Assembly (NCBI GenBank): GCA_023819145.1 | Contig: JAMWCW010000001.1 | Span: 66,400-130,399, forward strand | Source: Candidatus Omnitrophota bacterium | GTDB lineage: Bacteria > Omnitrophota > Gorgyraeia > DTHP01 | Direction: 5' to 3' | DNA length: 64,000 nucleotides | Shown here: positions 1 to 64,000 of the stretch, piece by piece | Position numbering within the stretch: position 1 is the first letter of the stretch | How the letters are laid out: each line of letters begins with the position of its first letter | Position numbers and translations under genes: made by a program | Notes under the pieces: model-generated | The model's input: the letters and a program-made list of their open reading frames with translations, nothing else | Told to the model about the DNA's origin: nothing | The model's database searches: none

Positions 1-289
1 ATTAAGAAACCCGATGAAGTCTGGGAGTATGTATTTAACTGGAGTAAAGCGCGGGGCAAAATAACCCTTCAAGATAACCTTACGATGGGTCTTCCTTAGC
101 AATTCTTTCTTGTGAATTTTCTGTTGTTCCAGCCAGCACACATCCTTGACGATAGCCGATAATTGTGGTATCTTTAAAGAGGAAGCAATTGCAAGAATAA
201 AAATCTTGAATTGTTTTGTAAAAGTATACCCTGTTTGGGCGATTTTAAGCCGGTTATAAAATCTTTTTCTTAAAAATGGCTTAGCGGTG

Positions 290-1210
290 ATGAAATTTAG
301 AAGAATGAAAATGGGGCTTGTTTTATATTTTGCTGTGGTATGGTCTTTTCTATCCGGTAGCTATCTTATCTTACCTCAAAAGAGCCAAATTATCTACGAT
401 AGGCTAAGTGCACGTAGAGTAAAAAGTGACTCTCGTTCAGATTACAATCTTACTTATTGTGCTCCTCAGTATTTTATTGATGGGATTAAAGAATTTATCC
501 CACCCTCTTATTACCCTATTGCTTGGCGGTTATATGAACATTTACGAACAGGTTATAGGGGGGAGCTGCTTTCTTCCGATTTAAGAACTGCATTTATCCA
601 ACTATTTAAGTATCATGGTATTAGGTCAATATTAGATTTGGGTTGTGGGAGGGGTAATTTTTTGTTTATGCTTCAACCTCTCGCTAAGGAAGCGGGGATA
701 GAACTGGTTGGTGTAGATTTAGAATTATCTCAAGATGTTAAAGAGAAAATGAGCAGGCTTGGTATTGAATTTTACGAGGGCGATTCCGAGGATTTAAGCG
801 AATTGGTGGGCAGGAGAAAATTTGACATTATTGTTGCGGCAGGAGTATTGGGGCAAGCTCAAATTTCTCTTTCTAAAGAAAATCTATCGCAGGCCCAAAA
901 GCAAAGCACGCATATTGCTCTTGCGGCAGTAGATGCATTAAGTAGTAATCCTTACGCAGTGTTTATTACCGCTTCAATATTCTCTTTTTTGTTTTTAGAA
1001 CGCAGTAAATTGGAAGAGATGGGTATTAGAATCGTTTATTGGAATAATGAAGAGATGAGGGTGAGAGAAGAGACGAGCTGGGATTCCATAGATGACCGCA
1101 TACGTGTTTGGTATGGGGAGAGATATTACGGGGAAGATTGTCCAAGTATTGGATTCTACAACCTATGGAACCAAAGCGCCAATGTTGCGGTTATGCAAAA
1201 ACGAAGATAG
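290..1210 (+). CDS. SAM-dependent methyltransferase-like protein with N-terminal signal-anchor plus RR leader motif
   Basis: Motif I LDLGCGRGNF (Rossmann MTase); N-terminal hydrophobic stretch GLVLYFAVVWSFLSGSYLIL followed by LSARRVKSD; ORF track 287-1210, ATG at 290. Confidence 0.5.
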   Translation: MKFRRMKMGLVLYFAVVWSFLSGSYLILPQKSQIIYDRLSARRVKSDSRSDYNLTYCAPQYFIDGIKEFIPPSYYPIAWRLYEHLRTGYRGELLSSDLRTAFIQLFKYHGIRSILDLGCGRGNFLFMLQPLAKEAGIELVGVDLELSQDVKEKMSRLGIEFYEGDSEDLSELVGRRKFDIIVAAGVLGQAQISLSKENLSQAQKQSTHIALAAVDALSSNPYAVFITASIFSFLFLERSKLEEMGIRIVYWNNEEMRVREETSWDSIDDRIRVWYGERYYGEDCPSIGFYNLWNQSANVAVMQKRR

Positions 1211-1361
1211 AATCTAAAGGGAATTATTCTCTAAAAAAACATCTTAAATAGATTATGGCGTAGTTGCAGGGTTTTACTTAAAAAAAGTCTTCCCGACTAA
1301 CTGAGTTGTTGATAGTTCGTCTTTCTTAATTTTTGTTAAGATTAGAGGGGGGATTCTAACT

Positions 1362-2210
1362 TTATTTTTTGCCACGCTCGGCAAGGATTTTATCCCAGAC
1401 CTCTCTTTGATATTGAGTGAAAAGTTCGTAAAGTCTTGACTCTAAAACTTTTCTTTCCCCTTCTTCGCTCCATAGTCTATAACTTTCCGAACAGAGCTTA
1501 AAAGCAATCATTAAAAGCTCATATTTATAACCTAATACTTCTCTTAAACGCTGCTCCTCTTTTTTTAGAGATTCTTCTAATTTTTCGTAGTCAATATTTA
1601 TCGCTTCATAATCAATTAAATAACCATCCTCGCCGGTTTTAGGATTATAATTTTCTCCTTCAATCCAGTGTTTACCTACGCGTCCATCATCTGCTTGTAC
1701 TGTATCCCGCGTATAGTCTATACCCCAGCTTTTGAGCTTAGGTAAAAACGGGGGGAGGGGCCTATATTTTTCTGCTTCTCCTGTCCAGGGATTCTGTACC
1801 CATCCGGAAGGAGGAGAGTCTTCCCTTCCTTCTGCATATTGATAGATATAGCAACCATCTTGGTAAAGGGTAAGAATATAAGGGACGTTTCTTGCTGGCA
1901 CTTCTCCCGTTAAGAACCAGTATTCATTCAAAAGAGCGCAAATAAGATGAATTTTATCTCCCCCTTTTGACTTGGCAATTAACAATAAAGGAGGACTAAA
2001 TTTTACTCCTTTAAGTTCTTCTATCTCAATAAAATCAACCTGCCCAACGCGCCAATTATTTGCTGCTTCGCGTATTTCTTCGGTGGTGATAAACGAGGGA
2101 TGAGTTTTTATTCTGCGTAGAGAAGAATAAGAGAGAGGTTCTATAAAGATAAAAAGAGCGTTAAATAATAGACTAAGCAAAGATAAGAGTAATAAAATTC
2201 TTGTTCTCAT
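1362..2210 (-). CDS. hypothetical protein of the RR-leader family (signal peptide then SLRRIKTHP)
   Basis: ORF 1362-2276 minus; internal Met MRTRILLLLSLLSLLFNALFIFI (start codon complement at 2208-2210) gives a typical n-h signal region; motif LSYSSLRRIKTHPSF follows; divergent to the PGK gene. Confidence 0.4.
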   Translation of the reverse strand: MRTRILLLLSLLSLLFNALFIFIEPLSYSSLRRIKTHPSFITTEEIREAANNWRVGQVDFIEIEELKGVKFSPPLLLIAKSKGGDKIHLICALLNEYWFLTGEVPARNVPYILTLYQDGCYIYQYAEGREDSPPSGWVQNPWTGEAEKYRPLPPFLPKLKSWGIDYTRDTVQADDGRVGKHWIEGENYNPKTGEDGYLIDYEAINIDYEKLEESLKKEEQRLREVLGYKYELLMIAFKLCSESYRLWSEEGERKVLESRLYELFTQYQREVWDKILAERGKK

Positions 2211-2260
2211 TTTTCTTCCCTGAGAAAATATAACACCTAATTTACCTAGCGTCAAGGGAC

Positions 2261-2292
2261 ACTTGACGATTTGCAAAAAGCGTGTTATATTT
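2261..2292 (+). promoter_or_regulatory. sigma70-like promoter (cccTTGACG -17- TATATT), copy 1 of a duplicated 29-bp promoter
   Basis: TTGACG 2264-2269, 17-nt spacer, TATATT 2287-2292; identical 29-mer CTTGACGATTTGCAAAAAGCGTGTTATAT recurs at 3913-3943; lies inside the over-long ORF 2271-3785, arguing that ORF's first 43 codons are not translated. Confidence 0.5.
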
Positions 2293-2399
2293 TAAACGAA
2301 ACTAAAATTCCTTTATCTAAGGATGCGGTAACTAATCTTTCCTTTAAGCTTAAATTTAGAACCCCTATAATTAAATACATAAAGAAGGTGTTTATACAA

Positions 2400-3785
2400 A
2401 TGTTATTGGTGAGGTTATTTTTGCTATTTGTTTTTGGTTTAGATGTATTATTTAATTTTTCTTCTTATTTATCTTGCCATAATTTTCTCTACGCATTACG
2501 CAGAAGTAAGCAAAGTAATATTTTTAGCTTAGGAATTGGTTCAAAGAAGACTATCGATGATTTGGGAGATATTTATGGCAAGGTTGTTTTAGTGAGGGTA
2601 GATTTTAATGTGCCTATTAAAGATGGACTTGTTTTAGACACCTATCGCTTAGAAAGAGCAAAAGAGACAATAGAAAATTTAACTAAGCGTGGTGCGAAGG
2701 TAGTTTTGATGTTTCATTTAGGCCGACCCAAAGGAAAGATTGTTCAAGAATATAGGATAGAACCGGTAATTGCTAAGTTTAGTGAAATGTTAGGCAAAGA
2801 GATTAAAATAGGTCCAGATGCCGTAGTAGGTGATGAATTAAGGGAGTTGGTTAGCAAGATGAATCCGGGGGAGGTAATTTCTTTACAGAATTTGCGTTTT
2901 CATTCCGGAGAAGAAAAACAAGATGAAGCCTTTGCGGAGGCAATTCTTAATTACACGAGGGCAGAGATTTACGTAAATGATGGGTCTGCCAATATGCACG
3001 GTAGCGACCAAGTGTCTGAAACTATCTTACCTCTCTTAATGCAGAGAAGAGGGCTTCCGACGGTTTTAGGAAAATTGGTGGTAGAAGAGTTTGGAATTCT
3101 GGAAAATTTTGTTAAGGGTGGTATAGATTTAGCCTTGTTTGGCGGTTCAAAATTTGAAAAGATTGAATCTATAAAGAATTTAGTGTCTAGTGGAAGAGTA
3201 AAAACTGTTTTTCTCTCGGGAGCAATGGCACACTTGTTCCTTAAAGCCAAAGGATTTGAATTAGGAAAGTCTAAAATTGACACAGAACTCGTGAGTGAAG
3301 CAGAAGAGATACTTGCTTTAGCCGAAAAGCGTGGCGTACGCATTGTGCTTCCTGTGGATGTGCGTTTAGATGATGGAAGTTTATTAGTTATTGCTGATAA
3401 AAAAGGAAATAAAATTGCTGATATACCGCCAGAAAGAGCCATTTGGGATATTGGAATTATTACTTTAAAAATGCTCAAAGACATGATGGAGATGATTCCT
3501 TCTTCAGGAAGAATAATTAGTAACGGCACCGCAGGATGGTTAGAAAAAGGTTTTCCTTTTGACTGGGGAACAAATGATATAAATAGAATGTTGATAAATC
3601 ATCCTGCAGAAAAATTAATTTTAGGAGGAGAAGGAGCTTTTGCTGCTTTGAATATGTTGGCTGAATATCAGGGAACACCTGAGCAGTTTAATATGACCAT
3701 TCTTACTGCAGGAGGAGCAGCACTTGCTTATCTAGCAGAAAGAGCGGATGAGCTTACGCCTTTTAATTATATTGATACGAAGTGA
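2400..3785 (+). CDS. pgk: phosphoglycerate kinase paralogue with N-terminal signal-anchor plus RR leader
   Basis: KVVLVRVDFNVPIKDG, KVVLMFHLGRPKG, IYVNDGSANMHGS, RIVLPVDV, LILGGEGAFAALN match PGK signatures; start moved to ATG 2400 (RBS aaagaaggtg at 2381-2390) downstream of the promoter; N-term MLLVRLFLLFVFGLDVLF...FLYALRRSKQS; the WNGPxGVFE region is divergent. Confidence 0.8.
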   Translation: MLLVRLFLLFVFGLDVLFNFSSYLSCHNFLYALRRSKQSNIFSLGIGSKKTIDDLGDIYGKVVLVRVDFNVPIKDGLVLDTYRLERAKETIENLTKRGAKVVLMFHLGRPKGKIVQEYRIEPVIAKFSEMLGKEIKIGPDAVVGDELRELVSKMNPGEVISLQNLRFHSGEEKQDEAFAEAILNYTRAEIYVNDGSANMHGSDQVSETILPLLMQRRGLPTVLGKLVVEEFGILENFVKGGIDLALFGGSKFEKIESIKNLVSSGRVKTVFLSGAMAHLFLKAKGFELGKSKIDTELVSEAEEILALAEKRGVRIVLPVDVRLDDGSLLVIADKKGNKIADIPPERAIWDIGIITLKMLKDMMEMIPSSGRIISNGTAGWLEKGFPFDWGTNDINRMLINHPAEKLILGGEGAFAALNMLAEYQGTPEQFNMTILTAGGAALAYLAERADELTPFNYIDTK

Positions 3786-3905
3786 TAATGAGTCGTAATC
3801 CGTAAACCGTAATCGGTAATTTGTAATAAAAAATAACGAACTCAACGAAATAACCAACTAAACGAAAATAACGAAATTAACGAACACAACGAACAAAATA
3901 TCATC
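3786..3905. repeat. composite microsatellite: 5 tandem 7-mers (CCGTAAT-like) followed by about 7 AACGAA units at 8-9 nt period
   Basis: tcgtaat ccgtaaa ccgtaat cggtaat ttgtaat, then aacgaact caacgaaa taaccaac taaacgaa aataacgaa attaacgaa cacaacgaa read directly; a related element occurs at 39095-39180. Confidence 0.6.
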
Positions 3906-3912
3906 AACGCAG

Positions 3913-3944
3913 CCCTTGACGATTTGCAAAAAGCGTGTTATATC
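3913..3944 (+). promoter_or_regulatory. sigma70-like promoter, copy 2 of the duplicated 29-bp promoter
   Basis: TTGACG 3916-3921, 17-nt spacer, TATATC 3939-3944; identical to the 2261 copy over 29 nt; precedes the GAPDH-like gene with a ~245-nt leader. Confidence 0.5.
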
Positions 3945-4187
3945 TTAATGTAGAAGAGAGGTACTTTATAAAACTTAAATTTCAATATCATAAATTAACT
4001 TTCTAGAATAAAAAGATGAGAGATTTTAATTATTTCTTTCTATTGGAAAGTGAAAAAATAGTTTCTCATTCTAAAGGGTATCAAGCCCTGATTAAAGCAT
4101 TGGAGCATGGTTTTGAAGGATTAGACAAGGAAATAGCCAAGAGGTTAATAAATTCCTATTTATATTTAAATGAAAGGAGGGAATGTA

Positions 4188-6611
4188 ATGAAAGGTTCTA
4201 AAATAAAATTTTTCTTAGTTTCTTTTTTGGTGCTTTCTTTTAGTTTTGGTTTTTCTTTTTCCGGTGATTCTTCTTTTTTATTGAGAAGACTCAGAAGTGT
4301 TCCTGTAGGTTATTTACCATCTTCAGGGATAGAAGTGGTAGATGCATTAGATGGTATGGTGAAGGTAGAGATGATTTTGCCTCAAACTTTTGAAGAGAAT
4401 CCGGCGTTAGTTCCGACATTATCGGCTTTTTTTCGTGCTTTAAGCTATAACCGCGATATAGAAATCTCAGCGATTGTATCTCCTGTTTCTGCGGAAGAGT
4501 TGGCTAGAGCCATTCAGTCAAATTATGCGTTAGGTCCGTGGAGAGGGGTTAATGTAAGTGCTGAAGGAAACACCTTAATTATAAGAGGAATGGATACAGA
4601 GGTAAGAATACCTGTTTCTACAAGTTCTACAAGATCCACCGGCGGAGCCGATGTTTCTATCTGTCTAGGAGATGTCTCCCGTGCTCCTTCGATTCTTTCC
4701 GGGAAAAGAGCGCTTTATTTTCCTGTAGGAAGCATAACAACGCAAGAAGGAATAACTGCTTTACCTGGTTCTATTGGAGAATGGGATAGTGCGGTGGTTA
4801 ATGTTTCGGAACTTACAGGTTTAGCAATAGCTTTACAAGCTCTGAGAGAAGAATTAGGAGGTTTTGGGATGGTGGGTAGAATAGATGTATTTTGTCCGGA
4901 AGGGGATATGACTATTGTGCCTTCGGCAAAAGAAGCCGATGTTTCTGATTACCTTTCTTCTTTAGGGATAACCTCCCCGGGAATGAGAGTAACTCTTCAT
5001 ACCACAAAAATATCCGGAGATATCAAAGGAGCAAGACTGGTAGGAATAGTAATTACTTTTCCCAGTAAAGTTACCAAAGAAGATTTAATAAAAATATTTG
5101 AAGCGCATCCTTTATTAGGAGTTGCTCCTGAAAAAGATTCTACTTCGGCAATGTTTACCAACCCCTATGAGACAAAACTTTTTTATCTCAATACCGGTAA
5201 GACTGTGGTAGACGAGCTAAAAGATGGTTCTACCATGATAACTCTGCGTGGTTGGGTAGGGGATTATTCTTACGCAGGAATGATGATTTCTGCCATCACT
5301 GAGGTGGGACAGCGTTTGTCGGAGTTAGGTATTCTTTCTACCCAGAAGGCAAGTGTAATCTATCCGGCAGTAGAGCATCCTAAAGTTCAAGTTCTTGCTC
5401 AACCGAAGAGAGTTATGGTCAATGGGGGAGGAGGGAGAATTGGAGTAAATATTTTGAGAAGTCTTATCGGAGATCCTAATTTTGATGTGGTGGCGGTTAA
5501 CGGAGTGCGTAGTGCCGAAGCCTTGCGTCAGGGATTACTTTATGACGAAATACTAGGTCCTACGCGGGCGGTAATAGAAACCGGCAAGCAGAAGTTATTG
5601 GACGGGAGAGAGATAGAGTTTGTGACTATAAATGGCCATAAAATATATGTGTTTAATGCCCGTGAAGATGAAGAAGTGCGTCAACTTCCGTTAGGTGATT
5701 TGGGGATTGAGTATGTTTTAGAAGCAAGTGGCAATTATACTCAAACAAAGGATTTTGAACCTTTCTTTCAAGCAGGAGCTAAATATGGCTTTATCAGCGC
5801 TCCCGCAAAAGATAAAACTACTCCAGAGATTGTTCCCGGTGTAAATCCTGAAACTTTTGTAGCGATGGCAAGAGAAGGACTATCTCAAGTGGTTTCTTTT
5901 GGTTCATGTACTACAAATAATGCTGCTCCTGCCATAAGAGCAGTGCTTGATCTTTTAGAAGCAAGAGGATTGCAAGTAGAAGAGCAATTAGAAAAAGTCA
6001 CTTTAGAGACAGTTCATGCAGTAACCCAGACCCAAGCACATCTTTTACCAATTCAAATCAGAGACCCAAATAAAGAGCCTGAGAGAGCAAGAGCAGGAGC
6101 ACTTAATATTGTAGTTTCTAGTACTGGTGCAGCTAAAGTTATTCCTAAAATCATTGAAGAAATTGACAAAATGGAGGGAATAGCTTTGCGCGTGGGCAAT
6201 CCTAATGGTTCGGAATCGCAGATTTCTTTCTATTTAGATGGTAAATCGCCCGTGACCAAGGAAGAAATAGTTGCTTATTTACAAGAAAGAGCGAGAACTG
6301 ACCTCTTTAATATTTTAAGAGTAAATACTGGAGAAAAATTAGATTCCCTAGCGATAAACGGTTCAGATATTACTTCCATTGTGGAAGCTTCAACGGTGAA
6401 AGTTACTCCTCGTTATAATGATAAAGGAGAATATGTTGGCGATATGATCGTGCTTAATACTTGGTATGATAACGAATGGAGTTATACTCAACAGTACTTA
6501 AGGGGAATTATTATGTTTACCCTATTACTGGAGAACCCTGGTTTAACCCCCGAAGAACTCTTGGTGCGTAGTGACAGATTGGGTGTACATGCCTATGCTC
6601 CTATCCCATAG
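4188..6611 (+). CDS. glyceraldehyde-3-phosphate dehydrogenase-like protein: degenerate N-terminal GAPDH-like copy plus intact C-terminal GAPDH domain, with RR leader
   Basis: C-half: MVNGGGGRIGVNILR (NAD-binding GxGxxG), SCTTNNAAP (active-site SCTTNCLAP with second Cys replaced by Asn), NIVVSSTGAAKVIPKI, WYDNEWSYT all GAPDH hallmarks; N-half: LGPWRGVNVSAEGNTLIIRGMDTEVRI and TLRGWVGDYSYAGMMISAI echo the corresponding GAPDH segments but lack the catalytic motifs; start at ATG 4188 after RBS aaaggaggg; leader FLVSFLVLSFSFGFSFSG...FLLRRLRSVP. Confidence 0.75.
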   Translation: MKGSKIKFFLVSFLVLSFSFGFSFSGDSSFLLRRLRSVPVGYLPSSGIEVVDALDGMVKVEMILPQTFEENPALVPTLSAFFRALSYNRDIEISAIVSPVSAEELARAIQSNYALGPWRGVNVSAEGNTLIIRGMDTEVRIPVSTSSTRSTGGADVSICLGDVSRAPSILSGKRALYFPVGSITTQEGITALPGSIGEWDSAVVNVSELTGLAIALQALREELGGFGMVGRIDVFCPEGDMTIVPSAKEADVSDYLSSLGITSPGMRVTLHTTKISGDIKGARLVGIVITFPSKVTKEDLIKIFEAHPLLGVAPEKDSTSAMFTNPYETKLFYLNTGKTVVDELKDGSTMITLRGWVGDYSYAGMMISAITEVGQRLSELGILSTQKASVIYPAVEHPKVQVLAQPKRVMVNGGGGRIGVNILRSLIGDPNFDVVAVNGVRSAEALRQGLLYDEILGPTRAVIETGKQKLLDGREIEFVTINGHKIYVFNAREDEEVRQLPLGDLGIEYVLEASGNYTQTKDFEPFFQAGAKYGFISAPAKDKTTPEIVPGVNPETFVAMAREGLSQVVSFGSCTTNNAAPAIRAVLDLLEARGLQVEEQLEKVTLETVHAVTQTQAHLLPIQIRDPNKEPERARAGALNIVVSSTGAAKVIPKIIEEIDKMEGIALRVGNPNGSESQISFYLDGKSPVTKEEIVAYLQERARTDLFNILRVNTGEKLDSLAINGSDITSIVEASTVKVTPRYNDKGEYVGDMIVLNTWYDNEWSYTQQYLRGIIMFTLLLENPGLTPEELLVRSDRLGVHAYAPIP

Positions 6612-6644
6612 AAAATAAGATTTATTCTCGCAAAAGGAGGAATT

Positions 6645-8798
6645 ATGCGGATAAGCAATTTAGTAAGAGTTATTTTTATTTTCTTTTCTGTTCAATTTTC
6701 TCTCTTTTCTGGTGAACTCCGGAATGGAGTAATCTTAATTTCTCGTCGGGCTAAGAATCAAGAATTTTTAATAGTGTCTCCCTTTCAAAAATTACTCTCT
6801 CTTTTAGGAAACGGATTACAAACTGGTCTTAACTTTGATGAAGGGATAGAACTTTTTCGCCAGATAGAGAGATTGCGCTTGTCTGTGGAGGAAACAGAAG
6901 ATTTTTATTCTTTTATAGCGAATAATCTTGTTGATTTTTTGGTAGTTTCAGAAAGGTCAGGAATTAGAATTGACCTTCTTGATATTCGCGACCTTTTCTC
7001 GGCAGCACAGAACTATGCTTTGGGGATAAGAAGAGATGAGTTGGGATTAAATAGGGGAGGAAGGGCTCTTTTAAATAAGATGTTAAGTGTTAAAGATATA
7101 AAAATCATTGGTGAACAGCTTTTAGAAGCACTTGACTCCTCTTTTAACAATGGCAGGATTGATAAAGCTAATTACCTGAAATATAGAGAGCGTCTTGAAA
7201 TTATTACTCTGATGGCTGGACTCTGGGCAACTTCACCAGTGAGTTCTAAGAGTATGCTTAGAGCTTTAGAAGGAGGAAATACCGCCATTATGGCCGCAAA
7301 TACCCAGATGTCGGTAAGTATTCCCGGACTTATGCTTGCTTCTTTAGAATTTGGAGCTCCCCTTATGTTTGAATCGGCAATGAGTGAAGTCAACCTGCAA
7401 GACCCAAATGACCCTGCGAAAATAGCTATTGGTTATATCGGTAGAAATCCCCAGGAATTTGCGGAAGTAGTAAGATACTATGCCTTTCTTTTAGGTTACG
7501 ACCTGCCTTATGCCATTCATGCTGACCACACCACAGTAAGTAAAGATACAGCGGAGGCAATTGACTATGCTAAAAGACTTAATCAAGCACAATTATCTGC
7601 AGGATATACCTCTTTTGCTATTGATCCTTCATCTCTTCCCGCAGTGAGAGAAGATACCCAGTTAAAAACGCTCAATGCCATGGAGGTGGAAGAGTTCTTG
7701 AGGCTTGGTTTTGATGAAAGTTTAGCAAAAACTTTAGCCGCGCGAGAATTTAAAAAATTAAAAGAACTCTCTTCTATTGAAGGAATAGACGAGAGAAAGA
7801 TCAATATTCTGATGGACTATATTGAGTCACAGATTCTAGTTGCAGTTTTGAATAAAATGGGGTATGAAGATTTGATGAGCATTCCACGTATGCCTGGAAC
7901 TATTGCCCGTGCCATTGTAGAGAACGGTCCGTTTACTTCCTTGGAAGAGCTAAAAGAAATTGATGGGCTGGGTGATGATGATATTTTCTATATTGAGGGA
8001 ATAGACAATGCGGTTCTTTTGTTTGATTATTTAAAGGCTTACTTAGATTTAAAGCGGATTATTGAGATAAATATAGAATTAGCAAAATTTATTCCTGAAG
8101 AGTTTGGTTTAGAGGTGGAAGTTGGTCATATTGGAAGAGTTGATCCACTGACGGGAGAGGCGGTGATGACTACTCCTTTAGAAGCGGTAGTTTTGATTGA
8201 AGCATTACAAAGATTTGGGATAAAACCACAGCTTTTGGCGGTAAATAATGGAACAAAACACGGAATTGTCTTCATTGGGGGTAAAGAGGTTCCTACGACT
8301 GTAGATGTAAAAAGAACCGATGAAATAGCGAGCGCTATAAGACCTTTAGGAGTTTCCCTTGCTCAGCACGGAACTACTGGTACGCCTTTTGAGGTTATAA
8401 AAGATCAACTTGCGGGAAATATCCTTAAAGCCAATGTAGGAACCGAGTGGCGGAGAACTGTTTTAAGAAGCATGCCTTTGGATTTATTCTATAGAATGGT
8501 AGAGTGGACAGTGGAAGAAGAAAAAAGGAAAGCTCCAGAGAAATTTTCTGGACTTCTTCCGGTAAGAAGTTATACACGTGAACAACTGCTAAGTTCAGAG
8601 TGTCCTTACTATGCTTTAATTATTGATCCTATAAAACGGGCAATAGGAGTTTTTAGAGCTGAAATTGATAATATTTCTGGTGAGGATTTGGATTTAATTG
8701 TAGAAACAACCCGCGAAGTAGCAAGAGAGTATTTTACTGCTTTTAATGCTCTAGAGAAAGTTTGGAAGATTGTAAAGTATTTGGGTTGGGGATGGTGA
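6645..8798 (+). CDS. class II fructose-bisphosphate/tagatose-bisphosphate aldolase-like protein with inserted HhH motif and RR leader
   Basis: Zn-ligand-bearing motifs AIHADHTT, EVEVGHIG, AVNNGTKHGIVF, LAQHGTTGTP...ANVGTEW align to class II FBA (HTDH, ELG, GNVHG, FHGGSG); ComEA-like helix-hairpin-helix IPRMPGTIARAIVENGPFTSLEELKEIDGLGD inserted; leader VIFIFFSVQFSLFSG...ILISRRAKNQ; RBS aaaaggagg. Confidence 0.55.
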   Translation: MRISNLVRVIFIFFSVQFSLFSGELRNGVILISRRAKNQEFLIVSPFQKLLSLLGNGLQTGLNFDEGIELFRQIERLRLSVEETEDFYSFIANNLVDFLVVSERSGIRIDLLDIRDLFSAAQNYALGIRRDELGLNRGGRALLNKMLSVKDIKIIGEQLLEALDSSFNNGRIDKANYLKYRERLEIITLMAGLWATSPVSSKSMLRALEGGNTAIMAANTQMSVSIPGLMLASLEFGAPLMFESAMSEVNLQDPNDPAKIAIGYIGRNPQEFAEVVRYYAFLLGYDLPYAIHADHTTVSKDTAEAIDYAKRLNQAQLSAGYTSFAIDPSSLPAVREDTQLKTLNAMEVEEFLRLGFDESLAKTLAAREFKKLKELSSIEGIDERKINILMDYIESQILVAVLNKMGYEDLMSIPRMPGTIARAIVENGPFTSLEELKEIDGLGDDDIFYIEGIDNAVLLFDYLKAYLDLKRIIEINIELAKFIPEEFGLEVEVGHIGRVDPLTGEAVMTTPLEAVVLIEALQRFGIKPQLLAVNNGTKHGIVFIGGKEVPTTVDVKRTDEIASAIRPLGVSLAQHGTTGTPFEVIKDQLAGNILKANVGTEWRRTVLRSMPLDLFYRMVEWTVEEEKRKAPEKFSGLLPVRSYTREQLLSSECPYYALIIDPIKRAIGVFRAEIDNISGEDLDLIVETTREVAREYFTAFNALEKVWKIVKYLGWGW

Positions 8799-8868
8799 GA
8801 TCTTATAATTCTTCTTAGTAATTGAAGTTGTCTAAAAATTATTTGCTACTAAAGGAGGGATTGTAGAG

Positions 8869-10407
8869 ATGAGAAAAATATTTTTAGTTCTTTCTTTTTG
8901 TTTATTGTTTTTTCTATTTTGTCCTTTAAATTATAATTCTCAAGAATATTTTTCTTTCCGTAGAATTCATCGTAATCTTTTAATCACTGACCCACAACTT
9001 TTAGATGAGGCATATTTGTTGAATATCCTCCATATTGGGGGTGGATTGGGTTCCATTGTAGTCGATGCTCGTAGCGGAGAGCATATTGCGAGATTGAGTA
9101 TCTCTGGGAAAAGAATTATTAGTCGTGATGGTTTTAGCGTGCAGGATATTTTAAAAGGGATAGAAGAAGGGCGATTCGTTACTGTTACTCATCAAGAATT
9201 AGTTCAGAGGGCTCTTGAACATAGAGAGAATTGTGTGCTTGTCTTTACAGGTGGTGGAGATTCTGCGGGTATAAATGCAGTAATCAGTTCTGCAGTCCAA
9301 GGATTAAAGAAATTGAAACCAGAAATGACTGTTTTGGGTTTAAGAAACGCAGGAGCCAGTCTGGTGGTTTCTCCGGAAGAATTTCCCGAACATCTTGTTC
9401 TGATAGATGAATTATACGCTGAAGATGTTGCGGAACAGGGCAGTACTTTTTTGGGCTCTTCAAGGTATAATCCTTTTAAGAAAGCAGAAGATATGGCAAA
9501 GACTCTGGAAAACATAAAGGGTTTTGGAGCGTGGATTTCTACAGGAGGAGATGATAATCTTAAGGTTGCCCAGAGATTATCCCAGGAAAATCCGGAAATG
9601 GTGGTTTTGGCTACTGCCAAAACCATCGATGGTGATGTGATGGTTAATGGAAGAGGAGTGCAATGTTTGGGATTTGATTCAGCAGCGAAGATGTATCGGG
9701 ACGAAATTTATTCTATTGCCCAGAGTGCCAAAGCTCATGGAGAGAAAGAACAACCGCTGGTAATTGTGGTTGAGGTGTTTGGAAGGGATTCCGGAAGGTT
9801 GGCTTTTGAATCGGCGCGCCCCGATGACTTTTCCGGATTGAATGCGGAGGAAATTCGGAGACAAGTTGACCTTGCAGGAACGATAATGATCGTTGTTCCT
9901 GAGGAGAAACATGCTGACGGGACTCAAGCGACCATTGATGAATTAGTAAAAAGGGCAGAGGAAATTATTGCCCGCGAAAATGCAGTGGTAATAGTTGTTG
10001 CTGAAGGTTATCGGCCAGGAGATATGCCGGATATTGTAAAAACTTCTTCTAAAACAGATGCCTACGGACACGTTCAACTTGCCGGCATTGGTTCCGCGCT
10101 TGTTCCGGTTTTAGAAAAAAGAATTCCTAAAGCAAAAGTAAGAACCTCTCTTCTTAACTATGAAGGAAGGGGAACGCTTCCCAGCGAATACGATGTTACA
10201 TTGGGTTATAAGATTGGTTGGGAAATGGCTGAACTAATAGCCCAAGGAGTGACGGGTGGAAGGTTTGTAGGATATTTCAATGAAATGGATGCCCGTTTTG
10301 AACTGCCGGTGGTGCTGGAATTGGTGAATATCTCTAACCAGAATACCTTAGAGCTTTATCCCCGTCAAATATTAGAGAGGAATAGGGTTTTGGTGCTTGA
10401 TAGGTAA
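8869..10407 (+). CDS. pfk: 6-phosphofructokinase (ATP- or PPi-dependent) with RR leader
   Basis: VLVFTGGGDSAGINAVI, GSTFLGSSRYNPF, WISTGGDDNLKVAQRL, AKTIDGDV, PLVIVVEVFGRDSGRLAFESA match PfkA motifs closely; leader LVLSFCLLFFLFCP...YFSFRRIHRN; RBS aaggaggg. Confidence 0.8.
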   Translation: MRKIFLVLSFCLLFFLFCPLNYNSQEYFSFRRIHRNLLITDPQLLDEAYLLNILHIGGGLGSIVVDARSGEHIARLSISGKRIISRDGFSVQDILKGIEEGRFVTVTHQELVQRALEHRENCVLVFTGGGDSAGINAVISSAVQGLKKLKPEMTVLGLRNAGASLVVSPEEFPEHLVLIDELYAEDVAEQGSTFLGSSRYNPFKKAEDMAKTLENIKGFGAWISTGGDDNLKVAQRLSQENPEMVVLATAKTIDGDVMVNGRGVQCLGFDSAAKMYRDEIYSIAQSAKAHGEKEQPLVIVVEVFGRDSGRLAFESARPDDFSGLNAEEIRRQVDLAGTIMIVVPEEKHADGTQATIDELVKRAEEIIARENAVVIVVAEGYRPGDMPDIVKTSSKTDAYGHVQLAGIGSALVPVLEKRIPKAKVRTSLLNYEGRGTLPSEYDVTLGYKIGWEMAELIAQGVTGGRFVGYFNEMDARFELPVVLELVNISNQNTLELYPRQILERNRVLVLDR

Positions 10408-10461
10408 AGAGATAACTTATTTTATTTGGCATTTTTAAAACAAATAGGTTTCTGAGTATTT

Positions 10462-11253
10462 GTGCGATATTTAATAATAAGAAAAATAGTAATTATTTTA
10501 TTTTTTTTGGCTCTTTCTCAGACAATAGTATTTTCTCCGGTGTATGCTCGCAGAGTGAAGTGGTTTGGGGGTGAGTTATCACTTCTTCAAGAAAATAATT
10601 TTTTTGTAGGGCTGGAAGATAGTTTGAAAGAGTTTGTTATTAAATTCGAGGATGCCAGAGTAATAAAATCTATCTCTCAGCCAGAGCCATTAGAAGGGGA
10701 TGCCCCTTTTGATTCCGGAGAAAAGATAGTTACCTATAAAATTGAGGTTTTGACAGATAAAGGGGTTAGCAGTTTAGTAGTGAAATTGGTAAGTAGCAGA
10801 GAAGCAAAAAATTTCTTAACTGCTTCTTTAAGGGGTGTTTCTCCAGGTCCAGCGATTTTTGTAGAACAGGGGTGGGAGAACAGAAATGGCGTTAGCGAAG
10901 GTTATTTAATCTATCGGTTCTTTGAAGGAGTGAAGTTAAGCGAAATTTGTAATCAGGAACAGGCAATTGATATCCTAAAGAATAATCTTTGGATTATTGA
11001 AGAATTAGGTATTAAACTTGCGAATTTAAAGAAAGCAGGGGTAAAATATAGAGATTTTTTATATTATAATACGCTTATTGATTTAGAAAAGAGAGCTCTT
11101 GTGATTGTTGATTACGGTGATAGGCATTGCGCTGATCCCTTTATTCAGGTAAGAGATTGGTGGTTGCCTTTGATGTTCAATACTGAACCCGAGATATTAG
11201 AGAAAGTTATTAGTTTATTTGTAGAAGTTTATCAGAGAGAATTAAATAATTAA
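10462..11253 (+). CDS. protein-kinase-like fold protein (candidate secreted kinase) with RR leader
   Basis: VVKLV (VAIK-like Lys), KYRDFLYYNTLID (HRDxxxxN catalytic loop), VIVDYGD (DFG-like); leader IVIILFFLALSQTIVFSPVYARRVKW; GTG start. Confidence 0.35.
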   Translation: MRYLIIRKIVIILFFLALSQTIVFSPVYARRVKWFGGELSLLQENNFFVGLEDSLKEFVIKFEDARVIKSISQPEPLEGDAPFDSGEKIVTYKIEVLTDKGVSSLVVKLVSSREAKNFLTASLRGVSPGPAIFVEQGWENRNGVSEGYLIYRFFEGVKLSEICNQEQAIDILKNNLWIIEELGIKLANLKKAGVKYRDFLYYNTLIDLEKRALVIVDYGDRHCADPFIQVRDWWLPLMFNTEPEILEKVISLFVEVYQRELNN

Positions 11254-11325
11254 TGAGATTTGCTACTCTTAAAGAAATTATCTTGCGGCGAGAAATGATC
11301 ACAATTTTAAGGGGGAGGAAGTGAT

Positions 11326-13551
11326 ATGGGTATGAGGAAAATATTCATATTTTGTTTTATTCTCATAAAATTTGCCATCTTTTCATTTTCTTTTAATTTT
11401 TCCTCTTTAGAAATTATTGCGCATCGCAGAACTAAAATTTCTCCTTTAGTAGCAAATCATGAGTCTGTAAGGAAAGTTTTAGTAGATATTTTCTACAGAG
11501 CAGCAGGATTTCAAGGGGCTTTGCGCAGCGGAACAGCACAAGAACGGCGAGATATTTTAAACCAACCTGAGGTAAAGCGCGCTGTTTCTTTGCTCCAATA
11601 TGGTTTGAGTTTAGGAAGTACAACTTTAAGAAATCAAGTGGCTTATCTTGCTGAACGTTTAGGGATAAGCGCGAATCCCGCAGTAAATATTGGAATCTAT
11701 CAGGGAGAAGCCGAAATTTTTGATATTCTGGGAAATATCTTTATGCCTGAGGGAGATGGTTTAGTCTTTTATCAAAAAGGAACTGATAATCCCGAAACTC
11801 TTTTTAAGCCTTTTTTGGCTCGCTATGGAGCCAAAATATTTGAATTTGACCCTTACTTCGTAGAGCGCAATTCTACTCCCTCCTATTCTACAGAATTAAG
11901 CGGTTTTGAAGCGCTGATTTCTTTAGCTATTCAAGAGGGACAAAATCCGCGTTTTATCTATCTTAGCGGAAAAGGTTTAACCGAAGCGCAAGCAAGAAGA
12001 ATTTATGCTTTGGCAGAAACTTACAATCTTATAATTATTGAGGATATTACCAACGCAAACCCTACAGATTATCTACTTTCTGCAAACGATTCTCAAGGGA
12101 GAGTAATTTCCATCGGAAATTTTGACAAGTATTTAGGGGCTGCAAATCCTTTAAGTTATGCCATTGCGGGAGAAGAGATTATGCGTCTTATGGAAATTGC
12201 TATTGGCGGGATAAGTCTTCATCCCAATGCTTTTATTCAGCCGATAGTCTCGGAAATTTTAGCCCAAAACGGTATACCTTTCTCGGTAAATGTTTCCTAT
12301 AAACCCATCACTCTTTCTGAGAGTGTAAAAGCAATTCTTGCTTCAACAGGTGCAGACCAGCGCTTAAAACCCTCCATCATTAGAGAAATTCTTAAAGGGG
12401 CAGTTTCGGATATGGTGCGTATGGGAGGAGGGGTTCCTGCCGAGGAGTTCTTCCCTTATGTGGAAATTGCCCAGATTATAGAAAATATGAGCCCTGAGGA
12501 ATGGGAAAAGGTAATGGCTGGGGACCCGGCGATTAATTTAGAGTTGCGCAGTGTTTTTTGCCGGTGGCTTGAAGAAAGAGGAATAAAAGCTGACCCCCGT
12601 CAGGTTTTGGTAACCAATGGGAGCCAGCAGGGTTTGGATTTATTGGGAAGATGGGTGGGAAAAGAAGGAGTTGTTTTTGCCGAATCTCCTACCTATGTAG
12701 GAATGATTACGGGAGTTGCTCCTTACGGAGGCCTTCCTTATGGTAGAAATATTCGGCATTGGGATTTACGCACACTCACTGGATTAGAGAATTTAGAGAA
12801 AGAAATTGAAGAGAACTATCGAGGTAAAAAAATTGTTTTATATGTTACACCAAACTTTGGTAATCCTCCTTCAGGGAATATGTGGACGATTAGCGAAAGA
12901 AGGAATCTTCTGGCTTTTGCCCAGAGGATGCGCTTAAAGGGATACGATTTGCATATTGTAGAAGATGATCCTTATGGAGAACTAAATTATACTGGTCAAA
13001 GAATTGTAGATATCAAAGAGTTGGATACAAACGGAACAGTAATTTATTTCAACTCCAATTCCAAAGTCTTTTCTCCGGGAATGCGTGTGGGGTACATTGT
13101 GGCTGATGAGAAAATAATTCATGAATTTGCTTCTCTTATGGATGAAGTAGGTTCTTTTGTTCCTACACTCCCCCAACTTATTATTACTAAGTTTATCGAG
13201 ACAGGAGCGATGGATAGACATATTGAATTTTTGATTGGTGAATATTCAAAACGTGCACGGGCAATGGAAGAAGCTTTAGAGGAATTTATGCCTGAAGGTG
13301 TAACCTGGACAAAACCTGAGGGAGGGTTATTTATTACTTTAACTGTTCCCTGGGATATAGATTTTATGGCCATGCTTGAGGAGGCCAAAAATTACGCGAT
13401 TCCCTTTAACTTTGTTCCGGGTATCGCCTTTAGTGTGGATGGCTCAAGTGCTCATAAAATTCGTCTTTGCTTTTCCACAGAGTCTGAAGAAAGAATAACC
13501 TTAGGTATTAAGGCTTTTGCGGAGTTGATAAAAAAACACCTTGGCCAATAG
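11326..13551 (+). CDS. PLP-dependent aminotransferase (class I/II fold) with N-terminal degenerate aminotransferase-like domain and RR leader
   Basis: C-half: LVTNGSQQGLDLLG, NSNSKVFSPGMRVGYIV (SxSK...R PLP-lysine motif); N-half has similar architecture (IYLSGKG...IIIEDI, SIGNFDKYLGAANP) without the full motif; leader FIFCFILIKFAIFSFSFNFSS...IIAHRRTKIS. Confidence 0.5.
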   Translation: MGMRKIFIFCFILIKFAIFSFSFNFSSLEIIAHRRTKISPLVANHESVRKVLVDIFYRAAGFQGALRSGTAQERRDILNQPEVKRAVSLLQYGLSLGSTTLRNQVAYLAERLGISANPAVNIGIYQGEAEIFDILGNIFMPEGDGLVFYQKGTDNPETLFKPFLARYGAKIFEFDPYFVERNSTPSYSTELSGFEALISLAIQEGQNPRFIYLSGKGLTEAQARRIYALAETYNLIIIEDITNANPTDYLLSANDSQGRVISIGNFDKYLGAANPLSYAIAGEEIMRLMEIAIGGISLHPNAFIQPIVSEILAQNGIPFSVNVSYKPITLSESVKAILASTGADQRLKPSIIREILKGAVSDMVRMGGGVPAEEFFPYVEIAQIIENMSPEEWEKVMAGDPAINLELRSVFCRWLEERGIKADPRQVLVTNGSQQGLDLLGRWVGKEGVVFAESPTYVGMITGVAPYGGLPYGRNIRHWDLRTLTGLENLEKEIEENYRGKKIVLYVTPNFGNPPSGNMWTISERRNLLAFAQRMRLKGYDLHIVEDDPYGELNYTGQRIVDIKELDTNGTVIYFNSNSKVFSPGMRVGYIVADEKIIHEFASLMDEVGSFVPTLPQLIITKFIETGAMDRHIEFLIGEYSKRARAMEEALEEFMPEGVTWTKPEGGLFITLTVPWDIDFMAMLEEAKNYAIPFNFVPGIAFSVDGSSAHKIRLCFSTESEERITLGIKAFAELIKKHLGQ

Positions 13552-13608
13552 ATTTTTTTGTAATATTTATATCTCCCTTTGGTTATAGATAATAGGGGGG
13601 CGAGAAAG

Positions 13609-14769
13609 ATGAAGAAATACTTAAGAATTAGAGGGATATTTATTTTAGTAGTATTTGTAGTATTTTTATTTACGCTTTTGATTCCTGTAAAACATTCCTT
13701 GGCTTATCCCAGGAGTTATCCTTATTTAGTTTCTAATTCATTACCAGCTTTTTCCGCGCGAGGGTTTAATGAAGCGCTCTTAGCGCGAGTTTTGCGCGAG
13801 ATTATCATTATCTATAAATTCTTGGCTCAAATCGAAAGGGTTCTTAATGAAAGAGGAGAAAATGATTTTCCATCTTTAGGTAGGGTCATCGGAGACAGAC
13901 CTCAGGAGAGAGAAAATTCCCAAAATACTCCCCCCAAAAGAAGTAATTTAAGGGAAGAACCTGCGGGTAACCGTCATCTAGACCCAGAAAATCCTTCGGC
14001 AAAACTACCAGAAGGGTCATCTTCGTCACCTGCTGGTTCTCTAGGAAAGATAAAGATTGCGATTATTGATATTGACTCTAAGCACGCCGCAGAAGTAAAG
14101 GCGGTAATGGAAGAGACAATTCGGCGTAAGAATCCCGGGGCAAAAGTAGAAATTCGTACCATTATTCTTCCTGGCAAATGGCAAAGGGATGGTTCTAAAG
14201 CGGTGGCTACCAGTGATATTTTAGACGCTTTTGCAGAAGCCAAAGCTTGGGGCGCAAAGGTAATCAATATGAGTATTGGTGCACAAGGAGGTGTAGACGG
14301 TATAGTGCTTAGTGCCTTACGCGACCTTTCTGAAAGTGGCATTCTGGTAGTAGCGGCATCAGGTAATGAAGGTAGTTATGATGCTTGGGGGCAAGCTGGC
14401 CGATATGTCTTATCAGTGGGGGTAAGAGGTGCACCTTATTCCAATACCGCTGATTTATATGTCGATTGGGGAGAGCTTCCACCTGGATTAGAAGGCACAT
14501 CTTTTGCTGCTCCGATTATTGCTGCGGAAGCGGCTTTAGCCTGGTTAGAAAACCCTTCCCTTAACTTGGCAAGTTTGCCTTCTCAATTAGGTTCACGGGA
14601 CACAGTTTATGCCCGGAGTAATCCTCCGCAAAGAAGTTCGCAGGGGTTTCACACTTCGGCAATAGAGTTTGTAAGGCCACCTGTTGTTTTTTATACGCCG
14701 GTGGAAGAAATGCCTTTTTACGAACAGAGTTTTTATTCGCCTGTTGGCTGTTTTCCGTCTTTTTGGTAA
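13609..14769 (+). CDS. subtilisin-like serine peptidase (S8 family), signal-anchored, no canonical HGTH motif seen
   Basis: AIIDIDS (Asp box), VINMSIGA, VAASGNEGS (oxyanion Asn), GTSFAAPIIAA (catalytic Ser box); start at ATG 13609 after RBS agggggg; N-term LRIRGIFILVVFVVFLFTLLIP; no RR motif after the hydrophobic segment. Confidence 0.55.
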   Translation: MKKYLRIRGIFILVVFVVFLFTLLIPVKHSLAYPRSYPYLVSNSLPAFSARGFNEALLARVLREIIIIYKFLAQIERVLNERGENDFPSLGRVIGDRPQERENSQNTPPKRSNLREEPAGNRHLDPENPSAKLPEGSSSSPAGSLGKIKIAIIDIDSKHAAEVKAVMEETIRRKNPGAKVEIRTIILPGKWQRDGSKAVATSDILDAFAEAKAWGAKVINMSIGAQGGVDGIVLSALRDLSESGILVVAASGNEGSYDAWGQAGRYVLSVGVRGAPYSNTADLYVDWGELPPGLEGTSFAAPIIAAEAALAWLENPSLNLASLPSQLGSRDTVYARSNPPQRSSQGFHTSAIEFVRPPVVFYTPVEEMPFYEQSFYSPVGCFPSFW

Positions 14770-14876
14770 TTTTTGTTTGTTTTCTTCTAAATAAAGGGGA
14801 CACTTACTACCGACTCTTCATTGGTTGTAAGAAAGTAAAAGATATTAAACTTGAATTCCGAGGAGGTATTATATAA

Positions 14877-16064
14877 ATGAAAAATAGTAGAGGAAAGATT
14901 TATGTTATGTTTTTGGGTTTGTTATTTTTCTTTCTTAACTCATTATTATATTTAGACTTATCTGCGGGATGCTCTTTCCGGCGAATCAAAACTCAACCTG
15001 CCAAAGAATCTGCGCTGGTGCTTTTTTTCCACGAATTAGGTAGAGAAGATATTTTTTTAGTGGGAGGAAAAGGGGCAAATTTGGGAGAACTTTCGCATAT
15101 TGCCGGGATAAGCGTTCCCGAGGGGTTTGTAGTTACCACCACCGCTTTTCAAAAATTTTTAGATGCCAACCCTGGATTACAAGATAAAATTATCAGGATT
15201 ATAAATAGTATAGATTGGGATACCCCTTCCAGTATAAACTCTGCTGCGGAAAAGATAAAAGAAGCGGTTTTGCGTGCGAACATGCCGCGAGAGATTATTG
15301 AGATGATTAAAGCAGGTTATGGCCATTTAGAAGAGATCTCCGGAATAAAGGATGTGCCCTGTGCTGTAAGAAGTTCGGGAGTTGCTGAGGATTCTCCTAA
15401 CTTTTCTTGGGCAGGTCAATTCCGCACTGAATTAAATCAGAGGGGAATATATCAGGTTTTAGAGGCGGTTAAATTAATCTGGGCAGAGTTGTATAATCCT
15501 GATGCCCTTACCTATGGACATCAGAATGGTATCGACCCGCGCAAATTTTCTATGGGAGTGGTAATTCAGCGGATGATAAATTCAGAGAAATCAGGAGTGG
15601 CTTTTGGACTGGAGTCCGATACAGGTTTTCGTGCCAATCCCGGAGGAATGGAAGGAGTTTTTTATATTGAAGGGGTTTATGGTTTAGGTGAAGGGATGGT
15701 GCAAAATATTCAAGAACCTGATGGATTTTTGGTAGTAAAGATGCCTAATGGTGAATTTAAAATTATTGAACGCATTTTCGGTTCCAAAAGAGAACAGATA
15801 GTTTATCGGTCTGGAATGAGTGGGACAGAGAAAACTTCGGTTCCCGAAGAATGGCGTCAGAGATGGGTTTTTTCAGAAGCAGAGGTGTTAGAGATTGCTC
15901 GTGCAGTTTTTGCCTTAAATAGCCACTATAATCATCCCCAGGATGTAGAATTTGCCTGGGAAGGAGGAAAACTATACATATTACAATCACGCAATGAGAC
16001 AGTTCATGCAGATAAACCAGTAGATTTAATTGAATGGAGAAAGTTTAGAATTAACCTTAAATGA
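14877..16064 (+). CDS. PEP synthase/pyruvate phosphate dikinase N-terminal nucleotide-binding (ATP-grasp) module, separate ORF, with RR leader
   Basis: LVGGKGANLGELSHIAGISVPEGFVVTTTAF matches PEP-utilising enzyme N-terminal signature; RBS gaggagg; leader VMFLGLLFFFLNSLLYLDLSAGCSFRRIKTQP. Confidence 0.75.
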   Translation: MKNSRGKIYVMFLGLLFFFLNSLLYLDLSAGCSFRRIKTQPAKESALVLFFHELGREDIFLVGGKGANLGELSHIAGISVPEGFVVTTTAFQKFLDANPGLQDKIIRIINSIDWDTPSSINSAAEKIKEAVLRANMPREIIEMIKAGYGHLEEISGIKDVPCAVRSSGVAEDSPNFSWAGQFRTELNQRGIYQVLEAVKLIWAELYNPDALTYGHQNGIDPRKFSMGVVIQRMINSEKSGVAFGLESDTGFRANPGGMEGVFYIEGVYGLGEGMVQNIQEPDGFLVVKMPNGEFKIIERIFGSKREQIVYRSGMSGTEKTSVPEEWRQRWVFSEAEVLEIARAVFALNSHYNHPQDVEFAWEGGKLYILQSRNETVHADKPVDLIEWRKFRINLK

Positions 16065-16083
16065 AAAAAGGGGGAGATAAATA

Positions 16084-18471
16084 ATGAAGTGGTTACATGT
16101 TAAAATTTTTTGGAGTATTGCCTTTTTAATTATTGCCAGCCTACTTTATGTTGATAATCTTTTTATGTTTTCTTCTTTAGATTTTATTACAAGAAGAGTA
16201 TTAACTCCTTCTTATACAGATTCTCCTTCGGTTGAGGTTCCCTCCGGTTCTCCTAAAATAATTGCCCGTGGAGAAGGGGTAGGTGCTAAAGGAGCGGGGG
16301 TAGGACGAGTGGTTATCATTGATGAAAATAGTTCCATCCCTATTCGTGAGCAGGCAATGCGTGTGCGCGAAGGAGATGTACTTGTTGCTTATCGCACCGA
16401 TCCTTCTTTGGTGGATGCCATGCGCCGAGCAGGTTTGGTGATTACTGAAATTGGAGGGAAAAATTCTCATGCTGCGATTGTCGCTAGAGAATTTAATTTA
16501 AATGCGGTTATTGGTGTGCCCAATGCTACGCGTATTTTTGCTCAAGGGCAGGTAGTTACTGTTGATGCTGAGCATGGAGTCATTTATGCTGGAGCTTTGC
16601 CGCTTGAAGAAGATAGTGTTTCCTATCGCGTGAGTGAACTTCCGTCTACGAGCCCTGTAAAGATAGGGATACTTTCCTTTGATACTGCTCGGGTGAGAGC
16701 GATGTTTCCTTTGGGTTTGTATTCTGATTTTTACGGTATAGGGCTGATGCGTGCAGAGTTTGCTTTACAAAATATTGGCATCCATCCGTTAGCAATATTG
16801 GATTTTGATAGAGGTACGCTTAGAGATGCAAGGCTACAAACAGAAATTACGCAAAAAATCAAAGGCTATGCGAGTGCGCGAGACTATTACATCTCAAAAC
16901 TTTCTTCTGCAATATTTTCCAATTCGCTTATTCTACATGAGGGGCAAAAGGTTATTTACCGCACCACTGATTTTAAAACCAACGAATATGAAGATATGTT
17001 AGGAGGGGATGTTTACGAGCATAAAGAGCCCAACCCCATGATGGGCAATCGCGGTTTACAGCGAATGATTAGTCCTGAATACCGGGAAGCATTTGATATG
17101 GAACTCGAAGCATTTTTACTTGCCTGGAAAGATAATCCGGGAAAGATTTCTATCATGGTTCCTATGGTACGCACTCCCCAAGACCTTCTGACTTTTCGTC
17201 AAATTCTTGAGGGAAAAATAAGGAGTATGGGGCTCTCGGGTATGCCTGAGGTAGTAATGATGTATGAATTGCCCGCGAATGTTTTTCAGATAGAGGAATT
17301 TATTCACGCCGGTATAAATGGTATTTCCATTGGTTCAAATGACCTGACACAATTTATTCTGGCAGTAGACAGGGACAGTGGTTTATTTAGAGAAGGAGGT
17401 AGAGAAGAATATGATGCCGTAAATAGAGCAGTATTGCGTGCTATCGGCATCGGTATAACTTCTTCTAAAGCCCGCGGTGTAAAAACAGGTATTTGTGGGC
17501 AAGCGCCATCAGACCATCCAGATGTTTATCCTGCAATTCTTACTGCTTTAGGAATAGATTCTATAAGTGTTACTCCCGATGTGTTTCATAAAGTGGTAGA
17601 AGCAGTAGCCCAAGCACAACAAAATCCTTCTTTTGGGATGAGATACCTTTCGGGTTTAGATTTATTTTTAGGCTACGATACCCAGACTAATCCCAAACGA
17701 GAATTAAAGAAGATAATTAGTTCTGATGATATACTTCGGAGTATTGGCATTCATCCTTTAGCCTTACTTGCCTTTGACCGGGGAAGTAGTTTATTGAGTG
17801 ATACGGCGATAAGTAGGCAGATTGTTTCTTTTGCCGGAGAAGAAACTGCAGAACGGGCTTACTTTGACCGTGTATATAGGGCGGTAAAGAATGCTTTACT
17901 TATGGATGGAGAGGTAGTTTATAGAACAGGAAGTTTGCTCAGTACCGATTATAAAACGCTTGTGGGAGGAGATATTTTTGAAAAAGAAGAAGCAAATCCC
18001 TTATTGGGTGCGTTTGGAATGTACCGCCTGCTCAGATATGGTTCAGAAGATGGCGCTTTGAGTATGCGTGATATTTTTAACATAGAGATGGATGCAGTTT
18101 TAAAAGCTGTGCGGGATACCGGTAAAGTTATTCATTTAGAGTTAGATATGGTGCGCACTTTTGGAGAATTACAGGAGGCAGTTTCTGTGATTAATGAGGC
18201 AATACGCCGTACAGGGATTTCTCCAGATAAGGTGAAAATTGGTCTAAATGTTTCTACTCCGGCAAATGTTCTGCTTATTTCTGATTTTATTAACCAAGGG
18301 AGATTAAGTTTTGTGAGTATCGACGAAAAAAGGTTAGCCTGTTATCTTTTGGGGGTGGATTCCTTGAGTATGGTTAGCCCCGAGGCTATTGAACGAGCCC
18401 TATATATACCTCGTCAACTGGTTTATACAGCATTAGCTCAAAAGGGAATCCCTTTAGTTAACTCCCCCTAA
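16084..18471 (+). CDS. PEP synthase/PPDK phosphohistidine swivel domain plus PEP/pyruvate-binding TIM barrel, followed by a degenerate second TIM-barrel copy, with RR leader
   Basis: GGKNSHAAIVAREFNLNAVIGV (mobile His domain), GLMRAEF, MVPMVRTPQD, SIGSNDLTQF (TIM-barrel motifs); second copy GIHPLALLAFDRG, LDMVRTFGEL, LSFVSIDEKRL lacks NDLTQ; leader IAFLIIASLLYVDNLFMFSS...FITRRVLTP. Confidence 0.75.
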   Translation: MKWLHVKIFWSIAFLIIASLLYVDNLFMFSSLDFITRRVLTPSYTDSPSVEVPSGSPKIIARGEGVGAKGAGVGRVVIIDENSSIPIREQAMRVREGDVLVAYRTDPSLVDAMRRAGLVITEIGGKNSHAAIVAREFNLNAVIGVPNATRIFAQGQVVTVDAEHGVIYAGALPLEEDSVSYRVSELPSTSPVKIGILSFDTARVRAMFPLGLYSDFYGIGLMRAEFALQNIGIHPLAILDFDRGTLRDARLQTEITQKIKGYASARDYYISKLSSAIFSNSLILHEGQKVIYRTTDFKTNEYEDMLGGDVYEHKEPNPMMGNRGLQRMISPEYREAFDMELEAFLLAWKDNPGKISIMVPMVRTPQDLLTFRQILEGKIRSMGLSGMPEVVMMYELPANVFQIEEFIHAGINGISIGSNDLTQFILAVDRDSGLFREGGREEYDAVNRAVLRAIGIGITSSKARGVKTGICGQAPSDHPDVYPAILTALGIDSISVTPDVFHKVVEAVAQAQQNPSFGMRYLSGLDLFLGYDTQTNPKRELKKIISSDDILRSIGIHPLALLAFDRGSSLLSDTAISRQIVSFAGEETAERAYFDRVYRAVKNALLMDGEVVYRTGSLLSTDYKTLVGGDIFEKEEANPLLGAFGMYRLLRYGSEDGALSMRDIFNIEMDAVLKAVRDTGKVIHLELDMVRTFGELQEAVSVINEAIRRTGISPDKVKIGLNVSTPANVLLISDFINQGRLSFVSIDEKRLACYLLGVDSLSMVSPEAIERALYIPRQLVYTALAQKGIPLVNSP

Positions 18472-18483
18472 CCGGGAAAAACC

Positions 18484-18582
18484 GACCCCACCTCGTAGGT
18501 GTCCTTTTCACTGTATTGTAAGTTGTTTTTATATGGATACTTATGTGGGACGATTTTGGCCACCTACGAGGTGGGCACGGTT
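18484..18582. repeat. REP/BIME-like element: two inverted hairpin units (CCACCTCGTAGGTG / CACCTACGAGGTGGG) about 55 nt apart
   Basis: ccccacctcgtaggtgtcc 18486-18504 and ggccacctacgaggtgggcacggtt 18558-18582 are mutual reverse complements; the same units recur at 29475-29573 and 30283-30380 flanking a RAYT gene. Confidence 0.6.
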
Positions 18583-18948
18583 AGTTTTGGTTTGGGTGTG
18601 GGTTGAGGAAAGTAGATTTTGGGTTGAGGAGTTAGATTAAGGAAAAATAAAAAACAGAATAGAATGTTTTGAGGTGTAAAGAAAGTTTACCCCCACAATG
18701 ATAGAAGATGTCAGTGTAAGTAGATATTTATCAGTAACTTATGGATAGATGCTCTTAGAATGTAATTTTAATTTACTTTCTTATTTGCCTTATGAAAAAA
18801 GGAGGAAGATAAATTTTCTTGTTTTATAGTCGGAAAAATCTGTCTTTGGTGATTATCTAATATTCTGGCATAAATTTTGCTTACTCTAGTAACAGAAAAA
18901 ATGTCAGAATTAAAAATTGAAATAAGAAAATTTTTACCATCTCTGCCA

Positions 18949-18977
18949 TTGACGATAAGAGAAAGATGTGATATAAT
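18949..18977 (+). promoter_or_regulatory. strong sigma70-like promoter TTGACG -17- TGaTATAAT (extended -10) for the giant YD-repeat gene
   Basis: TTGACG 18949-18954, extended -10 TGATATAAT 18969-18977; 25 nt upstream of ATG 19002. Confidence 0.5.
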
Positions 18978-19001
18978 TTATATAGAGAATAATAATAAAT
19001 A

Positions 19002-22000
19002 ATGAATAAAATAATAAAAATGATAAATATGGAAAAGAAGAGAAAATATATTCTTATCTTTTTGGGACTATTTTTGCTTATTAGTGCCTATGTAGAGGCA
19101 AAGGTGCGTACTCAAGTAATTCGCAATAGCCCCGTCCCGGAAAGAAATGTGGGAATTATTCCTGAGGCGCGTTCGGTAGAAGACTGGGCACGGGTGAGAA
19201 CTCAGGTTATAAAAGAAACAGAAAGGAGAAACCGTCAAATAGAGACCAGCCAGAATCTTCCCGATAAAATGGAAGATAGCCGGAGAGAGACAGAAGAGGA
19301 ACGCCTCAAATCCGCTTACAAAATAGAAAAAGATGCTCGGGAGATGAAACAAAAAATAGAGCAGGCTTCTCCCAATGAGGTGGTAGGAGAAAATCCCGAT
19401 GGGACAAAATGGTATCAATACTCAGGAAGATTTGACATCTTCAAGAACTGGATAAAAAACAAACTCAAAGAACTTGGCCTCTTGGATAAATGGAAGGGTG
19501 AAAGTTTTGAGGAATTAGTTCAAAAATATGGTAAAACCAATTTTGACCTCACCTTCAACAAAAAATCTTGGTCTTATTTTGGTAAGCGCTCCTCGACTCT
19601 GCAAACCACAGAATTTCAATTTAGTTTAACCAATCCCGAAGATAATTTTGAAAAATATATTCAGACGCGCTCGCGTCAATTAATCTGGGATAGCGCCAAT
19701 AATCGCGAGGCAGAAATTGTGCAACATACTATAACCGATGAGATAGAATGGGCAGGTAAGTTCTATGGCACGCCGGGAAAAACCGAACAAGGAAGGCAGA
19801 TGCTTTCTTCTCGCCAGAGAACTTGGGATGAGACCAGGGGAACTTATTCTGAGGTAAACCAGAGAAATGTCTATGAAGGGAATTTCCATATGCCCATTAA
19901 GACCATCCGCAAGGTCTTTGAATCGGGCTACGATACTAAAGGCAATTACTATGAACGCCGATACGAGATGACCCGTGAGAATATTGAATGGGCGTGGGTT
20001 GTTTCAAGTGACCCAATTTCTGGCGGAAGTTATGAAACAAAGAGCTTTGACCAGACGATGATTGATTATTCCACGCCTGATAAAAAGACAATTTCCCACC
20101 ATGAGTTTACTTATACTGATGATGGAGTTCCGGAAAGTCAATTGATTGTTAGCCGAGAAGTTGGTTTAGGGCTAAATCATATTTCAGTAAGTTTAGAAAG
20201 ATATCTTGACTACTACAAAGATGGTTCTTTGCGCCAAGGACTGAGTCTTGATCTCACTGGTGATTTTCCTGACGTATATACCGCCGTAAAAGAAGGAAGA
20301 ACTTTACAGAATTTAATCAATAATAAAGAAACAAAGTCGCAAATCGAAGCACAGTTGGGACGCAGTTTAAACTTGAACAATCCTCAAGATTTAAAAATCT
20401 ATACCGCTTATCTGAGGGAAGGATTGGGGGAAACAGCAAGAAAAATCAGTTTGAGTTTTGCCGAGAAGAAACACAATGACAAAGCATTCCTTGCCTGGGA
20501 AAAAGAGACAGTTGCCATTGAAGGAAAAGATGAAAATGGGAGCCTGATTAGTTCTAGCAGTGAAATAGAAAAAACTTATACCCAGTTCTTACCCTTTGGT
20601 CAACCCACAGAGATTGAGCAACTGATAAGAAGCGAAGCCACACCAAATGTAGAAACAAAATTAAAGATTTCTTTAAAATACAACAAGTATTGTCAGGTAA
20701 CTGAACAGAGAACCGAAACGCGAGAAACAAGCCTTGATGGCAAACTTAATAAACACACGATAAGCATAAAAGATAAAATTGTTTACAATGGTTTAGGACA
20801 GGAAATTTCCTATCGTGAGCGAGAAGAAGAATATGATATAGATGGAAAGCGCATTGGCAATCGTGAAACTTTAGTAAAAAATATTACCTATAATGAAGAT
20901 GGCTTGCAGACCGGTTACGAGATGCAGAGCATAACCAGAGGAATTGATACTCATGATGGAAGTATTTTTGAGATAATTACTGAAACAAAAGTGCGCGATA
21001 TCCGATATAATGAATTGGATATGCGTATATCCTGGAAGGAGATAAGTATAGATTTAAGCAGAAGCCCGGGATTAATTAGTGAGAGAATGTATCAGGTAAA
21101 GGCAATAGATGAATTTGGAAGAATTACGGAGATAGATATAAAAGAACACACTTATGGCACTGCTTCCGATGGAACCTCTCTAAATACTGAACGCACCATT
21201 AACCGCAAGATAAAATACAACTCTTTAGGTCAGGAAGAAGAGGCAATTGAGGAGGTAATTGAGAAGGCAAAGACCACTATCTCAACCATTAAATATGCCT
21301 ATGACCAGTATGGGAGAATTTCGCGCGAAGAAAGAAAAGTGCATGTAACGGGGAAAGATGGAGATAGCGAATTGGACTATACTTATACTCTATTGCGCTA
21401 TGGATTTGAGTACAATGATGCAGGACTTCTACAGAGATATAAGGCTAAAATCCGGAATGAATCTACAGCCGATATAGAAATAACTCAGGAGGTAGAGATT
21501 GGCTATGACAGTCTGGGAAGAGTAGATTATCAGAAGACTCAAGTCTGGGAAGATACGCGAAGCGGAGATAAGGCCTTACACAAATACACACTTACCGTAA
21601 GGGAAAACATTACCTATAATGAATTAGGATTAGAGACAGCTTATACTGAAACAGAGGAGGAATTTGATGAAGATGGAAAACGCATTGGCAATCGTAAGGT
21701 TAAGGTAAGTAACATTACTTATAATGAAGATGGTTTGCAGACTGGTTATGACATGGCGGTAATAGTAGAAGGGACTGATACCCATGACGGAAGTAGTTTT
21801 GAAACCTTTACCGAGATTAAAGTGCGCGATATTCGTTACAACAATTTAGGCATCCGCATTAGTTGGAGAGAAACCACCATAGATACAAGTAGGAGTCCAG
21901 GATTAACTACCGAAAGAAAATACGCGGTTACAGAGATAGATAGGTTTGGTAGACCTATAGAGCTTATAATCAATGAGCATGCTTATGGCTCTGCTTCTGA

Positions 22001-23138
22001 CGGGACAAGTTTAGATACCTTCCGCAAGATTACACGCCAGATAACCTACAATTCTTTAGGTCAGGAAGAGGAAATTACTGAAACCGTAGAAGAAGGGGCA
22101 AAGAAAACCACTTCCAAGATTAAGTACGAATACGATGAATGTGGCAGGATTAAATATGAAGAAAGAAATATTCATGTAGAGGGCGAAGAAGAGGGGGTTG
22201 AGTTGGATTATATTTCTACAATAAGGCGTTATGGATTTAAATACAATGATGCAGGGCTTGTACAGGGCTATACGGCAGAAATCTGGAACGAGTCCAGTCC
22301 CGACTTAGAAATAAAGCAGGAGGTAGAATTTGGCTATGACAGTCTGGGAAGAATAGACTATCAACGAAGCGAAACCTGGGAAAAGGGAATAAGTAAAAAG
22401 CGCGATAAACATGGTGAACCTACAGGCGAGGAAGAAGAGGTTGAACGGCATACAATTTCTGAGAAATATGATATCCAATATAATGAATTGGGCTTGGAAA
22501 CTTATTATAAAACCGATAGAAAAGAATACGAGGATGGAGAGTTAATCCGCGATGTTACCGAGACCACTTCGGGAATAAGGTATGATAGTAAGGGAAGAAT
22601 GACTGAATACACCACCCATAGAACTGGTCAAGAGAGATTCCTTGAAGACAGTGGAGAATATGGGGAATTAAAGAGTGTAAATATTACTACCCATATTTAC
22701 AACATTACCTATGTTGATGGTCTGGATTTAAGAAAATCCTGGAGAGAAGAAATTTCTGGTTATATAGGGGGACAGGAATTTAAGGCAAGCACCCGTCAAT
22801 ATGAAATCTTAGAATTTGACCGCTTTGGAGAAGTGGTAGATATAAATATTGAAGGAGATGGAGTGGAGGAGGAAAATTCTGCTCCTCAGATTGATACGCG
22901 GGGAACAACTTCTGGCCCAGAAGTTAATCAGACCACCAGACCTTACTCTCCGACAGGTTCAATAAAGACAACAAGTGTTCGTCGGGGACCAGTAAGAGGT
23001 TTAGGAGTGCGCGGAAAAAGTAGAACTTATGCAAAAAGACCTTCCGGAATAAGTCTTTTGAGTAGTGAATCCAGTCAGCGTAAGAAATTAGAAGAGGAAG
23101 CAGAATATATTACGCCAGATAAAGAAGAAGAAAAATAG
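19002..23138 (+). CDS. giant secreted YD-repeat (Rhs/teneurin-type) protein, 1378 aa, with two near-identical ~290-aa tandem super-repeats
   Basis: Signal peptide YILIFLGLFLLISAYVEA; YD-type units ITYNEDGLQTGY, YAYDQYGRISREE, YEYDECGRIKYEE, IGYDSLGRVDYQ; super-repeat from about aa 598-888 repeated at 889-1170 (nt about 20790-22510); alternative start at ATG 19029 (MEKKRK) is possible. Confidence 0.6.
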   Translation: MNKIIKMINMEKKRKYILIFLGLFLLISAYVEAKVRTQVIRNSPVPERNVGIIPEARSVEDWARVRTQVIKETERRNRQIETSQNLPDKMEDSRRETEEERLKSAYKIEKDAREMKQKIEQASPNEVVGENPDGTKWYQYSGRFDIFKNWIKNKLKELGLLDKWKGESFEELVQKYGKTNFDLTFNKKSWSYFGKRSSTLQTTEFQFSLTNPEDNFEKYIQTRSRQLIWDSANNREAEIVQHTITDEIEWAGKFYGTPGKTEQGRQMLSSRQRTWDETRGTYSEVNQRNVYEGNFHMPIKTIRKVFESGYDTKGNYYERRYEMTRENIEWAWVVSSDPISGGSYETKSFDQTMIDYSTPDKKTISHHEFTYTDDGVPESQLIVSREVGLGLNHISVSLERYLDYYKDGSLRQGLSLDLTGDFPDVYTAVKEGRTLQNLINNKETKSQIEAQLGRSLNLNNPQDLKIYTAYLREGLGETARKISLSFAEKKHNDKAFLAWEKETVAIEGKDENGSLISSSSEIEKTYTQFLPFGQPTEIEQLIRSEATPNVETKLKISLKYNKYCQVTEQRTETRETSLDGKLNKHTISIKDKIVYNGLGQEISYREREEEYDIDGKRIGNRETLVKNITYNEDGLQTGYEMQSITRGIDTHDGSIFEIITETKVRDIRYNELDMRISWKEISIDLSRSPGLISERMYQVKAIDEFGRITEIDIKEHTYGTASDGTSLNTERTINRKIKYNSLGQEEEAIEEVIEKAKTTISTIKYAYDQYGRISREERKVHVTGKDGDSELDYTYTLLRYGFEYNDAGLLQRYKAKIRNESTADIEITQEVEIGYDSLGRVDYQKTQVWEDTRSGDKALHKYTLTVRENITYNELGLETAYTETEEEFDEDGKRIGNRKVKVSNITYNEDGLQTGYDMAVIVEGTDTHDGSSFETFTEIKVRDIRYNNLGIRISWRETTIDTSRSPGLTTERKYAVTEIDRFGRPIELIINEHAYGSASDGTSLDTFRKITRQITYNSLGQEEEITETVEEGAKKTTSKIKYEYDECGRIKYEERNIHVEGEEEGVELDYISTIRRYGFKYNDAGLVQGYTAEIWNESSPDLEIKQEVEFGYDSLGRIDYQRSETWEKGISKKRDKHGEPTGEEEEVERHTISEKYDIQYNELGLETYYKTDRKEYEDGELIRDVTETTSGIRYDSKGRMTEYTTHRTGQERFLEDSGEYGELKSVNITTHIYNITYVDGLDLRKSWREEISGYIGGQEFKASTRQYEILEFDRFGEVVDINIEGDGVEEENSAPQIDTRGTTSGPEVNQTTRPYSPTGSIKTTSVRRGPVRGLGVRGKSRTYAKRPSGISLLSSESSQRKKLEEEAEYITPDKEEEK

Positions 23139-23395
23139 AAAAAAAATTACGGAGGATAACAAAAATCTTTCATTTTAAGTAATTGTAATTAAATAGTTTA
23201 AAAATTAATTTTATAAGCATGTAACTTAAGTTTACAATTATTAAACATTTTAGGGAGGAGAAAAAAGAGAGATAAAAAATGTAAATTTAATTATATTAAT
23301 TACTTATAAATGACGATGATTTTAGAGGAAAATTGGCATTAAACTTGCTTATATAAAGATGAAAAATTAAAATTTTGAAAAAAGGAGGGTAAAAA

Positions 23396-26300
23396 ATGAA
23401 AAAGACAAGATTTTTACTAAACCGGGCCGGGGGAATTTTAATACTTTTCTTAATTTTGGCTTTTACAAAGCCGGGAGAGGGATTATTTTTTACTGGTGAT
23501 GACCCTACTCAATACCATATGAGTACTGGATGCGGGATGTATGGTAATGGTTGTAATGCTTTTGGGGATCAAGAACGGCAAACTCCAGGCTTACTGAGGC
23601 AAATGAGTTCGTCACCGGCGTCTATTCAATTTAAGGACGGAATTCCAGTGACAGGGGATTCAGTGAGGTGGTCTCTTTTCGATCTGGATAATGATGGTAA
23701 TGTTGATTGTTATATAGATGAAAGTGGAAATAGATATTTAAAAACTATAACCTCAGATGGCATAATAACAGGTTATATTTTAGCAAAAAATCTTGAAAAT
23801 GGAGATTTAGATGTTCAAGTATATGGATATACTCAAACTTCAGGTTATTTTCCTATAATTCCTATAGAACCACTTGATCACACAGAACAGAATACTCAGG
23901 TAGTTGAAACACAATACCGTTTAGTGGCACATTTTAAAGTAGACCAAGCCGCTGGGCTTAATTCTTTAATAAAAGCTATTTTAGATGATACTCGCCTGCA
24001 ATCATTCCTTCAAAAATTTGATCCCAATATGAATAGTATGCTTAATGTGGGTGGCCAACAACTGAAGTTAGTTGAAAGTTTTACATATAACGATACAGAC
24101 TCTGAATGGAATAAAAATGACCAGGAGGAAAAATATTACTCCTCTATAAATGGATATTTAAAAAGGGAGGTAATTTCTGGAAAGGAATATTATTATGTCT
24201 ATAATTCCGACTATACCTTAGCTGCGCGCTATACAAAAGATACTAGTGGTGATATCACAAGCTTGACATTTATTACTCCTTCTGGAGGAGCTTTTGAGCG
24301 AGGTAAGTTAATTAGTGGGACTGAATATGAATTATCCGGGGCTTCCTTGGGGTATCTGAAGGGCTTATCGGAACTCTCGCTAAATATAAATAATATAGGT
24401 TCTTTAATGGAAAAATCTGCAATAATAGCGGGAACCTCATGGCTTAAGTTAGGCGAAAACCACTATTTTCAGCTTAAAAAAGGAACAATTGAGCAGGTAG
24501 TAACTGTAACTGTAGCAGACGATGGAAAATCTTCTTCTTTAACTTTGCAAAGGCTCAAATTGGAAGATGATAAATTGGTAGTAGTAAATGGTCAGTCAAT
24601 AACTGTTTCCAACGCGCTTTTAACTGGCAAGTTGCCAAGCGGATACTTAGATTCCTCAATTACTTCCCCTAAAGTCTTAGACCTTATTTTAAAAGGAGCC
24701 TCCATAGATTACACTCATCAGAGAATTTATTTTGATTATACAGGAAAGACTTATGCTTATGATGTTACTGGAGAAGGCTTACAGTATTATTATGTTTATT
24801 ATATGGGCGGAGGAAATACATTACCATTATTACAAATTTATGGTCCTGATACTAATATAACAACTGAAAACCCTGATTTAACTTTAACTGTGCCACAAGA
24901 ATTAAAAATCACTAATTTTACTTTTAATGTTAAAGGAACTAGCGCTACATTATCTTTCCAAGCAGATGGTAAAGAATACACATATAACCTTCCTACTAGT
25001 AAAAATGGTTCTTTTACCTTGAGTATTGATCCCCAAGCCACTGGTGCAGGGGTAATTGCACCTACTATTAAAATACTACCACCCGCATTAAGCGAGGAGC
25101 AAAAAAGATGGATTGCTAGTATTTTGGGTCTAGAAGACGATCCGGGTGGTCGAACAGCCGTACAACAATTGGATAATTTATTGGGAGATTCCCAAAATTA
25201 TTTTGTAACTGGTAATTATTTTGGGATTCAATCAGGAGAGAGTATTTTTATATTTAATACTTCCTCACTAAGTGCAGGTAGTAGATATCTTAAATTTGAT
25301 GGTAAAAATCTAATAATTAATGAGGGTACTACAACTATAACTATAGGAGATTTCGCTAAAGTTTTAAAGAGTCTAGGATTCTCTGCTTGGCTGGATGCTT
25401 TTAAATCTATGGAGGAAGATTCTCTGAGGACCCTTTTTGGACTAAATCCGAGCAATTCAGCCAATTTCACACTTGCCTTTGAGAAGATTATTACTGAGGC
25501 GCAGAAAGAGTTTTATAATTTCTCGTTTGAGAAAGACACAAGTGGTAGTAATTATTCGCCTAGGGGATATGCTAAGGCTATGTTGGATAATTCCCGATCT
25601 GTTGTTGTTGTTGAGTTTTATATTAGTGATGGGGATAGTTTCACCAAAGTTTTAGGATTTGATAGACCTACATTACTGCAAATATTAGATAGATCAGAAA
25701 CCTTTGAAGGCTTGTATGAAAAAGCTAAGGGATTTGTCAGGAATATTAGTTATGTAAAAAGGTTAGATGGAACTTATGTTTGGGTATGTAGTATAGGTAA
25801 TAAGTTTGTTCAATTTTATTCTATTGGAGGAGGAAGTGAATGGTGGGCATTGGCTGTTGATGCTACTGGTGATGTTACTGTATATGATAGCGGATGGGAG
25901 ATAAAATATACAATTGCTAAAATAGAGTTAGAATCGTCACCATCACCAAGCGTTGATTTAGTAAAAAGCCTAATTTTTGATGAGCAAACATTGCATCTTC
26001 TTCGGTTAAGTATAGAGCAAAGAGGAGACGGTGGTGTAACAGGTGTAACAATCCAAAGAAACAAAATAGAAGTGTGGGAACTGAAAAAAGCTTCGGCGAA
26101 TAGTAATGCGTTAAAGAGGATAGAAAAATTTACTTTGCTTGGAGAGGAATCTGTGGTAGCAGGAAGGGCGACCCCACTTGATCCAGAGCCAGTTATTGAA
26201 TTCGGCAGTAGAAAAATAAAGGAAATCCAATTTACCAATTTTGCGGGGATGGTAACCTTCGCTCGAGGAATTAGTTTTAAGACTCAGGGTGATAAAAGTT

Positions 26301-29300
26301 ATCTGATTTTAGGAGGAAAAATTTATGAGCTTTCTTTAGCAGAAGATGGATCAATCTTTACAATTAGCCAAACTCCTATTATTACGATTGAGCAACAAAC
26401 TTGGGAAGCAATAAGAACACTTATTGCTTACGAGCGGACAAATACTGGAAGTGTAACTGGCCCGAGTGCAATTGGCTGGGCTGATATTAGTATAGTAATA
26501 GAAAAAGAGGACAAAGTGTACTTTGAGGTGCCAGTGAAATCAATTGATGAGGGAAGATATGTATTGAGATTTGATAGTAAGGGACAATTAATTAAGAGAG
26601 ATGGTGCAGTATTGAGTTTTACTCCCACAGATTCAGATGAATCCCAAAAAGCAGAAAGCTTTAAAACATTTTTGCAAAATAATGTAGGCAATCTTCCTTT
26701 ATCTGCAGCAGGCAAAGCCTATGAGAGATTTTGTTCACAGTTGGCAATTGCTGGTGTGGCTAAAGTAGATTGGGAGATATTTCTTCGTAGCTGGAATGAA
26801 GGGGCAAAAACTCTTGAAGGCTTTAGTGACCCCGGATGGGGTGGGGGACTTAGTAGGAGCGAACTTATCGCGGCATTGGAGCTTAGTGATGAGCAGAAAC
26901 AACAGCAGTTGCGTAGAATTGAGGCTACAGATATAAATGGGTTTAATAAATATCTTTATATTGATGACAAGGGAAATATAGTTTATGTAGAAGAACTACC
27001 TGATCCCTCGAAAGGAAAATATAAAGGATATTTATTAAGGTATCAGTGGAATGATTCTGCTAATCCTCCGGAAGCGAATATTTCTGGAGTATTGGTAGGA
27101 GCTATGCAGCGTTCAACTTCACAAAATGTTTTATCACAAAATGTTTTATATGGAATAGTAGCAGAGGTTGATAATGGTGGGGGTTATGTAAAATTGAATG
27201 ATAAAGGATTTGAATTAAATTTAAATATTATATTTAAAGGTAATAACAAGGGGTATGAGAATCTTTTTGATTTTGAAACATACAAAATCGAAATCAAGGT
27301 TAGTAGAGTGGATAATACATTGACGCAGGTAGAAACAACGAATTGGGCTAATTCTAATGCGCAAAGATGGTATACGAGCTCTACCATTACTACAGTAGTA
27401 GGGCTACTGGAGGATGGGAAATTTGAAAAAAAGCGAGAAGAAAGGGTATTAAAAAATAATGAGGGGGAGCAAGAAACAATCACTTTTCCTGAATTTGATG
27501 GAAAAGGCAACCCCACTAAAAAACAGGTGCATTCTTTGAGGAAAGTCGATATTGAGGGTTGGGAATGGAGAGAGGATAATTATACAGAGACAGGAACTCT
27601 TAACAGTAATCAACAATGGGTGAGGAAAGGTTATGAACCTAATACTCAAAGGACAATTAAGCTAAGTAGAGGAAATGGGGATTATCTACAGCAGGAGTAC
27701 TCTATAGATGGAAATGGAAAAGCAATCAGATGTGTTATTGAGGAAAAAAGAGGTTCGGTAACTGCCAAAGTAGAAGAAGAAGTAGTAGGTGAAGGGGATT
27801 TATTATTCTTAGGAGAGAATACACAACTTACCTTGAATATTAATGGAGATAGGATAGATCCCAAAACAGGACAAACGGTAAGTGTAAGTGGCAATAATGT
27901 AGTAAGGTCTGTTTATGTATTTAAGGACGAAGAGGTGGCAGCACTTAAACAGCAGGGCTTAACCATAAGGGCTGGTATTCCTTATATCCTTGATAAATAT
28001 GAAGATGGTTCGTTTAGAATATATACCGCATTTGTAGAACAAACATATCTTGATGCACAAGGAAAACCTAAAGCGTATTATGTGGCTGGAGAATATGTAG
28101 GAACCCTTGGTTCAAAAAAAGCCAGTGACGGTGCCAGTGGCGGAGGCGGTGGAGGAGGTGGAGGAGGTGGAGGAGGTGGACCGGCAGGAAGTGACAAAAT
28201 TCCTCCTTCACAAATAGCTAATCAGGATACAGGAGAGATTGTTGGTGGTATGGAAGGGCAATTAGATGGTTTTGTGAAAAGAAGCTATCCTGAGAGAGTA
28301 GAGGAATTAGCTCATACTTATCGGGCAATGGGTCCGGGAATGAAGGAGAGAGCACTTTCTATAAACGATAGAGATAGTGCCAGAATATATCTATTGGGGA
28401 GATTTCTTTCCAGAGATAAAATTAAACAAGTTCTTTCGGTTCTTAAAAATAAGAATCTTTCTATTGAGGAAAAACGCGCTTTACTTAAGAAACTGGGGCT
28501 TTCGGATAAATTGCTTGACTTACTCCTTAATGGTGATGAAGAAGCATTAATTAAAGAAGCTCAAAAAATGCTCCTTAAGGATTTCGGGCTTTCTGATGAG
28601 GAGATTGAAGAATTCTTCAAGAGCAGTGATAAAAAAGGATATTTGCAGAAGAAAGGACTTTCTGATGAACGCATTGAGGCGGTAATGGAGATAACAGATT
28701 TAGAGAAGGCTCAAGAGGCAATCCTTAATCAGGAGGCAGTTTTGGAAGAGTTGCTCAGTGAGGAAGAGAAAGCACTTATGGAGGAGCTTTTTGCTTTGTT
28801 AGAGGAATATACCGGATTTATTAGTGATGAAGAGTATGCGGAATTAAGGGAGATTTTGGTAGATTTGGGGCTTTCTGAGGAGACCATAGATGATTTAATA
28901 GGTAAAAATGCGGATGAGTTTATGAATAGTCAGTTGCGGAATTGGGCAATGATGGATGAGAAAAATATTCTTGAATTGGCAAGGATGCTTTTCTTTGATG
29001 AAGACTTAAAGTTAGATAAATGGACTGCGGAGTTTATTGTAAAAGGTGATGAGTTTATGGTAAATGAGCTCTTAAGTAAAATTAGACAAGCAGTAAAAGA
29101 GTATCTTGAAGAGTATTGGGGTAAAGAGGTCAGTGAAGAAGAAGTTAAAGGTTTGGATGAGGCGACTAGAGAGAAAATTGCCGATGCTTTACTGCAAGCG
29201 ATAGGTAGAGGAGGACTTACGCTGGAAAATGCTTCTAAAAAAGTAAAGGAAATTCTTGCAGAGATTATCCCTTTGAAGGAAGCGAAAGAGGAGAAGAGCC

Positions 29301-29443
29301 CTATTCAGCCAGCACCTTCTCCGGAACCGTTACAGCCACAATCTCTTGCTGCGGTAAGTATTCAGGGTAACTGGAGGAGCAAAAATAATGATGATGATAT
29401 TCCGCGGTTGTTAAGAGAAAAAAATGAACTCAGAAGCAGATAG
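23396..29443 (+). CDS. giant secreted protein, 2015 aa, with Gly15 run and C-terminal acidic helical GLSDE-repeat region
   Basis: RBS aaaaggaggg; signal peptide ILILFLILAFTKPGEG; GGN-codon run 28138-28185 encoding G15; repeated GLSDEEIE / GLSDERIE / GLSEETID motifs about 28460-28890; no recognisable catalytic motif. Confidence 0.55.
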   Translation: MKKTRFLLNRAGGILILFLILAFTKPGEGLFFTGDDPTQYHMSTGCGMYGNGCNAFGDQERQTPGLLRQMSSSPASIQFKDGIPVTGDSVRWSLFDLDNDGNVDCYIDESGNRYLKTITSDGIITGYILAKNLENGDLDVQVYGYTQTSGYFPIIPIEPLDHTEQNTQVVETQYRLVAHFKVDQAAGLNSLIKAILDDTRLQSFLQKFDPNMNSMLNVGGQQLKLVESFTYNDTDSEWNKNDQEEKYYSSINGYLKREVISGKEYYYVYNSDYTLAARYTKDTSGDITSLTFITPSGGAFERGKLISGTEYELSGASLGYLKGLSELSLNINNIGSLMEKSAIIAGTSWLKLGENHYFQLKKGTIEQVVTVTVADDGKSSSLTLQRLKLEDDKLVVVNGQSITVSNALLTGKLPSGYLDSSITSPKVLDLILKGASIDYTHQRIYFDYTGKTYAYDVTGEGLQYYYVYYMGGGNTLPLLQIYGPDTNITTENPDLTLTVPQELKITNFTFNVKGTSATLSFQADGKEYTYNLPTSKNGSFTLSIDPQATGAGVIAPTIKILPPALSEEQKRWIASILGLEDDPGGRTAVQQLDNLLGDSQNYFVTGNYFGIQSGESIFIFNTSSLSAGSRYLKFDGKNLIINEGTTTITIGDFAKVLKSLGFSAWLDAFKSMEEDSLRTLFGLNPSNSANFTLAFEKIITEAQKEFYNFSFEKDTSGSNYSPRGYAKAMLDNSRSVVVVEFYISDGDSFTKVLGFDRPTLLQILDRSETFEGLYEKAKGFVRNISYVKRLDGTYVWVCSIGNKFVQFYSIGGGSEWWALAVDATGDVTVYDSGWEIKYTIAKIELESSPSPSVDLVKSLIFDEQTLHLLRLSIEQRGDGGVTGVTIQRNKIEVWELKKASANSNALKRIEKFTLLGEESVVAGRATPLDPEPVIEFGSRKIKEIQFTNFAGMVTFARGISFKTQGDKSYLILGGKIYELSLAEDGSIFTISQTPIITIEQQTWEAIRTLIAYERTNTGSVTGPSAIGWADISIVIEKEDKVYFEVPVKSIDEGRYVLRFDSKGQLIKRDGAVLSFTPTDSDESQKAESFKTFLQNNVGNLPLSAAGKAYERFCSQLAIAGVAKVDWEIFLRSWNEGAKTLEGFSDPGWGGGLSRSELIAALELSDEQKQQQLRRIEATDINGFNKYLYIDDKGNIVYVEELPDPSKGKYKGYLLRYQWNDSANPPEANISGVLVGAMQRSTSQNVLSQNVLYGIVAEVDNGGGYVKLNDKGFELNLNIIFKGNNKGYENLFDFETYKIEIKVSRVDNTLTQVETTNWANSNAQRWYTSSTITTVVGLLEDGKFEKKREERVLKNNEGEQETITFPEFDGKGNPTKKQVHSLRKVDIEGWEWREDNYTETGTLNSNQQWVRKGYEPNTQRTIKLSRGNGDYLQQEYSIDGNGKAIRCVIEEKRGSVTAKVEEEVVGEGDLLFLGENTQLTLNINGDRIDPKTGQTVSVSGNNVVRSVYVFKDEEVAALKQQGLTIRAGIPYILDKYEDGSFRIYTAFVEQTYLDAQGKPKAYYVAGEYVGTLGSKKASDGASGGGGGGGGGGGGGGPAGSDKIPPSQIANQDTGEIVGGMEGQLDGFVKRSYPERVEELAHTYRAMGPGMKERALSINDRDSARIYLLGRFLSRDKIKQVLSVLKNKNLSIEEKRALLKKLGLSDKLLDLLLNGDEEALIKEAQKMLLKDFGLSDEEIEEFFKSSDKKGYLQKKGLSDERIEAVMEITDLEKAQEAILNQEAVLEELLSEEEKALMEELFALLEEYTGFISDEEYAELREILVDLGLSEETIDDLIGKNADEFMNSQLRNWAMMDEKNILELARMLFFDEDLKLDKWTAEFIVKGDEFMVNELLSKIRQAVKEYLEEYWGKEVSEEEVKGLDEATREKIADALLQAIGRGGLTLENASKKVKEILAEIIPLKEAKEEKSPIQPAPSPEPLQPQSLAAVSIQGNWRSKNNDDDIPRLLREKNELRSR

Positions 29444-29472
29444 GTTAAACAAAAGTAATTAACCCCAAACCC

Positions 29473-30380
29473 CTGCCCACCGCGTAGGTGGGCATTTTTT
29501 CTTGACATAAGCTTATAAATTTGCTATATTTATTATAGAGTTTAAGGGACACCTACGCGGTGGGATAGGTTTTATTAATTATAGGAGAGTATAAAGAAGT
29601 TAACGAGAGTTAAGGAGAAAAAATGAGAAAGAATTTTCTGGCAGTAGGAGAAATTTATCACGTGTTGAATAAAAGTATTGCGGGTTTTCAGATTTTTAAC
29701 GATGAAGATGAATATCAGCGAATGGCTGGGCTTTTTGCCTATTATCAAAAAGAGAATCCTCCAGTTAAGTTCTCTAAGTATTTAAATTCCAATAAAAAAG
29801 GTTCTGAGGGGGAGAATACAGGAAATAAATTAGTGGAAATTATCGCCTATTGTCTTATGCCTACCCATCTTCATCTCTTATTGAGACAGATGAAAGAAGA
29901 AGGGATTTCTCTTTTTATGGGAAATGTTTTAAATAGCTACACCCGCTATTTTAATACCCGACATAAGCGCAAAGGACCTCTCTGGGAGGGTAGATTTAAA
30001 AGAATTCAAGTAAAAACCGAGGAAAATTTATTGCACCTTACCCGCTATATCCATCTTAATCCGGTTACAGCGTATCTGGTGAACAAGCCCGAGGATTGGC
30101 TTTTTTCTTCTTATCGAGAGTATTTAGGTCAGGTTGATGGTAAGGAGAAAATTTGCAATTTTGAAGATTCTTTAGAGATAGGCCCTGACTATAAAGAATT
30201 TGTGGAAGATAGAATTTCTTACCAGAGAGAACTTGCTCAGATTAAAGATTTAATAGTTGAAAACCTCTCCACCTAAACCTTAGACCACCTCGTAGGTGTC
30301 CTAAATCGATGATTATAAGTGTAAGAAATTATGTAGCTTATGATGAAGGAAATAGACCACCTACGAGGTGGGTACGGTTT
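29473..30380 (+). mobile_element. REPtron: RAYT gene flanked on both sides by REP/BIME hairpin pairs; the upstream pair contains a terminator-like hairpin and an embedded promoter
   Basis: gcccaccgcgtaggtgggc+TTTTTT (29475-29500) then ggacacctacgcggtgggataggtttt (29547-29573); TTGACA 29502-29507 -17- TATATT 29525-29530 between the units; downstream pair gaccacctcgtaggtgtcc 30283-30301 and gaccacctacgaggtgggtacggttt 30355-30380. Confidence 0.65.
29623..30276 (+). CDS. REP-associated tyrosine transposase (RAYT, IS200/IS605 Y1 HuH family)
   Basis: HuH motif AYCLMPTHLHLLL, LWEGRFKRIQV, catalytic-Tyr region LTRYIHLNPVTAYLV, WLFSSYREY; 217 aa; RBS aaggag. Confidence 0.8.
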   Translation: MRKNFLAVGEIYHVLNKSIAGFQIFNDEDEYQRMAGLFAYYQKENPPVKFSKYLNSNKKGSEGENTGNKLVEIIAYCLMPTHLHLLLRQMKEEGISLFMGNVLNSYTRYFNTRHKRKGPLWEGRFKRIQVKTEENLLHLTRYIHLNPVTAYLVNKPEDWLFSSYREYLGQVDGKEKICNFEDSLEIGPDYKEFVEDRISYQRELAQIKDLIVENLST

Positions 30381-30439
30381 ATAACGGTAGGAAAAGGAAG
30401 GAAGAAGAGGAAAGGTAAGTGAGAGGAGGAAAGAGGGAG

Positions 30440-30838
30440 ATGAAAAAAAGAATTCTGTTTTTGGGGATGGTTGGAGTATTATTGAGTTTTGTTTCTTGTG
30501 GAAAGGCAAAAGAGGAAGTTTACGAATCAGAGACAAAGGCAAGCGAAGAGGTGAAAATAGCTATGGTAGAGGAGGGAGAAATGGCCCAGAAACCTGAACT
30601 AAAATATGTGGAAGGAGAGCTTTTAGTAAAGTTTAAACCCGAAGTTTCTGCAGAAGAGATAATTACGATCCTCAAAGACGAATATCAATGCGAGATTATT
30701 GATATTATAAAAGGATTAGATGTTTACAGGATAAAAATGCCCAAAGGAAAAACTGTCCCCGAGATGGTGGAGTTATTGAGTAAAGATGAACGGGTGAAAT
30801 ACGCCGAACCTAACTATATCTATCGCTTACAGATGTAG
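30440..30838 (+). CDS. small lipoprotein with subtilase-propeptide (inhibitor I9)-like domain
   Basis: Signal MKKRILFLGMVGVLLSFVSC (lipobox-like); LLVKFKPEVSAEEI...VYRIKMPKG...VKYAEPNY resembles peptidase inhibitor I9 / subtilisin pro-domain ending in YAEPNY; ORF track starts at GTG 30419. Confidence 0.4.
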   Translation: MKKRILFLGMVGVLLSFVSCGKAKEEVYESETKASEEVKIAMVEEGEMAQKPELKYVEGELLVKFKPEVSAEEIITILKDEYQCEIIDIIKGLDVYRIKMPKGKTVPEMVELLSKDERVKYAEPNYIYRLQM

Positions 30839-30847
30839 AGGTAAAAC

Positions 30848-31612
30848 ATGAGACGCAGTATAATCGCGAGAGATAAAGCGGAATTAGTGCGCAAAATGAG
30901 GCTAAAATATTTATTTTCTTTTGGCGTAATCAGCGGGTTTGTTTTTTACTCTGGCTTGGCTTTCGCAGAGGAAAAAGCAGAAAAGCTTGAGGATTACAGC
31001 AAGTACGGTTATACCCTTAAATATAAAGACCCCAAGGTCTATACTACGCAACCGGGAGAAAAAGAATCTCCCTACCATCAGAAAGAACCCCAGCTTCCTC
31101 CCGCTTTAGAAGGCAGAACCAAATCGCCCCAATGGTCTAAACCAGAAAAGTTGCAAGAGGTTAAACCGGAAGAACTCTACATGCCTCCCTTGGAAGCAAT
31201 TTTAGGCTCATTACCACCTCCTCGCGAAGAGGAAAGCGTAGAAGAAAAGATTTTAACTAAAGAAGGGGAGATTTCCTTAGAGGCTTGGGGAGAAAAAGTA
31301 GAGTTAATGATTGAGGAAGTTCTGGGGAAAGAAGCTGAGGTGAAATTGGTAAGAGAAGGATTTTCTTTTACTACGCCGGTTACTCCCGTAGAGGAAGAAG
31401 AAGAAAAAGAAGTCCAAGAAAAACCTTCTACCTCCCTTTTCTCTGATACTTGGGAGATGCTTATCCAAGAAGGAAGGGTTACCCTTAAACCTTTAGGGAA
31501 AGTCTCACCCGAAGATTTAGAGAAAATTGCTGCTTATTTAGTAGACCTCTTAGGAAGGGGCGGAGAAATAACTAAGATAAGTCCGGAAGGAATTGAGGTT
31601 GAACTAAAATAG
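30848..31612 (+). CDS. hypothetical Pro/Glu-rich membrane-anchored protein
   Basis: One N-proximal hydrophobic segment LFSFGVISGFVFYSGLAFA; low-complexity PE-rich middle; no known motif. Confidence 0.3.
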   Translation: MRRSIIARDKAELVRKMRLKYLFSFGVISGFVFYSGLAFAEEKAEKLEDYSKYGYTLKYKDPKVYTTQPGEKESPYHQKEPQLPPALEGRTKSPQWSKPEKLQEVKPEELYMPPLEAILGSLPPPREEESVEEKILTKEGEISLEAWGEKVELMIEEVLGKEAEVKLVREGFSFTTPVTPVEEEEEKEVQEKPSTSLFSDTWEMLIQEGRVTLKPLGKVSPEDLEKIAAYLVDLLGRGGEITKISPEGIEVELK

Positions 31613-31922
31613 ATACTGTATCAAACCATATCAAGAAACTTTCTCGCTTATTTATTCCCAAATCTCACGAGAAAAGATAAACCGTATCAGAGCCGTGATA
31701 CGGTATTTAATTTCCTAAATTACCGAGCCACTCTCCATAAAGCAAGGGTATCAACTGTATCATAATTCTTTAAAAACCCTTGCCAAAATCCCTGCCGAAA
31801 AAGATAAGAAAAAAATATAACCAAAATGATTTTTTTTCTTGACAAAAGTTCTTAATTATGATAAGGTTAAAACCCTGATACTGTTTGATATAGTTAAACC
31901 CCCTTTAAAACAGGAGGGAGAA

Positions 31923-34109
31923 ATGAAGAAAGGTTTATTAAGGAAAGGAACCTTCATCGGGTTTCTTTTTTTATTGTTCTGGACAAGTAAGGTGAAGGGA
32001 GAAAAACAGGAAAGGAGTTTGGATAGTATAGAGCTAAAAGAACGGAATGAAGGGATACGGTTGATTATCTTGACCGACCAACCAGTAGAATATTCAGTGT
32101 ATGAAACCGACCTTCCTCCACGGCTGATTGTTGACCTCATCGGTACAGATATTTATGCCCATTCTAGAGTACCTTCTCATCTTGTGGTAGATAAATCACA
32201 ACTTAGGGCGGTGAACTTGCGTTGGTATGGCAAGCCTCCAGAAAAAGAAGGAGAACGGGCAAAAGTAGATTTGATAGAGTTTTTGCTAAAGAAAAAAGTT
32301 AAATATAAAGTGCTTAAACAAAATAACCGGATTATCGTAGATTTGGATTTACCGGGTTTTGTGCCTACGAAAGAGATAACGGAGGAGAAAGAAGTAAAAA
32401 CCCCTTTAGTAAATTTAGAACCCAGATTTCTGGAAGAAACCGAGGGTTGGGAAAAATGGATGGACATTGCCCTTGCCAATTACAAACCACTCCATATCGC
32501 TTATGAACAGGTGGAACTGGCACAGATAAAGGTGCGCGAAGCAAGAAGAATGCTTTTCCCGATTACGGTGATTAAGGCTGGACGCACCCGCGGTGATACT
32601 TCCGTAAGGGATGTCAGTTTTACGGAACAATCCTTTGGGATTCAGATGGAACAACCCATTAGCCAGGGAGGAGAACTGCGTTATAAATTGGAACAGGCTC
32701 TGGTTAATATGGATATTGCTCAGCGCGAGTATGAGCGGATAAAGGCAGATTATATGCTGGAAGTGAAACGCGCCTATTACAATTTACTGATTTATATTAT
32801 GAATGCAAAAATTTATGAAGATATTTTTAAGGAAGCAAATGATTTTTTGGAAATGGCCAAAAACCACTATGAAAAGAAATTAATTACCCAGTTGGAATTC
32901 CTCAATGTCCAGTCCCTCTATAGCCAGATTAAATACCAGCTGGTGGCTGCCCAGAAAGACCGCACCTTGGCAGAGCTTACTTTCAAACAAGTGCTAAACT
33001 TAGACCCCACGGTTACGCTGGAGCTTGAAGGCTGGTTAAAATTTGAAAAGCTTAATTTACACTTAGAACGGTGCAAGGAAATTGCTTTTAAGAAGAGGCC
33101 AGAGTTATCCATTAATGAGTTGATTGTCCGCTTTAATGAGTTAGGACAGAAAGCAGCAGATTCCAAAGAGAAACTTAAAGTTAGTCTAAGCGGATATTTG
33201 GGCACTACGGGAAGTGCCTATGATACTGAAGAGTTAAAGATGAAATCTGACTGGTTTCTAGGGCTTAAACTGAGCAAGGCATTTGGAGGGAATACCTTAA
33301 ATACCTCCCTGGTCAAGGAAGAGACGGTTCCTCGGCTTTCTCTTTCCCAGGAAAAAACCGGGAGTATAAGCGCCTCTGCAGAGTTTAATCTCTTAGATGG
33401 ACTTAGTCGTTTATCAGAGAAAAAAGGAGCCAGCGTAGAATATCTGCGCGCGGTGAATGAATTGTGGGAGGTGAAAAAGACTGTGGAATCAGAAGTGGTC
33501 AGTTCTTTTAACGAGTATCAGAAAGCCCTTTATCAATTAGATAATGTCTGGGAACGTATCCAGTTTCAGAAGAAGCGCGTGGATGTGACGGAGGCGCGCT
33601 GGAAACTGAATGAGGCAGGTATTTCTGATGTGCTGGAAGCAAAGATTGCCCTTGCTTCGGAAAAAGCATATTACAATAATCTCTTAGCCAATTACTATGG
33701 GGCGTTGAGCACGCTTACAAAAGCGTGCGGTCTGTATAAATATGCGGAGTTGATTCAAGGAGCTTCTCCGGAAATATTCTGGCATCGGGTAGCGGGAACA
33801 GAGGAACTTGATTATACCCAACTGCATAAGGAAGTTTTTCTTCCTAAGGGCGAGAAAATAGTCAAAATTGAGGACCTTCCCGGAGGGAAAATTATTGCGG
33901 TAAATAACGAAAGTGGTTTTGCCATCATTAATCTCGGTCAGGACCAGGGTGTAAGAGAAGGAGCAGAGTTGTGGGTGTATCGCCGGAAGGAAAAGGTGGG
34001 AGTATTAAAAGTCAGTAAGACCAAAAATGCTACTTCTTCTTGTAGGATTGCCCGTGCGGAAGCAGGAGAGAAAATTAGATTAGGGGATGAAGTAAAGGTA
34101 ATACCTTAG
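31923..34109 (+). CDS. outer-membrane efflux protein (TolC/OEP family) with AMIN-like N-terminal domain and extra C-terminal beta-domain
   Basis: Start moved to ATG 31923 after RBS aggaggga; signal FIGFLFLLFWTS; IRLIILTDQPVEYSVYETDLPPRLIVDLIG resembles AMIN; long coiled-coil OEP repeats (LEQALVNMDIAQREYERIKADY...LITQLEFLNVQSLYSQIKYQL); C-terminal GFAIINLGQDQGVREGAELWVYRRKEKVGVLKV; possible promoter TTGACA at 31839-31844. Confidence 0.6.
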   Translation: MKKGLLRKGTFIGFLFLLFWTSKVKGEKQERSLDSIELKERNEGIRLIILTDQPVEYSVYETDLPPRLIVDLIGTDIYAHSRVPSHLVVDKSQLRAVNLRWYGKPPEKEGERAKVDLIEFLLKKKVKYKVLKQNNRIIVDLDLPGFVPTKEITEEKEVKTPLVNLEPRFLEETEGWEKWMDIALANYKPLHIAYEQVELAQIKVREARRMLFPITVIKAGRTRGDTSVRDVSFTEQSFGIQMEQPISQGGELRYKLEQALVNMDIAQREYERIKADYMLEVKRAYYNLLIYIMNAKIYEDIFKEANDFLEMAKNHYEKKLITQLEFLNVQSLYSQIKYQLVAAQKDRTLAELTFKQVLNLDPTVTLELEGWLKFEKLNLHLERCKEIAFKKRPELSINELIVRFNELGQKAADSKEKLKVSLSGYLGTTGSAYDTEELKMKSDWFLGLKLSKAFGGNTLNTSLVKEETVPRLSLSQEKTGSISASAEFNLLDGLSRLSEKKGASVEYLRAVNELWEVKKTVESEVVSSFNEYQKALYQLDNVWERIQFQKKRVDVTEARWKLNEAGISDVLEAKIALASEKAYYNNLLANYYGALSTLTKACGLYKYAELIQGASPEIFWHRVAGTEELDYTQLHKEVFLPKGEKIVKIEDLPGGKIIAVNNESGFAIINLGQDQGVREGAELWVYRRKEKVGVLKVSKTKNATSSCRIARAEAGEKIRLGDEVKVIP

Positions 34110-34142
34110 GTAAAATCAAAAATTAGCAAAAGGAGGAGAAAA

Positions 34143-35411
34143 ATGGCAAAAATGTCTCCTAAGAATTTAAGGATTGTAATTTTGATACTTATGGTGGTGT
34201 TAGTGATGGTTTTAGCGAAGAAATTAGCCAAGCCACCTCCGCAACCCCCAAAAGGGAGGACTACTGCTACTAAGGTTAGTCCCAAACTTACGCGGGGCGC
34301 AGAAGTGAAAAAGGAAGAAAAAAAGAAGAAAAAAGAGGAAAAAGCACCTCAGATTCCTTCTGCCTTGGAACAATTGCTGATGGGCACGGGTGAGGCAGAG
34401 AAAATTCCCGTTAAAGTTTATAAAATCTCCCGCACCGATTTTCAGGATGAACTGCCCATTGTGGGAACAGTAAGGAGTATTCCGGAGATAGACCTGAAGT
34501 TTGAGATAAATGGCAGAGTGGCAGAAATCCGGTTTAAGGAAGGAGAGCGGGTGAAAAAAGGAGAGCTTATTGCCCGGTTAGACCAAAAAGATGCCCAGTT
34601 AGAACTCTCTTGGGCAGAGGCAAAATATAATGCGGCGTTAGCAGAGGCAGAAGCAGTAAAGAAACGTGCAGAGACTATTGAGAAATTGTATGAAGTAGGG
34701 GCAATTGTAGAAGCACGGGTGGAAGAAGCAAGAGCAGAAGTCAAAGCCTCAGAAGAAAGAGCCAAAGTAGCAAAGGCAGAAGTAGAATCGGCTAAATCAA
34801 GACTGGAAAAGACTAATCTCTATGCTTCTCAAAATGGGATTATGGGCCCCCGGGACCTAGATGTAGGAGAGTTTGTTACCCCCAATGAACGTTTGGGAAC
34901 GCTTTTTAGTGAAGAGAATACTTTTATTGAAGTGGGGGTGATTGAAAAAGATATAGGTAAAGTTCAGACGGGTCAGAGGGTCATTGTAAATGTTGACGCT
35001 TATCCCTATACTGATTTCTATGGAGTAGTAGAAAATATCTTTCCTAACTTAGAAGCACGTACCCGCACCTTGAATGTACGCATCAGACTTATAGAAACCA
35101 AAACGACGCTTCTTCCAGGAATGTTTGCCCGGACAAGGATTGTGGTCTATACGAAAAAGAATGCCTTGGTTGTTCCCAGCACCGCACTGTCAGTAGAAGG
35201 GAGAAGATATTTTGTTCCCGTTGTTAAGGATAATCGGGTAAGGAATAAAGAAGTGTTTACCGAGTATGCCACGTTAGACTATGCAGTGATTGCCCGTGGA
35301 TTGGAAGAAGGGGAATTGGTTATTGTTGAGACGCCGGGATTAAAGAAATTAAAAGACGGAACTCCTGTGGAGATTACCGAGACCCAAGAGAAATTGGCCT
35401 CGGGTAAATAG
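34143..35411 (+). CDS. RND efflux membrane-fusion (periplasmic adaptor, HlyD family) protein
   Basis: Single N-terminal TM, lysine-rich linker, coiled-coil hairpin DQKDAQLELSWAEAKYNAALAEAEA, beta-barrel/lipoyl-like segments; position upstream of two RND pumps; RBS aaaggagg. Confidence 0.65.
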   Translation: MAKMSPKNLRIVILILMVVLVMVLAKKLAKPPPQPPKGRTTATKVSPKLTRGAEVKKEEKKKKKEEKAPQIPSALEQLLMGTGEAEKIPVKVYKISRTDFQDELPIVGTVRSIPEIDLKFEINGRVAEIRFKEGERVKKGELIARLDQKDAQLELSWAEAKYNAALAEAEAVKKRAETIEKLYEVGAIVEARVEEARAEVKASEERAKVAKAEVESAKSRLEKTNLYASQNGIMGPRDLDVGEFVTPNERLGTLFSEENTFIEVGVIEKDIGKVQTGQRVIVNVDAYPYTDFYGVVENIFPNLEARTRTLNVRIRLIETKTTLLPGMFARTRIVVYTKKNALVVPSTALSVEGRRYFVPVVKDNRVRNKEVFTEYATLDYAVIARGLEEGELVIVETPGLKKLKDGTPVEITETQEKLASGK

Positions 35412-35492
35412 TATTTTTGGTTAAATAGTTAAATTGGTTAGATGGGTAAATAGTTAAAAGGTTAAATAGTCAATTAGTTGATTTAATTTGCG
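35412..35492. repeat. tandem ~16-bp repeat GGTTAAATAGTTAAAN x about 4
   Basis: ttggttaaatagttaaattggttagatgggtaaatagttaaaaggttaaatagtcaattagttga read directly between the MFP stop and the RND start. Confidence 0.5.
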
Positions 35493-35495
35493 AAG

Positions 35496-38400
35496 ATGAG
35501 ATTACCTGAGTTTTCAGTAAGAAAGCCGGTTACGGTAACCATGATTTTTCTGGGAGTGGCGCTTTTAGGATACATTTCCTGGACAAGACTTCCCCAAGCA
35601 CTTTTTCCTGCCATTACTTATCCCCAGATTACAGTAGTTACCGTTTACGAAAACGCTGCTCCCGAAGAGGTAGAGATTCTTATCACCAAAGTTATTGAAG
35701 AGGTGGTAGGTACTGTACCTAATCTTAAACGCATTTCTTCTATCTCCAAAGAGGGTCTTTCCACAATTATTCTAGAATTTAACTGGGGAACCAATATGGA
35801 TTTGGCTTCTTTGGCAGTGCGGGAGAAAATTGATTTAATTAAAGAAAGACTTCCCTTAGGCGCGCAAGACCCGATTGTAATGAAATATAATCCTTTTGAA
35901 CTTCCGGTAGTGATTCTTTCGGTTACCGGACCAATCAGCCCTCTGGAATTACGCGAGGTCTGCCGTAAGGTAATCAAAGATGAAATAGAAAAAATTGAGG
36001 GTGTTGCCTCCGCAAACATTACCGGAGGATGGGAAAGGGAAATCATCGTGGAAGTTGACCAAGGAAGACTTTCCGCAAACGGAATTCCTATTTTGCGCAT
36101 TGTTAATGCCTTGAAGGAAACAAATTTTTCTTTTCCTGCAGGGACAATAAAGGAGACATTTTTTGAGTATCTGATTCGCACCATGGGAGAATTCGAAAGG
36201 GTTAATGAAGTAAAGAGTGTGGTAATCGAAGCAATGGAACCCAACCCACCAAAGACTCGTTACGAAATGTTCTTGCAGGAAAGAGAGAAGAAAGAAAAAG
36301 ATAGACGCCTGATTTCTCTTTCCGATTTAGCCACGGTAAGAGATGCTTGGAAGGAACAAACCTCCATCTCCCGCTACAACGGCAAAGACAATGTGACGGT
36401 TTCGGTAATGAAACAGGCGGATGCCAATGTTGTGCTTACCGCACGTAAGGTAAGAGAGGTTTTGGAGAAGATTAAAGATAGAATTCCTAAACAATTGAAT
36501 GTAGAAGTTATCTATGACCAGTCGGAATTTATCCGCGCTTCCATCCAGGATTTAAAGACAAATGCCTGGCAGGGAGGCGTGCTTGCCTTTTTAGTACTTT
36601 TGTTATTCTTGCGCGAGTTCCGTAGTTCTTTGATTATCAGTCTCTCCATACCTGTTTCCATTATGGCTGCGCTGTGCATGATGTATTTTCAGGGCATAAG
36701 TATCAATATGATGTCCCTAGGAGGATTGGCTTTAGGAGTGGGAATGATTGTAGATAATTCCATCGTTGTTTTGGAAAACATTTATCGTTATCGCAAACAG
36801 TATGGCAAAGGATTTAGGGAAGCAGTTATTTTGGGAGCAACCGAGATGGGCTCGGCAATTACCGGTTCGACATTGACTACCGTTGTCGTTTTTGTTCCCC
36901 TAATCTATGTGGTGGGAATTGCCGGGCAACTTTTCCGAGAAATGGCTTTGACCATTACCTACTCTTTGCTTATTTCTTTGGTTGTTGCTTTGACGCTTGT
37001 TCCTCGTCTGGCAGCAATAGGTAGCGAAAAAAAAGAGATAGAGATTAGTAAAGAGGTAAGGAAAAAAGAGCCAAAATTCTTCTTAAAGATCGGTAATGCC
37101 TATGCAAGACTAATTGCTATTTTTTTAAAATTTCGTTTTATAGGTCTTTTTCTCATTGGACTTGTTTTTATTTTGAGTATTGGGATGCTTGCTAAATCGG
37201 ACCGAGAATTGTTGCCCAAAATTGATGAGAGGCAGTTTGTTCTGAAATTAGAGATGCAGACCGGAACAAAATTAGAAGTAACCGACCGAATATGCCGAGA
37301 GGTGGAGAAAGCACTTTTAAGTATTCCCGATATAGAAGGCGTAAGTTTGGCTATCGGTTCTACACGTGAGGAAAGAACCGGTGAAGTGGTGGAGACGATG
37401 GGTTCGCACCAAGCACGCTTTGTTGTGAATTTAAAGAAAGTGAATCGCCGGGACCCTGGTTATCGCTCGACGCAAGAGATAATTAATGTTTTCCAGGAGG
37501 AATTGGCGCATGCAAATTTGGAAGGAGCGCGTCTGGAGTATATTTTGCAAGAAAGTGTGTTCAAGATGGCTTTTCAGGCAGGTAAACCCATAAGTTTAGA
37601 AATAAAAGGGCATGATTTAAAAACTCTGGAAGCAATTTCCAAAGATATGGAGAAAATGTTGCAAGGAATTTCTGGGGTTTATGGAGTTACTTCCTCACTC
37701 GCTCCTCCCCATCCTGAAACAAAAGTCAATGTTTTAAAAGATAAGGCAGCTTACTATAATCTCTCGGTAAACGATATCGCTATGTCTGCCCAAGTGGCTA
37801 TCAAAGGACATGTCGCCACCAAGTTTAAAGAAATGGGGCAGGAATATGATATAAGAGTGCGATTGAGGGAAGAGGACAGGAATGAGATGAATAAACTAAG
37901 GCAGATATTGATTCATTCTAATGCGCTTGATGTGGATATTCCGCTTTCTGATGTTGCCTATATTGTTTCCGGAACCGGTCCAAGTCAGATTGAAAGATTA
38001 GACCAGCAGAGAGTAATCGTCCTTTCTGCTAATATTTATAAACGTGGATTTGATAAAGTGGCGAAGGACATTGAATCTGCTTTATCCCGCTACAGGATAC
38101 CCGAGGGATTTACTATAAAGTTGGGAGGCGAGCGTAAGGATATGGAAGAATCTTTTAAATCATTGCGTTTTGCCCTTATCCTTTCACTTATTCTCAACTA
38201 TATGGTTATGGCTTCGGAATTCGAATCTTTATGGCAACCGTTTATTATTATGTTCAATCTTCCTCTATCAATAATCGGTGTTGCCTTGGCAATATTTTTC
38301 ACCCGTACCACTTTAAATTCGGTGGTGATTTTAGGAACGATTATGTTGGGAGGAATTGTGGTTAATAATGGAATTGTTTTAATCGAGACGATAAACAGCC

Positions 38401-39026
38401 TCCGTAAGGAAGGGATGGTTGTAGAGAAGGCTTTAATCCAGGCAGGATTACAGAGGGTGCGTCCGATTATGATGACCTCGTTGACTACAATATTGGGACT
38501 ACTTCCGCTTGCTTTGGGTTTAGGAGAGGGAGCTGAATTGCGTGCGCCGATGGCAATTACGGTTATTGGAGGGCTATTATCCGGAACATTCTTGACCCTT
38601 TTGGTGATTCCAGCTCTCTATTTAATCGTGTTTAGATTCTTTGCCCTCTTTAGAAAGAAGGAGGTTTTAGTAGAGATTGAGCCGCCGGAAATAATTCACG
38701 AAGGCGTAAAGCCCATTCCTGTAGAAATAACCCCGGAGGTAAAAATACTACCTGAGAAAGAAACAGTTCCTCAAATTTCCGGCATTCCTTTTGCCGAAGA
38801 GAAACTTCCTTTAGTGGAAGAGGAGAAACTCGGCGGATTGAACGAACGTCAGAAAAAGTTTTTAGCAGAGTTAAAGACAAAAATTCGTCTTACACGCAAA
38901 GATTATATTAAATTATTTAATGTTTCTATGCCCACTGCTGCACGGGATATTAAGATTTTGGTAGAAAAAGGTTTTATCCGTGCTAAAGGTCCTGCAGGAC
39001 CGGGGAGATGGTATGAACTGACATAA
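35496..39026 (+). CDS. RND multidrug efflux permease (AcrB/HAE1 family) with ~130-aa C-terminal extension carrying a winged-HTH-like motif
   Basis: 12-TM RND architecture; conserved GLALGVGMIVDNSIVVLENI and VVFVPL motifs, both repeated in the second half; C-terminal tail ERQKKFLAELKTKIRLTRKDYIKLFNVSMPTAARDIKILVEKGFIRAKGPAGPGRWYEL. Confidence 0.8.
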   Translation: MRLPEFSVRKPVTVTMIFLGVALLGYISWTRLPQALFPAITYPQITVVTVYENAAPEEVEILITKVIEEVVGTVPNLKRISSISKEGLSTIILEFNWGTNMDLASLAVREKIDLIKERLPLGAQDPIVMKYNPFELPVVILSVTGPISPLELREVCRKVIKDEIEKIEGVASANITGGWEREIIVEVDQGRLSANGIPILRIVNALKETNFSFPAGTIKETFFEYLIRTMGEFERVNEVKSVVIEAMEPNPPKTRYEMFLQEREKKEKDRRLISLSDLATVRDAWKEQTSISRYNGKDNVTVSVMKQADANVVLTARKVREVLEKIKDRIPKQLNVEVIYDQSEFIRASIQDLKTNAWQGGVLAFLVLLLFLREFRSSLIISLSIPVSIMAALCMMYFQGISINMMSLGGLALGVGMIVDNSIVVLENIYRYRKQYGKGFREAVILGATEMGSAITGSTLTTVVVFVPLIYVVGIAGQLFREMALTITYSLLISLVVALTLVPRLAAIGSEKKEIEISKEVRKKEPKFFLKIGNAYARLIAIFLKFRFIGLFLIGLVFILSIGMLAKSDRELLPKIDERQFVLKLEMQTGTKLEVTDRICREVEKALLSIPDIEGVSLAIGSTREERTGEVVETMGSHQARFVVNLKKVNRRDPGYRSTQEIINVFQEELAHANLEGARLEYILQESVFKMAFQAGKPISLEIKGHDLKTLEAISKDMEKMLQGISGVYGVTSSLAPPHPETKVNVLKDKAAYYNLSVNDIAMSAQVAIKGHVATKFKEMGQEYDIRVRLREEDRNEMNKLRQILIHSNALDVDIPLSDVAYIVSGTGPSQIERLDQQRVIVLSANIYKRGFDKVAKDIESALSRYRIPEGFTIKLGGERKDMEESFKSLRFALILSLILNYMVMASEFESLWQPFIIMFNLPLSIIGVALAIFFTRTTLNSVVILGTIMLGGIVVNNGIVLIETINSLRKEGMVVEKALIQAGLQRVRPIMMTSLTTILGLLPLALGLGEGAELRAPMAITVIGGLLSGTFLTLLVIPALYLIVFRFFALFRKKEVLVEIEPPEIIHEGVKPIPVEITPEVKILPEKETVPQISGIPFAEEKLPLVEEEKLGGLNERQKKFLAELKTKIRLTRKDYIKLFNVSMPTAARDIKILVEKGFIRAKGPAGPGRWYELT

Positions 39027-39094
39027 ATTCGAAGCACGAAATCCGAAGCTTGAAACAGGAAATTTAAAACTAGAAACTCTCGTTCCTTTGGGGC

Positions 39095-39180
39095 GATGTA
39101 ATTTGTAAATCGTAAACCGTAATTCAGGAAAACGAACCCGAAGAACAGAACTGACTGAACGAGCTAACGAACCAAAGGGA
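39095..39180. repeat. second copy of composite GTAAT 7-mer / AACGAA repeat element
   Basis: tgtaatt tgtaaat cgtaaac cgtaatt, then aaaacgaac...gaacgagctaacgaacc; related to 3786-3905. Confidence 0.5.
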
Positions 39181-39196
39181 GTTAACATTAAGTAAA

Positions 39197-42100
39197 ATGA
39201 ATCTGCCAAAATTATCCATTCATCGGCCAGTTACTTTTACCATGGTTTTCTGGGGAATAATTCTTGTAGGCATAGTTTCCCTACAGCGTTTGCCTGTAGA
39301 GATGATGCCCAATGTAGCTTTTGAAGATATCTCCATAATTATTCAGATTCGAGGAGGAATTCCTCCTTCTGATGTAGAGATGCTGGTTACTAAGCCAGTG
39401 GAAGAGGCGGTTGGTGGTGTGAGTCACTTAAGGGAAATTATTTCTATCTCTGAGGAGGGAGAGTCGCGGGTGGTTTTAAGGTTTGAGCCCGGAACCAATA
39501 TGGATTTTGCCGCATTAGAGGTGAGAGAAAAATTTTCACGTATTGTTGATAAACTTCCCCGAGAAATTGAAAAGCCAGTGATTGCAAAATATCAAAAGAC
39601 TGATGTTCCAATAGTTATTCTTGCCGTTACCGGAATAGGTTATACTCCGGAAATTTTAAGACGCTTGGTAGATGAGAAGATAAAAGAGCGTTTTCAGCGT
39701 TTGGAAGGGGTGGCTAATGTGGAAGTAGTGGGAGGGAGAGAAAGGAAAATTCTCATTGAGGCAAGACAAGATGACTTACAGAGATACGGGATTCCCTTAG
39801 GCCGTGTGCTTAATATTTTAAATTTGAACAATCTTAATCTTCTGGCGGGAGAGATAAAGAGGGAAAGAGATAAATTTCTTATTCGCACGATGGGACAATA
39901 TGAAAATATTTCTGATATTGAGAATTTGGGAGTGGGGGTTTCTCATCAGGGTTCAGTAATCAGACTTAGAGATGTTGCTTTTGTGAAGGACTCTTTTCTT
40001 GAACCCATAGATTTGGCACGTGTGGATATCCAGCCGGTAGTTTCTTTGTATCTCCAGAAAGAATCAACTGCTAATACCGTTAAGGTAGTTGAATCGATAA
40101 AAAAAGAAATTGAAGAAACCCGCTTCATTATTCCTAAGGATATTGTAATGAAACTGACTTACAATCAAGCGGAGGCAATTCGTGATGCTATTTCTGCGGT
40201 AAAGAGTTCACTTTTCTGGGGAGGTATTTTGGCGATTATAGTACTTTTCTTTTTCTTGTGGGATTTGAAATCAACTTTAATTATTGGTATTTCTATTCCG
40301 GTTTCTGTCATCGCTACTTTTGCTTTTATGTTTTTTGCTAAACTTACTTTGAATGTTATGACTTTGAGTGGGCTTGCTTTAGGCATAGGGATGTTGGTGG
40401 ATAATTCTGTCGTGGTTTTGGATAATATTTTTAAAAAAAGAGAAGTCGGCCTTTCGCAGAAAAAGGCTGCAGAAGAGGGCAGTTCTGAAGTAACTTTGGC
40501 GATAACTGCTTCTACCCTTACCACGATCGTAGTTTTTTTGCCGATTGTTTTTGTAAATAAAGAGATTAGACTTCTGTATGTAGGGCTTTCCTTAACGGTG
40601 GTTTTTTCCCTGCTTGCCTCGTTGTTTGTGGCAATATCTTTTATACCGCTTTTGGGTTCGCGTTTAGTGATGCGTTCATACGGAAGGAAGATAGAAAATG
40701 TTCCCCGTGCGAGGAGATATTTTATAAAAATAAAGAAATTTTATCGAAACGCTTTAGCTAAAGCTCTCCATTTTCGTTATGCAATAGTGCTCGTTGCCTT
40801 CCTGCTTTTTATTTTTGCTCTCAAGATGGGGAAAAATTTAAAAACCGAGTTTATCGGAGTAACAGAACAAAATGAATTCACCATCCATGTGCAATTACCG
40901 GTGGGAGCGAAATTGGATGTTTCGGATAAGTGCGTAGAGCAGATAGAAAGGGTAGCCAAGGAGCTTCCTGAAGTCAGAACAATTTCTTCGCGCATTGAGC
41001 GCTGGTCTTCAAAAATATATGTAAGACTCTATCCTTTAGCCCAACGTGCAAGGTCTACCCAGGAGATTATTAATGAACTCCGTCCCAGAACTGAGGAGAT
41101 TGAACGTTACTATGATGCCTTCATCTATTTTGAAGAACCTCAGGAAGTAGGGACACGGGAAGTTTTTTTAGATGTGTTTGGTTATGATTATGAAGTATTG
41201 AAGAATCTTGCCATTGCTATGGCAAGTAAACTCCAGACAGTAAAAGGAATGACCGATGTCAAGATAAGAATGCGCGAAGGACGGCCAGAACTGCGATTAT
41301 TTATTGATAAAGAAAAAGCAGCTTCATTTGGGTTAAATATCGAAGATATTTCTACCACCATTCATGGACAGATGCGTGGTTTGCGTGCTACCTATTACCA
41401 TACGGAAGCAAAAGAGGTGGAAATAGTAGTGCGTCTTCATGAAGACGACCGTCGGCGGTTTAAAGATTTACATCGTCTTATTCTTACCTCTCGCGATGGA
41501 AATAGTGTTTATCTTAACCAGATTGCGAATTTTCGTTTTGATATCGGTCCGAGTGAAATCTGGCGCAAGAATAAACAGAGGATGGTTCAGGTGAGTGGAA
41601 GCAGAGGTTCTATGTCTTTGAAAGAAGCGGGTGAGAAAATTAAAGAGGCCTTAAAGAGCGTGGAATTTCCCAAAGACTATTTTTATCGCTTTGGTGGTGA
41701 TTATGAGAAAATGTTGAAAAATCAGAAAGAATTTACTTTTGCTATATTTTTAACTTTATTTTTGGTATACTTAGTAATGGCTTGTTTATTTGAGTCATAT
41801 GCTCAACCGTTAATTATTATGATGACAGTTCCTTTGGCAGCGATTGGTGTGGTTTCTATAATGCGAATTACGGATACTTCTATAAATATTGGCGCGCTGA
41901 TTGGATTTATGATGTTAGGGGGAATTGTGGTGAACAACGCCATAGTTTTAATTGATTTTATTAATTTAAAATTGCAAAATAAGAAGCATAAAAGGTATAA
42001 TTTACTCAAAGCTTTGATTTTTGCGGGAGAGGATAGGTTGCGTCCGATACTTATGACTACCATTACTACTTTATTGGGACTTACGCCGATGGCCCTTGAC

Positions 42101-42295
42101 CGTTCGGAGTCCGCAAGTCTCTGGTCTCCTCTAGCGATTACCGTTATGGGAGGTTTGACAAGTTCTACTTTTTTGACCCTTTTTATTATTCCCAGCTTAT
42201 TCTTGATTTTTGAAGACATAAAGAAATTTATATTGGCAGTTGTAATTGAAAGAAAGCCTTTGCTGAGTCTGAAACTTCTGCGAAGGACTACATAA
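39197..42295 (+). CDS. RND efflux permease (AcrB family), second paralogue
   Basis: GLALGIGMLVDNSVVVLDNI, VVFLPIVF, 12-TM repeat architecture, 1032 aa. Confidence 0.85.
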   Translation: MNLPKLSIHRPVTFTMVFWGIILVGIVSLQRLPVEMMPNVAFEDISIIIQIRGGIPPSDVEMLVTKPVEEAVGGVSHLREIISISEEGESRVVLRFEPGTNMDFAALEVREKFSRIVDKLPREIEKPVIAKYQKTDVPIVILAVTGIGYTPEILRRLVDEKIKERFQRLEGVANVEVVGGRERKILIEARQDDLQRYGIPLGRVLNILNLNNLNLLAGEIKRERDKFLIRTMGQYENISDIENLGVGVSHQGSVIRLRDVAFVKDSFLEPIDLARVDIQPVVSLYLQKESTANTVKVVESIKKEIEETRFIIPKDIVMKLTYNQAEAIRDAISAVKSSLFWGGILAIIVLFFFLWDLKSTLIIGISIPVSVIATFAFMFFAKLTLNVMTLSGLALGIGMLVDNSVVVLDNIFKKREVGLSQKKAAEEGSSEVTLAITASTLTTIVVFLPIVFVNKEIRLLYVGLSLTVVFSLLASLFVAISFIPLLGSRLVMRSYGRKIENVPRARRYFIKIKKFYRNALAKALHFRYAIVLVAFLLFIFALKMGKNLKTEFIGVTEQNEFTIHVQLPVGAKLDVSDKCVEQIERVAKELPEVRTISSRIERWSSKIYVRLYPLAQRARSTQEIINELRPRTEEIERYYDAFIYFEEPQEVGTREVFLDVFGYDYEVLKNLAIAMASKLQTVKGMTDVKIRMREGRPELRLFIDKEKAASFGLNIEDISTTIHGQMRGLRATYYHTEAKEVEIVVRLHEDDRRRFKDLHRLILTSRDGNSVYLNQIANFRFDIGPSEIWRKNKQRMVQVSGSRGSMSLKEAGEKIKEALKSVEFPKDYFYRFGGDYEKMLKNQKEFTFAIFLTLFLVYLVMACLFESYAQPLIIMMTVPLAAIGVVSIMRITDTSINIGALIGFMMLGGIVVNNAIVLIDFINLKLQNKKHKRYNLLKALIFAGEDRLRPILMTTITTLLGLTPMALDRSESASLWSPLAITVMGGLTSSTFLTLFIIPSLFLIFEDIKKFILAVVIERKPLLSLKLLRRTT

Positions 42296-42349
42296 TAAAT
42301 AACAATAGTTTAAATATATAACAATTTAGCAGTTTAACAATTTAAGACG

Positions 42350-43564
42350 ATGAGGCAAATTTTTCGCACACTCTTAACTGCGGTGTTTGTGCTTTTACTT
42401 TTTGTAATGGCTATTGCCTTATTTTATCTTGCTTCGGAAAAAAGAAAAATTACCAATCAATATAATAAAGACCGTGAATTGTGGACCATTAGAAATAACG
42501 CCTTACGGGAGAGCCTTAAGAAGAGTGAGGAAGATATCTTGAATTTAAAGAAAGAGTTGGAAGGTTTAAATGTTGAGTTAAAAAAGGCTAACGATGAATT
42601 AAGTGCATTGAGGTTGAGTTATGAAAATTTGAACAAAGAAAATCTTTCGCTCAATCAGAAAATCAATGTTTATTCGAGAGAAAGGGAAGGGCTTCTGCAA
42701 AAAATTGCACGTCTAGAACAGGATTTACGCATGGTTCAAAACACAAAAGCCCCACAAGAGGAATCTTGGGCGACTCTTTTGAAAGAAAAGGTTGATTTAC
42801 AGATGCGCATAAATGAGGTAGAAGAAAAACTTAAAAATAACCGTTTATTGATTACCCAATTGGAGACAGAACGGAGGAAGTTGGGAGAGCGTTTAAGCGG
42901 GGTTCAACTGGATAAGATTGGCATAGAGAAGAATCTTGGAAGTGGTGGGACTACCAAATCAACTTCTCCCCGTGATATATTGAAGGCAAATTTAGAAAAA
43001 GAAAATATGGAGCAGAAGTTAGCAGACTTGGCAATAGAGAAGGATAATTTGGAAGAGCGGATTATTTCCTTAAAAGAAGAAGTAGATAAAGCCGATGCAG
43101 AGAGAGATGTCCTTAATACCCAGATAGAACGTATAAATCAATTATTGGAAGAGAAGTTAAGCCAGATAAATAAAGTAAGAGAAGAATTGGAAAGTGCGCT
43201 TAAGGAAGCAAAACGCATAGCTCTTGCAGGAACTTCTCCTGTAGAACTCCCTCCGGTGGTAGTAAAGAAAGGAATAGCAGAAGGGACTCAGAAATTACCT
43301 CCGCCACCACGCATTCCTCCTCCCAGAACCGAACAGGCGAATATAGTTTTAGTTAACGAAAAATACAATTTCGTGATTATAAATGTGGGTAAAAGCGAAG
43401 GGGTTGTAGAAGGTATGCTTTTTGACCTCTATGAAAATAAAGAGAACATTGGGCAGATAAAGATAAAAGAAGTCAGAGAAAGACTTTCTGCAGGTGAGAT
43501 TGTAGAATTGAAAAAAGGTAAGAGCATAAAATCTGAAACCACTCTGGCAATATACTCTCCTTGA
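42350..43564 (+). CDS. membrane-anchored coiled-coil protein with C-terminal beta-domain shared with the TolC-like protein
   Basis: N-terminal TM LLTAVFVLLLFVMAIALFYL; about 250 aa heptad-rich coiled coil; proline-rich linker; C-terminal NFVIINVGKSEGVVEGMLFDLYE...GQIKIKEV parallels GFAIINLGQDQGVREGAELWVYR...VGVLKV of the 31923 gene. Confidence 0.4.
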   Translation: MRQIFRTLLTAVFVLLLFVMAIALFYLASEKRKITNQYNKDRELWTIRNNALRESLKKSEEDILNLKKELEGLNVELKKANDELSALRLSYENLNKENLSLNQKINVYSREREGLLQKIARLEQDLRMVQNTKAPQEESWATLLKEKVDLQMRINEVEEKLKNNRLLITQLETERRKLGERLSGVQLDKIGIEKNLGSGGTTKSTSPRDILKANLEKENMEQKLADLAIEKDNLEERIISLKEEVDKADAERDVLNTQIERINQLLEEKLSQINKVREELESALKEAKRIALAGTSPVELPPVVVKKGIAEGTQKLPPPPRIPPPRTEQANIVLVNEKYNFVIINVGKSEGVVEGMLFDLYENKENIGQIKIKEVRERLSAGEIVELKKGKSIKSETTLAIYSP

Positions 43565-43700
43565 TATTCTCTTCTGTAACCCGAAATAATGCAAAGAGTT
43601 ATATTTTCTTGCTATTATACGCGTTTTTAATCTAATAAAATTTTTGCAATCAATTTCTTCATCTACCGTTATAAATTTGGAGCACAATTACAATAATTAC

Positions 43701-43747
43701 TTGACAAATATAGAAATTTCAAGATAATCCCTTTTAAGGAAGGGATA
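43701..43747 (+). promoter_or_regulatory. promoter TTGACA -16- GATAAT overlapped by 20-bp perfect palindrome ATCCCTTttaaggAAGGGAT (candidate operator)
   Basis: TTGACA 43701-43706, GATAAT 43723-43728; palindrome 43727-43747 read directly; upstream of mscS-like gene. Confidence 0.4.
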
Positions 43748-43824
43748 ATTTATTAGAATAAGCTGTTGTAAAGAATAGTAATACTGTTTCCACCAGATGT
43801 TTTCTTTTGGTTTAGTAAAGGGAG

Positions 43825-44865
43825 GTGATTATTTTGCAGAAGACATATGAGGTTTTATTGCCGGTAGTTATTTTCTTTTTTATCTTTATTCTTGGTTACA
43901 TCGTCAGGAAGTTAATCTTAAATAGATTGACCAAGTGGACAGAAAAGACCAGAACCAGCATCGATGATATTATCGTTTCTTCTATTAAAGGGCCGTTTAT
44001 TATCTGGTGCATTATGTTGGCAGTTTATTCAGCGTTCAAATTTTCTCATTTCTCAGACGAGGTAGTAACTTTTATCGGTAAGGCGCTTCTTTCTTTAGGG
44101 ATTTTATCAGTAACGCTGGTTATCGCAGGTATTGCGACGCGGATAATTAAGCAATATTCTTCAGAAAAAGAAGGAGGATTACCTCTTCCTTCACTTACAG
44201 AGAATATTGTGCGGATAGTAATCTTAGGGATAGGCATACTTGTAATATTGAACAATCTTGGGATATCGATTACCCCGCTTCTTACTGCTTTGGGTATTGG
44301 GGGGCTCGCAGTTGCTTTAGCGCTTCAGGACACACTTTCCAATCTCTTTGCGGGATTTTACATTTCTTTTACTCACCAGATTAGCGTTGGAGATTTTGTA
44401 AAATTGGAATCAGGTGATGAGGGTTATGTCTTAGATATTGGCTGGCGTGCCACAAGAATAAGAATGCTACCCAATAATGTAATTATTATTCCCAATAGTA
44501 AACTGGCGCAGTCTATAATTACCAATTATTATCTTCCGGATAAAGAAATGGCAGTGTTAGTTCCTGTAGGTGTGCATTATAGTAGCGACTTAGATAAGGT
44601 AGAAGAGATAACTATTGAAGTAGCCAAGGAGGTAATGCGTGAAGTAGAGGGAGGGGTTCCAGAGTTTGAACCTTTTATAAGGTATCATACTTTTAATGAT
44701 TTCAGTATAAATTTCAATGTAATCTTAAGAACAAAAGAGGTTGTAAATCAGCATTTAATTAGACATGAATTTATTAAAAGATTGCACAAACGATATAAAA
44801 AAGAGAAAATTGTAATTCCCTATCCCATAAGGGCAATAAATTACGAACAGGAAAAAACAGGGTAA
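43825..44865 (+). CDS. small-conductance mechanosensitive channel (MscS family)
   Basis: Three N-terminal TMs, signature ALQDTLSNLFAGFYISFTHQISVGDFVKL and beta-domain; GTG/TTG start inside or just after RBS gggaggtg, start uncertain by about 9 nt. Confidence 0.8.
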   Translation: MIILQKTYEVLLPVVIFFFIFILGYIVRKLILNRLTKWTEKTRTSIDDIIVSSIKGPFIIWCIMLAVYSAFKFSHFSDEVVTFIGKALLSLGILSVTLVIAGIATRIIKQYSSEKEGGLPLPSLTENIVRIVILGIGILVILNNLGISITPLLTALGIGGLAVALALQDTLSNLFAGFYISFTHQISVGDFVKLESGDEGYVLDIGWRATRIRMLPNNVIIIPNSKLAQSIITNYYLPDKEMAVLVPVGVHYSSDLDKVEEITIEVAKEVMREVEGGVPEFEPFIRYHTFNDFSINFNVILRTKEVVNQHLIRHEFIKRLHKRYKKEKIVIPYPIRAINYEQEKTG

Positions 44866-44882
44866 TAAGGAAAGAAAACATT

Positions 44883-46358
44883 ATGTGGACAAAAGAGAGT
44901 TTAGAAGAGTTGATTAAGACGCGACTGGAAGATTATCTTTTGATTGTAGTTTCTAATCGTGAACCCTATGTGCATACTCTGAAAAAAGGAAAAGTTGTTT
45001 GTCAGAAAGGTGCCGGAGGAGTGATCACTGCTTTAGACCCCGTCATGCGGACATGTAAAGGAATCTGGATTGCCCAAGCCTCTGGTGAAGCCGATAGGAA
45101 AGTAGCCGATAGAGAAGGGAAAGTTAAAGTTCCTCCCGAAGAACCTTTGTATGAATTAAAAAGAGTCTGGTTAAGCAAGGAAGAAGATGAGGGATATTAT
45201 TATGGTTTTTCTAATGAAGCCCTCTGGCCCCTTTGCCATATGGCTTTTATCCGACCTATCTTTAGAGAATCAGATTGGGAGTATTACAAGAAAGTTAATG
45301 AGAAATTTGCCAAAGCAGTACTTGAAGAGACAAAGGGTAAAAAAGCATTTGTTTGGATTCAGGATTATCATCTGGCACTTTTACCTAAATATCTTAAAGA
45401 GGCGCAGTCTAACATTATTACAGCACACTTCTGGCATATCCCTTGGCCCGGTCCTGATGTTTTTAGAATTGCTCCTCACCGTCAGGAGATATTAGAGGGA
45501 CTGCTTGCCAATGACCTCCTCGGTTTCCATATTCGTTATAATTGCGATAATTTCTTGGGTTGTGTAGATAGAGAGCTGGAAGCAAAGATTGACCGTGAAA
45601 GATATTCGGTAATTAAAGGTGGACACGAAACCCTTATAAGACCTTATCCCATAAGCGTAGATTTTCTTGATATTGCCCGAAAAGCTGATTTCCAAGAAGT
45701 GCAGGAACTAATAGGACAACTGCGGGAAGAATTTTCACTTAATTATGAGTTTGTCTGTTTGGGACTTGATCGGATAGATTATACAAAAGGGATTCCTGAA
45801 AGATTACAAGCGGTGGGAAGATTTCTGGATAAATATCCCCAGTATCGGGAAAGGTTTGTCTTTATACAAATGGGAGAAATTTCCCGTTTGCATATTCCCC
45901 AATATAAGCTCCTGAATGATGAACTTAATGCTTTGGTAGAGAAGATAAACTGGAAATATGCTACTGAATATTGGTCACCTATCGTTTTAGTAAGAAGACA
46001 TTTAAGCTATCCGGAACTGCTCGCTTTTTATCGTTTAGGTAACCTCTGTATTGTTTCCTCCTTGCATGATGGGATGAATTTAGTTTCTAAGGAATTTGTA
46101 TCCGCAAGAGTTGATTTGGATGGGGTTTTACTCTTAAGTCAATTTACGGGAGCAGCCAGAGAACTTACAGATAGTATTTTAATCAATCCCTACGATACCG
46201 AAGAATTTGCCGATAAAATCTATCAAGCAGTTAATTTATCTCGGGAGGAGAGAGAAAAAAGAATGTTAAAGATGCGTAAAATTGTAGAGTTTAATAATAT
46301 CTATCGCTGGGCAGGGAAAGTGATTTCTGAACTTTTAAAATTTGAGTTTAAGGAATGA
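44883..46358 (+). CDS. otsA: alpha,alpha-trehalose-phosphate synthase (GT20)
   Basis: GFSNEALWPLCH, FWHIPWP, GFHIRYNCDNF, GLDRIDYTKGI, SSLHDGMNLVSKEF are classic OtsA motifs. Confidence 0.85.
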   Translation: MWTKESLEELIKTRLEDYLLIVVSNREPYVHTLKKGKVVCQKGAGGVITALDPVMRTCKGIWIAQASGEADRKVADREGKVKVPPEEPLYELKRVWLSKEEDEGYYYGFSNEALWPLCHMAFIRPIFRESDWEYYKKVNEKFAKAVLEETKGKKAFVWIQDYHLALLPKYLKEAQSNIITAHFWHIPWPGPDVFRIAPHRQEILEGLLANDLLGFHIRYNCDNFLGCVDRELEAKIDRERYSVIKGGHETLIRPYPISVDFLDIARKADFQEVQELIGQLREEFSLNYEFVCLGLDRIDYTKGIPERLQAVGRFLDKYPQYRERFVFIQMGEISRLHIPQYKLLNDELNALVEKINWKYATEYWSPIVLVRRHLSYPELLAFYRLGNLCIVSSLHDGMNLVSKEFVSARVDLDGVLLLSQFTGAARELTDSILINPYDTEEFADKIYQAVNLSREEREKRMLKMRKIVEFNNIYRWAGKVISELLKFEFKE

Positions 46359-47131
46359 AACATTTGGTTAGACACTGGGAAGAGATAAGAGGGATAATAA
46401 AGGACAAAAAGGTTTTTATTTTTCTTGACTACGACGGCACGCTTGCTCCTATTGTAAATACTCCTCAAGAAGCAAAATTGTCTTTGGAAATCAGGGCATC
46501 GCTCCTTAAATTAGTTAAAAAATCCAATTTTAGTCTGGCGGTTATTAGCGGAAGAGAATTGAGGGAAATAAAACAGAGAGTGAATATAAAAGGAATAGTT
46601 TATGCCGGGAATCACGGATTAGAGATAGAAGGGAAGGGAGTAAATTTTAAAGGTTTGGTTTCAGATGATTACCGAAAACTCTTGAAAGAGATTAAGCGGC
46701 GTTTATTAAAAATATTTGCCTCTTTTAAAGGGGTAATAGTTGAAGATAAAGGATTGAGTATAAGTATCCATTATCGCCTTGCAGAGAAGAGTAGAATACC
46801 TTTAATAAAGAAAGAAATTGAGCGGGTTGTAAAGCGATTAAAGGCAAGAAGGAATGTAGAGTTAAAAGAAGGGAAGATGGTTAAAGAGATAATGCCAAAG
46901 GTTAAATGGGATAAAGGCAAGGCAGTTAAGTGGATTCTTGCTAATAAAAAGGGTAATTACTTTCCGATTTATATTGGCGATGATAAAACCGACGAAGATG
47001 CTTTTCGGGTAGTTAGAAAAAAGGGAATTTCTATTTATGTAGGAAAGCCCAAAAGGAGTTTTGCGGAGTATTTTCTATACGATACCCAAGAAGTAAATAA
47101 ATTTTTGAATAAACTTTTATGGTTGAACTAA
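46355..47131 (+). CDS. otsB: trehalose-6-phosphate phosphatase (HAD family)
   Basis: FLDYDGTLAPIV (HAD motif I), GDDKTDEDAF (motif IV); 4-nt overlap with otsA. Confidence 0.8.
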   Translation: MKHLVRHWEEIRGIIKDKKVFIFLDYDGTLAPIVNTPQEAKLSLEIRASLLKLVKKSNFSLAVISGRELREIKQRVNIKGIVYAGNHGLEIEGKGVNFKGLVSDDYRKLLKEIKRRLLKIFASFKGVIVEDKGLSISIHYRLAEKSRIPLIKKEIERVVKRLKARRNVELKEGKMVKEIMPKVKWDKGKAVKWILANKKGNYFPIYIGDDKTDEDAFRVVRKKGISIYVGKPKRSFAEYFLYDTQEVNKFLNKLLWLN

Positions 47132-47790
47132 CGAGAGCAAAAGAACCATTTAGATTCTATACACGTTTGCATCTGACGGAACTTACTGGTTTTAGGGCGG
47201 TGAACCTTTCACAATTATTAGAGTTGATTAAAGAAATCCCAGGTTCTGCTATCTATCATCATACCCATAGATTCCTGCAACAACATCTTTATCTCTCTCC
47301 CGAACCACCTAATGATTTTGCATACTGGGTGAGAGAATTTCTGGGAGAGGATGAATTAGGAGAAAAACTTGCGAGCATCGATACCTTAGAATTTTCTACC
47401 ATCCGTGCTTTAAGAGAGAAGATAATAGAAATGGTTGAAGTTTATCTTAAGGAGAAACCACGTGCAAGATTGAAGTTTGCTAATGAGGGAGAAGAATTTC
47501 ATTTTGTTAAATCCGTAAGTTTCATCCTCCCTACTCCTTACATTGCCTATGACCTTAAAGAATTTGTAGAAATTATAAAGAAAATTACTATAGATTCCAT
47601 ATACTTTCATATTTTTGAAGCACGTTTACGTCTGGAGAAGGGCAGAAACGATTTTTCTTACTGGATAGAGACCTCGTTGGGAGATAGAGAATTAGCTGAA
47701 GAGATTTCTCAATTTGATCCTTATACAAGGACTCTTGAAGAATTAAGAAAAACTCTCATAAGGATAATTGAAAAGAGAATTAAAATTTAG
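47119..47790 (+). CDS. hypothetical protein with internal tandem duplication
   Basis: NDFAYWVREFLGEDELGEKLASID...IRALREKIIEMVE repeated as NDFSYWIETSLGDRELAEEISQFD...LEELRKTLIRIIE; overlaps otsB stop. Confidence 0.35.
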   Translation: MVELTRAKEPFRFYTRLHLTELTGFRAVNLSQLLELIKEIPGSAIYHHTHRFLQQHLYLSPEPPNDFAYWVREFLGEDELGEKLASIDTLEFSTIRALREKIIEMVEVYLKEKPRARLKFANEGEEFHFVKSVSFILPTPYIAYDLKEFVEIIKKITIDSIYFHIFEARLRLEKGRNDFSYWIETSLGDRELAEEISQFDPYTRTLEELRKTLIRIIEKRIKI

Positions 47791-47807
47791 AGTTTAGTAT
47801 TTTATAA

Positions 47808-49025
47808 ATGGCAATGGAAAAATTAGAAGCATATATTCCTATTGTGGGAGAATCGGTAATCAATGACCTGCGTCTTCTTGCCAAAAGTCTTAAAGGGAGA
47901 GTTATCCAGAACATAAATTCTACTGCTGTTGGAGGAGGAGTAGCAGAAATTTTAACGCGGATGGTACCTCTTTTGAAGGAGCTCGGCATAGATGCACGAT
48001 GGGATTTAATAAAAGGAGGAGAAGATTTTTTTACCGTAACCAAGAAATTTCACAATGTCTTGCATGGAAGAAAAGAAGAGGTTACCGACAGAGATTTTGA
48101 GATTTTCCTTAAGACAAGTGAAGAAAACATTAAAGAGGTTAATATTGATGGAGACATTATCTTTATTCACGACCCTCAGCCAATTGCCTTGGTAGAGAAG
48201 AAAGGAAATAATAAGTGGCTTTGGCGTTGTCATATTGATGTCTCGCGCCCTGACCTTAAAGTCTGGGATTTTTTAAAAAGATATATTGTAAATTATGACG
48301 CCTGTATTTTTTCTGCTCCTGCTTTTTCCCAGCCTTTGCCTATACGACAATTTCTCATTGCACCCTCTATTGATCCTTTAAGCGATAAAAATAAGGATTT
48401 GCCTCAAGAAATAATTGATTCGGTTCTGAGAAAATATAACATTCCTCAGGATAAGCCGATAATTACCCAGATTTCTCGTTTCGACCGTTTAAAAGACCCT
48501 TTGGGAGTTATTGAGGCATATAGACTGGTTAAAAAATATAATGAGTGTAGACTTATTTTAGCCGGAGGTTTGGCTACCGATGATCCGGAAGGATTGAAAG
48601 TTTATGATGAGCTAAAAGAAAAAGCAGGCAAAGACCCATGTATCCATATTTTGCTTTTGCCTCATTCGGATATCACGGTGAACGCTCTACAAAGGGCTTC
48701 TGACATAATTATTCAAAAATCTCTCCGGGAAGGATTTGGTTTAACAGTAGCCGAGGCGCTTTGGAAAGCAAAGCCAACAGTTGCTTCAGCGGTAGGAGGT
48801 ATTCCTTTACAGATTAAACATAAATATTCTGGTCTTTTGTGCCATTCTGTAGAAGGTGCAGCTTTTGCTCTGAAACAACTATTGAATAGTCCTGATTATG
48901 CAAAGAAACTGGGAGAAAATGGGAAGGAGCATATAAGACAGAATTTTCTTTTGACTCGTCATCTACGCGACTATATGTTGCTTTTTCTTTCGCTTTATCA
49001 TCAGGAAGACATCGTTTATCTTTAA
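47808..49025 (+). CDS. GT4-family glycosyltransferase (candidate trehalose/glucosylglycerate-type synthase)
   Basis: EGFGLTVAEALWKAKPTVASAVGGIPLQI is the GT-B/GT4 E-x7-E region; location beside otsAB suggests compatible-solute synthesis. Confidence 0.65.
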   Translation: MAMEKLEAYIPIVGESVINDLRLLAKSLKGRVIQNINSTAVGGGVAEILTRMVPLLKELGIDARWDLIKGGEDFFTVTKKFHNVLHGRKEEVTDRDFEIFLKTSEENIKEVNIDGDIIFIHDPQPIALVEKKGNNKWLWRCHIDVSRPDLKVWDFLKRYIVNYDACIFSAPAFSQPLPIRQFLIAPSIDPLSDKNKDLPQEIIDSVLRKYNIPQDKPIITQISRFDRLKDPLGVIEAYRLVKKYNECRLILAGGLATDDPEGLKVYDELKEKAGKDPCIHILLLPHSDITVNALQRASDIIIQKSLREGFGLTVAEALWKAKPTVASAVGGIPLQIKHKYSGLLCHSVEGAAFALKQLLNSPDYAKKLGENGKEHIRQNFLLTRHLRDYMLLFLSLYHQEDIVYL

Positions 49026-49152
49026 AAATTACACTCATCGGTAAAAAATCGGTTTTTTCGTAATTGTTTAGCAAAGTTTATTAGGCAATAACCAATAGGA
49101 CTAAGCTAACATGCTAAACAAACGAACGTACTTATAAAATTTATAATTTTTC

Positions 49153-49180
49153 TTGACATATACATAAAATTATTGATAAT
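49153..49180 (+). promoter_or_regulatory. candidate promoter TTGACA -16- tGATAAT
   Basis: TTGACA 49153-49158, GATAAT 49175-49180. Confidence 0.3.
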
Positions 49181-49206
49181 TAATACTGCCCAAGAAAGGA
49201 GGAGAG

Positions 49207-49659
49207 ATGAAGAATTGTATAATGCTGATAGTGGTAGCTGGTTTTTTATTCTCAGGTTGTGCCACCTCTTCTAAACAAATGGATTTAGAAACGCAGAGAT
49301 TACGGACCCAGATTGGAACACTTGAACAACAGCTTAAAGATAGTGAGAAAGAAATCGAAATTTTGGAGATCCAGTTAGAAAGAGAGAGACAGACGCGAAG
49401 AAATTTAGAAAGGCAGATATTAGCGGAGAAGTCAAAGTTAGCGGATTTTCAGACTTTACCCCGACCTTCGGTGAGAAATATTCAAGAGGCATTACGCAAA
49501 GCAGGTTTTTATGATGGGGCGGTGGATGGGAAATTGGGCCCTAAGACCAAAGAGGCGATTAAGAATTTTCAGAGAAGTAGAGGATTGCAAGTAGATGGCA
49601 TCGTAGGGAAAGCAACTTGGAGAGAATTAGCAAAATATTTAACTGATAAACAGAAATAA
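49207..49659 (+). CDS. lipoprotein with C-terminal peptidoglycan-binding (PG_binding_1-like) domain and N-terminal coiled coil
   Basis: Lipobox LFSGCA; LRKAGFYDGAVDGKLGPKTKEAIKNFQRSRGLQVDGIVGKATW matches PG-binding domain consensus; RBS aaaggagga. Confidence 0.6.
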   Translation: MKNCIMLIVVAGFLFSGCATSSKQMDLETQRLRTQIGTLEQQLKDSEKEIEILEIQLERERQTRRNLERQILAEKSKLADFQTLPRPSVRNIQEALRKAGFYDGAVDGKLGPKTKEAIKNFQRSRGLQVDGIVGKATWRELAKYLTDKQK

Positions 49660-49744
49660 CCCCCTGTTATTCCTTTCTATCATCCTTCCATTTTAATTGC
49701 TAAGAGCACTCTCTTTTGTTATATTATTTTTCGCAAAAAGGCAA

Positions 49745-50758
49745 ATGAAAACTAAGCTCTTCAAGATAAACCCTCGTAAGATAGAAATTGATAAAATTAG
49801 AAAAGCAGCCCAGATAATAAAAAAAGGAGGTCTGGTTGCTTTTCCTACAGAGACTGTTTATGGTTTGGGTGCGGATGCTTTTAATAAGCAAGCGATAACC
49901 AAAATTTTTAGAGTAAAGAAACGTCCTTTTAATGACCCGCTGATCGTGCATATTGCAGATAAAAAAGATGTTTTTAAAGTTGCTGATAAAATAGATAAAA
50001 CAGTCTGTAAGATTATAGAGCAATTCTGGCCGGGGCCATTAACGGTAATTTTAAAGAAAGCCAAAGATATTCCCAAAATAGCCACTGCAAACTTAGAGAC
50101 AATAGCTATAAGAATGCCTGCTCATTCAGTTGCTTTGAGTTTGATAAAAGAAGCAAAGACTCCTCTAGTTGCTCCCAGCGCTAATCTCTTTGGAAAGCTT
50201 TCACCTACAACAGCAGAAGATGTTTTGGAAGATTTGAGAGGGAAAATAGACTTAGTCCTTGATGCGGGAAAAACGGTTGTGGGGATAGAGTCCACTATTT
50301 TAGACCTCACGCGGCGACCTTTTTCCGTATTACGTTTCGGAGGAGTTTCTTTAGAAGAACTTAAAAGAGTAATTCCTGAATTTAGGTTGTATAAAGAAAA
50401 AGAGATTCTTGCTCCGGGGATGTTTATACGCCATTATTCCCCTCGGGCAAAGTTGATTGTGGTAGAGGAAGGCAAAGGACAAATAGGGAAGGTTAAGAAA
50501 ATGGTTTATAAATTTTTGCGGGAAAGGAAGAAAGTAGGGATAATGGCGAAGGCAGAACACCGGTCTCAATATCGCAACTTTAAAGTAAAATTTCTGGGAA
50601 GAGGCAATGATTTTTCTTCCTGCGCAAGCAATCTTTTTGCTCTATTGCGTGAGTTTGATAGAGAGAAATTTGAGATAATTATTGCCGAAGGCGTTAAAGA
50701 AAAGGGTTTGGGCAGGGCAATTATGGAGAGATTAAGAAAGGCTCAAGGAGATGGTTAA
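49745..50758 (+). CDS. tsaC: L-threonylcarbamoyladenylate synthase (TsaC/Sua5, YrdC plus Sua5 domains)
   Basis: GGLVAFPTETVYGLGADAFN, KxR...PLIVHI motifs of YrdC; C-terminal Sua5 extension; start at internal ATG 49745 more plausible than the ORF-track start 49697. Confidence 0.8.
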   Translation: MKTKLFKINPRKIEIDKIRKAAQIIKKGGLVAFPTETVYGLGADAFNKQAITKIFRVKKRPFNDPLIVHIADKKDVFKVADKIDKTVCKIIEQFWPGPLTVILKKAKDIPKIATANLETIAIRMPAHSVALSLIKEAKTPLVAPSANLFGKLSPTTAEDVLEDLRGKIDLVLDAGKTVVGIESTILDLTRRPFSVLRFGGVSLEELKRVIPEFRLYKEKEILAPGMFIRHYSPRAKLIVVEEGKGQIGKVKKMVYKFLRERKKVGIMAKAEHRSQYRNFKVKFLGRGNDFSSCASNLFALLREFDREKFEIIIAEGVKEKGLGRAIMERLRKAQGDG

Positions 50759-51431
50759 TCTTTTTTTATTTTTAACGATTTTTTTCTTTAGTACCGATAT
50801 TAATGCCGAAGATTTTTCCTTAGCAAGAGAAAGAATGGTTAAAGAGCAGATTGAAATAAGAGGAATAAAAAACCCTCGACTTTTGGAGGTAATGCGTAAA
50901 GTAGAAAGACACCTTTTTGTTCCTTCTTCCTATAGAATGTTTGCTTATGAAGATAGCCCCCTTCCCATCGGTTTTGGACAAACTATTTCTCAGCCGTATA
51001 TTGTGGCTTTAATGACAGAATTATTGGATTTAAAGGGTACGGAAAAGGTCTTAGAAATTGGGACTGGATCCGGTTATCAGGCAGCAATTTTAGCAGAGCT
51101 CGCCAAAGAAGTTTACACCATAGAAATCATCAAACCCTTGGCAGAGAAAGCAGAGGAGTTGCTTAAAGATTTGGGTTACGCTAATATCTTTGTAAAATAT
51201 GGAGACGGATTTTTAGGTTGGCCAGATAAAGCCCCTTTTGAGGCAATAATTGTAACCTGTGCACCTCCAGAGATTCCTCCTCCTCTAATTGAGCAGTTAG
51301 TGGAAGGAGGAAGATTGGTTATTCCCGTTGGAGAAGACTGGCAGATTTTAAAGCGCGTAGAAAAGAGAGAAGGGAAGGTTTTTATAAAGGATATTATCCC
51401 GGTGATTTTTGTTCCCATGATGAGAGATTGA
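50751..51431 (+). CDS. pcm: protein-L-isoaspartate O-methyltransferase with apparent N-terminal signal peptide
   Basis: TISQPYIVALMTELL, VLEIGTGSGYQAAILAEL, FEAIIVTCAPPEIPPPLIEQL; 25-aa hydrophobic N-extension MVNLFLFLTIFFFSTDINA precedes the region aligning to the E. coli Pcm N-terminus; alternative start ATG 50835. Confidence 0.8.
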   Translation: MVNLFLFLTIFFFSTDINAEDFSLARERMVKEQIEIRGIKNPRLLEVMRKVERHLFVPSSYRMFAYEDSPLPIGFGQTISQPYIVALMTELLDLKGTEKVLEIGTGSGYQAAILAELAKEVYTIEIIKPLAEKAEELLKDLGYANIFVKYGDGFLGWPDKAPFEAIIVTCAPPEIPPPLIEQLVEGGRLVIPVGEDWQILKRVEKREGKVFIKDIIPVIFVPMMRD

Positions 51432-53686
51432 TGAAAAAGAAATTGATTCTTTCTTTAATGGTGTTGGGTTTAAGCGGAATAATAGCCGAAGTTTTACTTT
51501 TGCGGGAACTTTTGATAATTTTTTATGGTAATGAGTTAACCATTGGAATAATTCTAGCTAACTGGTTAATTCTTGAGGCGATAGGAGCATACTTACTGGG
51601 TAAGAACATAGAGCATATTTTGCGAAAATTAGAAGGCTTTGTGGGGTTGGAGGTTATTTTTTCTCTCTCTTTTCCTTGGGCTATTTATCTTACGCGCATT
51701 ATCAGAGATGTTTTTGGAATTGTTCCGGGTGTTGGGCTGGGTTTGGGTCCAGTTTTTTTGTTTTCTTTTTTGGTACTTTTCCCTGTTAGCGTGTCTCACG
51801 GAGCGCTTTTTACCTTCGGGTGTAGAATTTTTTCTCTGCATGTGCAGCCGGAAGCGAAAGGAATCGGGAGAGTTTATGTTTATGAAACGATAGGAACTAT
51901 TCTTGGCGGTTTGATTTTTACCTATTTTTTAATTCCTTATCTACATTCTTTTCAGATTGCGTTCAGTATAACTTTAATAAATTTTTTGCTCTGTGTTTTA
52001 CTATTAGGAAAATTCTGGGATAAAGGTAGGACTTTAACGAGTAAAACTTTAGGGTTAGTTGTTGCCATTTTATGTTTTATCAATATTATCTTATTTACAG
52101 GAGAGGTGGAAAAGATTCATCGTTATTCTATCCGCAGACAATGGAAGGAGTATGAAGTTAAATATTATCAAAATACATTCTTTGGTAATATAGTGGTGGC
52201 AGAAAAGGAAAATGCGCTTACTTTCTTTTTTAACGGTTTACCTCTGGTTGACTTATCATCTCCGGATGTTTATTCGGTGGAGGAGTTTGCACATTTTTCT
52301 CTGCTTTCTCACGAGGCACCAAGGGATGTTCTGGTTATTGGTAAAGGAGCAGGAGGATTAATTAATGAGTTACTTAAACATTCAGTCAAAAGTATTGATT
52401 ACGTAGAGATTGACCCCCTATTTTTAAAGGCTCTTAAGAAATTTTCTAATTCGCTTATTGCAGAAGAACTTAATAATCCTCGAGTAAATATTATCTCTCT
52501 CGATGGCAGATTTTTTATTAAGAGAACAGATAAAAAATATGATTTGATTCTTGTGGGTATTATTAATCCCTGGGACTTACAGAGCAATCGTTATTTTACC
52601 CAAGAATTTTTCTCTTTGGCAAAGCGGAGTTTAAAAGATAAAGGTATTTTAGCCTTTCGTCTTCCCAGCTTGCCCCGGGCGATTTTAAATTTGAAAGAAC
52701 TCAGGGAACTCAATGGTTCAATTCTCTTTGCCTTAGAGAAGGTATATAGATGCACAAGAGTAATTCCCGGTGATGGGAATAATCTTTTTCTTGCTTCGAC
52801 GAGTAAAGAGATTACGTTGATTGATTCTAAATTGTTTATAGAGAGGATGAAGGATAGAAGAATTGCCACTTCGTTGCTTATCCCTCCCTATGTTGAATAT
52901 AGATTAGAGCCATGGTGGTATAATAATTTCTTTAATTCTCTTAAGGATGCTCCTCTTAATCTTAACAAGGACTTTAAACCCATAGCTACATTTTATAGCC
53001 TTGCCTACTGGAATGCGCTTTTTTCACCCTATTTATTAGGAATTTCACGGGGAATAGATAAAACAATTCTTTTTACGGGAATCTTTCTTCTTTGTTCTTT
53101 TGTGGTGGTATTACTATCCAGAAGAATTCGTTTAAGCATTCCCTATTCTGTTTTAACTACTGGTTTTTCGGGAATGCTTTTTAATTTAGTCTTGATTTTC
53201 GTCTTTCAGATAGTCTACGGATATGTCTTTCACTGGATAGGTTTTTTAATCACTTCTTTCATGGGAGGTGTAGCGTTTGGAGGTTTTCTTATGACAGAAA
53301 ATTTAGAAAAGATTAAAAGAGACCGTTTCTGGTTTCTGAATACAGAACTATCTCTTATCTTATTTTCAATAATCCTTCCTTTTATTTTCTTTATTATCCA
53401 CAATTTTTCAAATAATCCATTTGTTTTTCTTCTTACCGCTTTCCTTGCGGGGATATTTATCGGAGTGCAGTTTCCTTTAGCTAATAAGATCTATCTGAAT
53501 AATTGTCCTGATTTGAGTAAGACCGCTGGTTTACTTTATGGTGCGGATTTAGTAGGAGGTTGGTTTGCAGGAATATGTGGGGGGATTTTAATCTTACCTC
53601 TTTTGGGAGTTTATGGGACCTTTATGGTAATTTTTATACTTAAATTAGCTAGCTTCACTATATTCTTCTTTAGCCGGAGGTTTTGA
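51428..53686 (+). CDS. polytopic membrane protein fused to spermidine-synthase-like (polyamine aminopropyltransferase fold) domain
   Basis: Central DVLVIGKGAGGLINELLKH and DLILVGIINPWD motifs (SpeE-like SAM fold) flanked by about 7 N-terminal and about 6 C-terminal TM helices. Confidence 0.65.
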   Translation: MMKKKLILSLMVLGLSGIIAEVLLLRELLIIFYGNELTIGIILANWLILEAIGAYLLGKNIEHILRKLEGFVGLEVIFSLSFPWAIYLTRIIRDVFGIVPGVGLGLGPVFLFSFLVLFPVSVSHGALFTFGCRIFSLHVQPEAKGIGRVYVYETIGTILGGLIFTYFLIPYLHSFQIAFSITLINFLLCVLLLGKFWDKGRTLTSKTLGLVVAILCFINIILFTGEVEKIHRYSIRRQWKEYEVKYYQNTFFGNIVVAEKENALTFFFNGLPLVDLSSPDVYSVEEFAHFSLLSHEAPRDVLVIGKGAGGLINELLKHSVKSIDYVEIDPLFLKALKKFSNSLIAEELNNPRVNIISLDGRFFIKRTDKKYDLILVGIINPWDLQSNRYFTQEFFSLAKRSLKDKGILAFRLPSLPRAILNLKELRELNGSILFALEKVYRCTRVIPGDGNNLFLASTSKEITLIDSKLFIERMKDRRIATSLLIPPYVEYRLEPWWYNNFFNSLKDAPLNLNKDFKPIATFYSLAYWNALFSPYLLGISRGIDKTILFTGIFLLCSFVVVLLSRRIRLSIPYSVLTTGFSGMLFNLVLIFVFQIVYGYVFHWIGFLITSFMGGVAFGGFLMTENLEKIKRDRFWFLNTELSLILFSIILPFIFFIIHNFSNNPFVFLLTAFLAGIFIGVQFPLANKIYLNNCPDLSKTAGLLYGADLVGGWFAGICGGILILPLLGVYGTFMVIFILKLASFTIFFFSRRF

Positions 53687-53687
53687 T

Positions 53688-54602
53688 TTGTTTAGAAAAA
53701 AAATAAAACTTTTTTCTTTAATCATCTTCTTTTCAGCGGTTATTTATTTTTCATACCTTACCTATACTAAAATCGAGCGCATAATAAGAGAAAAAGAACT
53801 GTTTAGAAAAAGGGAACTCGCCTGGACAGAACTAAGAAAAGATTTAGGAAATAAATTGAAAGAGTTCAAAGGAAAGGTAGGGATATTGATCAAAGATTTA
53901 GAGACAAACTGGGTAATTTCTTTTAATGAGGAACTTTCTTTTCCTGCAGCAAGTTTGATAAAAGTGCCCATTATGCTTGCCTGTTTTTCTGCGGTTGAAG
54001 AAGGAAGAATGAAATTTGAAGATACTGTAAAATTAAAAAATTCTGATAAAACTTCCGGCTCGGGAATATTAAAAAACTTACCCGCGGGAAAAATCTTTAA
54101 TATTGAACGCCTCGTTGAACTTATGATTACCGTGAGTGATAATACAGCTACTAATATACTGATAGAGAAATTAGGTTTTGAATACTTAAACAATTATTTT
54201 AATAAAATTGGGTTAAGAAACACTACTCTTGTACGGAGGATGATGGATTTTCGCGAGCGTAAAAAAGGAGTAGATAACTTTACTACCGCAAAAGATATGG
54301 CTTGTGTTTTTGAAAAGATTTATCGTAAACAGAAGGTAAAGGCAAATTTTGCCGATAAATCTCTTGGTTTTCTGGAGGCGCAGAAATATCGTGATCGCAT
54401 TCCTTCAAAACTACCTCCCGAAATAAAAGTAGCGCATAAAACAGGGTTAGAACGAGGTGTATGTCATGATACAGGGATAGTTTTTGGACCTAAAGGAGAT
54501 TTTCTTATTGTAGTTTTGACAGAAGGTGCAGAGGCAAAGAATGCTAAGGAATTTATTGCCGATGTCTCTTTTCGTGTCTACAGCTATTACCTTAAATTTT
54601 AG
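53688..54602 (+). CDS. class A beta-lactamase-like serine hydrolase
   Basis: SLIK (SxxK), SDN, HKTGL (KTG) in correct order and spacing; N-terminal signal/TM; TTG start after RBS ccggagg. Confidence 0.6.
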   Translation: MFRKKIKLFSLIIFFSAVIYFSYLTYTKIERIIREKELFRKRELAWTELRKDLGNKLKEFKGKVGILIKDLETNWVISFNEELSFPAASLIKVPIMLACFSAVEEGRMKFEDTVKLKNSDKTSGSGILKNLPAGKIFNIERLVELMITVSDNTATNILIEKLGFEYLNNYFNKIGLRNTTLVRRMMDFRERKKGVDNFTTAKDMACVFEKIYRKQKVKANFADKSLGFLEAQKYRDRIPSKLPPEIKVAHKTGLERGVCHDTGIVFGPKGDFLIVVLTEGAEAKNAKEFIADVSFRVYSYYLKF

Positions 54603-54697
54603 AATTTAAATATGGAAAATAAAACTTGACAAAAACAATTGAATAAAATAAAATAATTTTATAAAATCCTTTAAAATTATAAAAGGAGGGAAGAATA

Positions 54698-55969
54698 ATG
54701 GAGAGAAAATTTATTTTTCTTTTAATTTTATGTTTTTTTATAATTGGTTGCGGAAAGAAAGAGACAAGAGAATCTATACCCACCATTAAAGTAGCCTTTT
54801 GGGGTACTCCTGAAGAGGTAGAGATTATAGAGAATATCATTCTACCTTGGCAAAAGGAGCATCCGCAAATAAAAGTAGAATTACAACACTCCCCTTTTGC
54901 CGGTTATGTGAATAAGATTCTAACACGGATTGCTGGTGGCGCTCCACCTGATGTGATATGTGCCGAGGCAAATCTTTTTGTAAGTTTATGGAATAAAGGG
55001 ATATTTTTAAATCTTAGTCCTTTTCTCGAGAAAGAAATAGGCTTTTCTATAAAAGATTTCTTTCCCGAAGTAGTCAATCGTTTTACTGTGGAGGGGAAGG
55101 TCTATGGTATTCCTCGGGACACCGCTCCCTTTGCTTGCGTTTATTACAACAAGAAGATTTTTGACGAGAAGAATGTTTCCTATCCTACTGATGATTGGAG
55201 TTGGCAGGATTTATTAGAAAAAGCAAAAGCCCTTACTGAATATGATGAACAAGGGAGAGCCCTCTGTTATGGTTTTTACGGCTGGGCTTGGCAGAATTTT
55301 ATCTATTCTAACGGAGGTGCTCTTGTAGATAATGTAGAAAAACCTACTCTTTGTCTTCTGGACCGTCCTGAATCTATTGAGGGTTTAGAATTTTATGTCG
55401 ATTTAATTCATAAGTATAAAGTTTCTCCTACACCTACTGCTCTCATAAACTTGGGGATGGGGGTCCAGATGATGTTTATGACCGGAAGGCTAGCAATGTT
55501 TTCTTCAGGAATCTGGGAGACCCCTATTTTAAGAAAAGCAAAAGATTTTGATTGGGATGTGGTAATGTTTCCCAAAGGGCCAAAAGGCATCAGGGGGTTT
55601 GGAACAGGAGGGAGTGCCTATGGAATTTTGAAAACAACGAAATATCCTAAAGAAGCTTGGGAGGTAGTAAAGGCACTTACTAATGAAAGAGCCCAGACAA
55701 TTCTCGCAGATTCCGGACTCGCTCAGCCGGCGAATCGGAAAATAGCAGAGAGTGAACATTTTGCTTTGGATGAGAAGTTACCAAAGAATAAGAAAATGCT
55801 TAACGAAGCAGTAAAATATATTTCTTACGAACCTTTTCATGGCCGTTGGAGGGAGATTAATGAGTTGTATATTGTGCCTGAACTTGATATGGTTTTTAAT
55901 GGACAGAAGAGTGTACGGGAAGCGATTGCTAAGATTGTTCCCGATATAAATAAGTTATTGAAACAATAA
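54698..55969 (+). CDS. ABC transporter extracellular solute-binding lipoprotein (family 1, sugar type)
   Basis: Lipobox IIGCG; size and composition typical; RBS aaaaggaggg; possible promoter TTGACA at 54626-54631. Confidence 0.6.
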   Translation: MERKFIFLLILCFFIIGCGKKETRESIPTIKVAFWGTPEEVEIIENIILPWQKEHPQIKVELQHSPFAGYVNKILTRIAGGAPPDVICAEANLFVSLWNKGIFLNLSPFLEKEIGFSIKDFFPEVVNRFTVEGKVYGIPRDTAPFACVYYNKKIFDEKNVSYPTDDWSWQDLLEKAKALTEYDEQGRALCYGFYGWAWQNFIYSNGGALVDNVEKPTLCLLDRPESIEGLEFYVDLIHKYKVSPTPTALINLGMGVQMMFMTGRLAMFSSGIWETPILRKAKDFDWDVVMFPKGPKGIRGFGTGGSAYGILKTTKYPKEAWEVVKALTNERAQTILADSGLAQPANRKIAESEHFALDEKLPKNKKMLNEAVKYISYEPFHGRWREINELYIVPELDMVFNGQKSVREAIAKIVPDINKLLKQ

Positions 55970-55987
55970 AAAAGAGGAGGTGGGAAA

Positions 55988-57190
55988 ATGGCGGAAGAAA
56001 TTTTTGGTGAAGAAATAATGAGCGACCGTGAAAGGAAGAACTGGGTAATTCTGGATTTGATTCGGCGTAAGGGACCAATTACCCGAACCGAAATTTCTAA
56101 GGAAACACAGCTTAATATAGTGACAGTTTCCAACTATATTAATAGTTATATTCAAAAAGGATTGGTTTTAGAAGGGGGGCTTGATGTTTCCAGCGGTGGT
56201 CGAAGACCGGTGATGGTAGAGCTTAATCCCAAGGCGGGATTTGTTGTTGGTGTCGGTCTTGACCTTTTTAATATTATAGGGCTTACTACTGATCTTCAGG
56301 CAAATGTCTTGGTTAAGGTAAAGAAACCTCGTCCTGTTGGTTCCGAGGATATGGTTATAGACAATATCGTAGATTTGGTAGATGAGTTAATGAAGAAATC
56401 TGAATTGGAACCCTCCAAGATTAAGGGTTTAGGAGTAGGCATTCCCGGAATAATAGACCGCCGAGTAGGGACAATTCGCTGGCCAAATCAGATGGGAAGT
56501 ATTTATATTTCTACTTTGAAGAGTCTATTGGAACAGAAATTTGGCATTCCTACCTTTATCGAGAATGATGCCACTGTTGCCGCCTGCGGAGAAAGAGAAC
56601 TGGAATTGGAAACAGGAGTCCAGAATCTTATATTTATGTATTCGGGAGTAGGTTCGGGGATTATTATTAATGGTCAGGTTTACCGTGGAGCAAGTGGATG
56701 TGCGGGAGAACTGGGGATTGCTAATTTTACCGAAGATGAGAAACATAAATGGGGTGGTATGGCACGTTGGGAAGCAGATTTGGGCTTAACAACGCGGGCA
56801 ATAGAAGCGATTAAGAAAGGAGAAAAGACACGGATTTTTGATCTGGCCAATGGAGATGTAAATAAGATTACCATGAAAACCGTGGTGGAAGCAGCCAAAG
56901 AAGGCGATGCATTAGCTGATAAATTGGTAGAAGAGGCGGGTATAGAACTGGGTATACGTATTGCCTACTTGGTTAACTTTCTCAATCCTGAAGTAGTGGT
57001 AATCGGAGGAGGGATTGAACGTGCGGGGGCAGTGCTTCTCGATGCTATAAAACGCACGGTGAGAGCAAGAGCGTTTGAAGAAATGGCAAATGTTGTGCGT
57101 ATTGTCCCTACCCAGTTGGGAGAAGATTCGGTTGCTATGGGTGCAGTAAGTTTGGTAATTCAAGAAATCTTTACCCATGTGATGCTTTAA
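55988..57190 (+). CDS. ROK-family transcriptional regulator (N-terminal wHTH plus ROK sugar-kinase fold)
   Basis: HTH ITRTEISKETQLNIVTVSNYIN; glycine-rich GVGIPGIID and GSGIIINGQVYRGASGCAGELG ROK segments; RBS agaggaggtg. Confidence 0.65.
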   Translation: MAEEIFGEEIMSDRERKNWVILDLIRRKGPITRTEISKETQLNIVTVSNYINSYIQKGLVLEGGLDVSSGGRRPVMVELNPKAGFVVGVGLDLFNIIGLTTDLQANVLVKVKKPRPVGSEDMVIDNIVDLVDELMKKSELEPSKIKGLGVGIPGIIDRRVGTIRWPNQMGSIYISTLKSLLEQKFGIPTFIENDATVAACGERELELETGVQNLIFMYSGVGSGIIINGQVYRGASGCAGELGIANFTEDEKHKWGGMARWEADLGLTTRAIEAIKKGEKTRIFDLANGDVNKITMKTVVEAAKEGDALADKLVEEAGIELGIRIAYLVNFLNPEVVVIGGGIERAGAVLLDAIKRTVRARAFEEMANVVRIVPTQLGEDSVAMGAVSLVIQEIFTHVML

Positions 57191-57230
57191 ATTCTAAAAG
57201 AATAAAGACACATAGAGAAGAAACAAAAGA

Positions 57231-57425
57231 ATGGAATGTACCCAAAAGAAAAATTTGGATTTTTGCACTTGCACTTACGAACCCTGTCCTCGTAAAGGCA
57301 AGTGCTGTGAATGTATAATCTATCATCGAAACAAGGGGCAACTTCCCGGATGTCTTTTCCCACCCCAGGCAGAGAAATCTTACGACCGTTCTCTGAAAGC
57401 ATTCATCTCTGCGTTTAAGAAATAG
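57231..57425 (+). CDS. small cysteine-rich protein (7 Cys in 40 aa), possible metal-binding
   Basis: CTCTYEPCPRKGKCCECIIYHRNKGQLPGC; weak RBS. Confidence 0.3.
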   Translation: MECTQKKNLDFCTCTYEPCPRKGKCCECIIYHRNKGQLPGCLFPPQAEKSYDRSLKAFISAFKK

Positions 57426-57434
57426 AGGGGAATT

Positions 57435-57854
57435 ATGGAAAGCAAAGATAATGGTTTAATTGAAATGGAACTTTTTAGAATCCAGATAGATGAAAATAGA
57501 GGAGAACAGGTGATTGTTCTCAAGGAAAAAAATGGCACACGCACTATGCCCATTGTTATTGGCATTGTGGAAGCTACAGCCATAAAGATGAAAATCGGTG
57601 GTTTTTCGCCTCCTCGTCCTTTGACGCACGATTTACTTAATAATACTATTAAGGAACTGGATGCCCATTTAGAACGGATTGTGGTAGAAAAACTTGAGGA
57701 TAATATTTTTTATGCTAAGCTTGTAATCCGAGATTATGTGGGTAATTTTAGAGAAGTTGATGCCCGTCCATCCGACTCTATTGCTTTAGCCCTCCGTGCC
57801 AATGCTCCTATCTTTGTACGCAACGAAGTTTTAGAAAAATTGAAGCTTACATGA
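57435..57854 (+). CDS. bifunctional nuclease (BFN/DUF151) domain protein
   Basis: MPIVIGIVEATAIKMKIGGFSPPRPLTHDLL and FREVDARPSDSIALALR match BFN domain; RBS agagggg. Confidence 0.65.
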   Translation: MESKDNGLIEMELFRIQIDENRGEQVIVLKEKNGTRTMPIVIGIVEATAIKMKIGGFSPPRPLTHDLLNNTIKELDAHLERIVVEKLEDNIFYAKLVIRDYVGNFREVDARPSDSIALALRANAPIFVRNEVLEKLKLT

Positions 57855-58897
57855 ACACCTTTGAATTTCAAGCTACAGGTATTGGGAGTTTAGGACACGT
57901 TAATTACCAGGAAGCGGTTTCTTTTGTATTAGACCTTTTTCCCGAAATTCCTTTTTGGGTTCAGCTTCCCCAGCGCTGTTTCCGAGAGAATATGTATGTT
58001 CAATTTAGTGAAGGTATTCCTGGTATTGTAGTTAAGGAAGAAGAGAGGAAGGTCTATGTTGATACACGGAAAATAACTGAAGAGGACTTGTCCAATATCT
58101 ACGAGCATTATCTTGGAGGCAAGAATGATTTTTTTGGGATAAGCAAAGAATACGCGGAGGGATTTTATGAGTTTATTGAACAGCTAAGAGCAAAAAAGAT
58201 TTCTTGCTCTTTCCTAAAAGGTCAGATTATCGGACCGATTAGTTTTATGCTTACGGTCACCGACGATTCTAAAAAACCGCTTATCTATCAGGAACAAATT
58301 GCAGACTCAATTCTTAAAATTCTTACAATGAAAGCCAGATGGCAAGTAAGAAGATTAAAAGAGATTGCTCAAAGGGTAATTATTTTCGTTGATGAGCCGT
58401 ATTTAGTTTCTCTCGGTTCAGGTTATGTGAATTTAGACTTTCGGGATGTTTTGAAGAATCTTGATGAAATGATTGAGGGTATTCGGCAGGAAAATGCCTT
58501 GGTGGGGATTCACTGCTGTGGGAATACCGATTGGGGATTGTTAACTCAGACAAAAACTGATATCATAAGTTTCGATGCTTATAATTTTAGCGAATCAATT
58601 TTAGTGTATTCTGAAGCGATAAATATTTTTATGAAACGAGGGGGGGTAATTGCTTGGGGAATAGTTCCTACGGACTCTGACGTGGAAAAACTCAGCTCTA
58701 AGGAGTTATTTAAGAAATTTATGGAAACAGTAGAAATACTTGTTTCCAAGGGATTAAATAGAGAGTTGATTTATAAGCAGTCAATAATTACTCCCGGCTG
58801 TGGTTTAGGAAGCTTTTCCTCAGAGAAAGGAGAGGTTGTTCTCCGCGCTACTTGTGAATTATCTCGTAAGTTAAGAAAAGAATTGTTTTTCAGGTAG
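57851..58897 (+). CDS. UroD/MetE-like superfamily protein (possible Zn-dependent methyltransferase)
   Basis: IIFVDEPYL (like MetE IQIDEPA) and GIHCCGNTDWG (His-x-Cys zinc motif); tentative. Confidence 0.3.
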   Translation: MNTFEFQATGIGSLGHVNYQEAVSFVLDLFPEIPFWVQLPQRCFRENMYVQFSEGIPGIVVKEEERKVYVDTRKITEEDLSNIYEHYLGGKNDFFGISKEYAEGFYEFIEQLRAKKISCSFLKGQIIGPISFMLTVTDDSKKPLIYQEQIADSILKILTMKARWQVRRLKEIAQRVIIFVDEPYLVSLGSGYVNLDFRDVLKNLDEMIEGIRQENALVGIHCCGNTDWGLLTQTKTDIISFDAYNFSESILVYSEAINIFMKRGGVIAWGIVPTDSDVEKLSSKELFKKFMETVEILVSKGLNRELIYKQSIITPGCGLGSFSSEKGEVVLRATCELSRKLRKELFFR

Positions 58898-58899
58898 TT

Positions 58900-60069
58900 A
58901 TGAAATTTAATAAGCCTCTTACGCGCAGAAACTTCATAAAAAAAACCTGCCTCTTTTGCTTAAGTTTGGGGTTTTCCGGTCTCATAAAGTCTCTCCTCAA
59001 AGAAAAATTTGTCTTTGGAGATATCCTGCTTCGTCAGGGAATGCGGGAGGCAATGTTTTATGATGTTATAGATACGGAGACGGTGCAGTGTCATTTATGT
59101 CCACGTAATTGCACATTGACAAACGGTCAGCGCAGTTTCTGTCGTGTAAGGGAACCCGAGAAGGGTAAACTTTATAGTTTAGTTTATGGGCTTGCTTGTG
59201 CGGTGCATGTTGACCCGATAGAGAAAAAACCCATATTTCATATGCTTCCCGGAACGAGTTCCTTTTCTATAGCTACGGTAGGTTGCAATCTCCGTTGTAA
59301 GTTCTGTCAGAACTGGACAATTTCGCAGGTTAAGCCAGAGGAAGTTGACTACCTATATTTACCGCCACTGGAGGTTATTAAAATGGCTGAGGAAAAAAAA
59401 TGTGCATCCATTGCCTATACTTATACAGAACCAACTATCTTCTATGAGTATATGCTTGATACCGCAAAACTCGCTAAAGAAAAAAATATAAAAAATATTT
59501 ATGTCACCGCTGGCTATATTAATCCCCAGCCCGCAAGACTTTTAGCTAAATATATTGATGCGGCAAACATTGACCTTAAGGCATATGATGATGAGTATCT
59601 CCAAAATATCTGTGCCCAGAGACTCGAGCCTCTTCTTGAAGCAATAAAGTTGTTTAAGGATTTAGGAGGCTGGGTAGAGATTACTAACTTAATTCTTCCC
59701 ACATTGAATGACAAAATGGAAAAAATTCGCCAAATGTGCTACTGGATAAAGAAGAATTTAGGTGCGGATACCCCTATACATTTTTCAAGATTTTCTCCAA
59801 TGTATAAGATGGTTCATTTACCTTCTACACCAGTTTCTACCTTGGAGGAGGCAAGAAGGGTAGCCATGGAGGTTGGGCTTAACTATGTTTATATCGGAAA
59901 TGCTCCCGGACATCCCGGAGAACATACCTACTGTCCGGGATGTAAAAAAATACTTATCGAAAGAAAAGGATTTTTTCTAACCCAATATAATTTAAATAAA
60001 AATAGATGTAAATATTGCAAGTGCGAGATTGCCGGAATCTGGCCTGAAAAATATTCTTTAGTTGATTAG
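58900..60069 (+). CDS. AmmeMemoRadiSam-system radical SAM enzyme with twin-arginine (Tat) signal peptide
   Basis: N-terminal LTRRNFIKKTCLFCLSLGFSG (S/T-R-R-x-F-L-K plus h-region); CHLCPRNCTL, PIFHMLPGTSSFSIATVGCNLRCKFCQNW radical-SAM CxxxCxxC cluster. Confidence 0.75.
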   Translation: MKFNKPLTRRNFIKKTCLFCLSLGFSGLIKSLLKEKFVFGDILLRQGMREAMFYDVIDTETVQCHLCPRNCTLTNGQRSFCRVREPEKGKLYSLVYGLACAVHVDPIEKKPIFHMLPGTSSFSIATVGCNLRCKFCQNWTISQVKPEEVDYLYLPPLEVIKMAEEKKCASIAYTYTEPTIFYEYMLDTAKLAKEKNIKNIYVTAGYINPQPARLLAKYIDAANIDLKAYDDEYLQNICAQRLEPLLEAIKLFKDLGGWVEITNLILPTLNDKMEKIRQMCYWIKKNLGADTPIHFSRFSPMYKMVHLPSTPVSTLEEARRVAMEVGLNYVYIGNAPGHPGEHTYCPGCKKILIERKGFFLTQYNLNKNRCKYCKCEIAGIWPEKYSLVD

Positions 60070-60080
60070 AGGTTCATCCC

Positions 60081-60109
60081 TTGACGCTCTCCTAAGAATA
60101 TGCTATCTT
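60081..60109 (+). promoter_or_regulatory. candidate promoter cccTTGACG -17- TATCTT
   Basis: Same cccTTGACG -35 context as the promoters at 2261 and 3913. Confidence 0.3.
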
Positions 60110-60161
60110 TTATATTAGAGAGATTAAATTACTTTTTAAATTAAAATAAAAAGGTGTTTTT

Positions 60162-61886
60162 ATGATGAATAAGAAAAAATTATGTATCACAATTGTATTT
60201 TTAACTTTATTCTTATCAGCTGGAGATATCTGTTTTGCCCGTCGAATACCCTCATATTTTAGTCTTTCGCAAATTCTTAACGCGGCGTATGTTCGAGGAT
60301 ATCTTACCCCAGAAGAGATAACTGCCCTGTATCGAAGATCTTCCGGAAAGGCAGATTTAACAGATATGCAAGGTGAGGTCAAACTTGCCATCTTACTTGA
60401 TGGGAGGTCTCTTCCTGTCAGGGTTTATGGCGGATATATCGATGTGGGACAAGACAGATTCGTTATTCAGATTAAAGGGGAAGAAGAAACAGGTTTATAT
60501 AATGAAATTATTTTCCAAGAAGGAAATGCAGGAAAACCTTTTGTTATAAATCTAAGGACCGGCGGGACCATCAGCATGGAAGAGAAAGACGAAAAAAGAG
60601 GAACAGCAAGAGATGGGCTTAAATCAGAATTACCATATATCCAGGTTGGTTCTACGAGGTGGGATTCCAGCCAGATTGGCGGAGAAGAACTGCTTACCTT
60701 AGTAAATTGTGTTTCACGGGTATTGGATTTAGGTATGGTTCCTTTGATTACGCATGGGACTGATACGATGGAGATCACCGCATTTATTCTCAGTCTTTTG
60801 TTTCCTAATAGATTTATGGTTATGACCGGTGCTTTTGATGCTGCCAACACTCCCGGAGGAGACGCTCCTATTAATTTTAGGTCTTCCCAGCAATTAGCCG
60901 AAAGTGGTAATGTTCCAGCACATCTCTATGTAGTGATGAACAATAAAATTCATTTGGGCTCACGGCTGGTGAAAGTAGGGACGTCTAAAGAATATGGATT
61001 TTTAAGTTATGGTGGCCATATTGGAGAAATAGATGAAAACGGTGTGATTCGGTTTAATAACTCTTTTCTGGTTGAAGAAAAGAGTTTTTCCTCCACTATA
61101 CTTGACCCCACAAAATACGGAATTTCTGATACGGTGTTATTTTATAGTAACGCTTACTTACCACTTATTGCTATCAAGACACTAACCACACAATTAATCA
61201 CCAAAAAGGAATCTGGTGGAAGACCGGGTTTAGTTATAGAAGGAAGTCTCCCCCCAGGAAGCGAACCTTTCTTGGATATGCTTTTTCAGAGAGGTATTCC
61301 CGTATTTGTAGAGGATGTTAATCAGGAAATTACAGGCGTTTTTAAAATCCCCGATTGGCTTAGTCCTTTGCAGGCTTGGGCAAAACTCAGTTTATTGCTC
61401 AATCAATTTGAGAACGAGGTGATACCAGATTTAATGCTTTTAGATATAGCTGGAGAAAAGGTTTATCACGATTATCTGTGGATAAAAAAGGCAGAAGAAG
61501 TGTCTCGACCTTACAGTGAAAGGATTCCTCGTCAGAAAATCAGCGGAAATTTCTATTCTAATGCAGGGAGAGCAGTGAGTTTTGTTTTGACCTTTCCTGG
61601 CTCAATGTCAAAAGCAGTTTTGAAATCAGAGATAGATAGACTTTTGGCAACACCTGCCCAAGAAAAGATTCTTGTAATTGAAGGCGCAGGAAATGGTAAT
61701 GTTGACTTGCAGTTAAACGATTTGCTAAGCTTTGCGCTGAATAAAGGTATTAAAGTTGTAGTAATTGCCCGTCCAGTTACAGGCAGAGCAGATCTAAGCT
61801 ATGATGTAGCACTTAAATTAGATTCCCGCTGTATACATGCGGATGGTTTGGGTAGGGACTATTTGTTGAGCTTACTTGAGCCATAG
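60162..61886 (+). CDS. secreted L-asparaginase/glutaminase-family protein, enlarged (574 aa)
   Basis: Signal peptide ITIVFLTLFLSAGDICFA; VPLITHGTDTMEITAF (asparaginase hGTDTM motif), LVIEGAGNGNV; long inserts relative to 330-aa asparaginases. Confidence 0.5.
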   Translation: MMNKKKLCITIVFLTLFLSAGDICFARRIPSYFSLSQILNAAYVRGYLTPEEITALYRRSSGKADLTDMQGEVKLAILLDGRSLPVRVYGGYIDVGQDRFVIQIKGEEETGLYNEIIFQEGNAGKPFVINLRTGGTISMEEKDEKRGTARDGLKSELPYIQVGSTRWDSSQIGGEELLTLVNCVSRVLDLGMVPLITHGTDTMEITAFILSLLFPNRFMVMTGAFDAANTPGGDAPINFRSSQQLAESGNVPAHLYVVMNNKIHLGSRLVKVGTSKEYGFLSYGGHIGEIDENGVIRFNNSFLVEEKSFSSTILDPTKYGISDTVLFYSNAYLPLIAIKTLTTQLITKKESGGRPGLVIEGSLPPGSEPFLDMLFQRGIPVFVEDVNQEITGVFKIPDWLSPLQAWAKLSLLLNQFENEVIPDLMLLDIAGEKVYHDYLWIKKAEEVSRPYSERIPRQKISGNFYSNAGRAVSFVLTFPGSMSKAVLKSEIDRLLATPAQEKILVIEGAGNGNVDLQLNDLLSFALNKGIKVVVIARPVTGRADLSYDVALKLDSRCIHADGLGRDYLLSLLEP

Positions 61887-62010
61887 GGAATTAAAATCCT
61901 TCTAATTACTTTTTCATTGCTTATTATCCCACGGAGTGAACCTCTGATTCTTTTCTAGATTTTAGATAAATTTGTACGGAATTAGTAGAGAACTATTAAA
62001 TTTAATTTCC

Positions 62011-62039
62011 TTGACAAGCAGTCAGATAAGTTCTAAAAT
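62011..62039 (+). promoter_or_regulatory. candidate promoter TTGACA -17- TAAAAT
   Basis: TTGACA 62011-62016, TAAAAT 62034-62039, 40 nt before the Fe-S subunit gene. Confidence 0.4.
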
Positions 62040-62078
62040 ATTCCCCAATTATTGTGAAAAAAATCACAAATTTATAAA

Positions 62079-63134
62079 ATGCCTCTATACTATTTCCCCA
62101 GAGCCAAGTGTTTAGAATTCTTATCTCTTTTAGAGAAAGAATATGAGCTTTATCTCCCTTCGGTAATAGAAGGTAAAGGTATATCTTGCGAATTCGGTTA
62201 CAATTTACCGATAACCGATTTCACACTGGTGAAATACTCATCTTCTAAAGAATCCGATTTATTCTTTAATTCTTATCGAACCGTAGAGCCTTTAAAAACA
62301 TTTTTTACTTTTCCTAAAGAAAAACTTGTTTCTAAGAAAGAAAAATTTGCCATTTTGGGAGTTAAAAATTGCGATTTATTCTCTTTAAAAATTCAGGATT
62401 ATGTTTTTTTAGAAGGAATAGTTTCTGACCCTTTCTACCGAGCGAGGAGAGAAAACTCTTTAATTATCTCTGGAGATTGCACTGCTTTTAAAGAAGTATG
62501 TTTCTGTTTGTCTTTGGAAATAAATCCCTATCCTGGGGATGGTTTTGATATAAACCTCTCTCCTTTAGAAGACGGTTTTTTGGTAGAGGCGGGTTCTTTA
62601 AAAGGTGAAGAGATAATTAAGAAAGGTAAAGGCATTTTTTCCTTAGCGCAAAATGAACAGATTGCCAAACGGATTGAAAACAGAGAGGCTTTTAAGAAGA
62701 GTTTGGATAAACATATTCAATTCCATAATATTCCTAAAAAAGAGGTTCTGCAAAAAATAGTCAAAGATGGATTTAGTTCTTCTTTATGGCAGGAAGAAGC
62801 TCTCCGTTGTGTAGAATGTGGAGGATGTAATTTATCTTGTCCCACTTGTCACTGTTTTTTACTGGCTGAAGATAGATTTGGTAATGCGCACGAAAAGGTG
62901 CGCCTCTGGGATGCCTGTCTTTATGCCAATTTTGCTAGGGTAGCAGGGGGAGCTAACCCTTTGCGTTATCGTTATCAACGTTTGCGTAATCGCTATTTGA
63001 AAAAATTTGATTTTTTCCCGGAGAATATTTCTTTGTTTGCCTGTTCTGGCTGTGGAAGGTGTATTGAGGTTTGTCCGGCAAAGATTGACATCAGGAAAAA
63101 TCTAAAAGAATTAAGTGTAAGGTGTAAAGTATAA
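62079..63134 (+). CDS. 4Fe-4S dicluster subunit of an AsrA/sulfhydrogenase-beta-like oxidoreductase
   Basis: CVECGGCNLSCPTCHCF and CSGCGRCIEVCPAKIDI ferredoxin-type Cys clusters; 350 aa; followed by a PyrK/AsrB-like partner gene. Confidence 0.5.
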   Translation: MPLYYFPRAKCLEFLSLLEKEYELYLPSVIEGKGISCEFGYNLPITDFTLVKYSSSKESDLFFNSYRTVEPLKTFFTFPKEKLVSKKEKFAILGVKNCDLFSLKIQDYVFLEGIVSDPFYRARRENSLIISGDCTAFKEVCFCLSLEINPYPGDGFDINLSPLEDGFLVEAGSLKGEEIIKKGKGIFSLAQNEQIAKRIENREAFKKSLDKHIQFHNIPKKEVLQKIVKDGFSSSLWQEEALRCVECGGCNLSCPTCHCFLLAEDRFGNAHEKVRLWDACLYANFARVAGGANPLRYRYQRLRNRYLKKFDFFPENISLFACSGCGRCIEVCPAKIDIRKNLKELSVRCKV

Positions 63135-63203
63135 AGTATGTATGATTTTTTTTGAATAAGCGGGAATTTATATCCTGTATATTTCATATTGAATAATACT
63201 AAG

Positions 63204-64000
63204 ATGGATAATCCTTATCAACCTCTAAAAGCAACTTTAGAAACGATAATCACGGAAACGCCGAATATTAAAACTTTTGTGATGAAACCGGAAAAAGATT
63301 TTTCTTTTAAAACAGGGCAGTTTATTGAAGTTTCTTTTCCTGGTTTTGGAGAGGGACCTTTTACTCCCTCCTCTGACCCAGAGGTTAAGAATAGATTAGA
63401 AGTAACAATTATGAATGTCGGGAGACTTACTTCTAAACTCCATAGCCTTAGTGGGGGAGAGGTATTGGGGATACGTGGACCATATGGCAAAGGTTATCCT
63501 TTGGATAAATTTGTGGATAAGGACGTTTTAATAGTTGGTGGAGGAGTGGGACTTGCTCCTTTACGCTCTCTGCTTTTTGCCCTTTTTTCTGATATTAAGA
63601 GGTATAATAAAGTCATCTTGCGTTACGGAGCCCGTTCTCCCCAAGATATTGTTTATAAAAATTCTCTTCCCGAATGGGGCAAAAGAGAAAAAGTAGATGT
63701 TTTGGTTACTGTAGATGTCGGAGATAATAGTTGGAAAGGGAATGTGGGTTTGGTCACTTCTATCCTCAAAGATTTGCCTTTGGAGATAAGTAGGGCGGTA
63801 GCGGTTGTTTGTGGGCCACCGATAATGATGAAGTTTGTTACCTTGAAATTAGTGGATTTGGGTTTTGGTGCTCAGGATATCTATCTTTCAATGGAAAAGA
63901 ATATGTCCTGTGGTTTGGGAAAATGTGGGCATTGTCGACTGGGAAAATACTATGTCTGTCGCGATGGTCCGGTGTTTACCTATCAAGAGATGAAGGATAT
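63204..64000 (+). CDS. FAD/NAD(P)-binding 2Fe-2S oxidoreductase subunit (PyrK/AsrB/HydG-like), 3-prime truncated by the window edge
   Basis: FKTGQFIEVSFPG (FAD-binding beta-barrel), GGGVGLAPLRSL (NAD GGxGxxP), C-terminal MSCGLGKCGHCRLGKYYVCRDGP 2Fe-2S motif; open to the window end. Confidence 0.6.
   Translation, partial: MDNPYQPLKATLETIITETPNIKTFVMKPEKDFSFKTGQFIEVSFPGFGEGPFTPSSDPEVKNRLEVTIMNVGRLTSKLHSLSGGEVLGIRGPYGKGYPLDKFVDKDVLIVGGGVGLAPLRSLLFALFSDIKRYNKVILRYGARSPQDIVYKNSLPEWGKREKVDVLVTVDVGDNSWKGNVGLVTSILKDLPLEISRAVAVVCGPPIMMKFVTLKLVDLGFGAQDIYLSMEKNMSCGLGKCGHCRLGKYYVCRDGPVFTYQEMKD

Follow-up and report, generated by a model that had tools for sequence, protein, structure and literature searches.

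In the Omnitrophota, TPI, GPI, FBPase and FBA domains of giant proteins are predicted to be extracellular, and PPDK domains are reported as well (10.1101/2023.11.21.568195), and metabolic modules have been reported on the extracytoplasmic face (10.64898/2026.06.07.730766). The enzymes described here would be the free-standing counterparts of those modules. They are normally cytoplasmic enzymes of sugar metabolism, and each begins with a two-part N-terminal leader in which a signal-peptide-like stretch is followed by an Arg-Arg (RR) box. The Tat signal, the lipobox and the prepilin signal were each rejected as the identity of the leader, in agreement with an earlier sequence-only reading of the locus. 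Unlike in a Tat signal, the twin arginine comes after the hydrophobic core, and no sorting signal described so far corresponds to the RR box. The leader lies outside all Pfam and NCBIfam models and goes unmentioned in the Omnitrophota papers searched by keyword.

The window is the whole 64,000-nucleotide stretch that was analysed, part of the MAG of an uncultured Omnitrophota bacterium. Its features are as follows, with a slash marking predicted signal peptide cleavage.

290–1210, plus strand: SAM-methyltransferase-like protein with RR leader (RR codons 413–418; Pfam Methyltransf_31/12/25; LSARRVKSD; detector-positive)
1362–2210, minus strand: protein of unknown function with RR leader (Met at 2210; RR codons 2112–2117; SLRRIKTHP)
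2400–3785, plus strand: phosphoglycerate kinase (PGK) paralogue with RR leader (Met at 2400; RR codons 2499–2504; Pfam PGK, 1.5e-76; YALRRSKQS)
4188–6611, plus strand: GAPDH-like protein with RR leader (RR codons 4284–4289; Pfam Gp_dh_N and Gp_dh_C, residues 414–745; FLLRRLRSVP)
6645–8798, plus strand: class II FBP-aldolase-like (FBA-like) protein with HHH_3 insert and RR leader (RR codons 6744–6749; Pfam F_bP_aldolase and HHH_3; LISRRAKNQ)
8869–10407, plus strand: phosphofructokinase (PFK) with PPi-type signatures and RR leader (RR codons 8959–8964; Pfam PFK; FSFRRIHRN)
10462–11253, plus strand: small protein with RR leader (RR codons 10549–10554; weak Bud32/RIO-kinase-like match; VYARRVKW)
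11326–13551, plus strand: class I/II (MocR-like) aminotransferase with RR leader (RR codons 11425–11430; Pfam Aminotran_1_2; IAHRRTKIS)
13609–14769, plus strand: minimal S8 subtilase, a candidate processing peptidase (Pfam Peptidase_S8; ordinary signal peptide, HSLA/YP; no RR box)
14877–16064, plus strand: PEP synthase N-terminal (ATP-grasp) half with its own RR leader (RR codons 14979–14984; PPDK_N, 2.4e-91; CSFRRIKTQP)
16084–18471, plus strand: PEP synthase C-terminal half with its own RR leader (RR codons 16192–16197; PEP-utilizers and PEP-utilizers_C; NCBIfam PEP synthase; FITRRVLTP)
19002–23138, plus strand: 1378-aa repeat protein, context only (ordinary signal peptide, VEA/K, then VRTQVI twice; syntenic with S8)
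23396–29443, plus strand: 2015-aa protein, context only (ordinary signal peptide; follows S8 and the 1378-aa protein here and in locus L085)
60162–61886, plus strand: asparaginase-like protein with RR leader (RR codons 60240–60245; Pfam Asparaginase and Asparaginase_C; FARRIPSY; detector-positive)

All ten RR motifs quoted by the sequence-only reading were found in the translations of their genes, and Pfam bears out its gene identities for the methyltransferase, PGK, GAPDH (N and C domains), FBA with HHH_3, PFK, aminotransferase, S8, PPDK_N and PEP-utilizers (with PEP-utilizers_C). Its 'kinase-like' label for the gene at 10462 is weak (one NCBIfam Bud32 match, E=5e-4), and the orthologue of that gene in L003 (13924–14823) has the motif FARRIKES. 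The gene at 1362–2210, the sole minus-strand member of the cluster, has no match in Pfam or NCBIfam; its L003 orthologue (371–1303) retains the leader (INRRARTPQ). The cargo consists, as had been claimed, of cytoplasmic-type enzymes, all far below the NCBIfam equivalog cut-offs. PFK and GAPDH, the only two enzymes checked, retain their catalytic residues (GGDD and KTIDGD in alignment to PDB PFKs; Cys149, His176 and the GxGxxG motif in alignment to 1dbv) and are thus not obvious pseudoenzymes. Additional N-terminal regions occur in the GAPDH-like protein (about 370 residues) and in the aminotransferase, and the C-terminal half of PEP synthase comprises the mobile His domain and the PEP-binding domain. 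Beyond the window, the leader is also found on TIM, on FBPases of two types and on a fused PEP synthase, whose halves share a single leader in L088. The PFK family also occurs, without the leader, in CPR bacteria and Altiarchaeota. The sequence-only reading took a housekeeping set to lie probably elsewhere in the genome, but this PFK may be the only one.

The first part of the leader opens with a basic n-region, continues as a hydrophobic helix of about 14–15 residues and ends in a polar, neutral-to-acidic spacer with a median length of 12 residues between core and RR. The box that follows, defined by a logo of 44 non-redundant leaders, reads [LYFC]-[SAI]-[LF]-R-R-[VIAT]-[KRHQ]-[TS], often with a Pro two or three residues further on. 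The module and the placement of its twin arginine behind the core are as first described, but the proposed 'signal-anchor' with an 18–25-residue hydrophobic stretch is not borne out. In the median leader the longest stretch of apolar residues is 14 long, and the most favourable 19-residue insertion energy, with a median of +1.7 and 36 of 45 values above zero, covers the same range as for ordinary signal peptides of these loci. No carrier has a second hydrophobic segment. The core has neither the length nor the hydrophobicity that a stable transmembrane anchor needs, which leaves the anchor reading unsupported; by these predictions it looks like a signal peptide. AlphaFold2 places a 15-residue helix at residues 2–16 of PFK and gives low confidence to residues 12–37, RR included (pLDDT<50), with the fold beginning near residue 41. 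In this model the RR box is predicted to sit in a flexible segment about 10 residues ahead of the folded enzyme.

Syntenic clusters at 33–77% identity occur in at least seven other Omnitrophota genomes, where the layout is kept while the leader sequences diverge. All eight PFK orthologues (P0002–P0009; 33–77% identity) keep xxRR, one of them as RK, while the hydrophobic core diverges. Across the clusters L001, L003, L004, L005, L007, L009, L028 and L030, every cluster gene has the leader with two exceptions, the S8 peptidase and a 1403-aa repeat protein, and the flanking hyp and hydrogenase genes have none. Examples are the PGK orthologue in L003 (SLRRSKQ), the FBA-like orthologues in L004, L028 and L030 with a PFK fusion in L007, and the aminotransferases of L001, L003, L004 and L005. 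Judged by this pattern of sequence conservation, the leader is real and under selection, and the two-part arrangement is specific to this lineage.

The sequence-only reading had staked its claim on enrichment beyond the block and on sound start codons, and both checks came out in its favour. An eleventh carrier, the asparaginase-like gene, lies 42 kb away from the block, immediately upstream of a Fer4_22 gene. A detector that requires a 15-residue hydrophobic window with RR within the next 40 residues, all inside the first 110, matched 11/39 window ORFs and 5/636 in loci from unrelated phyla (Fisher P=2e-11). Among ORFs with a hydrophobic N-terminus, RR was present in 46/77 compared with 4/126 in controls (P=3e-20), and enrichment P values span 2e-11 to 1e-29. 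Other dibasic pairs are rare in the same 77 ORFs (KK 2, KR 4, RK 5), Lys is commoner than Arg in this genome, and the boxes draw on all six Arg codons. This pattern indicates Arg-specific recognition, not generic charge. GGAGG-like ribosome-binding sites lie 4–10 nt before the leader Met in most of the eleven genes; one precedes Met 4188 of the GAPDH-like gene, a purine-rich stretch (agggaag) immediately precedes the ATG at 2210, and none was seen upstream of the methyltransferase and kinase-like starts. Gaps between plus-strand cluster genes are mostly 19–107 nt, with one of 384 nt.

The explanation we favour, to which we give about an even chance, is Sec export in which the RR box serves as a second site, for recognition or for cleavage. 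The first part of the leader would bring the protein to the cytoplasmic membrane and through it via Sec. The box would be a second, Arg-specific recognition element, since an ordinary AxA site is absent from the leader, and would give this set of cytoplasmic-type enzymes a common later step. S8, the giant proteins and the lipoproteins, which are typical secreted proteins of these loci, carry AxA sites or lipoboxes and lack RR. The likeliest later step would be dibasic cleavage that releases the enzyme from its leader, and further sorting, to the cell surface or to prey, may also occur. Counted against export is the need of the cargo for ATP/ADP, NAD, SAM and PLP, none of which, to our knowledge, is known in a bacterial periplasm. 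Against dibasic cleavage, a kexin-type protease normally accepts KR too, whereas RR is nearly invariant here.

The candidate protease in this sub-lineage would be the exported minimal S8 subtilase encoded alongside. Its catalytic D154, H159, N253 and S298 are invariant in eight homologues, with an unusual D-x4-H spacing; the catalytic His is flanked by acidic residues, and the S1 loop has a conserved Asp that aligns beside G166 of subtilisin, on the floor of the S1 pocket. The family was found in Omnitrophota only (9 matches), and its gene adjoins a leader-family gene in 6/6 contexts, with a different neighbour each time. It was not found in the sequenced flanks of the more distant clusters L001, L004, L009, L028 and L030, and with so narrow a distribution it cannot be the universal reader of the RR box. 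The peptidase may instead serve the large proteins, being syntenic with both in the window and L085 and with at least the 1378-aa protein in L003. The latter, which has no significant family match, does contain the KVRTQVI repeat that had been likened to the RR box, as KVRTQVI and RVRTQVI, and orthologues keep VRTQV or VSTQV. The repeat is conserved, but the echo is weak, as these segments never contain RR and the first copy lies immediately after an ordinary AxA cleavage site.

A less probable but serious alternative to Sec export keeps the enzymes at the membrane's cytoplasmic side, where the hydrophobic segment would engage the bilayer, the RR-x-K cluster would block translocation and the box may dock to a shared scaffold in an inner-face fermentative assembly. 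The cargo suits this, since the enzymes form a coherent pathway that depends on cofactors (PPi-PFK, FBPases, FBA, TIM, GAPDH, PGK and PEP synthase, with the aminotransferase and methyltransferase), and catalytic residues are retained in PFK and GAPDH. Basic residues flank the hydrophobic segment on both sides in the 44-leader logo. In E. coli, two or three positive charges shortly past the signal peptide inhibit Sec export, but the 1378-aa protein here has a net charge of +3 directly behind its AxA site. Genomic context also favours the inner face: the cluster lies between hypD/hypE and a Fer4_22 gene in L001, L004, L009 and L028, a membrane-bound [NiFe] hydrogenase operon is next in order in L001 and L009, and the asparaginase-like carrier adjoins a Fer4_22 gene in the window. 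The active side of such a hydrogenase is expected to face the cytoplasm. Further, the leader-bearing PFK may be the sole PFK, because pfkA was found in 176/176 Omnitrophota genomes only at a relaxed threshold, and if so it must be cytoplasmic; of long Omnitrophota proteins, 46% are predicted to have a membrane anchor and cytoplasmic domains (both 10.64898/2026.06.07.730766). Against this stand the short, weak core, ill-suited to stable anchoring, and the polar, acidic spacer, unlike a positive-inside flank. The strict Arg-Arg with conserved neighbours favours a specific reader over generic charge, and linkers of about 10 residues would be ill-suited to tethering all subunits of a tetramer to one membrane plane. 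Homologous modules, which also speak for export, occur elsewhere behind ordinary cleavable signal peptides, with PFK or FBPase_glpX+FTHFS+AlaDh in P0076, P0077 and L094 (after ELAFA/VQ, DIAFA/AN and LVSA/QS).

It is improbable that the leader directs its enzymes to another compartment resembling the cytoplasm, whether an intracellular organelle, an energised periplasm or an attached prey cell's own cytoplasm. Such a compartment would house a parallel glycolytic or gluconeogenic trunk, and the tag does sit on nearly the whole trunk from fructose-6-phosphate to PEP, with a different signal on ordinary secreted proteins and large surface-type proteins adjoining the clusters. There are epibiotic predators among the Omnitrophota, and two orders, Aquiviventia and Omnitrophia, encode ATP/ADP translocases (PMC10066038). 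The cluster, however, has no gene for a translocon, organelle marker or delivery system, and this possibility partly overlaps with Sec export, as its most ambitious form.

The chance that mis-called starts or compositional bias yielded untranslated or functionless apparent leaders is negligible: the genome is AT-rich (about 38% GC) and the ORFs listed as 1362–2276 and 2271–3785 reach upstream of the likely start, but the ribosome-binding sites, short gaps, conserved layout, enrichment P values and synonymous variation of the Arg codons refute it.

The original observation is thus confirmed and its first interpretation partly supported, with a sorting signal, a dibasic pro-site and surface or tethered glycolysis all live hypotheses. 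A tag shared by this set of enzymes points to an undescribed route of targeting or maturation.

The leader, in which a basic n-region, a hydrophobic core and a polar spacer are followed by an Arg-Arg pair (the RR box), is firmly established as a translated, conserved, Arg-specific, two-part N-terminal element that marks one class of proteins. All ten motifs quoted in the sequence-only reading are found in the translations of the window (an example peptide containing the box is SAGCSFRRIKTQPAKE), and an eleventh carrier, an asparaginase-like protein with the leader segment …LSAGDICFARRIPSY, lies outside the block. The features concerned are:

290-18471, block of ten leader genes (a methyltransferase, ORF 1362, PGK, GAPDH, FBA, PFK, a kinase-like gene, an aminotransferase, and PEPS-N and PEPS-C, the two halves of PEP synthase) together with a leaderless S8 peptidase gene
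1362-2276, ORF 1362 of the block, minus strand, no family assigned
13609-14769, S8 peptidase gene of the block, a minimal subtilase
14877-18471, PEP synthase as two genes, with an RR leader on each
19002-23138, 1378-residue repeat protein
23396-29443, 2015-residue protein
60162-61886, asparaginase-like eleventh carrier
62079-63134, Fer4_22 gene

Pfam supports the labels originally given to the methyltransferase, PGK, GAPDH (813 residues, of which 414-745 are the N and C domains), FBA (class II, with an HHH_3 insert), PFK, aminotransferase (class I/II) and S8 genes and to the PEP synthase halves (PPDK_N; PEP-utilizers and PEP-utilizers_C), but the label 'kinase-like' comes down to a single weak NCBIfam match to Bud32. 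The NCBIfam scores of the cluster genes all fall far under the equivalog cut-offs. The window PFK (8869-10407) has an identical counterpart in NCBI, a protein encoded on a 221-kb contig of a 'Candidatus Omnitrophica bacterium' MAG. A GGAGG-type ribosome-binding site is located 4-10 nt 5' of the leader Met in most of the eleven genes, with none at the methyltransferase and kinase-like starts. The consecutive plus-strand genes of the cluster are spaced mostly 19-107 nt apart (one gap is 384 nt), and the window leader proteins, 263-813 residues in length, are the products of separate genes with one leader each. The window as a whole has a GC content of ~38%, and almost all of its genes, including all large ORFs but one, read from the plus strand. 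Across 1-64000, each 2-kb bin shows a positive GC skew, and the skew and gene orientation are consistent with a single replichore and a strong strand bias.

The RR box occurs 26-41 residues (mostly 29-36) from the Met. The logo for 44 leaders has N/D/Q at -6, L/Y/F/C at -3, S/I/A at -2 and L/F at -1, followed by R, R, V/I/A/T, K/R/H/Q and T/S, and Pro is frequent two or three residues past the box. The hydrophobic core resembles a signal peptide rather than a membrane anchor. The median length of its longest apolar run is 14 residues. On the Hessa scale, the best insertion energy over 19 residues, with a median of +1.7 and values above zero in 36 of 45 leaders, is in the range of the ordinary signal peptides encoded in the same loci (S8, giant proteins and lipoproteins). 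An anchor needs ~19 residues or more and a favourable insertion energy, and with these values and a modelled helix of 15 residues the initial designation of the core as a 'signal-anchor' no longer holds. Past the core, a polar spacer (N/D/Q/S; net charge 0 to -2; median 12 residues) leads to the RR, which is 5-25 residues (median 12) beyond the end of the apolar run in 45/45 leaders. Two or three positive charges are clustered after the core, and each carrier has a single hydrophobic segment, with none downstream of the RR. In an AlphaFold2 model of the PFK (9-sequence alignment, mean pLDDT 85), the 15-residue helix spans residues 2-16, residues 12-37, which include the RR at 31-32, have a pLDDT <50, and the folded body starts near residue 41. 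The model therefore places the box in an exposed linker ~9 residues ahead of the enzyme.

The leader detector identified 11 of the 39 window ORFs, whereas in loci of other phyla it picked out 5 of 636 (P = 2e-11). Similarly, an RR within ~28 residues after an N-terminal hydrophobic segment is present in 46 of 77 ORFs from Omnitrophota loci and in 4 of 126 controls (P = 3e-20), and other basic pairs are few among the same 77 ORFs (KK 2, KR 4 and RK 5). Lys is commoner than Arg in this genome, and each of the two RR positions draws on all six Arg codons; thus selection acts at the protein level and is specific to Arg, and the codon usage rules out a nucleotide-level origin (a conserved codon pair or pausing site, for instance). 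Among PFK orthologues with 33-77% identity (P0002-P0009), xxRR[VIAT][HKR] is kept throughout, with RK in one, and the hydrophobic core has diverged. The leader is also found in syntenic clusters of other Omnitrophota genomes (L001, L003, L004, L005, L007, L009 from Ca. Saelkia tenebricola, L028 and L030), where all cluster genes begin with it except the S8 peptidase and a 1403-aa repeat protein, and where the flanking hyp and hydrogenase genes do not have it. Because the leader is conserved in these syntenic clusters and in further families, the possibility that the motif would lack enrichment beyond the block, raised in the sequence-only reading, falls away. A 45-position leader profile searched against 1.84 billion representative proteins returned 5 matches at E <= 1e-3, 4 of them at the N-terminus, and these 4 resemble the window's own proteins in length and sequence; the leader is too short for mining by profile search. 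The leader region had no match among the Pfam and NCBIfam models, and keyword searches of the Omnitrophota literature returned no mention of an RR leader. The feature is real, and neither the literature nor the family libraries searched contain a description of it.

Within the loci examined, the RR leader is confined to enzymes of normally cytoplasmic families. Beyond the window the carriers include a TIM and an FBA-PFK fusion (both L007), a 1430-residue FBPase_glpX (L004), an FBPase_3 and an unsplit PEP synthase (both L088), proteins with PEP-utilizers domains, and several proteins without a Pfam match. The two PEP synthase genes of the window correspond to a single 1154-residue protein with one leader at L088:3945-7409 (compared loci: L088 and L091:2-3175). 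Typically secreted proteins in the leader loci bear ordinary signals (S8, HSLA↓YP; the 1378-residue protein, VEA↓K; the 2015-residue protein; lipoproteins), and ordinary cytoplasmic enzymes elsewhere in the window, a ROK-family protein and glycosyltransferases, are without the leader. Judged by their motifs, the leader enzymes look functional and would need ADP/ATP, NAD, Pi or PPi, SAM and PLP. In alignments, the PFK keeps the catalytic TIDxD and has GGDD and KTIDGD in place of the GGDGS and GTIDND of ATP-dependent PFKs, which are the signatures of PPi-dependent PFKs, and the GAPDH keeps Cys149, His176 and GxGxxG. The three metal-binding His motifs of the FBA (HADH, TKHG and QHGTTG) are kept, as judged by eye, and a phmmer search of the FBA-like protein against the PDB had no match.

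The favoured reading, which we regard as about an even call, is that the leader proteins are exported. It is favoured because the core matches local signal peptides and is too weak for an anchor, because the box is exposed, sequence-specific and placed where a cleavage site would be, because an exported subtilase tracks the carriers, and because related bacteria place like enzyme modules behind ordinary signal peptides. If the RR were a dibasic pro-site, the co-encoded exported S8 would be the candidate protease cutting there. The S8 gene directly adjoins a leader-family gene in 6/6 available contexts, and each context has a different neighbour (aminotransferase and PEPS-N; kinase-like; a 270-residue protein; L088; FBA-like; PEPS). 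The more distant clusters L001, L004, L009, L028 and L030 have no S8 gene in their flanks. The S8 family is narrow, with 9 matches, the named ones all Omnitrophota, and the catalytic D154, H159, N253 and S298 are invariant among the homologues; the signal peptide ends S-[LF]-A↓Y. The conserved Asp of the GxDAW loop aligns beside G166 of subtilisin, which forms part of the S1 pocket floor, and acidic residues flank the catalytic His. We infer that such positions would suit basic residues at P1 and P2. The best PDB matches of the S8 are AK.1 protease and subtilisin BPN', and NCBIfam gave weak matches to mycosin, PatA and QhpE.

In the window S8 and its homologues P0059-P0064, four residues separate the catalytic Asp and His (D-x4-H), compared to ~30 in classical subtilisins, and a conserved aromatic residue closes the sequence of most close homologues (…FW, …LW, …GW, …VW). 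Membership of the kexin/furin subfamily is ruled out by the subtilisin-like best matches and by the lack of a C-terminal P domain in 386 residues. The S8 is syntenic with both large proteins (window and L085) or at least with the 1378-residue one (L003). The 1378-residue protein comes after the S8 in the window, L003 and L085, and in the window and L085 the 2015-residue protein is next. The 1378-residue protein (homologues at L003:16525-20736 and L085:11393-15643) has VRTQV(I/V) right after the AxA site and again ~30 residues on, and the rest consists of long, beta-rich repeats of the YNxxG type that belong to no Pfam family. The proposal that KVRTQVI in this protein echoes the RR box was not borne out: the motif is kept only as VRTQV/VSTQV, without RR and directly after AxA, and the part shared with the box is limited to [VI]-[KR]-T-Q, in few leaders. 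In the 2015-residue protein, 14 Gly residues stand in a row, and the C-terminal region is long, acidic and coiled-coil-like. Further along, an IS200-like Y1 transposase (29623-30276) adjoins a 139-residue lipoprotein (30419-30838) that is a fervidolysin-type subtilase pro-domain; as a free-standing pro-domain it could be a subtilase inhibitor or chaperone.

The main rival, which appears somewhat improbable to us, is that the enzymes are tethered to the membrane, at its cytoplasmic face. In support are the cofactors that the cargo requires, the positive charges that follow the core, the synteny with hydrogenase genes, and a window PFK that is possibly the only PFK of the organism; against it is a core too weak to serve as an anchor. 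The hypD and hypE genes precede the leader cluster at L001 and L028, a Fer4_22 gene comes after it at L001, L004 and L009, and at L001 and L009 Fer4_22 is followed by the remaining part of a membrane-bound [NiFe] hydrogenase operon (syntenic hyp and hydrogenase regions: L001:401-5022 and 15578-21764; L009:9807-15925; L028:876-3179). In the window, the asparaginase-like carrier is directly 5' of the Fer4_22 gene and is the sole carrier left at that position.

Among known signals, the leader has the n-region, h-region (~7-15 residues) and polar c-region layout of a Sec/SPase I signal peptide and differs in the lack of a fixed-register AxA, in the positive charges after the core and in the cytoplasmic type of cargo. 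An S-x-S is possible in the Ser-rich spacers of some leaders only, and no AxA keeps a constant register relative to the RR. Kexin/furin, PatA, LanP, QhpE and mycosin are comparable systems in that a dibasic site in a flexible segment, or an exported S8 encoded beside its candidate substrates, has a counterpart here; kexins, however, accept KR, whereas the RR of the leader is strict. In apicomplexans and oomycetes, the PEXEL, TEXEL (RRLxx) and RxLR elements place an Arg motif shortly after a signal peptide, with cleavage and delivery beyond the producer cell. The leader likewise places a short Arg motif after a signal sequence on a subset of proteins, but this is an analogy of logic only, as those systems are eukaryotic, belong to the ER/Golgi, use aspartyl proteases and have another consensus. 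Additionally, compartmentalized glycolysis in eukaryotes, through glycosomal PTS or plastid and mitochondrial presequences, is similar in having one tag on a whole glycolytic block; to our knowledge, there is no bacterial precedent for such a block sharing one targeting tag.

Lipobox (SPase II) and prepilin (G↓F) signals also have a class-specific short motif at the leader-mature junction, and a lipobox reading is ruled out by the absence of [LVI][ASTVI][GAS]-C, with Cys at -1 or -3 in 8/44 leaders; true lipoboxes occur elsewhere in the window (30419, 49207 and 54698). Tat signals resemble the leader in a near-invariant RR close to the N-terminus that is preceded at short range by a small residue (mostly Ser) and soon followed by a basic one, and in cargo that is typically folded and cofactor-bearing. 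In Tat signals, however, the RR is part of S/T-R-R-x-F-L-K ahead of the core, with the h-region and an AxA site after it, and a Tat reading is ruled out by an RR past the core in 45/45 leaders, nothing hydrophobic after it and a logo unlike the Tat consensus. The normal Tat order does exist in this genome, given the Tat-like N-terminus at 58900-60069, MKFNKPLTRRNFIKK (TRRNFIKK), with its hydrophobic core. The product of this gene is an AmmeMemoRadiSam-family radical SAM enzyme (TIGR04337, 377 bits), and a Tat-like start is odd for such an enzyme.

The same PFK family occurs without the leader in CPR bacteria (Gracilibacteria, Peregrinibacteria and Peribacteria) and Altiarchaeota, at loci (L010-L020, L022-L025, L027, L029, L032 and L036) where GGDD, KTIDGD and the extra N-terminal domain (~90 residues) are retained and the other cluster genes are not neighbours. 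Such a distribution points to horizontal transfer between ultra-small or episymbiotic lineages. The divergent PFK domain of this family is also embedded in giant Omnitrophota ORFs at L021:2-21460 (>7152 residues, with the domain twice in tandem), L026:1-5310 and L031:2-13516 (>4504 residues). Between the domains of these three ORFs no hydrophobic stretch with RR was found, and the leader is thus not an inter-domain cleavage cassette. In P0073 and P0074, the PFK is joined with a starch-synthase domain (PF08323).

For giant Omnitrophota proteins, which also contain PPDK domains and have S8 domains near their N-termini, an extracellular position of TPI, GPI, FBPase, PGM and FBA domains has been predicted (10.1101/2023.11.21.568195), and the topology of such metabolic modules is treated as unresolved (10.64898/2026.06.07.730766); neither 10.1101/2023.11.21.568195 nor 10.64898/2026.06.07.730766 mentions an RR box. 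These giant proteins ('Archaeovorins') and the window share the phylum, FBA/FBPase/TPI/PPDK modules and predicted extracytoplasmic metabolic domains, but the giants carry many modules per polypeptide of >5-10 thousand residues, whereas the window modules are separate genes for proteins of 263-813 residues. When the PFK region of L021 was used to search for full-length giant proteins, all matches were partial or smaller proteins, and the search revealed PFK-module proteins with ordinary signal peptides. Reading of the N-termini identified ordinary AxA signal peptides on the PFK-containing P0076 and P0077 and on the FBPase_glpX protein L094:10029-17276; the proteins with such signal peptides span 1.2-2.4 thousand residues and bear PFK or FBPase_glpX+FTHFS+AlaDh modules. 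A different lineage, that of L094 and the P0077 contig, has proteins of 1-2.4 thousand residues that combine FBPase_glpX, FTHFS, Glucosamine_iso and AlaDh, and others with His_Phos_1, Glyco_transf_5 or PFK+HEAT.

A more specific form of the export reading, which is tentative and rather unlikely, is that a complete, working glycolytic/gluconeogenic set (PPi-PFK, FBPases, FBA, TIM, GAPDH, PGK and PEP synthase) is sent out of the cytoplasm by a Sec-like core and RR box and acts in an attached prey cell or in an energized extracytoplasmic compartment. If true, part of central carbon metabolism would take place outside the cytoplasm of the producer. A strictly kept twin arginine that lies on the 'wrong' side of the core implies a reader, and the leader would add a class to the N-terminal signal types (Sec/SPase I, lipoprotein, Tat and prepilin). 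Its significance may extend well beyond that of a signal variant. It offers a tractable handle on an Omnitrophota puzzle, why cytoplasmic-type modules are predicted outside the cytoplasm in giant proteins, as a 45-residue leader on enzymes of 260-800 residues is experimentally tractable and the giant proteins are not. A glycolytic pathway that is either membrane-tethered or exported would be unusual for a bacterium, and either outcome would bear on the energy supply of ultra-small, possibly predatory cells.

What the first reader, a model, noticed from the sequence alone, without database searches (positions are those of the whole stretch)
4188..18471. Recurring architecture: enzyme fused to a degenerate tandem copy of itself (GAPDH-like, aminotransferase, PEP-utilising TIM barrel)
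GAPDH-like protein (813 aa): residues about 60-400 mirror GAPDH segments (LGPWRGVNVSAEGNTLIIRGMDTEVRI vs LGPTRAVIETGKQKLLDGREIEFVTINGHKIYV; TLRGWVGDYSYAGMM vs VLNTWYDNEWSYTQQ). They lack the GxGxxG and SCTTN motifs, which the C-terminal copy retains.

Aminotransferase (741 aa): a motif-poor N-terminal aminotransferase-like half precedes a C-half with GSQQGLDL and the SxSK...R lysine motif.

PEPS-C ORF: a complete TIM barrel (GLMRAEF...GSNDLTQF) is followed by a second copy (GIHPLALLAFDRG...DMVRTFGEL) missing NDLTQ.

Three independent covalent pseudo-dimers in one gene block suggest these oligomeric enzymes have been converted into single-chain heterodimers with one catalytic and one regulatory or scaffold half. 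This fits an unusual targeting or assembly constraint, such as a 1:1 leader-per-dimer stoichiometry.
Basis: partly seen in the sequence, partly recalled or inferred. Interest (0 to 1): 0.6.

Follow-up and report, generated by a model that had tools for sequence, protein, structure and literature searches.

The report
Enzymes fused to dead self-copies
In an uncultured Omnitrophota bacterium, three central-metabolism enzymes that normally work as pairs are each encoded as one chain carrying a working copy plus a catalytically dead copy of itself, within a block of enzymes that all bear an unusual N-terminal membrane/export tag.

Summary

- **GAPDH-like protein (4188-6611).** The N-half folds as a complete GAPDH (AlphaFold pTM 0.84; Foldseek E about 1e-17 against GAPDH structures). 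It lacks GxGxxG, the catalytic Cys and the S-loop.
- **Aminotransferase (11326-13551).** The N-half is a copy of the PLP-binding large domain (hhalign 99.1%, E 8e-19). It has lost every residue that binds PLP within its own domain. It keeps the one tyrosine (LQYG) that canonical dimers donate to the partner's active site, and the catalytic half has lost that tyrosine.
- **PEP synthase (16084-18471).** It has a second, truncated TIM barrel (BLASTP 2e-30) without NDLTQ or the catalytic Cys loop.

All three dead halves are conserved in relatives. The tandem GAPDH is very rare: about 12 proteins, always fused.

The single-chain pseudo-dimer reading is well supported for the aminotransferase and untested for GAPDH (full-length pTM 0.49). 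The "one leader per dimer" idea is only partly supported. Double-barrel PEP synthases also occur without a leader, and other leader-tagged oligomeric enzymes in the block are not duplicated.

Every enzyme in the block carries a conserved hydrophobic leader followed by an RR motif. This echoes the glycolytic domains reported in giant Omnitrophota proteins.

The parts
4188..6611 (+). Tandem GAPDH gene (ORF call 4170-6611; likely start 4188, 807 aa)
   Evidence: There are 12 homologues, all 766-890 aa with the same architecture.
4188..4304 (+). Leader of the tandem GAPDH: KGSKIK n-region, about 19 uncharged residues, then FLLRRLRS
   Evidence: AlphaFold predicts a helix at residues 10-26 followed by a disordered stretch to residue 60.
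4353..5324 (+). Dead GAPDH copy (residues 62-385). Complete GAPDH fold, but no GxGxxG, Cys replaced by Glu, S-loop deleted
5403..6608 (+). Catalytic GAPDH copy (residues 412-813): NGGGGRIG, SCTTN, TVHAVT
   Evidence: TIGR01534 scores 194 bits, below the 367-bit cut-off.
11326..13551 (+). Tandem aminotransferase gene (741 aa)
11527..12291 (+). Dead aminotransferase copy (residues 68-322). Large domain only. Keeps LQYG; lacks GSQQ, Asn, Tyr, Lys and Arg
12361..13548 (+). Catalytic KAT/LysN/MocR-type aminotransferase copy (residues 346-741): GSQQ, NFGNPPSG, EDDPYGEL, SNSK, PGMRVGY, IRLCF. The trans-acting Tyr is lost (VMAGDP)
14877..16064 (+). PEP synthase N-part (leader plus ATP-grasp PPDK_N domain). 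Split off as its own gene in this genome
16084..18471 (+). PEP synthase C-part, with its own Shine-Dalgarno sequence and its own inserted leader (residues 1-40, FITRRV)
16681..17628 (+). Catalytic PEP/pyruvate TIM barrel (residues 200-515): GLMRAEF, GSNDLTQF, GICGQ
17761..18468 (+). Dead, truncated second TIM barrel (residues 560-795). No NDLTQ and no Cys loop
2271..3785 (+). Context: leader-tagged PGK (ALRRSK). Normally a monomeric enzyme; not duplicated. The likely start is the Met near 2400
6645..8798 (+). Context: leader-tagged class II aldolase with a helix-hairpin-helix insert. Not duplicated
8869..10407 (+). Context: leader-tagged PFK (GGDD motif). Not duplicated
10462..11253 (+). Context: leader-tagged small protein with a weak Bud32/RIO-type kinase match
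   Evidence: (E 5e-4).
13579..14769 (+). Context: membrane-anchored S8 subtilase-like protein. It has a hydrophobic N-terminus but no RR motif
287..1210 (+). Context: leader-tagged methyltransferase (SARRVK)
1362..2210 (-). Context: leader-tagged protein of unknown fold (SLRRIK), divergently transcribed. It is conserved next to the block in L003
60162..61886 (+). Leader-tagged asparaginase-like protein (CFARRI), lying outside the block

Best explanation
The window comes from a Candidatus Omnitrophota genome.

It carries a conserved block of highly divergent paralogues of central-carbon enzymes: PGK, GAPDH, class II aldolase, PFK, PEP synthase and a KAT/LysN-type aminotransferase. A methyltransferase, a kinase-like protein and an S8 subtilase-like protein sit with them. 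Each of these except the S8 protein begins with a hydrophobic leader followed by a hydrophobic-RR-[VISL]-[KQ] motif; the S8 protein has the hydrophobic leader without RR.

Three of these enzymes, whose canonical forms are obligate oligomers, arose by intragenic tandem duplication followed by loss of catalysis in one copy.

The dead copy most likely takes the place of the second subunit, giving an intramolecular pseudo-dimer with one active site per chain. Assembly would then not depend on protein concentration or on finding a partner.

**Shown:** the duplications, the loss of catalytic motifs in one half, conservation of the dead halves, and the complementary retention and loss of the trans-acting Tyr in the aminotransferase.

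**Inferred:** that the halves pack through the canonical dimer interface, that each chain acts as a functional unit, and that this is an adaptation to the membrane tethering or export implied by the leader.
For: - **Duplications:**
- **Catalytic motifs confined to one half:**
- **Aminotransferase complementarity.** LQYG is invariant in 6 of 6 N-halves, where every cis PLP residue and the small domain are gone. The C-halves of the window protein and P0011-P0013 keep the cis residues but have MAGDP/MRGDP/INGSP where single-domain relatives and PDB 1WST/1X0M have LQYG. In KAT II that Tyr (Tyr74) is donated by the opposite subunit. The more distant L005 protein still has the Tyr in its C-half, which would fit an intermediate stage.
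- **Purifying selection on the dead halves:**
- **The pseudo-GAPDH domain is never stand-alone.** A profile search of 1.84 billion representatives found only tandem proteins of 798-890 aa.
- **The block is syntenic in other Omnitrophota contigs** (L003, L005, L007).
- **PGK, a monomeric enzyme, carries the leader but no duplication**.
- **Established knowledge:** fold-type I aminotransferases have active sites at the dimer interface (PMC4926479). PEP-utilising enzymes dimerise through the TIM-barrel domain, and GAPDH is an obligate oligomer.
Against: - No coordinates were available, so the interface could not be inspected.
- The full-length GAPDH model has pTM 0.49, so the relative position of the halves is not confidently predicted.
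- The GAPDH N-half lacks the S-loop, which in canonical tetramers lines the neighbour's NAD pocket. Any interface cannot therefore be fully canonical.
- The aminotransferase N-half lacks the small domain.
- Leader-tagged PFK, aldolase and FBPase are not duplicated.
- Double-barrel PEP synthases occur without a leader, so export or tethering cannot be the general cause.
Confidence: 0.68

Rival explanations
1. The dead halves are regulatory ligand-binding modules rather than structural stand-ins for a second subunit. Mammalian hexokinase I (N-half) and eukaryotic PFK-1 (C-half) work this way: the dead copy keeps a remnant of the substrate or cofactor pocket and uses it for allosteric control of the live copy.
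For: The dead halves are well conserved. The aminotransferase N-half is almost as conserved as the catalytic half (55-77% against 53-83%). The GAPDH N-half keeps a complete two-domain fold. This reading does not exclude pseudo-dimer packing.
Against: Ligand-binding motifs are specifically the parts that were lost: GxGxxG in GAPDH, all PLP-phosphate and pyridine ligands in the aminotransferase, and the Mg/PEP ligands and Cys loop in PEPS. The one active-site residue that is retained, the aminotransferase Tyr, is the one that serves the partner's site.
Confidence: 0.15
2. The dead halves are spacers, docking modules or intramolecular chaperones tied to the leader. They could act as a stalk holding the catalytic domain away from the membrane, a platform that assembles the tagged enzymes into a membrane-bound metabolon, or a pro-domain removed after export.
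For: In GAPDH and the aminotransferase the dead copy sits directly after the leader and before the catalytic copy. All enzymes of the block share the leader. Omnitrophota are known for multi-enzyme, membrane-associated giant proteins with repeated domains (10.64898/2026.06.07.730766; 10.1101/2023.11.21.568195).
Against: In PEPS the dead barrel is C-terminal, far from the leader, and it occurs in leaderless proteins. The retained trans-Tyr in the aminotransferase points to a catalytic contribution rather than a passive spacer. No cleavage site between the halves is evident.
Confidence: 0.14
3. The extra halves are artefacts: mis-assembly, gene-calling run-on or decaying pseudogene remnants.
For: None found. 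The only gene-call issue is the start of the GAPDH ORF (4170 against 4188).
Against: The same architectures recur at 22-83% identity in independent assemblies from JGI, ENA, NCBI and Logan. The reading frames are uninterrupted, and there are invariant motifs inside the dead halves.
Confidence: 0.01

Closest known systems
Mammalian hexokinase I and eukaryotic PFK-1 (classic duplication-fusion enzymes with one non-catalytic half)
   Same: Intragenic tandem duplication of a sugar-metabolism enzyme, in which one half keeps catalysis and the other loses it but is retained.
   Different: In those enzymes the dead half became an allosteric effector site. Here the ligand-binding motifs are erased, and in the aminotransferase the dead half keeps only the residue that completes the partner's active site. 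The enzyme families (GAPDH, aminotransferase, PEPS barrel) and the bacterial, leader-tagged context are also different. This comparison rests on textbook knowledge and was not tested here.
Giant multi-enzyme proteins of Omnitrophota (Archaeovorins; 'multi-enzyme metabolic cluster' giants)
   Same: Same phylum. TPI, GPI, FBPase, PGM, aldolase and PPDK/PEP-utiliser domains are attached to signal peptides or transmembrane helices, and their localisation is unresolved. Pfam domains repeated within one chain are common, and S8/C39 peptidase domains are associated with these proteins.
   Different: The window proteins are ordinary-sized (263-813 aa), separate genes, each with its own leader. Neither preprint mentions the RR motif. 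The passages read from them do not describe dead/live tandem pairs of GAPDH or aminotransferase, and GAPDH is not mentioned at all in the 2023 preprint.
KAT II / LysN / PH0207-type aminotransferases and the aminotransferase domain of MocR/GabR regulators
   Same: The C-half is a clear member by sequence (1WST E 5e-63; PdxR-type model 205 bits) and has all PLP residues. As in MocR, an extra N-terminal module precedes the aminotransferase domain.
   Different: The N-terminal module is not a winged-helix DNA-binding domain. It is a degenerate aminotransferase large domain. The catalytic domain has lost the trans-acting Tyr that homodimers need.
Long 'phosphoenolpyruvate synthase' proteins of Candidatus Desulforudis audaxviator and relatives (P0052, P0051, about 1100 aa)
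   Same: Same PEPS followed by a second degenerate barrel (36% identity over 91% of the window protein).
   Different: They have no leader and are not split. The window version is split into two genes, each with its own leader.
Type I GAPDH (GapA/GapB)
   Same: The C-half has the fold, GxGxxG, Cys/His and an S-loop. The N-half has the fold.
   Different: Scores are far below the equivalog cut-off (194 against 367 bits). The protein is a tandem with a dead copy. Asp32 is replaced by Gly in the live copy.

Membership tests
Type I GAPDH (TIGR01534; Pfam Gp_dh_N + Gp_dh_C): C-half | Rossmann GxGxxG, catalytic Cys149 (SCTTN) and His176 | tested here: met
   NGGGGRIG, GSCTTNN and TVHAVT are invariant across 9 homologues. 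Pfam matches at residues 414-525 and 606-745.
Type I GAPDH (TIGR01534): C-half | Score above the NCBIfam equivalog cut-off | tested here: not met
   194.3 bits against a cut-off of 367.2. This is a divergent paralogue.
Type I GAPDH: N-half | GAPDH two-domain fold | tested here: met
   Foldseek E 1e-17, TM 0.61-0.75, about 360 aligned columns, GAPDH hits only. Sequence profile E 5e-5.
Type I GAPDH: N-half | NAD-binding GxGxxG, catalytic Cys/His, S-loop | tested here: not met
   There is no glycine motif. S-E-L-T replaces S-C-T-T, and the S-loop segment is reduced to CPEG.
Fold-type I aminotransferase, KAT/LysN/MocR subgroup: C-half | PLP Lys (SxSK), Asp/Tyr (DDPY), Asn, phosphate-binding GSQQ, and Arg residues | tested here: met
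   Alignment with single-domain relatives. 1WST E 4.7e-63.
Fold-type I aminotransferase, KAT/LysN/MocR subgroup: C-half | Own copy of the Tyr donated to the partner subunit (LQYG; KAT II Tyr74) | tested here: not met
   MAGDP, MRGDP and INGSP occupy the position in the window protein and P0011-P0013. The Tyr column is a gap against 1WST.
Fold-type I aminotransferase: N-half | Large-domain homology | tested here: met
   hhalign 99.1%, E 8.4e-19. PDB profile search E 1.3e-22.
Fold-type I aminotransferase: N-half | PLP Lys and other cis ligands; small C-terminal domain | tested here: not met
   The Lys position is K/R/S/H/K/Q across the six members. GSQQ, Asn, Tyr and Arg are absent, and there is no small domain.
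PEP synthase (TIGR01418 / NF005057) | ATP-grasp domain, phospho-His mobile domain and PEP/pyruvate barrel with NDLTQ and catalytic Cys, on one chain | tested here: inconclusive
   All domains and motifs are present but split over two genes (284 and 451 bits against a cut-off of 598). Relatives P0046-P0049 have them fused.
Single-chain pseudo-dimer (dead copy replaces second subunit) | Two homologous halves on one chain, with one lacking catalytic residues | tested here: met
Single-chain pseudo-dimer (dead copy replaces second subunit) | Halves pack through the canonical subunit interface | tested here: inconclusive
   The GAPDH full-length model has pTM 0.49, and model coordinates are not exposed. 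For the aminotransferase there is only the indirect evidence of trans-Tyr complementarity.
Omnitrophota giant multi-enzyme proteins / Archaeovorins | A single polypeptide of more than 10,000 aa | tested here: not met
   The block proteins are 263-813 aa.
Omnitrophota giant multi-enzyme proteins / Archaeovorins | Central-carbon enzyme domains attached to a signal peptide or transmembrane segment, in Omnitrophota | tested here: met
   Literature.
Tat (twin-arginine) signal peptide | The S/T-R-R-x-F-L-K motif precedes the hydrophobic region | tested here: not met
   RR lies about 4-19 residues after the hydrophobic stretch (usually 8-15), at residues 27-44, and no second hydrophobic region follows.
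Cleavable Sec signal peptide (signal peptidase I) | Positive n-region, h-region of 7-15 residues, and an A-x-A type site | tested here: inconclusive
   The n-region is met. The uncharged stretch is long (mostly 13-29 residues), and no A-x-A site is seen by eye, whereas ordinary secreted ORFs of the window have VEA|K, AFA|EE or INA|ED. No predictor such as SignalP was available.

The most novel reading that the evidence does not exclude
The block is a complete, separately targeted central-carbon module: the unfused counterpart of the multi-enzyme giant proteins of other Omnitrophota. The leader plus RR tag would send or tether its enzymes to a compartment other than the bulk cytoplasm, such as the membrane surface, the periplasm or the prey interface. 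The tandem dead/live enzymes would be an adaptation to that route. Obligate dimers were converted into self-sufficient single chains because partner subunits cannot be found reliably, or cannot all be tethered, after translocation. The fresh leader inserted where the PEP synthase gene split shows that the tag behaves as a portable, selected module.
Probability: 0.2. Interest if true: 0.85.

Novelty: new variant of a known kind. Interest (0 to 1): 0.6.

Why it matters
Duplication followed by inactivation of one copy is a known way to make pseudoenzyme-containing proteins. I found no report of a tandem dead/live GAPDH or aminotransferase in the literature searches. The tandem GAPDH is among the rarest architectures seen: about 12 proteins, and 6 hits in 1.84 billion cluster representatives.

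The aminotransferase gives an unusually clean natural example of subunit complementation frozen into one chain. The dead copy keeps only the residue that completes the partner's active site, and the live copy has lost that same residue.

The shared leader plus RR tag on at least 13 unrelated enzyme families bears on an open question raised for Omnitrophota giant proteins: are their glycolytic domains really outside the cytoplasm? These small, separately encoded, expressible proteins make that question experimentally testable.

Tried and rejected
- **Plain BLASTP of N-half against C-half** was too weak for GAPDH (E 0.069) and for the aminotransferase (E 0.027). Profiles and structure prediction were needed.
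- **hhalign for GAPDH.** With 9 sequences it gave only E 0.026. Global mode failed, and local mode with 12 sequences gave E 9.7e-4.
- **More duplicated enzymes in the block.** I looked at the aldolase, the asparaginase-like protein and the L003 FBPase. None was found. Their extra length comes from insertions or extensions.
- **The two unknown leader proteins, 1362-2210(-) and 10462-11253.** I tested whether they are paralogues of each other; they are not. The first has no PDB or Pfam match.
- **Packing of the two GAPDH halves.** The full-length AlphaFold model was inconclusive (pTM 0.49).
- **The GTDB genome scan** for the pseudo-GAPDH half gave only 2 loci.
- **Literature searches** for tandem GAPDH, pseudo-dimeric aminotransferases, long PEPS and membrane-anchored glycolytic enzymes in Omnitrophota found nothing specific.
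- **S8 subtilase as an RR-cleaving maturase.** I considered this, but its catalytic His region appears to be missing (and direct reading of the sequence), and it is not syntenic in L003, L005 or L007. It is not part of the favoured model.
- **A Tat signal** is rejected because RR follows the hydrophobic stretch.
Full report
**What is in the region**

The window is from a Candidatus Omnitrophica/Omnitrophota metagenome-assembled genome. The GAPDH-like and aminotransferase proteins are 100% identical to NCBI MAG proteins on a 221-kb contig.

From position 287 to 18471 almost every gene lies on the + strand. The block encodes the following:

| Coordinates | Product |
|---|---|
| 287-1210 | methyltransferase |
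| 1362-2210, minus strand | unknown protein |
| 2271-3785 | PGK |
| 4188-6611 | 807/813-aa GAPDH-like protein |
| 6645-8798 | class II aldolase |
| 8869-10407 | PFK |
| 10462-11253 | small kinase-like protein |
| 11326-13551 | 741-aa aminotransferase |
| 13579-14769 | S8 subtilase-like protein |
| 14877-16064 and 16084-18471 | PEP synthase, split into two genes |

All of these enzymes score far below the NCBIfam equivalog cut-offs. GAPDH-I scores 194 against 367 bits, PFK 157 against 430, and aldolase 40 against 343. They are a divergent paralogous set, not ordinary housekeeping copies.

**GAPDH**

Pfam sees GAPDH only in residues 414-745. I collected 9, and later 12, full-length homologues. 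All are 766-890 aa with the same layout.

I modelled residues 45-405 alone. The model is confident (pLDDT 78.6, pTM 0.84). Foldseek against the PDB returns only GAPDH chains, with E 1e-17 to 2.5e-16, TM 0.61-0.75, about 360 aligned columns and 12-17% identity.

Sequence evidence agrees:
- The N-half profile hits PDB GAPDHs at E 5e-5 over nearly their full length.

The N-half has no glycine-rich NAD motif. It has S-E-L-T where GAPDH has S-C-T-T, and its S-loop is deleted. The C-half keeps NGGGGRIG, SCTTN and the catalytic His.

A profile search of 1.84 billion cluster representatives found the pseudo-GAPDH half in only six proteins, every one a tandem of 798-890 aa. The domain never occurs alone.

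**Aminotransferase**

Profile-profile comparison of residues 42-345 with the C-half, enriched with single-domain relatives, gives probability 99.1% and E 8.4e-19 over 236 collinear columns. The N-half profile on its own finds KAT/LysN-type aminotransferase structures at E 1e-22. The copy covers only the large PLP-binding domain.

An alignment of all halves with single-domain relatives shows a striking complementarity.
- **N-halves.** They have lost GSQQ, the Asn of the NPxG motif, the Tyr of DDPY, the SxSK lysine (K/R/S/H/K/Q across the six members), the following Arg, and the whole small domain with its substrate Arg. They keep an invariant LQYG.
- **C-halves of the window clade.** They keep all the lost residues, but have MAGDP, MRGDP or INGSP where relatives and PDB 1WST/1X0M have LQYG.

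In human KAT II this Tyr (Tyr74) belongs to the subunit opposite to the one providing Asn202, Tyr233 and Arg399 (PMC11582277). The active sites lie at the dimer interface (PMC4926479). The position of the Tyr in LQY is confirmed independently by the database relatives and by the 1WST/1X0M alignments.

The simplest reading is one composite active site built from both halves of the chain. The more distant L005 protein still has the Tyr in its C-half, which would fit an intermediate stage.

**PEP synthase**

Barrel 1 and barrel 2 of ORF 16084-18471 match at E 2e-30. Barrel 2 lacks NDLTQ and stops before the catalytic CGQ loop.

Two further points come from homologues.
- In other Omnitrophota (P0047-P0049; P0046 is a partial record) the enzyme is one chain of about 1150 aa with a single N-terminal leader. 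In the window it is split. The second gene has its own strong Shine-Dalgarno sequence and a newly inserted leader of about 55 aa ending in FITRRV, which is absent from the fused relatives.
- The double-barrel form also exists without any leader, for example in Candidatus Desulforudis audaxviator (P0052) and in P0051. This duplication is therefore older than the leader and independent of it.

Barrel 2 is closer to barrel 1 of its own family (103 bits) than to ordinary PEPS barrels (60-78 bits), as expected for an intragenic duplication.

**Are the dead halves functional?**

They are conserved, though less than the live halves for GAPDH and PEPS.

| Protein | Dead half, % identity to window | Live half, % identity to window |
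|---|---|---|
| GAPDH | 22-68 | 39-80 |
| Aminotransferase | 55-77 | 53-83 |
| PEPS | 28-66 | 43-80 |

The genes stay together in other contigs:
- L003: GAPDHx2, aldolase, FBPase, ATx2.
- L005: ATx2, GAPDHx2, PFK, PEP-utiliser.
- L007: GAPDHx2, PFK.

**The leader**

Every enzyme of the block, the asparaginase-like protein at 60162, and the corresponding proteins in L003 and L005 share one N-terminal layout; every tandem GAPDH whose N-terminus is on record has it too:
- a positively charged n-region (usually +2 to +4);
- an uncharged stretch, mostly 13-29 residues;
- then, at residues 27-44, the motif hydrophobic-RR-[VISL]-[KQHR], often followed by T/S-x-P.

At least 13 unrelated protein families carry it. 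Ordinary secreted proteins of the same window (19002, 30848, 50751) have short signal peptides with A-x-A sites and no RR. Shine-Dalgarno sequences lie in front of the leader ATGs, which shows that the leaders are translated. AlphaFold predicts a helix at residues 10-26 followed by a disordered linker containing RR.

It is not a Tat signal, because the RR comes after the hydrophobic stretch. Whether it is a signal anchor or a cleaved export signal, and on which side of the membrane the enzymes end up, could not be decided here. All of these enzymes need cytoplasmic cofactors (ATP, NAD(P), PLP, SAM), which makes a simple periplasmic location puzzling.

**Relation to what is known**

Two preprints report central-carbon enzyme domains (TPI, GPI, FBPase, PGM, aldolase, PPDK) inside giant Omnitrophota proteins. 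These domains are associated with signal peptides or many transmembrane helices, and their localisation is unresolved. Repeated Pfam domains within a chain are common there (10.1101/2023.11.21.568195; 10.64898/2026.06.07.730766). The window looks like a small, unfused version of the same theme.

Neither preprint mentions the RR motif. The passages I read do not describe dead/live tandem pairs, and my literature searches found no tandem GAPDH or tandem aminotransferase. Conceptually the closest precedents are hexokinase I and eukaryotic PFK-1.

**Verdict on the interpretation**

The architecture is real and recurrent. The pseudo-dimer mechanism is well supported for the aminotransferase, plausible for PEPS (a barrel-mediated dimer in the canonical enzyme) and untested for GAPDH (full-length pTM 0.49).

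The proposed cause, one leader per dimer, fits GAPDH and the aminotransferase: every tandem member whose N-terminus is on record is leader-tagged, and monomeric PGK is tagged but not duplicated. Two findings contradict it as a general rule. Double-barrel PEPS occurs without a leader, and the tagged PFK, aldolase and FBPase are not duplicated.

Noticed in passing
window 287-18471 and 60162-61886; L003 8800-18394; L005 7758-16614: Every enzyme of the block begins with a positive n-region, an uncharged stretch (mostly 13-29 residues), and then hydrophobic-RR-[VISL]-[KQHR](T/S)xP at residues 27-44. At least 13 unrelated families carry it in three or more genomes. Ordinary secreted proteins of the same window do not. 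It is neither Tat-like nor a classical A-x-A signal peptide.
   Followed up: partly
window 16040-16210: The PEP synthase gene is split here, whereas it is fused in relatives P0046-P0049. The downstream part has acquired its own Shine-Dalgarno sequence and a new leader plus RR module of about 55 aa, absent from the fused proteins. The tag therefore behaves as a portable unit.
   Followed up: yes
window 4170-4190: The ORF call starts at 4170, but the Shine-Dalgarno sequence AAAGGAGGG lies at 4173-4181. The true start is probably the ATG at 4188 (807 aa, as in the NCBI protein).
   Followed up: yes
window 5490-5510 (GAPDH C-half, VVAVNGV) and 9540-9560 (PFK, TGGDDN): The live GAPDH copy has Gly where canonical enzymes have Asp32, a residue that excludes NADP. 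The PFK has GGDD, the signature I recall for PPi-dependent PFKs. Together with PEP synthase, and with FBPase in L003, the block looks gluconeogenic or reversible rather than glycolytic. This rests on recalled residue rules and was not tested.
   Followed up: no
window 13579-14769: The S8 subtilase-like protein has an N-terminal hydrophobic anchor and a long low-complexity tether. Its Asn (SGNEG) and Ser (GTSFAAP) motifs are present, but the segment that should carry the catalytic His (HGTH) appears to be deleted. It may be a pseudoprotease.
   Followed up: partly
window 7845-7980 (aldolase residues 401-445): A ComEA-like helix-hairpin-helix module is inserted inside the class II aldolase barrel. 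The same insert occurs in the L003 orthologue. The protein also has an N-terminal extension of about 150 aa of unknown fold.
   Followed up: partly
window 60162-61886: A leader-tagged asparaginase-like protein has its N-domain (residues 131-299) and C-domain (residues 504-557) separated by an insertion of about 200 aa. No internal duplication was detected.
   Followed up: partly
window 62079-63134; L005 18052-22460; L007 9813-13708: The Fer4_22 gene at the end of the window matches the first gene of a hydrogenase-like cluster (NADHdh, Oxidored_q6, Complex1_30kDa; NiFeSe_Hases seen in L005). That cluster lies a few genes downstream of the tandem-GAPDH block in L005 and L007.
   Followed up: no
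window 19002-29443: Two large secreted proteins (1378 and 2015 aa) with ordinary signal peptides and almost no Pfam matches lie just downstream of the block.
   Followed up: no
window 29623-30276: An IS200/Y1-type transposase-like gene lies between the large secreted proteins and a TolC/HlyD/2xAcrB efflux cluster (31839-42295). The TolC-like protein carries a weak match to an AMIN domain.
   Followed up: no
window 44883-49025: A trehalose cluster: OtsA-like GT20, trehalose phosphatase, DUF5752 and a TreT-like synthase.
   Followed up: no
whole window: Nearly all genes are on the + strand, and GC skew is positive in every 2-kb bin (0.09-0.33). This suggests that the 64 kb lies within one replichore with strong co-orientation.
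   Followed up: no

Follow-up and report, generated by a model that had tools for sequence, protein, structure and literature searches.

Small or specialised subtilisin-family (S8) enzymes that adjoin proteins with a common N-terminal leader motif are known from several systems, including LanP of the lantibiotics, PatA/PatG of the cyanobactins, QhpE, which processes the QhpC leader, and the mycosin MycP of type VII secretion, and the substrates of the LanP, PatA-type and ESX systems are small peptides or ESX proteins. A functional analogy may also be drawn with the PEXEL/TEXEL system of the host-dependent Apicomplexa, in which numerous exported proteins have in common a short arginine motif (RxLxE; RRLxx), located a few tens of residues past the signal sequence and cut by one dedicated protease, plasmepsin V or ASP5; these proteases are eukaryotic ER/Golgi aspartic enzymes without homology to S8. 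Within the Omnitrophota, the giant 'Archaeovorins' carry N-terminal S8 and C39 peptidase domains, and such giants span the membrane with FBPase, aldolase and PPDK domains that are predicted to be extracellular; their proteolytic processing has been proposed, with cleavage points unknown (bioRxiv 10.1101/2023.11.21.568195).

Here we analysed a stretch of 64,000 nucleotides from an Omnitrophota genome (the window), in which a protease and each of several enzymes are encoded by separate genes, in contrast to the Archaeovorins, which join peptidase and enzyme domains. The presumed substrates also differ from those of the LanP, PatA-type and ESX systems, being enzymes of full size (260-1430 aa) that carry a membrane-targeting segment. 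The conserved location of the S8 gene next to genes for RR-leader proteins makes its product the best, still putative, candidate for an enzyme that would cut these leaders, and supports a functional link between the two.

Results

The RR-leader block

The block covers 287-18471, and one further leader-bearing gene lies outside it:

287..13551, mixed strands: upstream part of the block, candidate substrates (Pfam/NCBIfam, leader scan and logo)
287-1210, upstream part: methyltransferase with RR leader (Pfam/NCBIfam)
1362-2276, minus strand, upstream part: unknown protein with RR leader
2271-3785, upstream part: PGK with RR leader (Pfam/NCBIfam)
4170-6611, plus strand: GAPDH with RR leader (Pfam/NCBIfam)
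6645-8798, plus strand: class II FBP aldolase with RR leader (Pfam/NCBIfam)
8869-10407, plus strand: PFK with RR leader (Pfam/NCBIfam)
10462-11253, plus strand, upstream part: kinase-like unknown protein with RR leader
11326-13551, plus strand: aminotransferase with RR leader (Pfam/NCBIfam)
13609..14769, plus strand: S8 peptidase gene, 386 aa, minimal subtilisin-family peptidase
14877-16064, plus strand: PPDK_N half of a split pyruvate,phosphate dikinase, with its own TM segment and RR leader (Pfam)
16084-18471, plus strand: PEP-utilizers half of the same split enzyme, with its own TM segment and RR leader (Pfam)
60162..61886, plus strand: asparaginase-like protein outside the block, leader CFARRIPS (Pfam and leader scan)

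The leader consists of an N-terminal hydrophobic segment followed by phi-R-R-[V/I/A/T]-[K/R/H], mostly phi-R-R-[V/I]-[K/R]; examples of the peptides are EYFSFRRIHRNLL and VYARRVKWFG. A mechanical scan of the 38 main ORFs of the window for an RR at 8-25 residues past a hydrophobic segment at the N-terminus was positive for nine of the ten other genes of the block, and the tenth, the methyltransferase gene (LSARRVK), fell just below the hydrophobicity threshold of the scan. The S8 gene was thus confirmed as the only gene of the block without an RR leader, as the initial annotation had claimed. Outside the block, the motif was seen in the asparaginase-like protein and was absent from about 12 further proteins with a signal or TM segment. 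The two halves of the split pyruvate,phosphate dikinase have separate leaders (CSFRRIKT and FITRRVLT); the enzyme is a single fused ORF in lineages L008, L005 and L013, and the one locus checked, that of L008, lacks an internal leader at the domain junction.

RR is present in all 42 leaders of a set that was chosen by its presence, and all occurrences of the motif are N-terminal. The preceding residue is L, A, F or S, the typical subtilisin P1 set, in 37 of the 42, and is acceptable to signal peptidase I in 18 only; since it is L, F, H or N in 24 leaders, signal peptidase I is unlikely as the sole processing enzyme. A Tat signal reading was likewise rejected, because RR comes after the hydrophobic segment, not before it, and a second hydrophobic stretch is absent.

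Intergenic gaps among the plus-strand block genes from 4170 on are 33-72 nt, and the S8 gene, part of a tightly packed run of genes in one direction, is separated by 57 nt from the aminotransferase gene before it and by 107 nt from the gene that follows. Promoter and terminator scans of 1-19500 gave counts no higher than shuffles, and therefore no operon boundaries could be called in this region. Furthermore, the other scanned block gene products matched no peptidase family in Pfam/NCBIfam.

Rarity and conserved neighbourhood of the S8 gene

The S8 subfamily amounts to about 8 lineages in total. Five cluster representatives at E<1e-30 were found among 1.84e9 representative proteins, the patterns used for scanning a genome collection detected the subfamily in 2 of 185,579 species genomes, and a metagenome scan gave at least two true members among at least 54 generic S8 matches listed. 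The leader-bearing PFK is similarly rare, with about 9 clusters. All eight lineages have the S8 gene inside the leader block or immediately next to genes of it; a leader could be verified in five of the eight, the N-terminus of the neighbour being cut by the contig end in L007, L008 and L014. The RR-leader neighbours are aldolase, PFK, aminotransferase and a 299-aa protein in L004, FBPase_3, PPDK and a HEAT protein in L005 and L013, and proteins of 1069 and 270 aa in L001, and those with a cut N-terminus are PPDK in L008, aldolase in L007 and a HEAT protein in L014. Since the immediate neighbour varies between lineages, the adjacency has outlived rearrangements. No S8 gene appeared in the sequence up to 10 kb from the leader-bearing blocks of L010 and L012. 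The substrate-protease arrangement put forward in the initial annotation thus gains comparative support, but the arrangement itself shows no cleavage, and common descent within one small clade may account for much of the synteny.

We tentatively explain these observations by an exported, reduced subtilase that cuts at or next to the RR motif and thereby matures the block proteins, and would give this whole explanation somewhat less than an even chance. According to an alternative that we regard as rather unlikely, the S8 peptidase would belong to the same clade-specific island as a protease that is secreted or periplasmic and acts on giant YD-repeat-like surface proteins or on prey or host proteins, and, with the same rather low likelihood, the RR motif would serve as a signal for sorting, retention or topogenesis and would never be cleaved by this protease. 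Indeed, a YD-like protein of 1336-1400 aa (723 aa in L004) is encoded downstream of the S8 gene in four of the eight lineages (the window, L001, L004 and L014), either as the next gene or with the PPDK genes in between, the window and L001 have another giant protein after it, and the S1 region of the S8 protein is like that of ordinary subtilisins. The view that Omnitrophota are predatory or host-dependent and reliant on giant surface proteins (PMC10066038; bioRxiv 10.1101/2023.11.21.568195) was also counted in its favour. However, the gene after S8 in L005 is a ParE toxin gene on the opposite strand (the contigs of L013 and L008 stop right after the S8 gene), RR-leader neighbours accompany the S8 gene in every lineage, three of them with the cut N-termini given above, and the giant proteins have ordinary signal peptides (VEA/K) and no common motif marking a cleavage site.

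It is improbable, in our judgement, that the S8 peptidase is a general housekeeping secretory protease for maturation or quality control with no special tie to the RR leader, one that owes its place in the block to co-regulation of envelope and exported functions. The distant relative P0027 speaks for such a role; it has the signal peptide, helix, linker, short Asp-His spacing and C-terminal W of the S8 protein, and in two contigs its gene follows that of signal peptidase I (Peptidase_S26) at a distance of 105 nt; no RR-leader genes occur there in 21 kb, and a normal 340-aa GAPDH is encoded nearby. The S8 architecture is therefore independent of the leader system. On the other hand, one would expect to meet a housekeeping enzyme widely, whereas the subfamily is confined to the few lineages and species genomes counted above, and its rarity mirrors that of the leader-bearing PFK. 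For the preferred reading, maturation of the RR-leader proteins by the S8 peptidase, we counted the acidic catalytic domains, the location of P0027 next to signal peptidase I, the weak best NCBIfam similarities to dedicated processing subtilases given below and the lack of peptidase-family matches among the other block products scanned.

Layout of the S8 protein

The S8 protein is 100% identical to the NCBI entry 'S8 family serine peptidase [Candidatus Omnitrophica bacterium]'. Its identification as a subtilase from the Asp, Asn and Ser boxes was borne out by a match to Pfam Peptidase_S8 (PF00082; 40 bits, cutoff 21.8, E 3.9e-10), which is partial and covers profile positions 89-175 only, and all of the boxes quoted at the outset were found: AIIDID (150-156), SKHAAEV (157-163), VAASGNEG (248-255) and GTSFAAP (296-302). 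PF00082 was the sole match in the Pfam search, which detected no prodomain and no P-domain (PF01483), and Foldseek with the predicted model returned subtilisin BPN', proteinase K, PCSK9 and PatG at probability 1.00. The protein is laid out as follows:

13609..13704, plus strand: Sec-type signal peptide, residues 1-32, MKKYLRIR plus a 17-residue hydrophobic core plus SLA/Y
13771..13851, plus strand: conserved helix, residues 55-81, NEALLARVLREIIIIYKFLAQIERVLN, AlphaFold pLDDT ~70, kept in alignment A1
13852..14043, plus strand: disordered P/S/E-rich linker, residues 82-145, pLDDT <50
14044..14592, plus strand: reduced S8 catalytic domain, residues 146-328, pLDDT ~90 (AlphaFold)
14068..14070, plus strand: catalytic Asp154, end of strand 148-154, invariant in alignments A1 and A3, codon checked
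14083..14085, plus strand: catalytic His159, N-terminus of helix 157-174, 5 residues past Asp154, invariant
14365..14367, plus strand: oxyanion-hole Asn253 (SGNEG), invariant, aligns with N155 of BPN'
14500..14502, plus strand: catalytic Ser298 (GTSFAAP), N-terminus of helix 297-314, invariant, aligns with S221 of BPN'
14593..14766, plus strand: disordered C-terminal tail, residues 329-386, pLDDT ~30, ending in ...PSFW-COOH

The signal-peptide site SLA/Y was read from the sequence by the -3/-1 rule; among the relatives read, the -1 residue is small (A in 7/9, S in 2/9) and the next residue is Y in 7/9. This canonical, conserved site appears to set the N-terminus of the S8 protein apart from the RR leaders, and was counted in favour of the maturation role. 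Residues 1-110 contain no RR and have PAFSARGFN instead, and PAFSxRxIN is conserved directly N-terminal to the helix 55-81 in alignment A1. AlphaFold predicted a single helix and disorder for residues 33-145, a region without a conserved basic pair in alignment A1, in which the linker 82-145 differs in both length and sequence among homologs. The C-terminus is aromatic in eight of ten complete relatives (W in P0003, P0005, P0006, P0010, P0011 and P0027, F in P0004 and P0014), the exceptions being P0002, which ends in ...VIWP, and P0021, which ends in L.

Catalytic residues

D154, H159, N253 and S298 are invariant in alignments A1 (9 sequences) and A3 (8 sequences), and this invariance spans 36-59% identical homologs and the more distant P0010 and P0011. 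A second invariant Asp, D156, follows two residues past Asp154 (DID). In the AlphaFold model, the Asp is located at the end of strand 1, the His and Ser at helix N-termini and the Asn after a strand, as in subtilisin. The catalytic His, for which the initial annotation had seen no obvious canonical box, could be aligned: the invariant H159 of SKHAAEV matches the His of HGTMVAG, HGTAVAG and HGNTCAG in the canonical S8 proteins P0007-9, as well as the DSTYSNHGT His of P0021. The equivalence of Asp and His rests on MAFFT alignments with P0007-9, P0021 and P0027, because hhalign of the S8 family to BPN' (probability 98.3%) aligned only BPN' residues 98-251.

The S8 protein shares with the S8A subtilisins BPN' and proteinase K the fold, the Asp-His-Ser order and the oxyanion Asn, and with subtilisins the INMSxG, AAxGNEG and GTSxAxP boxes. 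The distance from His to the NMS box is also similar (61 residues vs 59 in BPN'), whereas the catalytic domain is about 183 aa instead of about 275, the Asp-His loop 5 residues instead of 32 and the Asn-Ser segment about 45 instead of 66. Canonical relatives carry 30-75 residues more in the Asp-His loop (A1/A3), and the distant relatives P0021 and P0027 have a canonical NHG/GHG His box after a similarly short loop. The spacing was taken from A1/A3 and BPN' numbering; a regex that used the nearest upstream Asp made many false calls over the best 150 S8 representatives and was discarded. Unlike subtilisins, the S8 protein has no I9 prodomain, but carries in addition a disordered linker of some length and a C-terminal tail with a conserved aromatic end.

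On these sequence and model data, the S8 protein is apparently an active, unusually reduced subtilisin-type protease. That it is instead a pseudo-protease or CspC-like receptor binding without cutting, as the initial annotation had also considered and as the drastically short Asp-His region, the absent HGTH box and a weak NCBIfam match to the CspC non-triad model NF040808 (E 0.0064, 15 bits, cutoff 675) might suggest, is highly improbable, since H159 is invariant and aligned with the canonical His, the triad and Asn are intact across these homologs and at subtilisin-equivalent positions of the confident model, and P0021 and P0027 retain their His box despite a similarly short loop.

Possible cleavage sites and related processing subtilases

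The S8 protein had been proposed to be kexin-like, which does not hold as a statement of membership, since no P-domain, prodomain, DDG/HGTRCAG motifs or conserved acidic S1/S2 cluster were identified. The likeness to the kexin/furin (S8B) enzymes consists of an acidic catalytic domain (pI 4.1-5.5 in the S8 family) and of a subtilase that possibly recognises a basic motif, and the Foldseek matches to PCSK9 were no better than those to plain subtilisins. D156 (DID), E254 and D258 (7/8) are conserved near the expected S1/S2/S4 subsites, as placed by alignment only, and the alignment puts Gly at the S1-floor position, as in BPN'. The putative cleavage after R-R, which would fit a dibasic site, is narrowed from the original claim to one of three equally open sites, the others being before RR, with L/A/F/S as P1, and after RR-V-K, which would fit the convertase pattern R-x-x-[K/R] (cut after the last residue). 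The best NCBIfam similarities of the S8 protein, all weak and below the cutoffs, are to the dedicated processing subtilases mycosin (TIGR03921, 37 vs 278.75), PatA (TIGR03895, 30.2 vs 421.05) and QhpE (NF049966, 19.8 vs 165). No giant proteins were present among the best 150 S8 relatives (longest 4101 aa) or among the relatives of the leader-bearing PFK.

A stand-alone prodomain lipoprotein

One further gene of the window encodes a protein of the S8-prodomain type:

30440..30838, plus strand: S8-prodomain-like lipoprotein, Fervidolysin_NPro-like (PF22148, E 2.3e-16), with lipobox Cys

This lipoprotein, described at first as I9-propeptide-like, proved to be a real stand-alone prodomain, with a full-length PF22148 match (60.4 bits, cutoff 21, profile positions 6-81 of 81) and a lipobox Cys. 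The family comprises 14 clusters, all stand-alone and 85-143 aa in length; in 13 aligned members, the lipobox Cys is near-invariant and AEPN invariant, followed in most by IYRLQx at the C-terminus. The gene heads a TolC/MFP/RND cluster 15.7 kb from the S8 gene. The two genes occur in the same region in 2 genomes only, 13.5-16.8 kb apart, and at the other S8 loci tblastn detected no prodomain homolog up to 10 kb away from the S8 gene. A link of the prodomain lipoprotein to the S8 enzyme is possible, on the basis of this macro-synteny in two genomes.

Discussion

In the scheme that we propose, the S8 peptidase would be exported via its ordinary cleavable Sec signal peptide, which would therefore place it on the outer side of the cytoplasmic membrane. 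Its substrates would be the products of the surrounding genes, divergent paralogs of glycolytic/gluconeogenic enzymes together with a few other proteins, which we infer to be inserted N-in/C-out by their N-terminal hydrophobic segment. Most of the RR-leader proteins have no signal-peptidase I site. The S8 peptidase would cut them at or beside the RR motif, releasing or maturing the block proteins, and, since it has no RR motif, would not be its own substrate. If the leader enzymes faced the cytoplasm, the exported protease could not reach the motif.

A broader reading, which we consider unlikely, is that a small Omnitrophota clade runs an undescribed protein-sorting pathway, in which RR signal-anchor export is coupled with a minimal subtilase as the dedicated maturation protease. 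The cargo of such a pathway would include PGK, GAPDH, aldolase, PFK, PPDK, FBPase and enolase-linked genes, as well as the methyltransferase, kinase-like, aminotransferase and asparaginase-like proteins.

Among subtilase catalytic domains with a full set of catalytic residues, that of the S8 protein is one of the most reduced, and the combination of an Asp and a His only 5 residues apart with the lack of a prodomain raises the question of how the protein folds. Furthermore, the S8 gene provides a cloneable candidate for the processing of membrane-targeted, apparently extracytoplasmic glycolytic-type enzymes, which has hitherto been guessed at, and the defined phi-RR-[V/I]-[K/R] motif with one co-conserved protease turns it into a directly testable question. 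This processing step concerns ultra-small, probably host-dependent Omnitrophota. If the sorting pathway is real, its logic might also determine where the giant multi-enzyme, multi-TM proteins of other Omnitrophota are cut, and the S8 peptidase and the RR leader would be a bacterial counterpart of PEXEL/TEXEL and plasmepsin V/ASP5.

RR leaders and the gene block that bears them

A mechanical scan of the 38 main ORFs of the window bore out the initial annotation in that the S8 protein, a 386-residue subtilisin-family peptidase, is the sole member of its gene block (the RR block) without the RR leader, an N-terminal hydrophobic segment followed by phi-R-R-[V/I]-[K/R]. Every other gene of the block has RR after such a segment, the methyltransferase lying slightly under the hydrophobicity threshold of the scan. 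Outside the block, one gene, asparaginase-like, bears the leader, and it was not found in about 12 other signal/TM proteins of the window. The window belongs to a metagenome-assembled genome of Candidatus Omnitrophica (Omnitrophota). All main ORFs except one lie on the + strand, GC is 34-43%, and NCBI proteins from a 221-kb contig match the S8 protein, the PFK and the prodomain protein at 100% identity.

Main features of the window
287-18471: RR block (Pfam/NCBIfam), with methyltransferase, unknown protein, PGK, GAPDH, class II aldolase, PFK, kinase-like unknown, aminotransferase, S8 protein and split PPDK
13609-14769, + strand: S8 protein
14877-16064 and 16084-18471: the two PPDK halves
19002-23138 and 23396-29443: two giant secreted proteins downstream of the S8 gene
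29623-30276: IS200-like Y1 transposase
30440-30838: stand-alone prodomain lipoprotein, heading a cluster that extends to 42295
44883-49025: trehalose synthesis cluster (GT20 OtsA-like, trehalose phosphatase, DUF5752, TreT-like), apparently ordinary
60162-61886: asparaginase-like protein with RR leader

The RR-block enzymes are very divergent paralogs, scoring far under the NCBIfam equivalog cutoffs (GAPDH 194 vs 367; aldolase 40 vs 343). Together with the asparaginase-like gene region, the block holds a near-complete glycolytic/gluconeogenic paralog set with the leader, which is also found on the methyltransferase, kinase-like, aminotransferase and asparaginase-like proteins. Several of these enzymes are extended; for example, about 400 residues precede the GAPDH domains, and the aldolase contains a helix-hairpin-helix domain.

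We aligned 42 leaders, taken both from the window and from related loci, on the RR, which is invariant in this set as its presence was the selection criterion; one PFK ortholog outside the set has RK instead. The RR lies at residues 27-50, is preceded by L14/A9/F8/S6 and followed by V17/I11/A5/T5 at position +2 and K20/R12/H4 at +3, and the motif is N-terminal in every case. Only 18 of the 42 leaders have a residue before RR that is acceptable to signal peptidase I. Since the extreme N-terminus is basic and the flank adjoining the hydrophobic core neutral or acidic, the positive-inside rule predicts an N-in/C-out orientation.

PPDK is a single ORF in three related loci (L008 44-3175; L005 3945-7409; L013 3241-6795), and the second half in the window has gained its own complete TM segment and RR leader. 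This leader sits precisely where the fused L008 ORF has its linker; in that ORF, the one of the three inspected, no internal leader was found. This natural experiment supports a targeting role of the leader for each polypeptide.

The S8 protein is a predicted active subtilase

The Asp, Asn and Ser boxes reported initially are all present, and the Pfam Peptidase_S8 match exceeds its cutoff, with the profile middle alone covered. NCBIfam similarities (mycosin, PatA, QhpE, CspC) are weak and sub-threshold, and PDB sequence matches are sphericase and subtilisins. The subfamily is rare: five close homologs were found among 5.8e9 clusters, and a profile search through all 1.84e9 representatives gave five matches at E<1e-30 (P0004-6, P0010, P0011), below which the scores fell straight to generic S8 proteins.

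The catalytic His, for which no canonical box had been obvious, was located by alignment: H159 in SKHAAEV pairs with the His of HGTMVAG/HGTAVAG in canonical S8 proteins, and distant relatives keep a short loop together with the canonical box (P0021, DSTYSNHGT; P0027, D-x6-H). D154, H159, N253 and S298 do not vary across the alignments. In an AlphaFold model built from a 9-sequence alignment (pLDDT about 90 over residues 146-328), D154 is at the end of strand 148-154 and N253 comes after strand 246-250; H159 and S298 open helices 157-174 and 297-314, respectively. This predicted placement is the subtilisin arrangement. Foldseek gave probability 1.00 for subtilisin BPN', proteinase K, PCSK9 and PatG, and hhalign of the family against BPN' gave 98.3%, pairing NMSIG/NMSLG, SGNEG/AGNEG (N155) and GTSFAAP/GTSMASP (S221). 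Because of the invariant triad and oxyanion Asn, the modelled fold and these matches, the S8 protein is predicted to be a reduced yet complete, active subtilase. The pseudo-protease or receptor considered initially is unlikely, the catalytic residues being invariant and placed as in subtilisin.

The remainder begins with a signal peptide and a conserved helix (55-81); the linker and the tail are disordered, and the tail closes on a conserved aromatic residue. The N-terminus consists of MKKYLRIR, 17 residues of hydrophobic core and SLA|Y; by rule rather than by predictor, it would be a Sec signal of the classical type, with a -3/-1 site, and relatives keep the pattern (small A or S at -1, then mostly Y). 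As such a signal, it differs in kind from the neighbours' N-termini, beyond the absence of RR.

The tail (14593-14766) contains a loose [FG]xGLGxxSPQ motif common to most of the subfamily (P0002-P0006, P0010, P0011, P0014 and P0027 considered), and of the 10 complete relatives read, 8 end in W or F. Such a terminus might serve as a tag for sorting or anchoring. The 599-residue P0010 (L013 8867-10666) has an additional degenerate copy of about the first 70 residues of the catalytic domain at residues ~140-210, in which Asp, Asp and His are gone (IIANDEKEFSA vs ILDIDPEHAA).

Specificity

The proposed kexin-like membership fails, as the S8 protein has no P-domain or prodomain (Pfam, AlphaFold) and no kexin motifs. 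Its catalytic domain is acidic (pI 4.1-5.5), and three acidic residues close to where the subsites are expected are conserved (D156, E254 and D258). By alignment, it shares with BPN' a Gly at the S1-floor position, and L/A/F/S before RR would fit an ordinary subtilisin P1. Three cut sites in the leader are candidates (phi|RR, RR| and RRVK|).

Conservation of the S8-leader association

The S8 gene lies inside or adjoining a leader block in every lineage found, the leader itself being verified in five, while in L007, L008 and L014 the upstream neighbour loses its N-terminus at the contig end.

Gene order around the S8 gene in the window and related loci
Window: aminotransferase, S8, PPDK_N
L004: aldolase, PFK, aminotransferase, 299-aa protein, S8
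L001/2/3/15: 1069-aa and 270-aa RR proteins, S8
L005/6 and L013: FBPase_3, PPDK, HEAT protein, S8
L008: PPDK, S8
L007: aldolase, S8
L014: HEAT protein, S8

Since the S8 proteins are 36-59% identical across lineages and the immediate neighbour changes, the adjacency has outlived rearrangement. The leader-bearing PFK is as rare as the S8 subfamily (about 9 clusters).

Three observations count against the link. No S8 gene was found within 10 kb of the leader blocks of L010 and L012. The gene for the distant relative P0027 comes immediately after that for signal peptidase I, with a normal GAPDH close by, and no RR-leader genes were found in 21 kb. Furthermore, giant YD-repeat-like proteins are encoded shortly downstream of the S8 gene in four lineages.

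P0027 is built in the same way, its Asp and His being spaced by 7, and lies 105 nt downstream of the signal peptidase gene (Peptidase_S26) in two contigs of a 31% GC organism (L071 9324-11188, L072 872-2736). In the first giant of the window (1378 aa), YD/Rhs-like repeats can be made out by eye (Y-x-Y-D-x-x-G-R, YNxLG), and the second (2015 aa) has a 14-Gly run; Pfam gave no significant domain in either. First-giant homologs lie downstream of the S8 gene in L014 (3024-7034), L004 (13795-15966) and L001, where a second-giant homolog comes next (both within 11441-19865).

The stand-alone prodomain protein

The I9-propeptide-like lipoprotein noted initially indeed matches the full Fervidolysin_NPro-like profile. 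Its family comprises 14 clusters, all of 85-143 aa and stand-alone; in 13 aligned members AEPN is invariant and the lipobox Cys nearly so, and most then finish with IYRLQx, roughly at the point where a cleaved prodomain would stop. A second genome repeats the order S8, two giants, fn3 protein, Y1 transposase-like gene, prodomain, 242-aa protein and TolC/MFP/RND. The prodomain gene lies 13.5-16.8 kb from the S8 gene at the head of a separate cluster, and no homolog was found within 10 kb of the S8 gene in other S8 loci. It is possible that this protein acts as a trans chaperone or inhibitor of the S8 protein.

In the cluster (L069 10001-20339 in the second genome), the prodomain gene is followed by genes for a 242-254-aa protein, a TolC-like OEP, a membrane-fusion protein and two RND pumps; of the two pumps, the first (1176 aa) has a C-terminal extension past its neighbour's length. 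The Y1 transposase gene is just upstream of the prodomain gene in both genomes (L069 9222-9938), whose proteins are only ~55-75% identical. Its position points to a fixed and possibly domesticated copy, not to a recent insertion.

Discussion

The substrate-protease arrangement proposed in the initial annotation is partly supported, by the co-conservation of the S8 gene with RR-leader genes in every lineage found; leader cleavage is its putative step. The S8 protein is a minimal, secreted, predicted-active subtilase, and we tentatively put it forward, at somewhat under even likelihood, as the best candidate processing enzyme for the RR-leader proteins.

Passages of a preprint describe Omnitrophota giant proteins rich in TM helices, with glycolytic-type domains that are predicted to lie outside the cell (bioRxiv 10.1101/2023.11.21.568195; see also 10.64898/2026.06.07.730766), as well as N-terminal S8 or C39 domains, which in the authors' proposal cut these proteins at unknown points (bioRxiv 10.1101/2023.11.21.568195). 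Neither the RR leader nor this S8 subfamily is mentioned in the searched passages of 10.1101/2023.11.21.568195, 10.64898/2026.06.07.730766 and PMC10066038, and no homology to the published giants was found among relatives of the S8 protein and the leader-bearing PFK. The window looks like an unfused counterpart of these giants. An extracytoplasmic location of glycolytic enzymes would be unusual.
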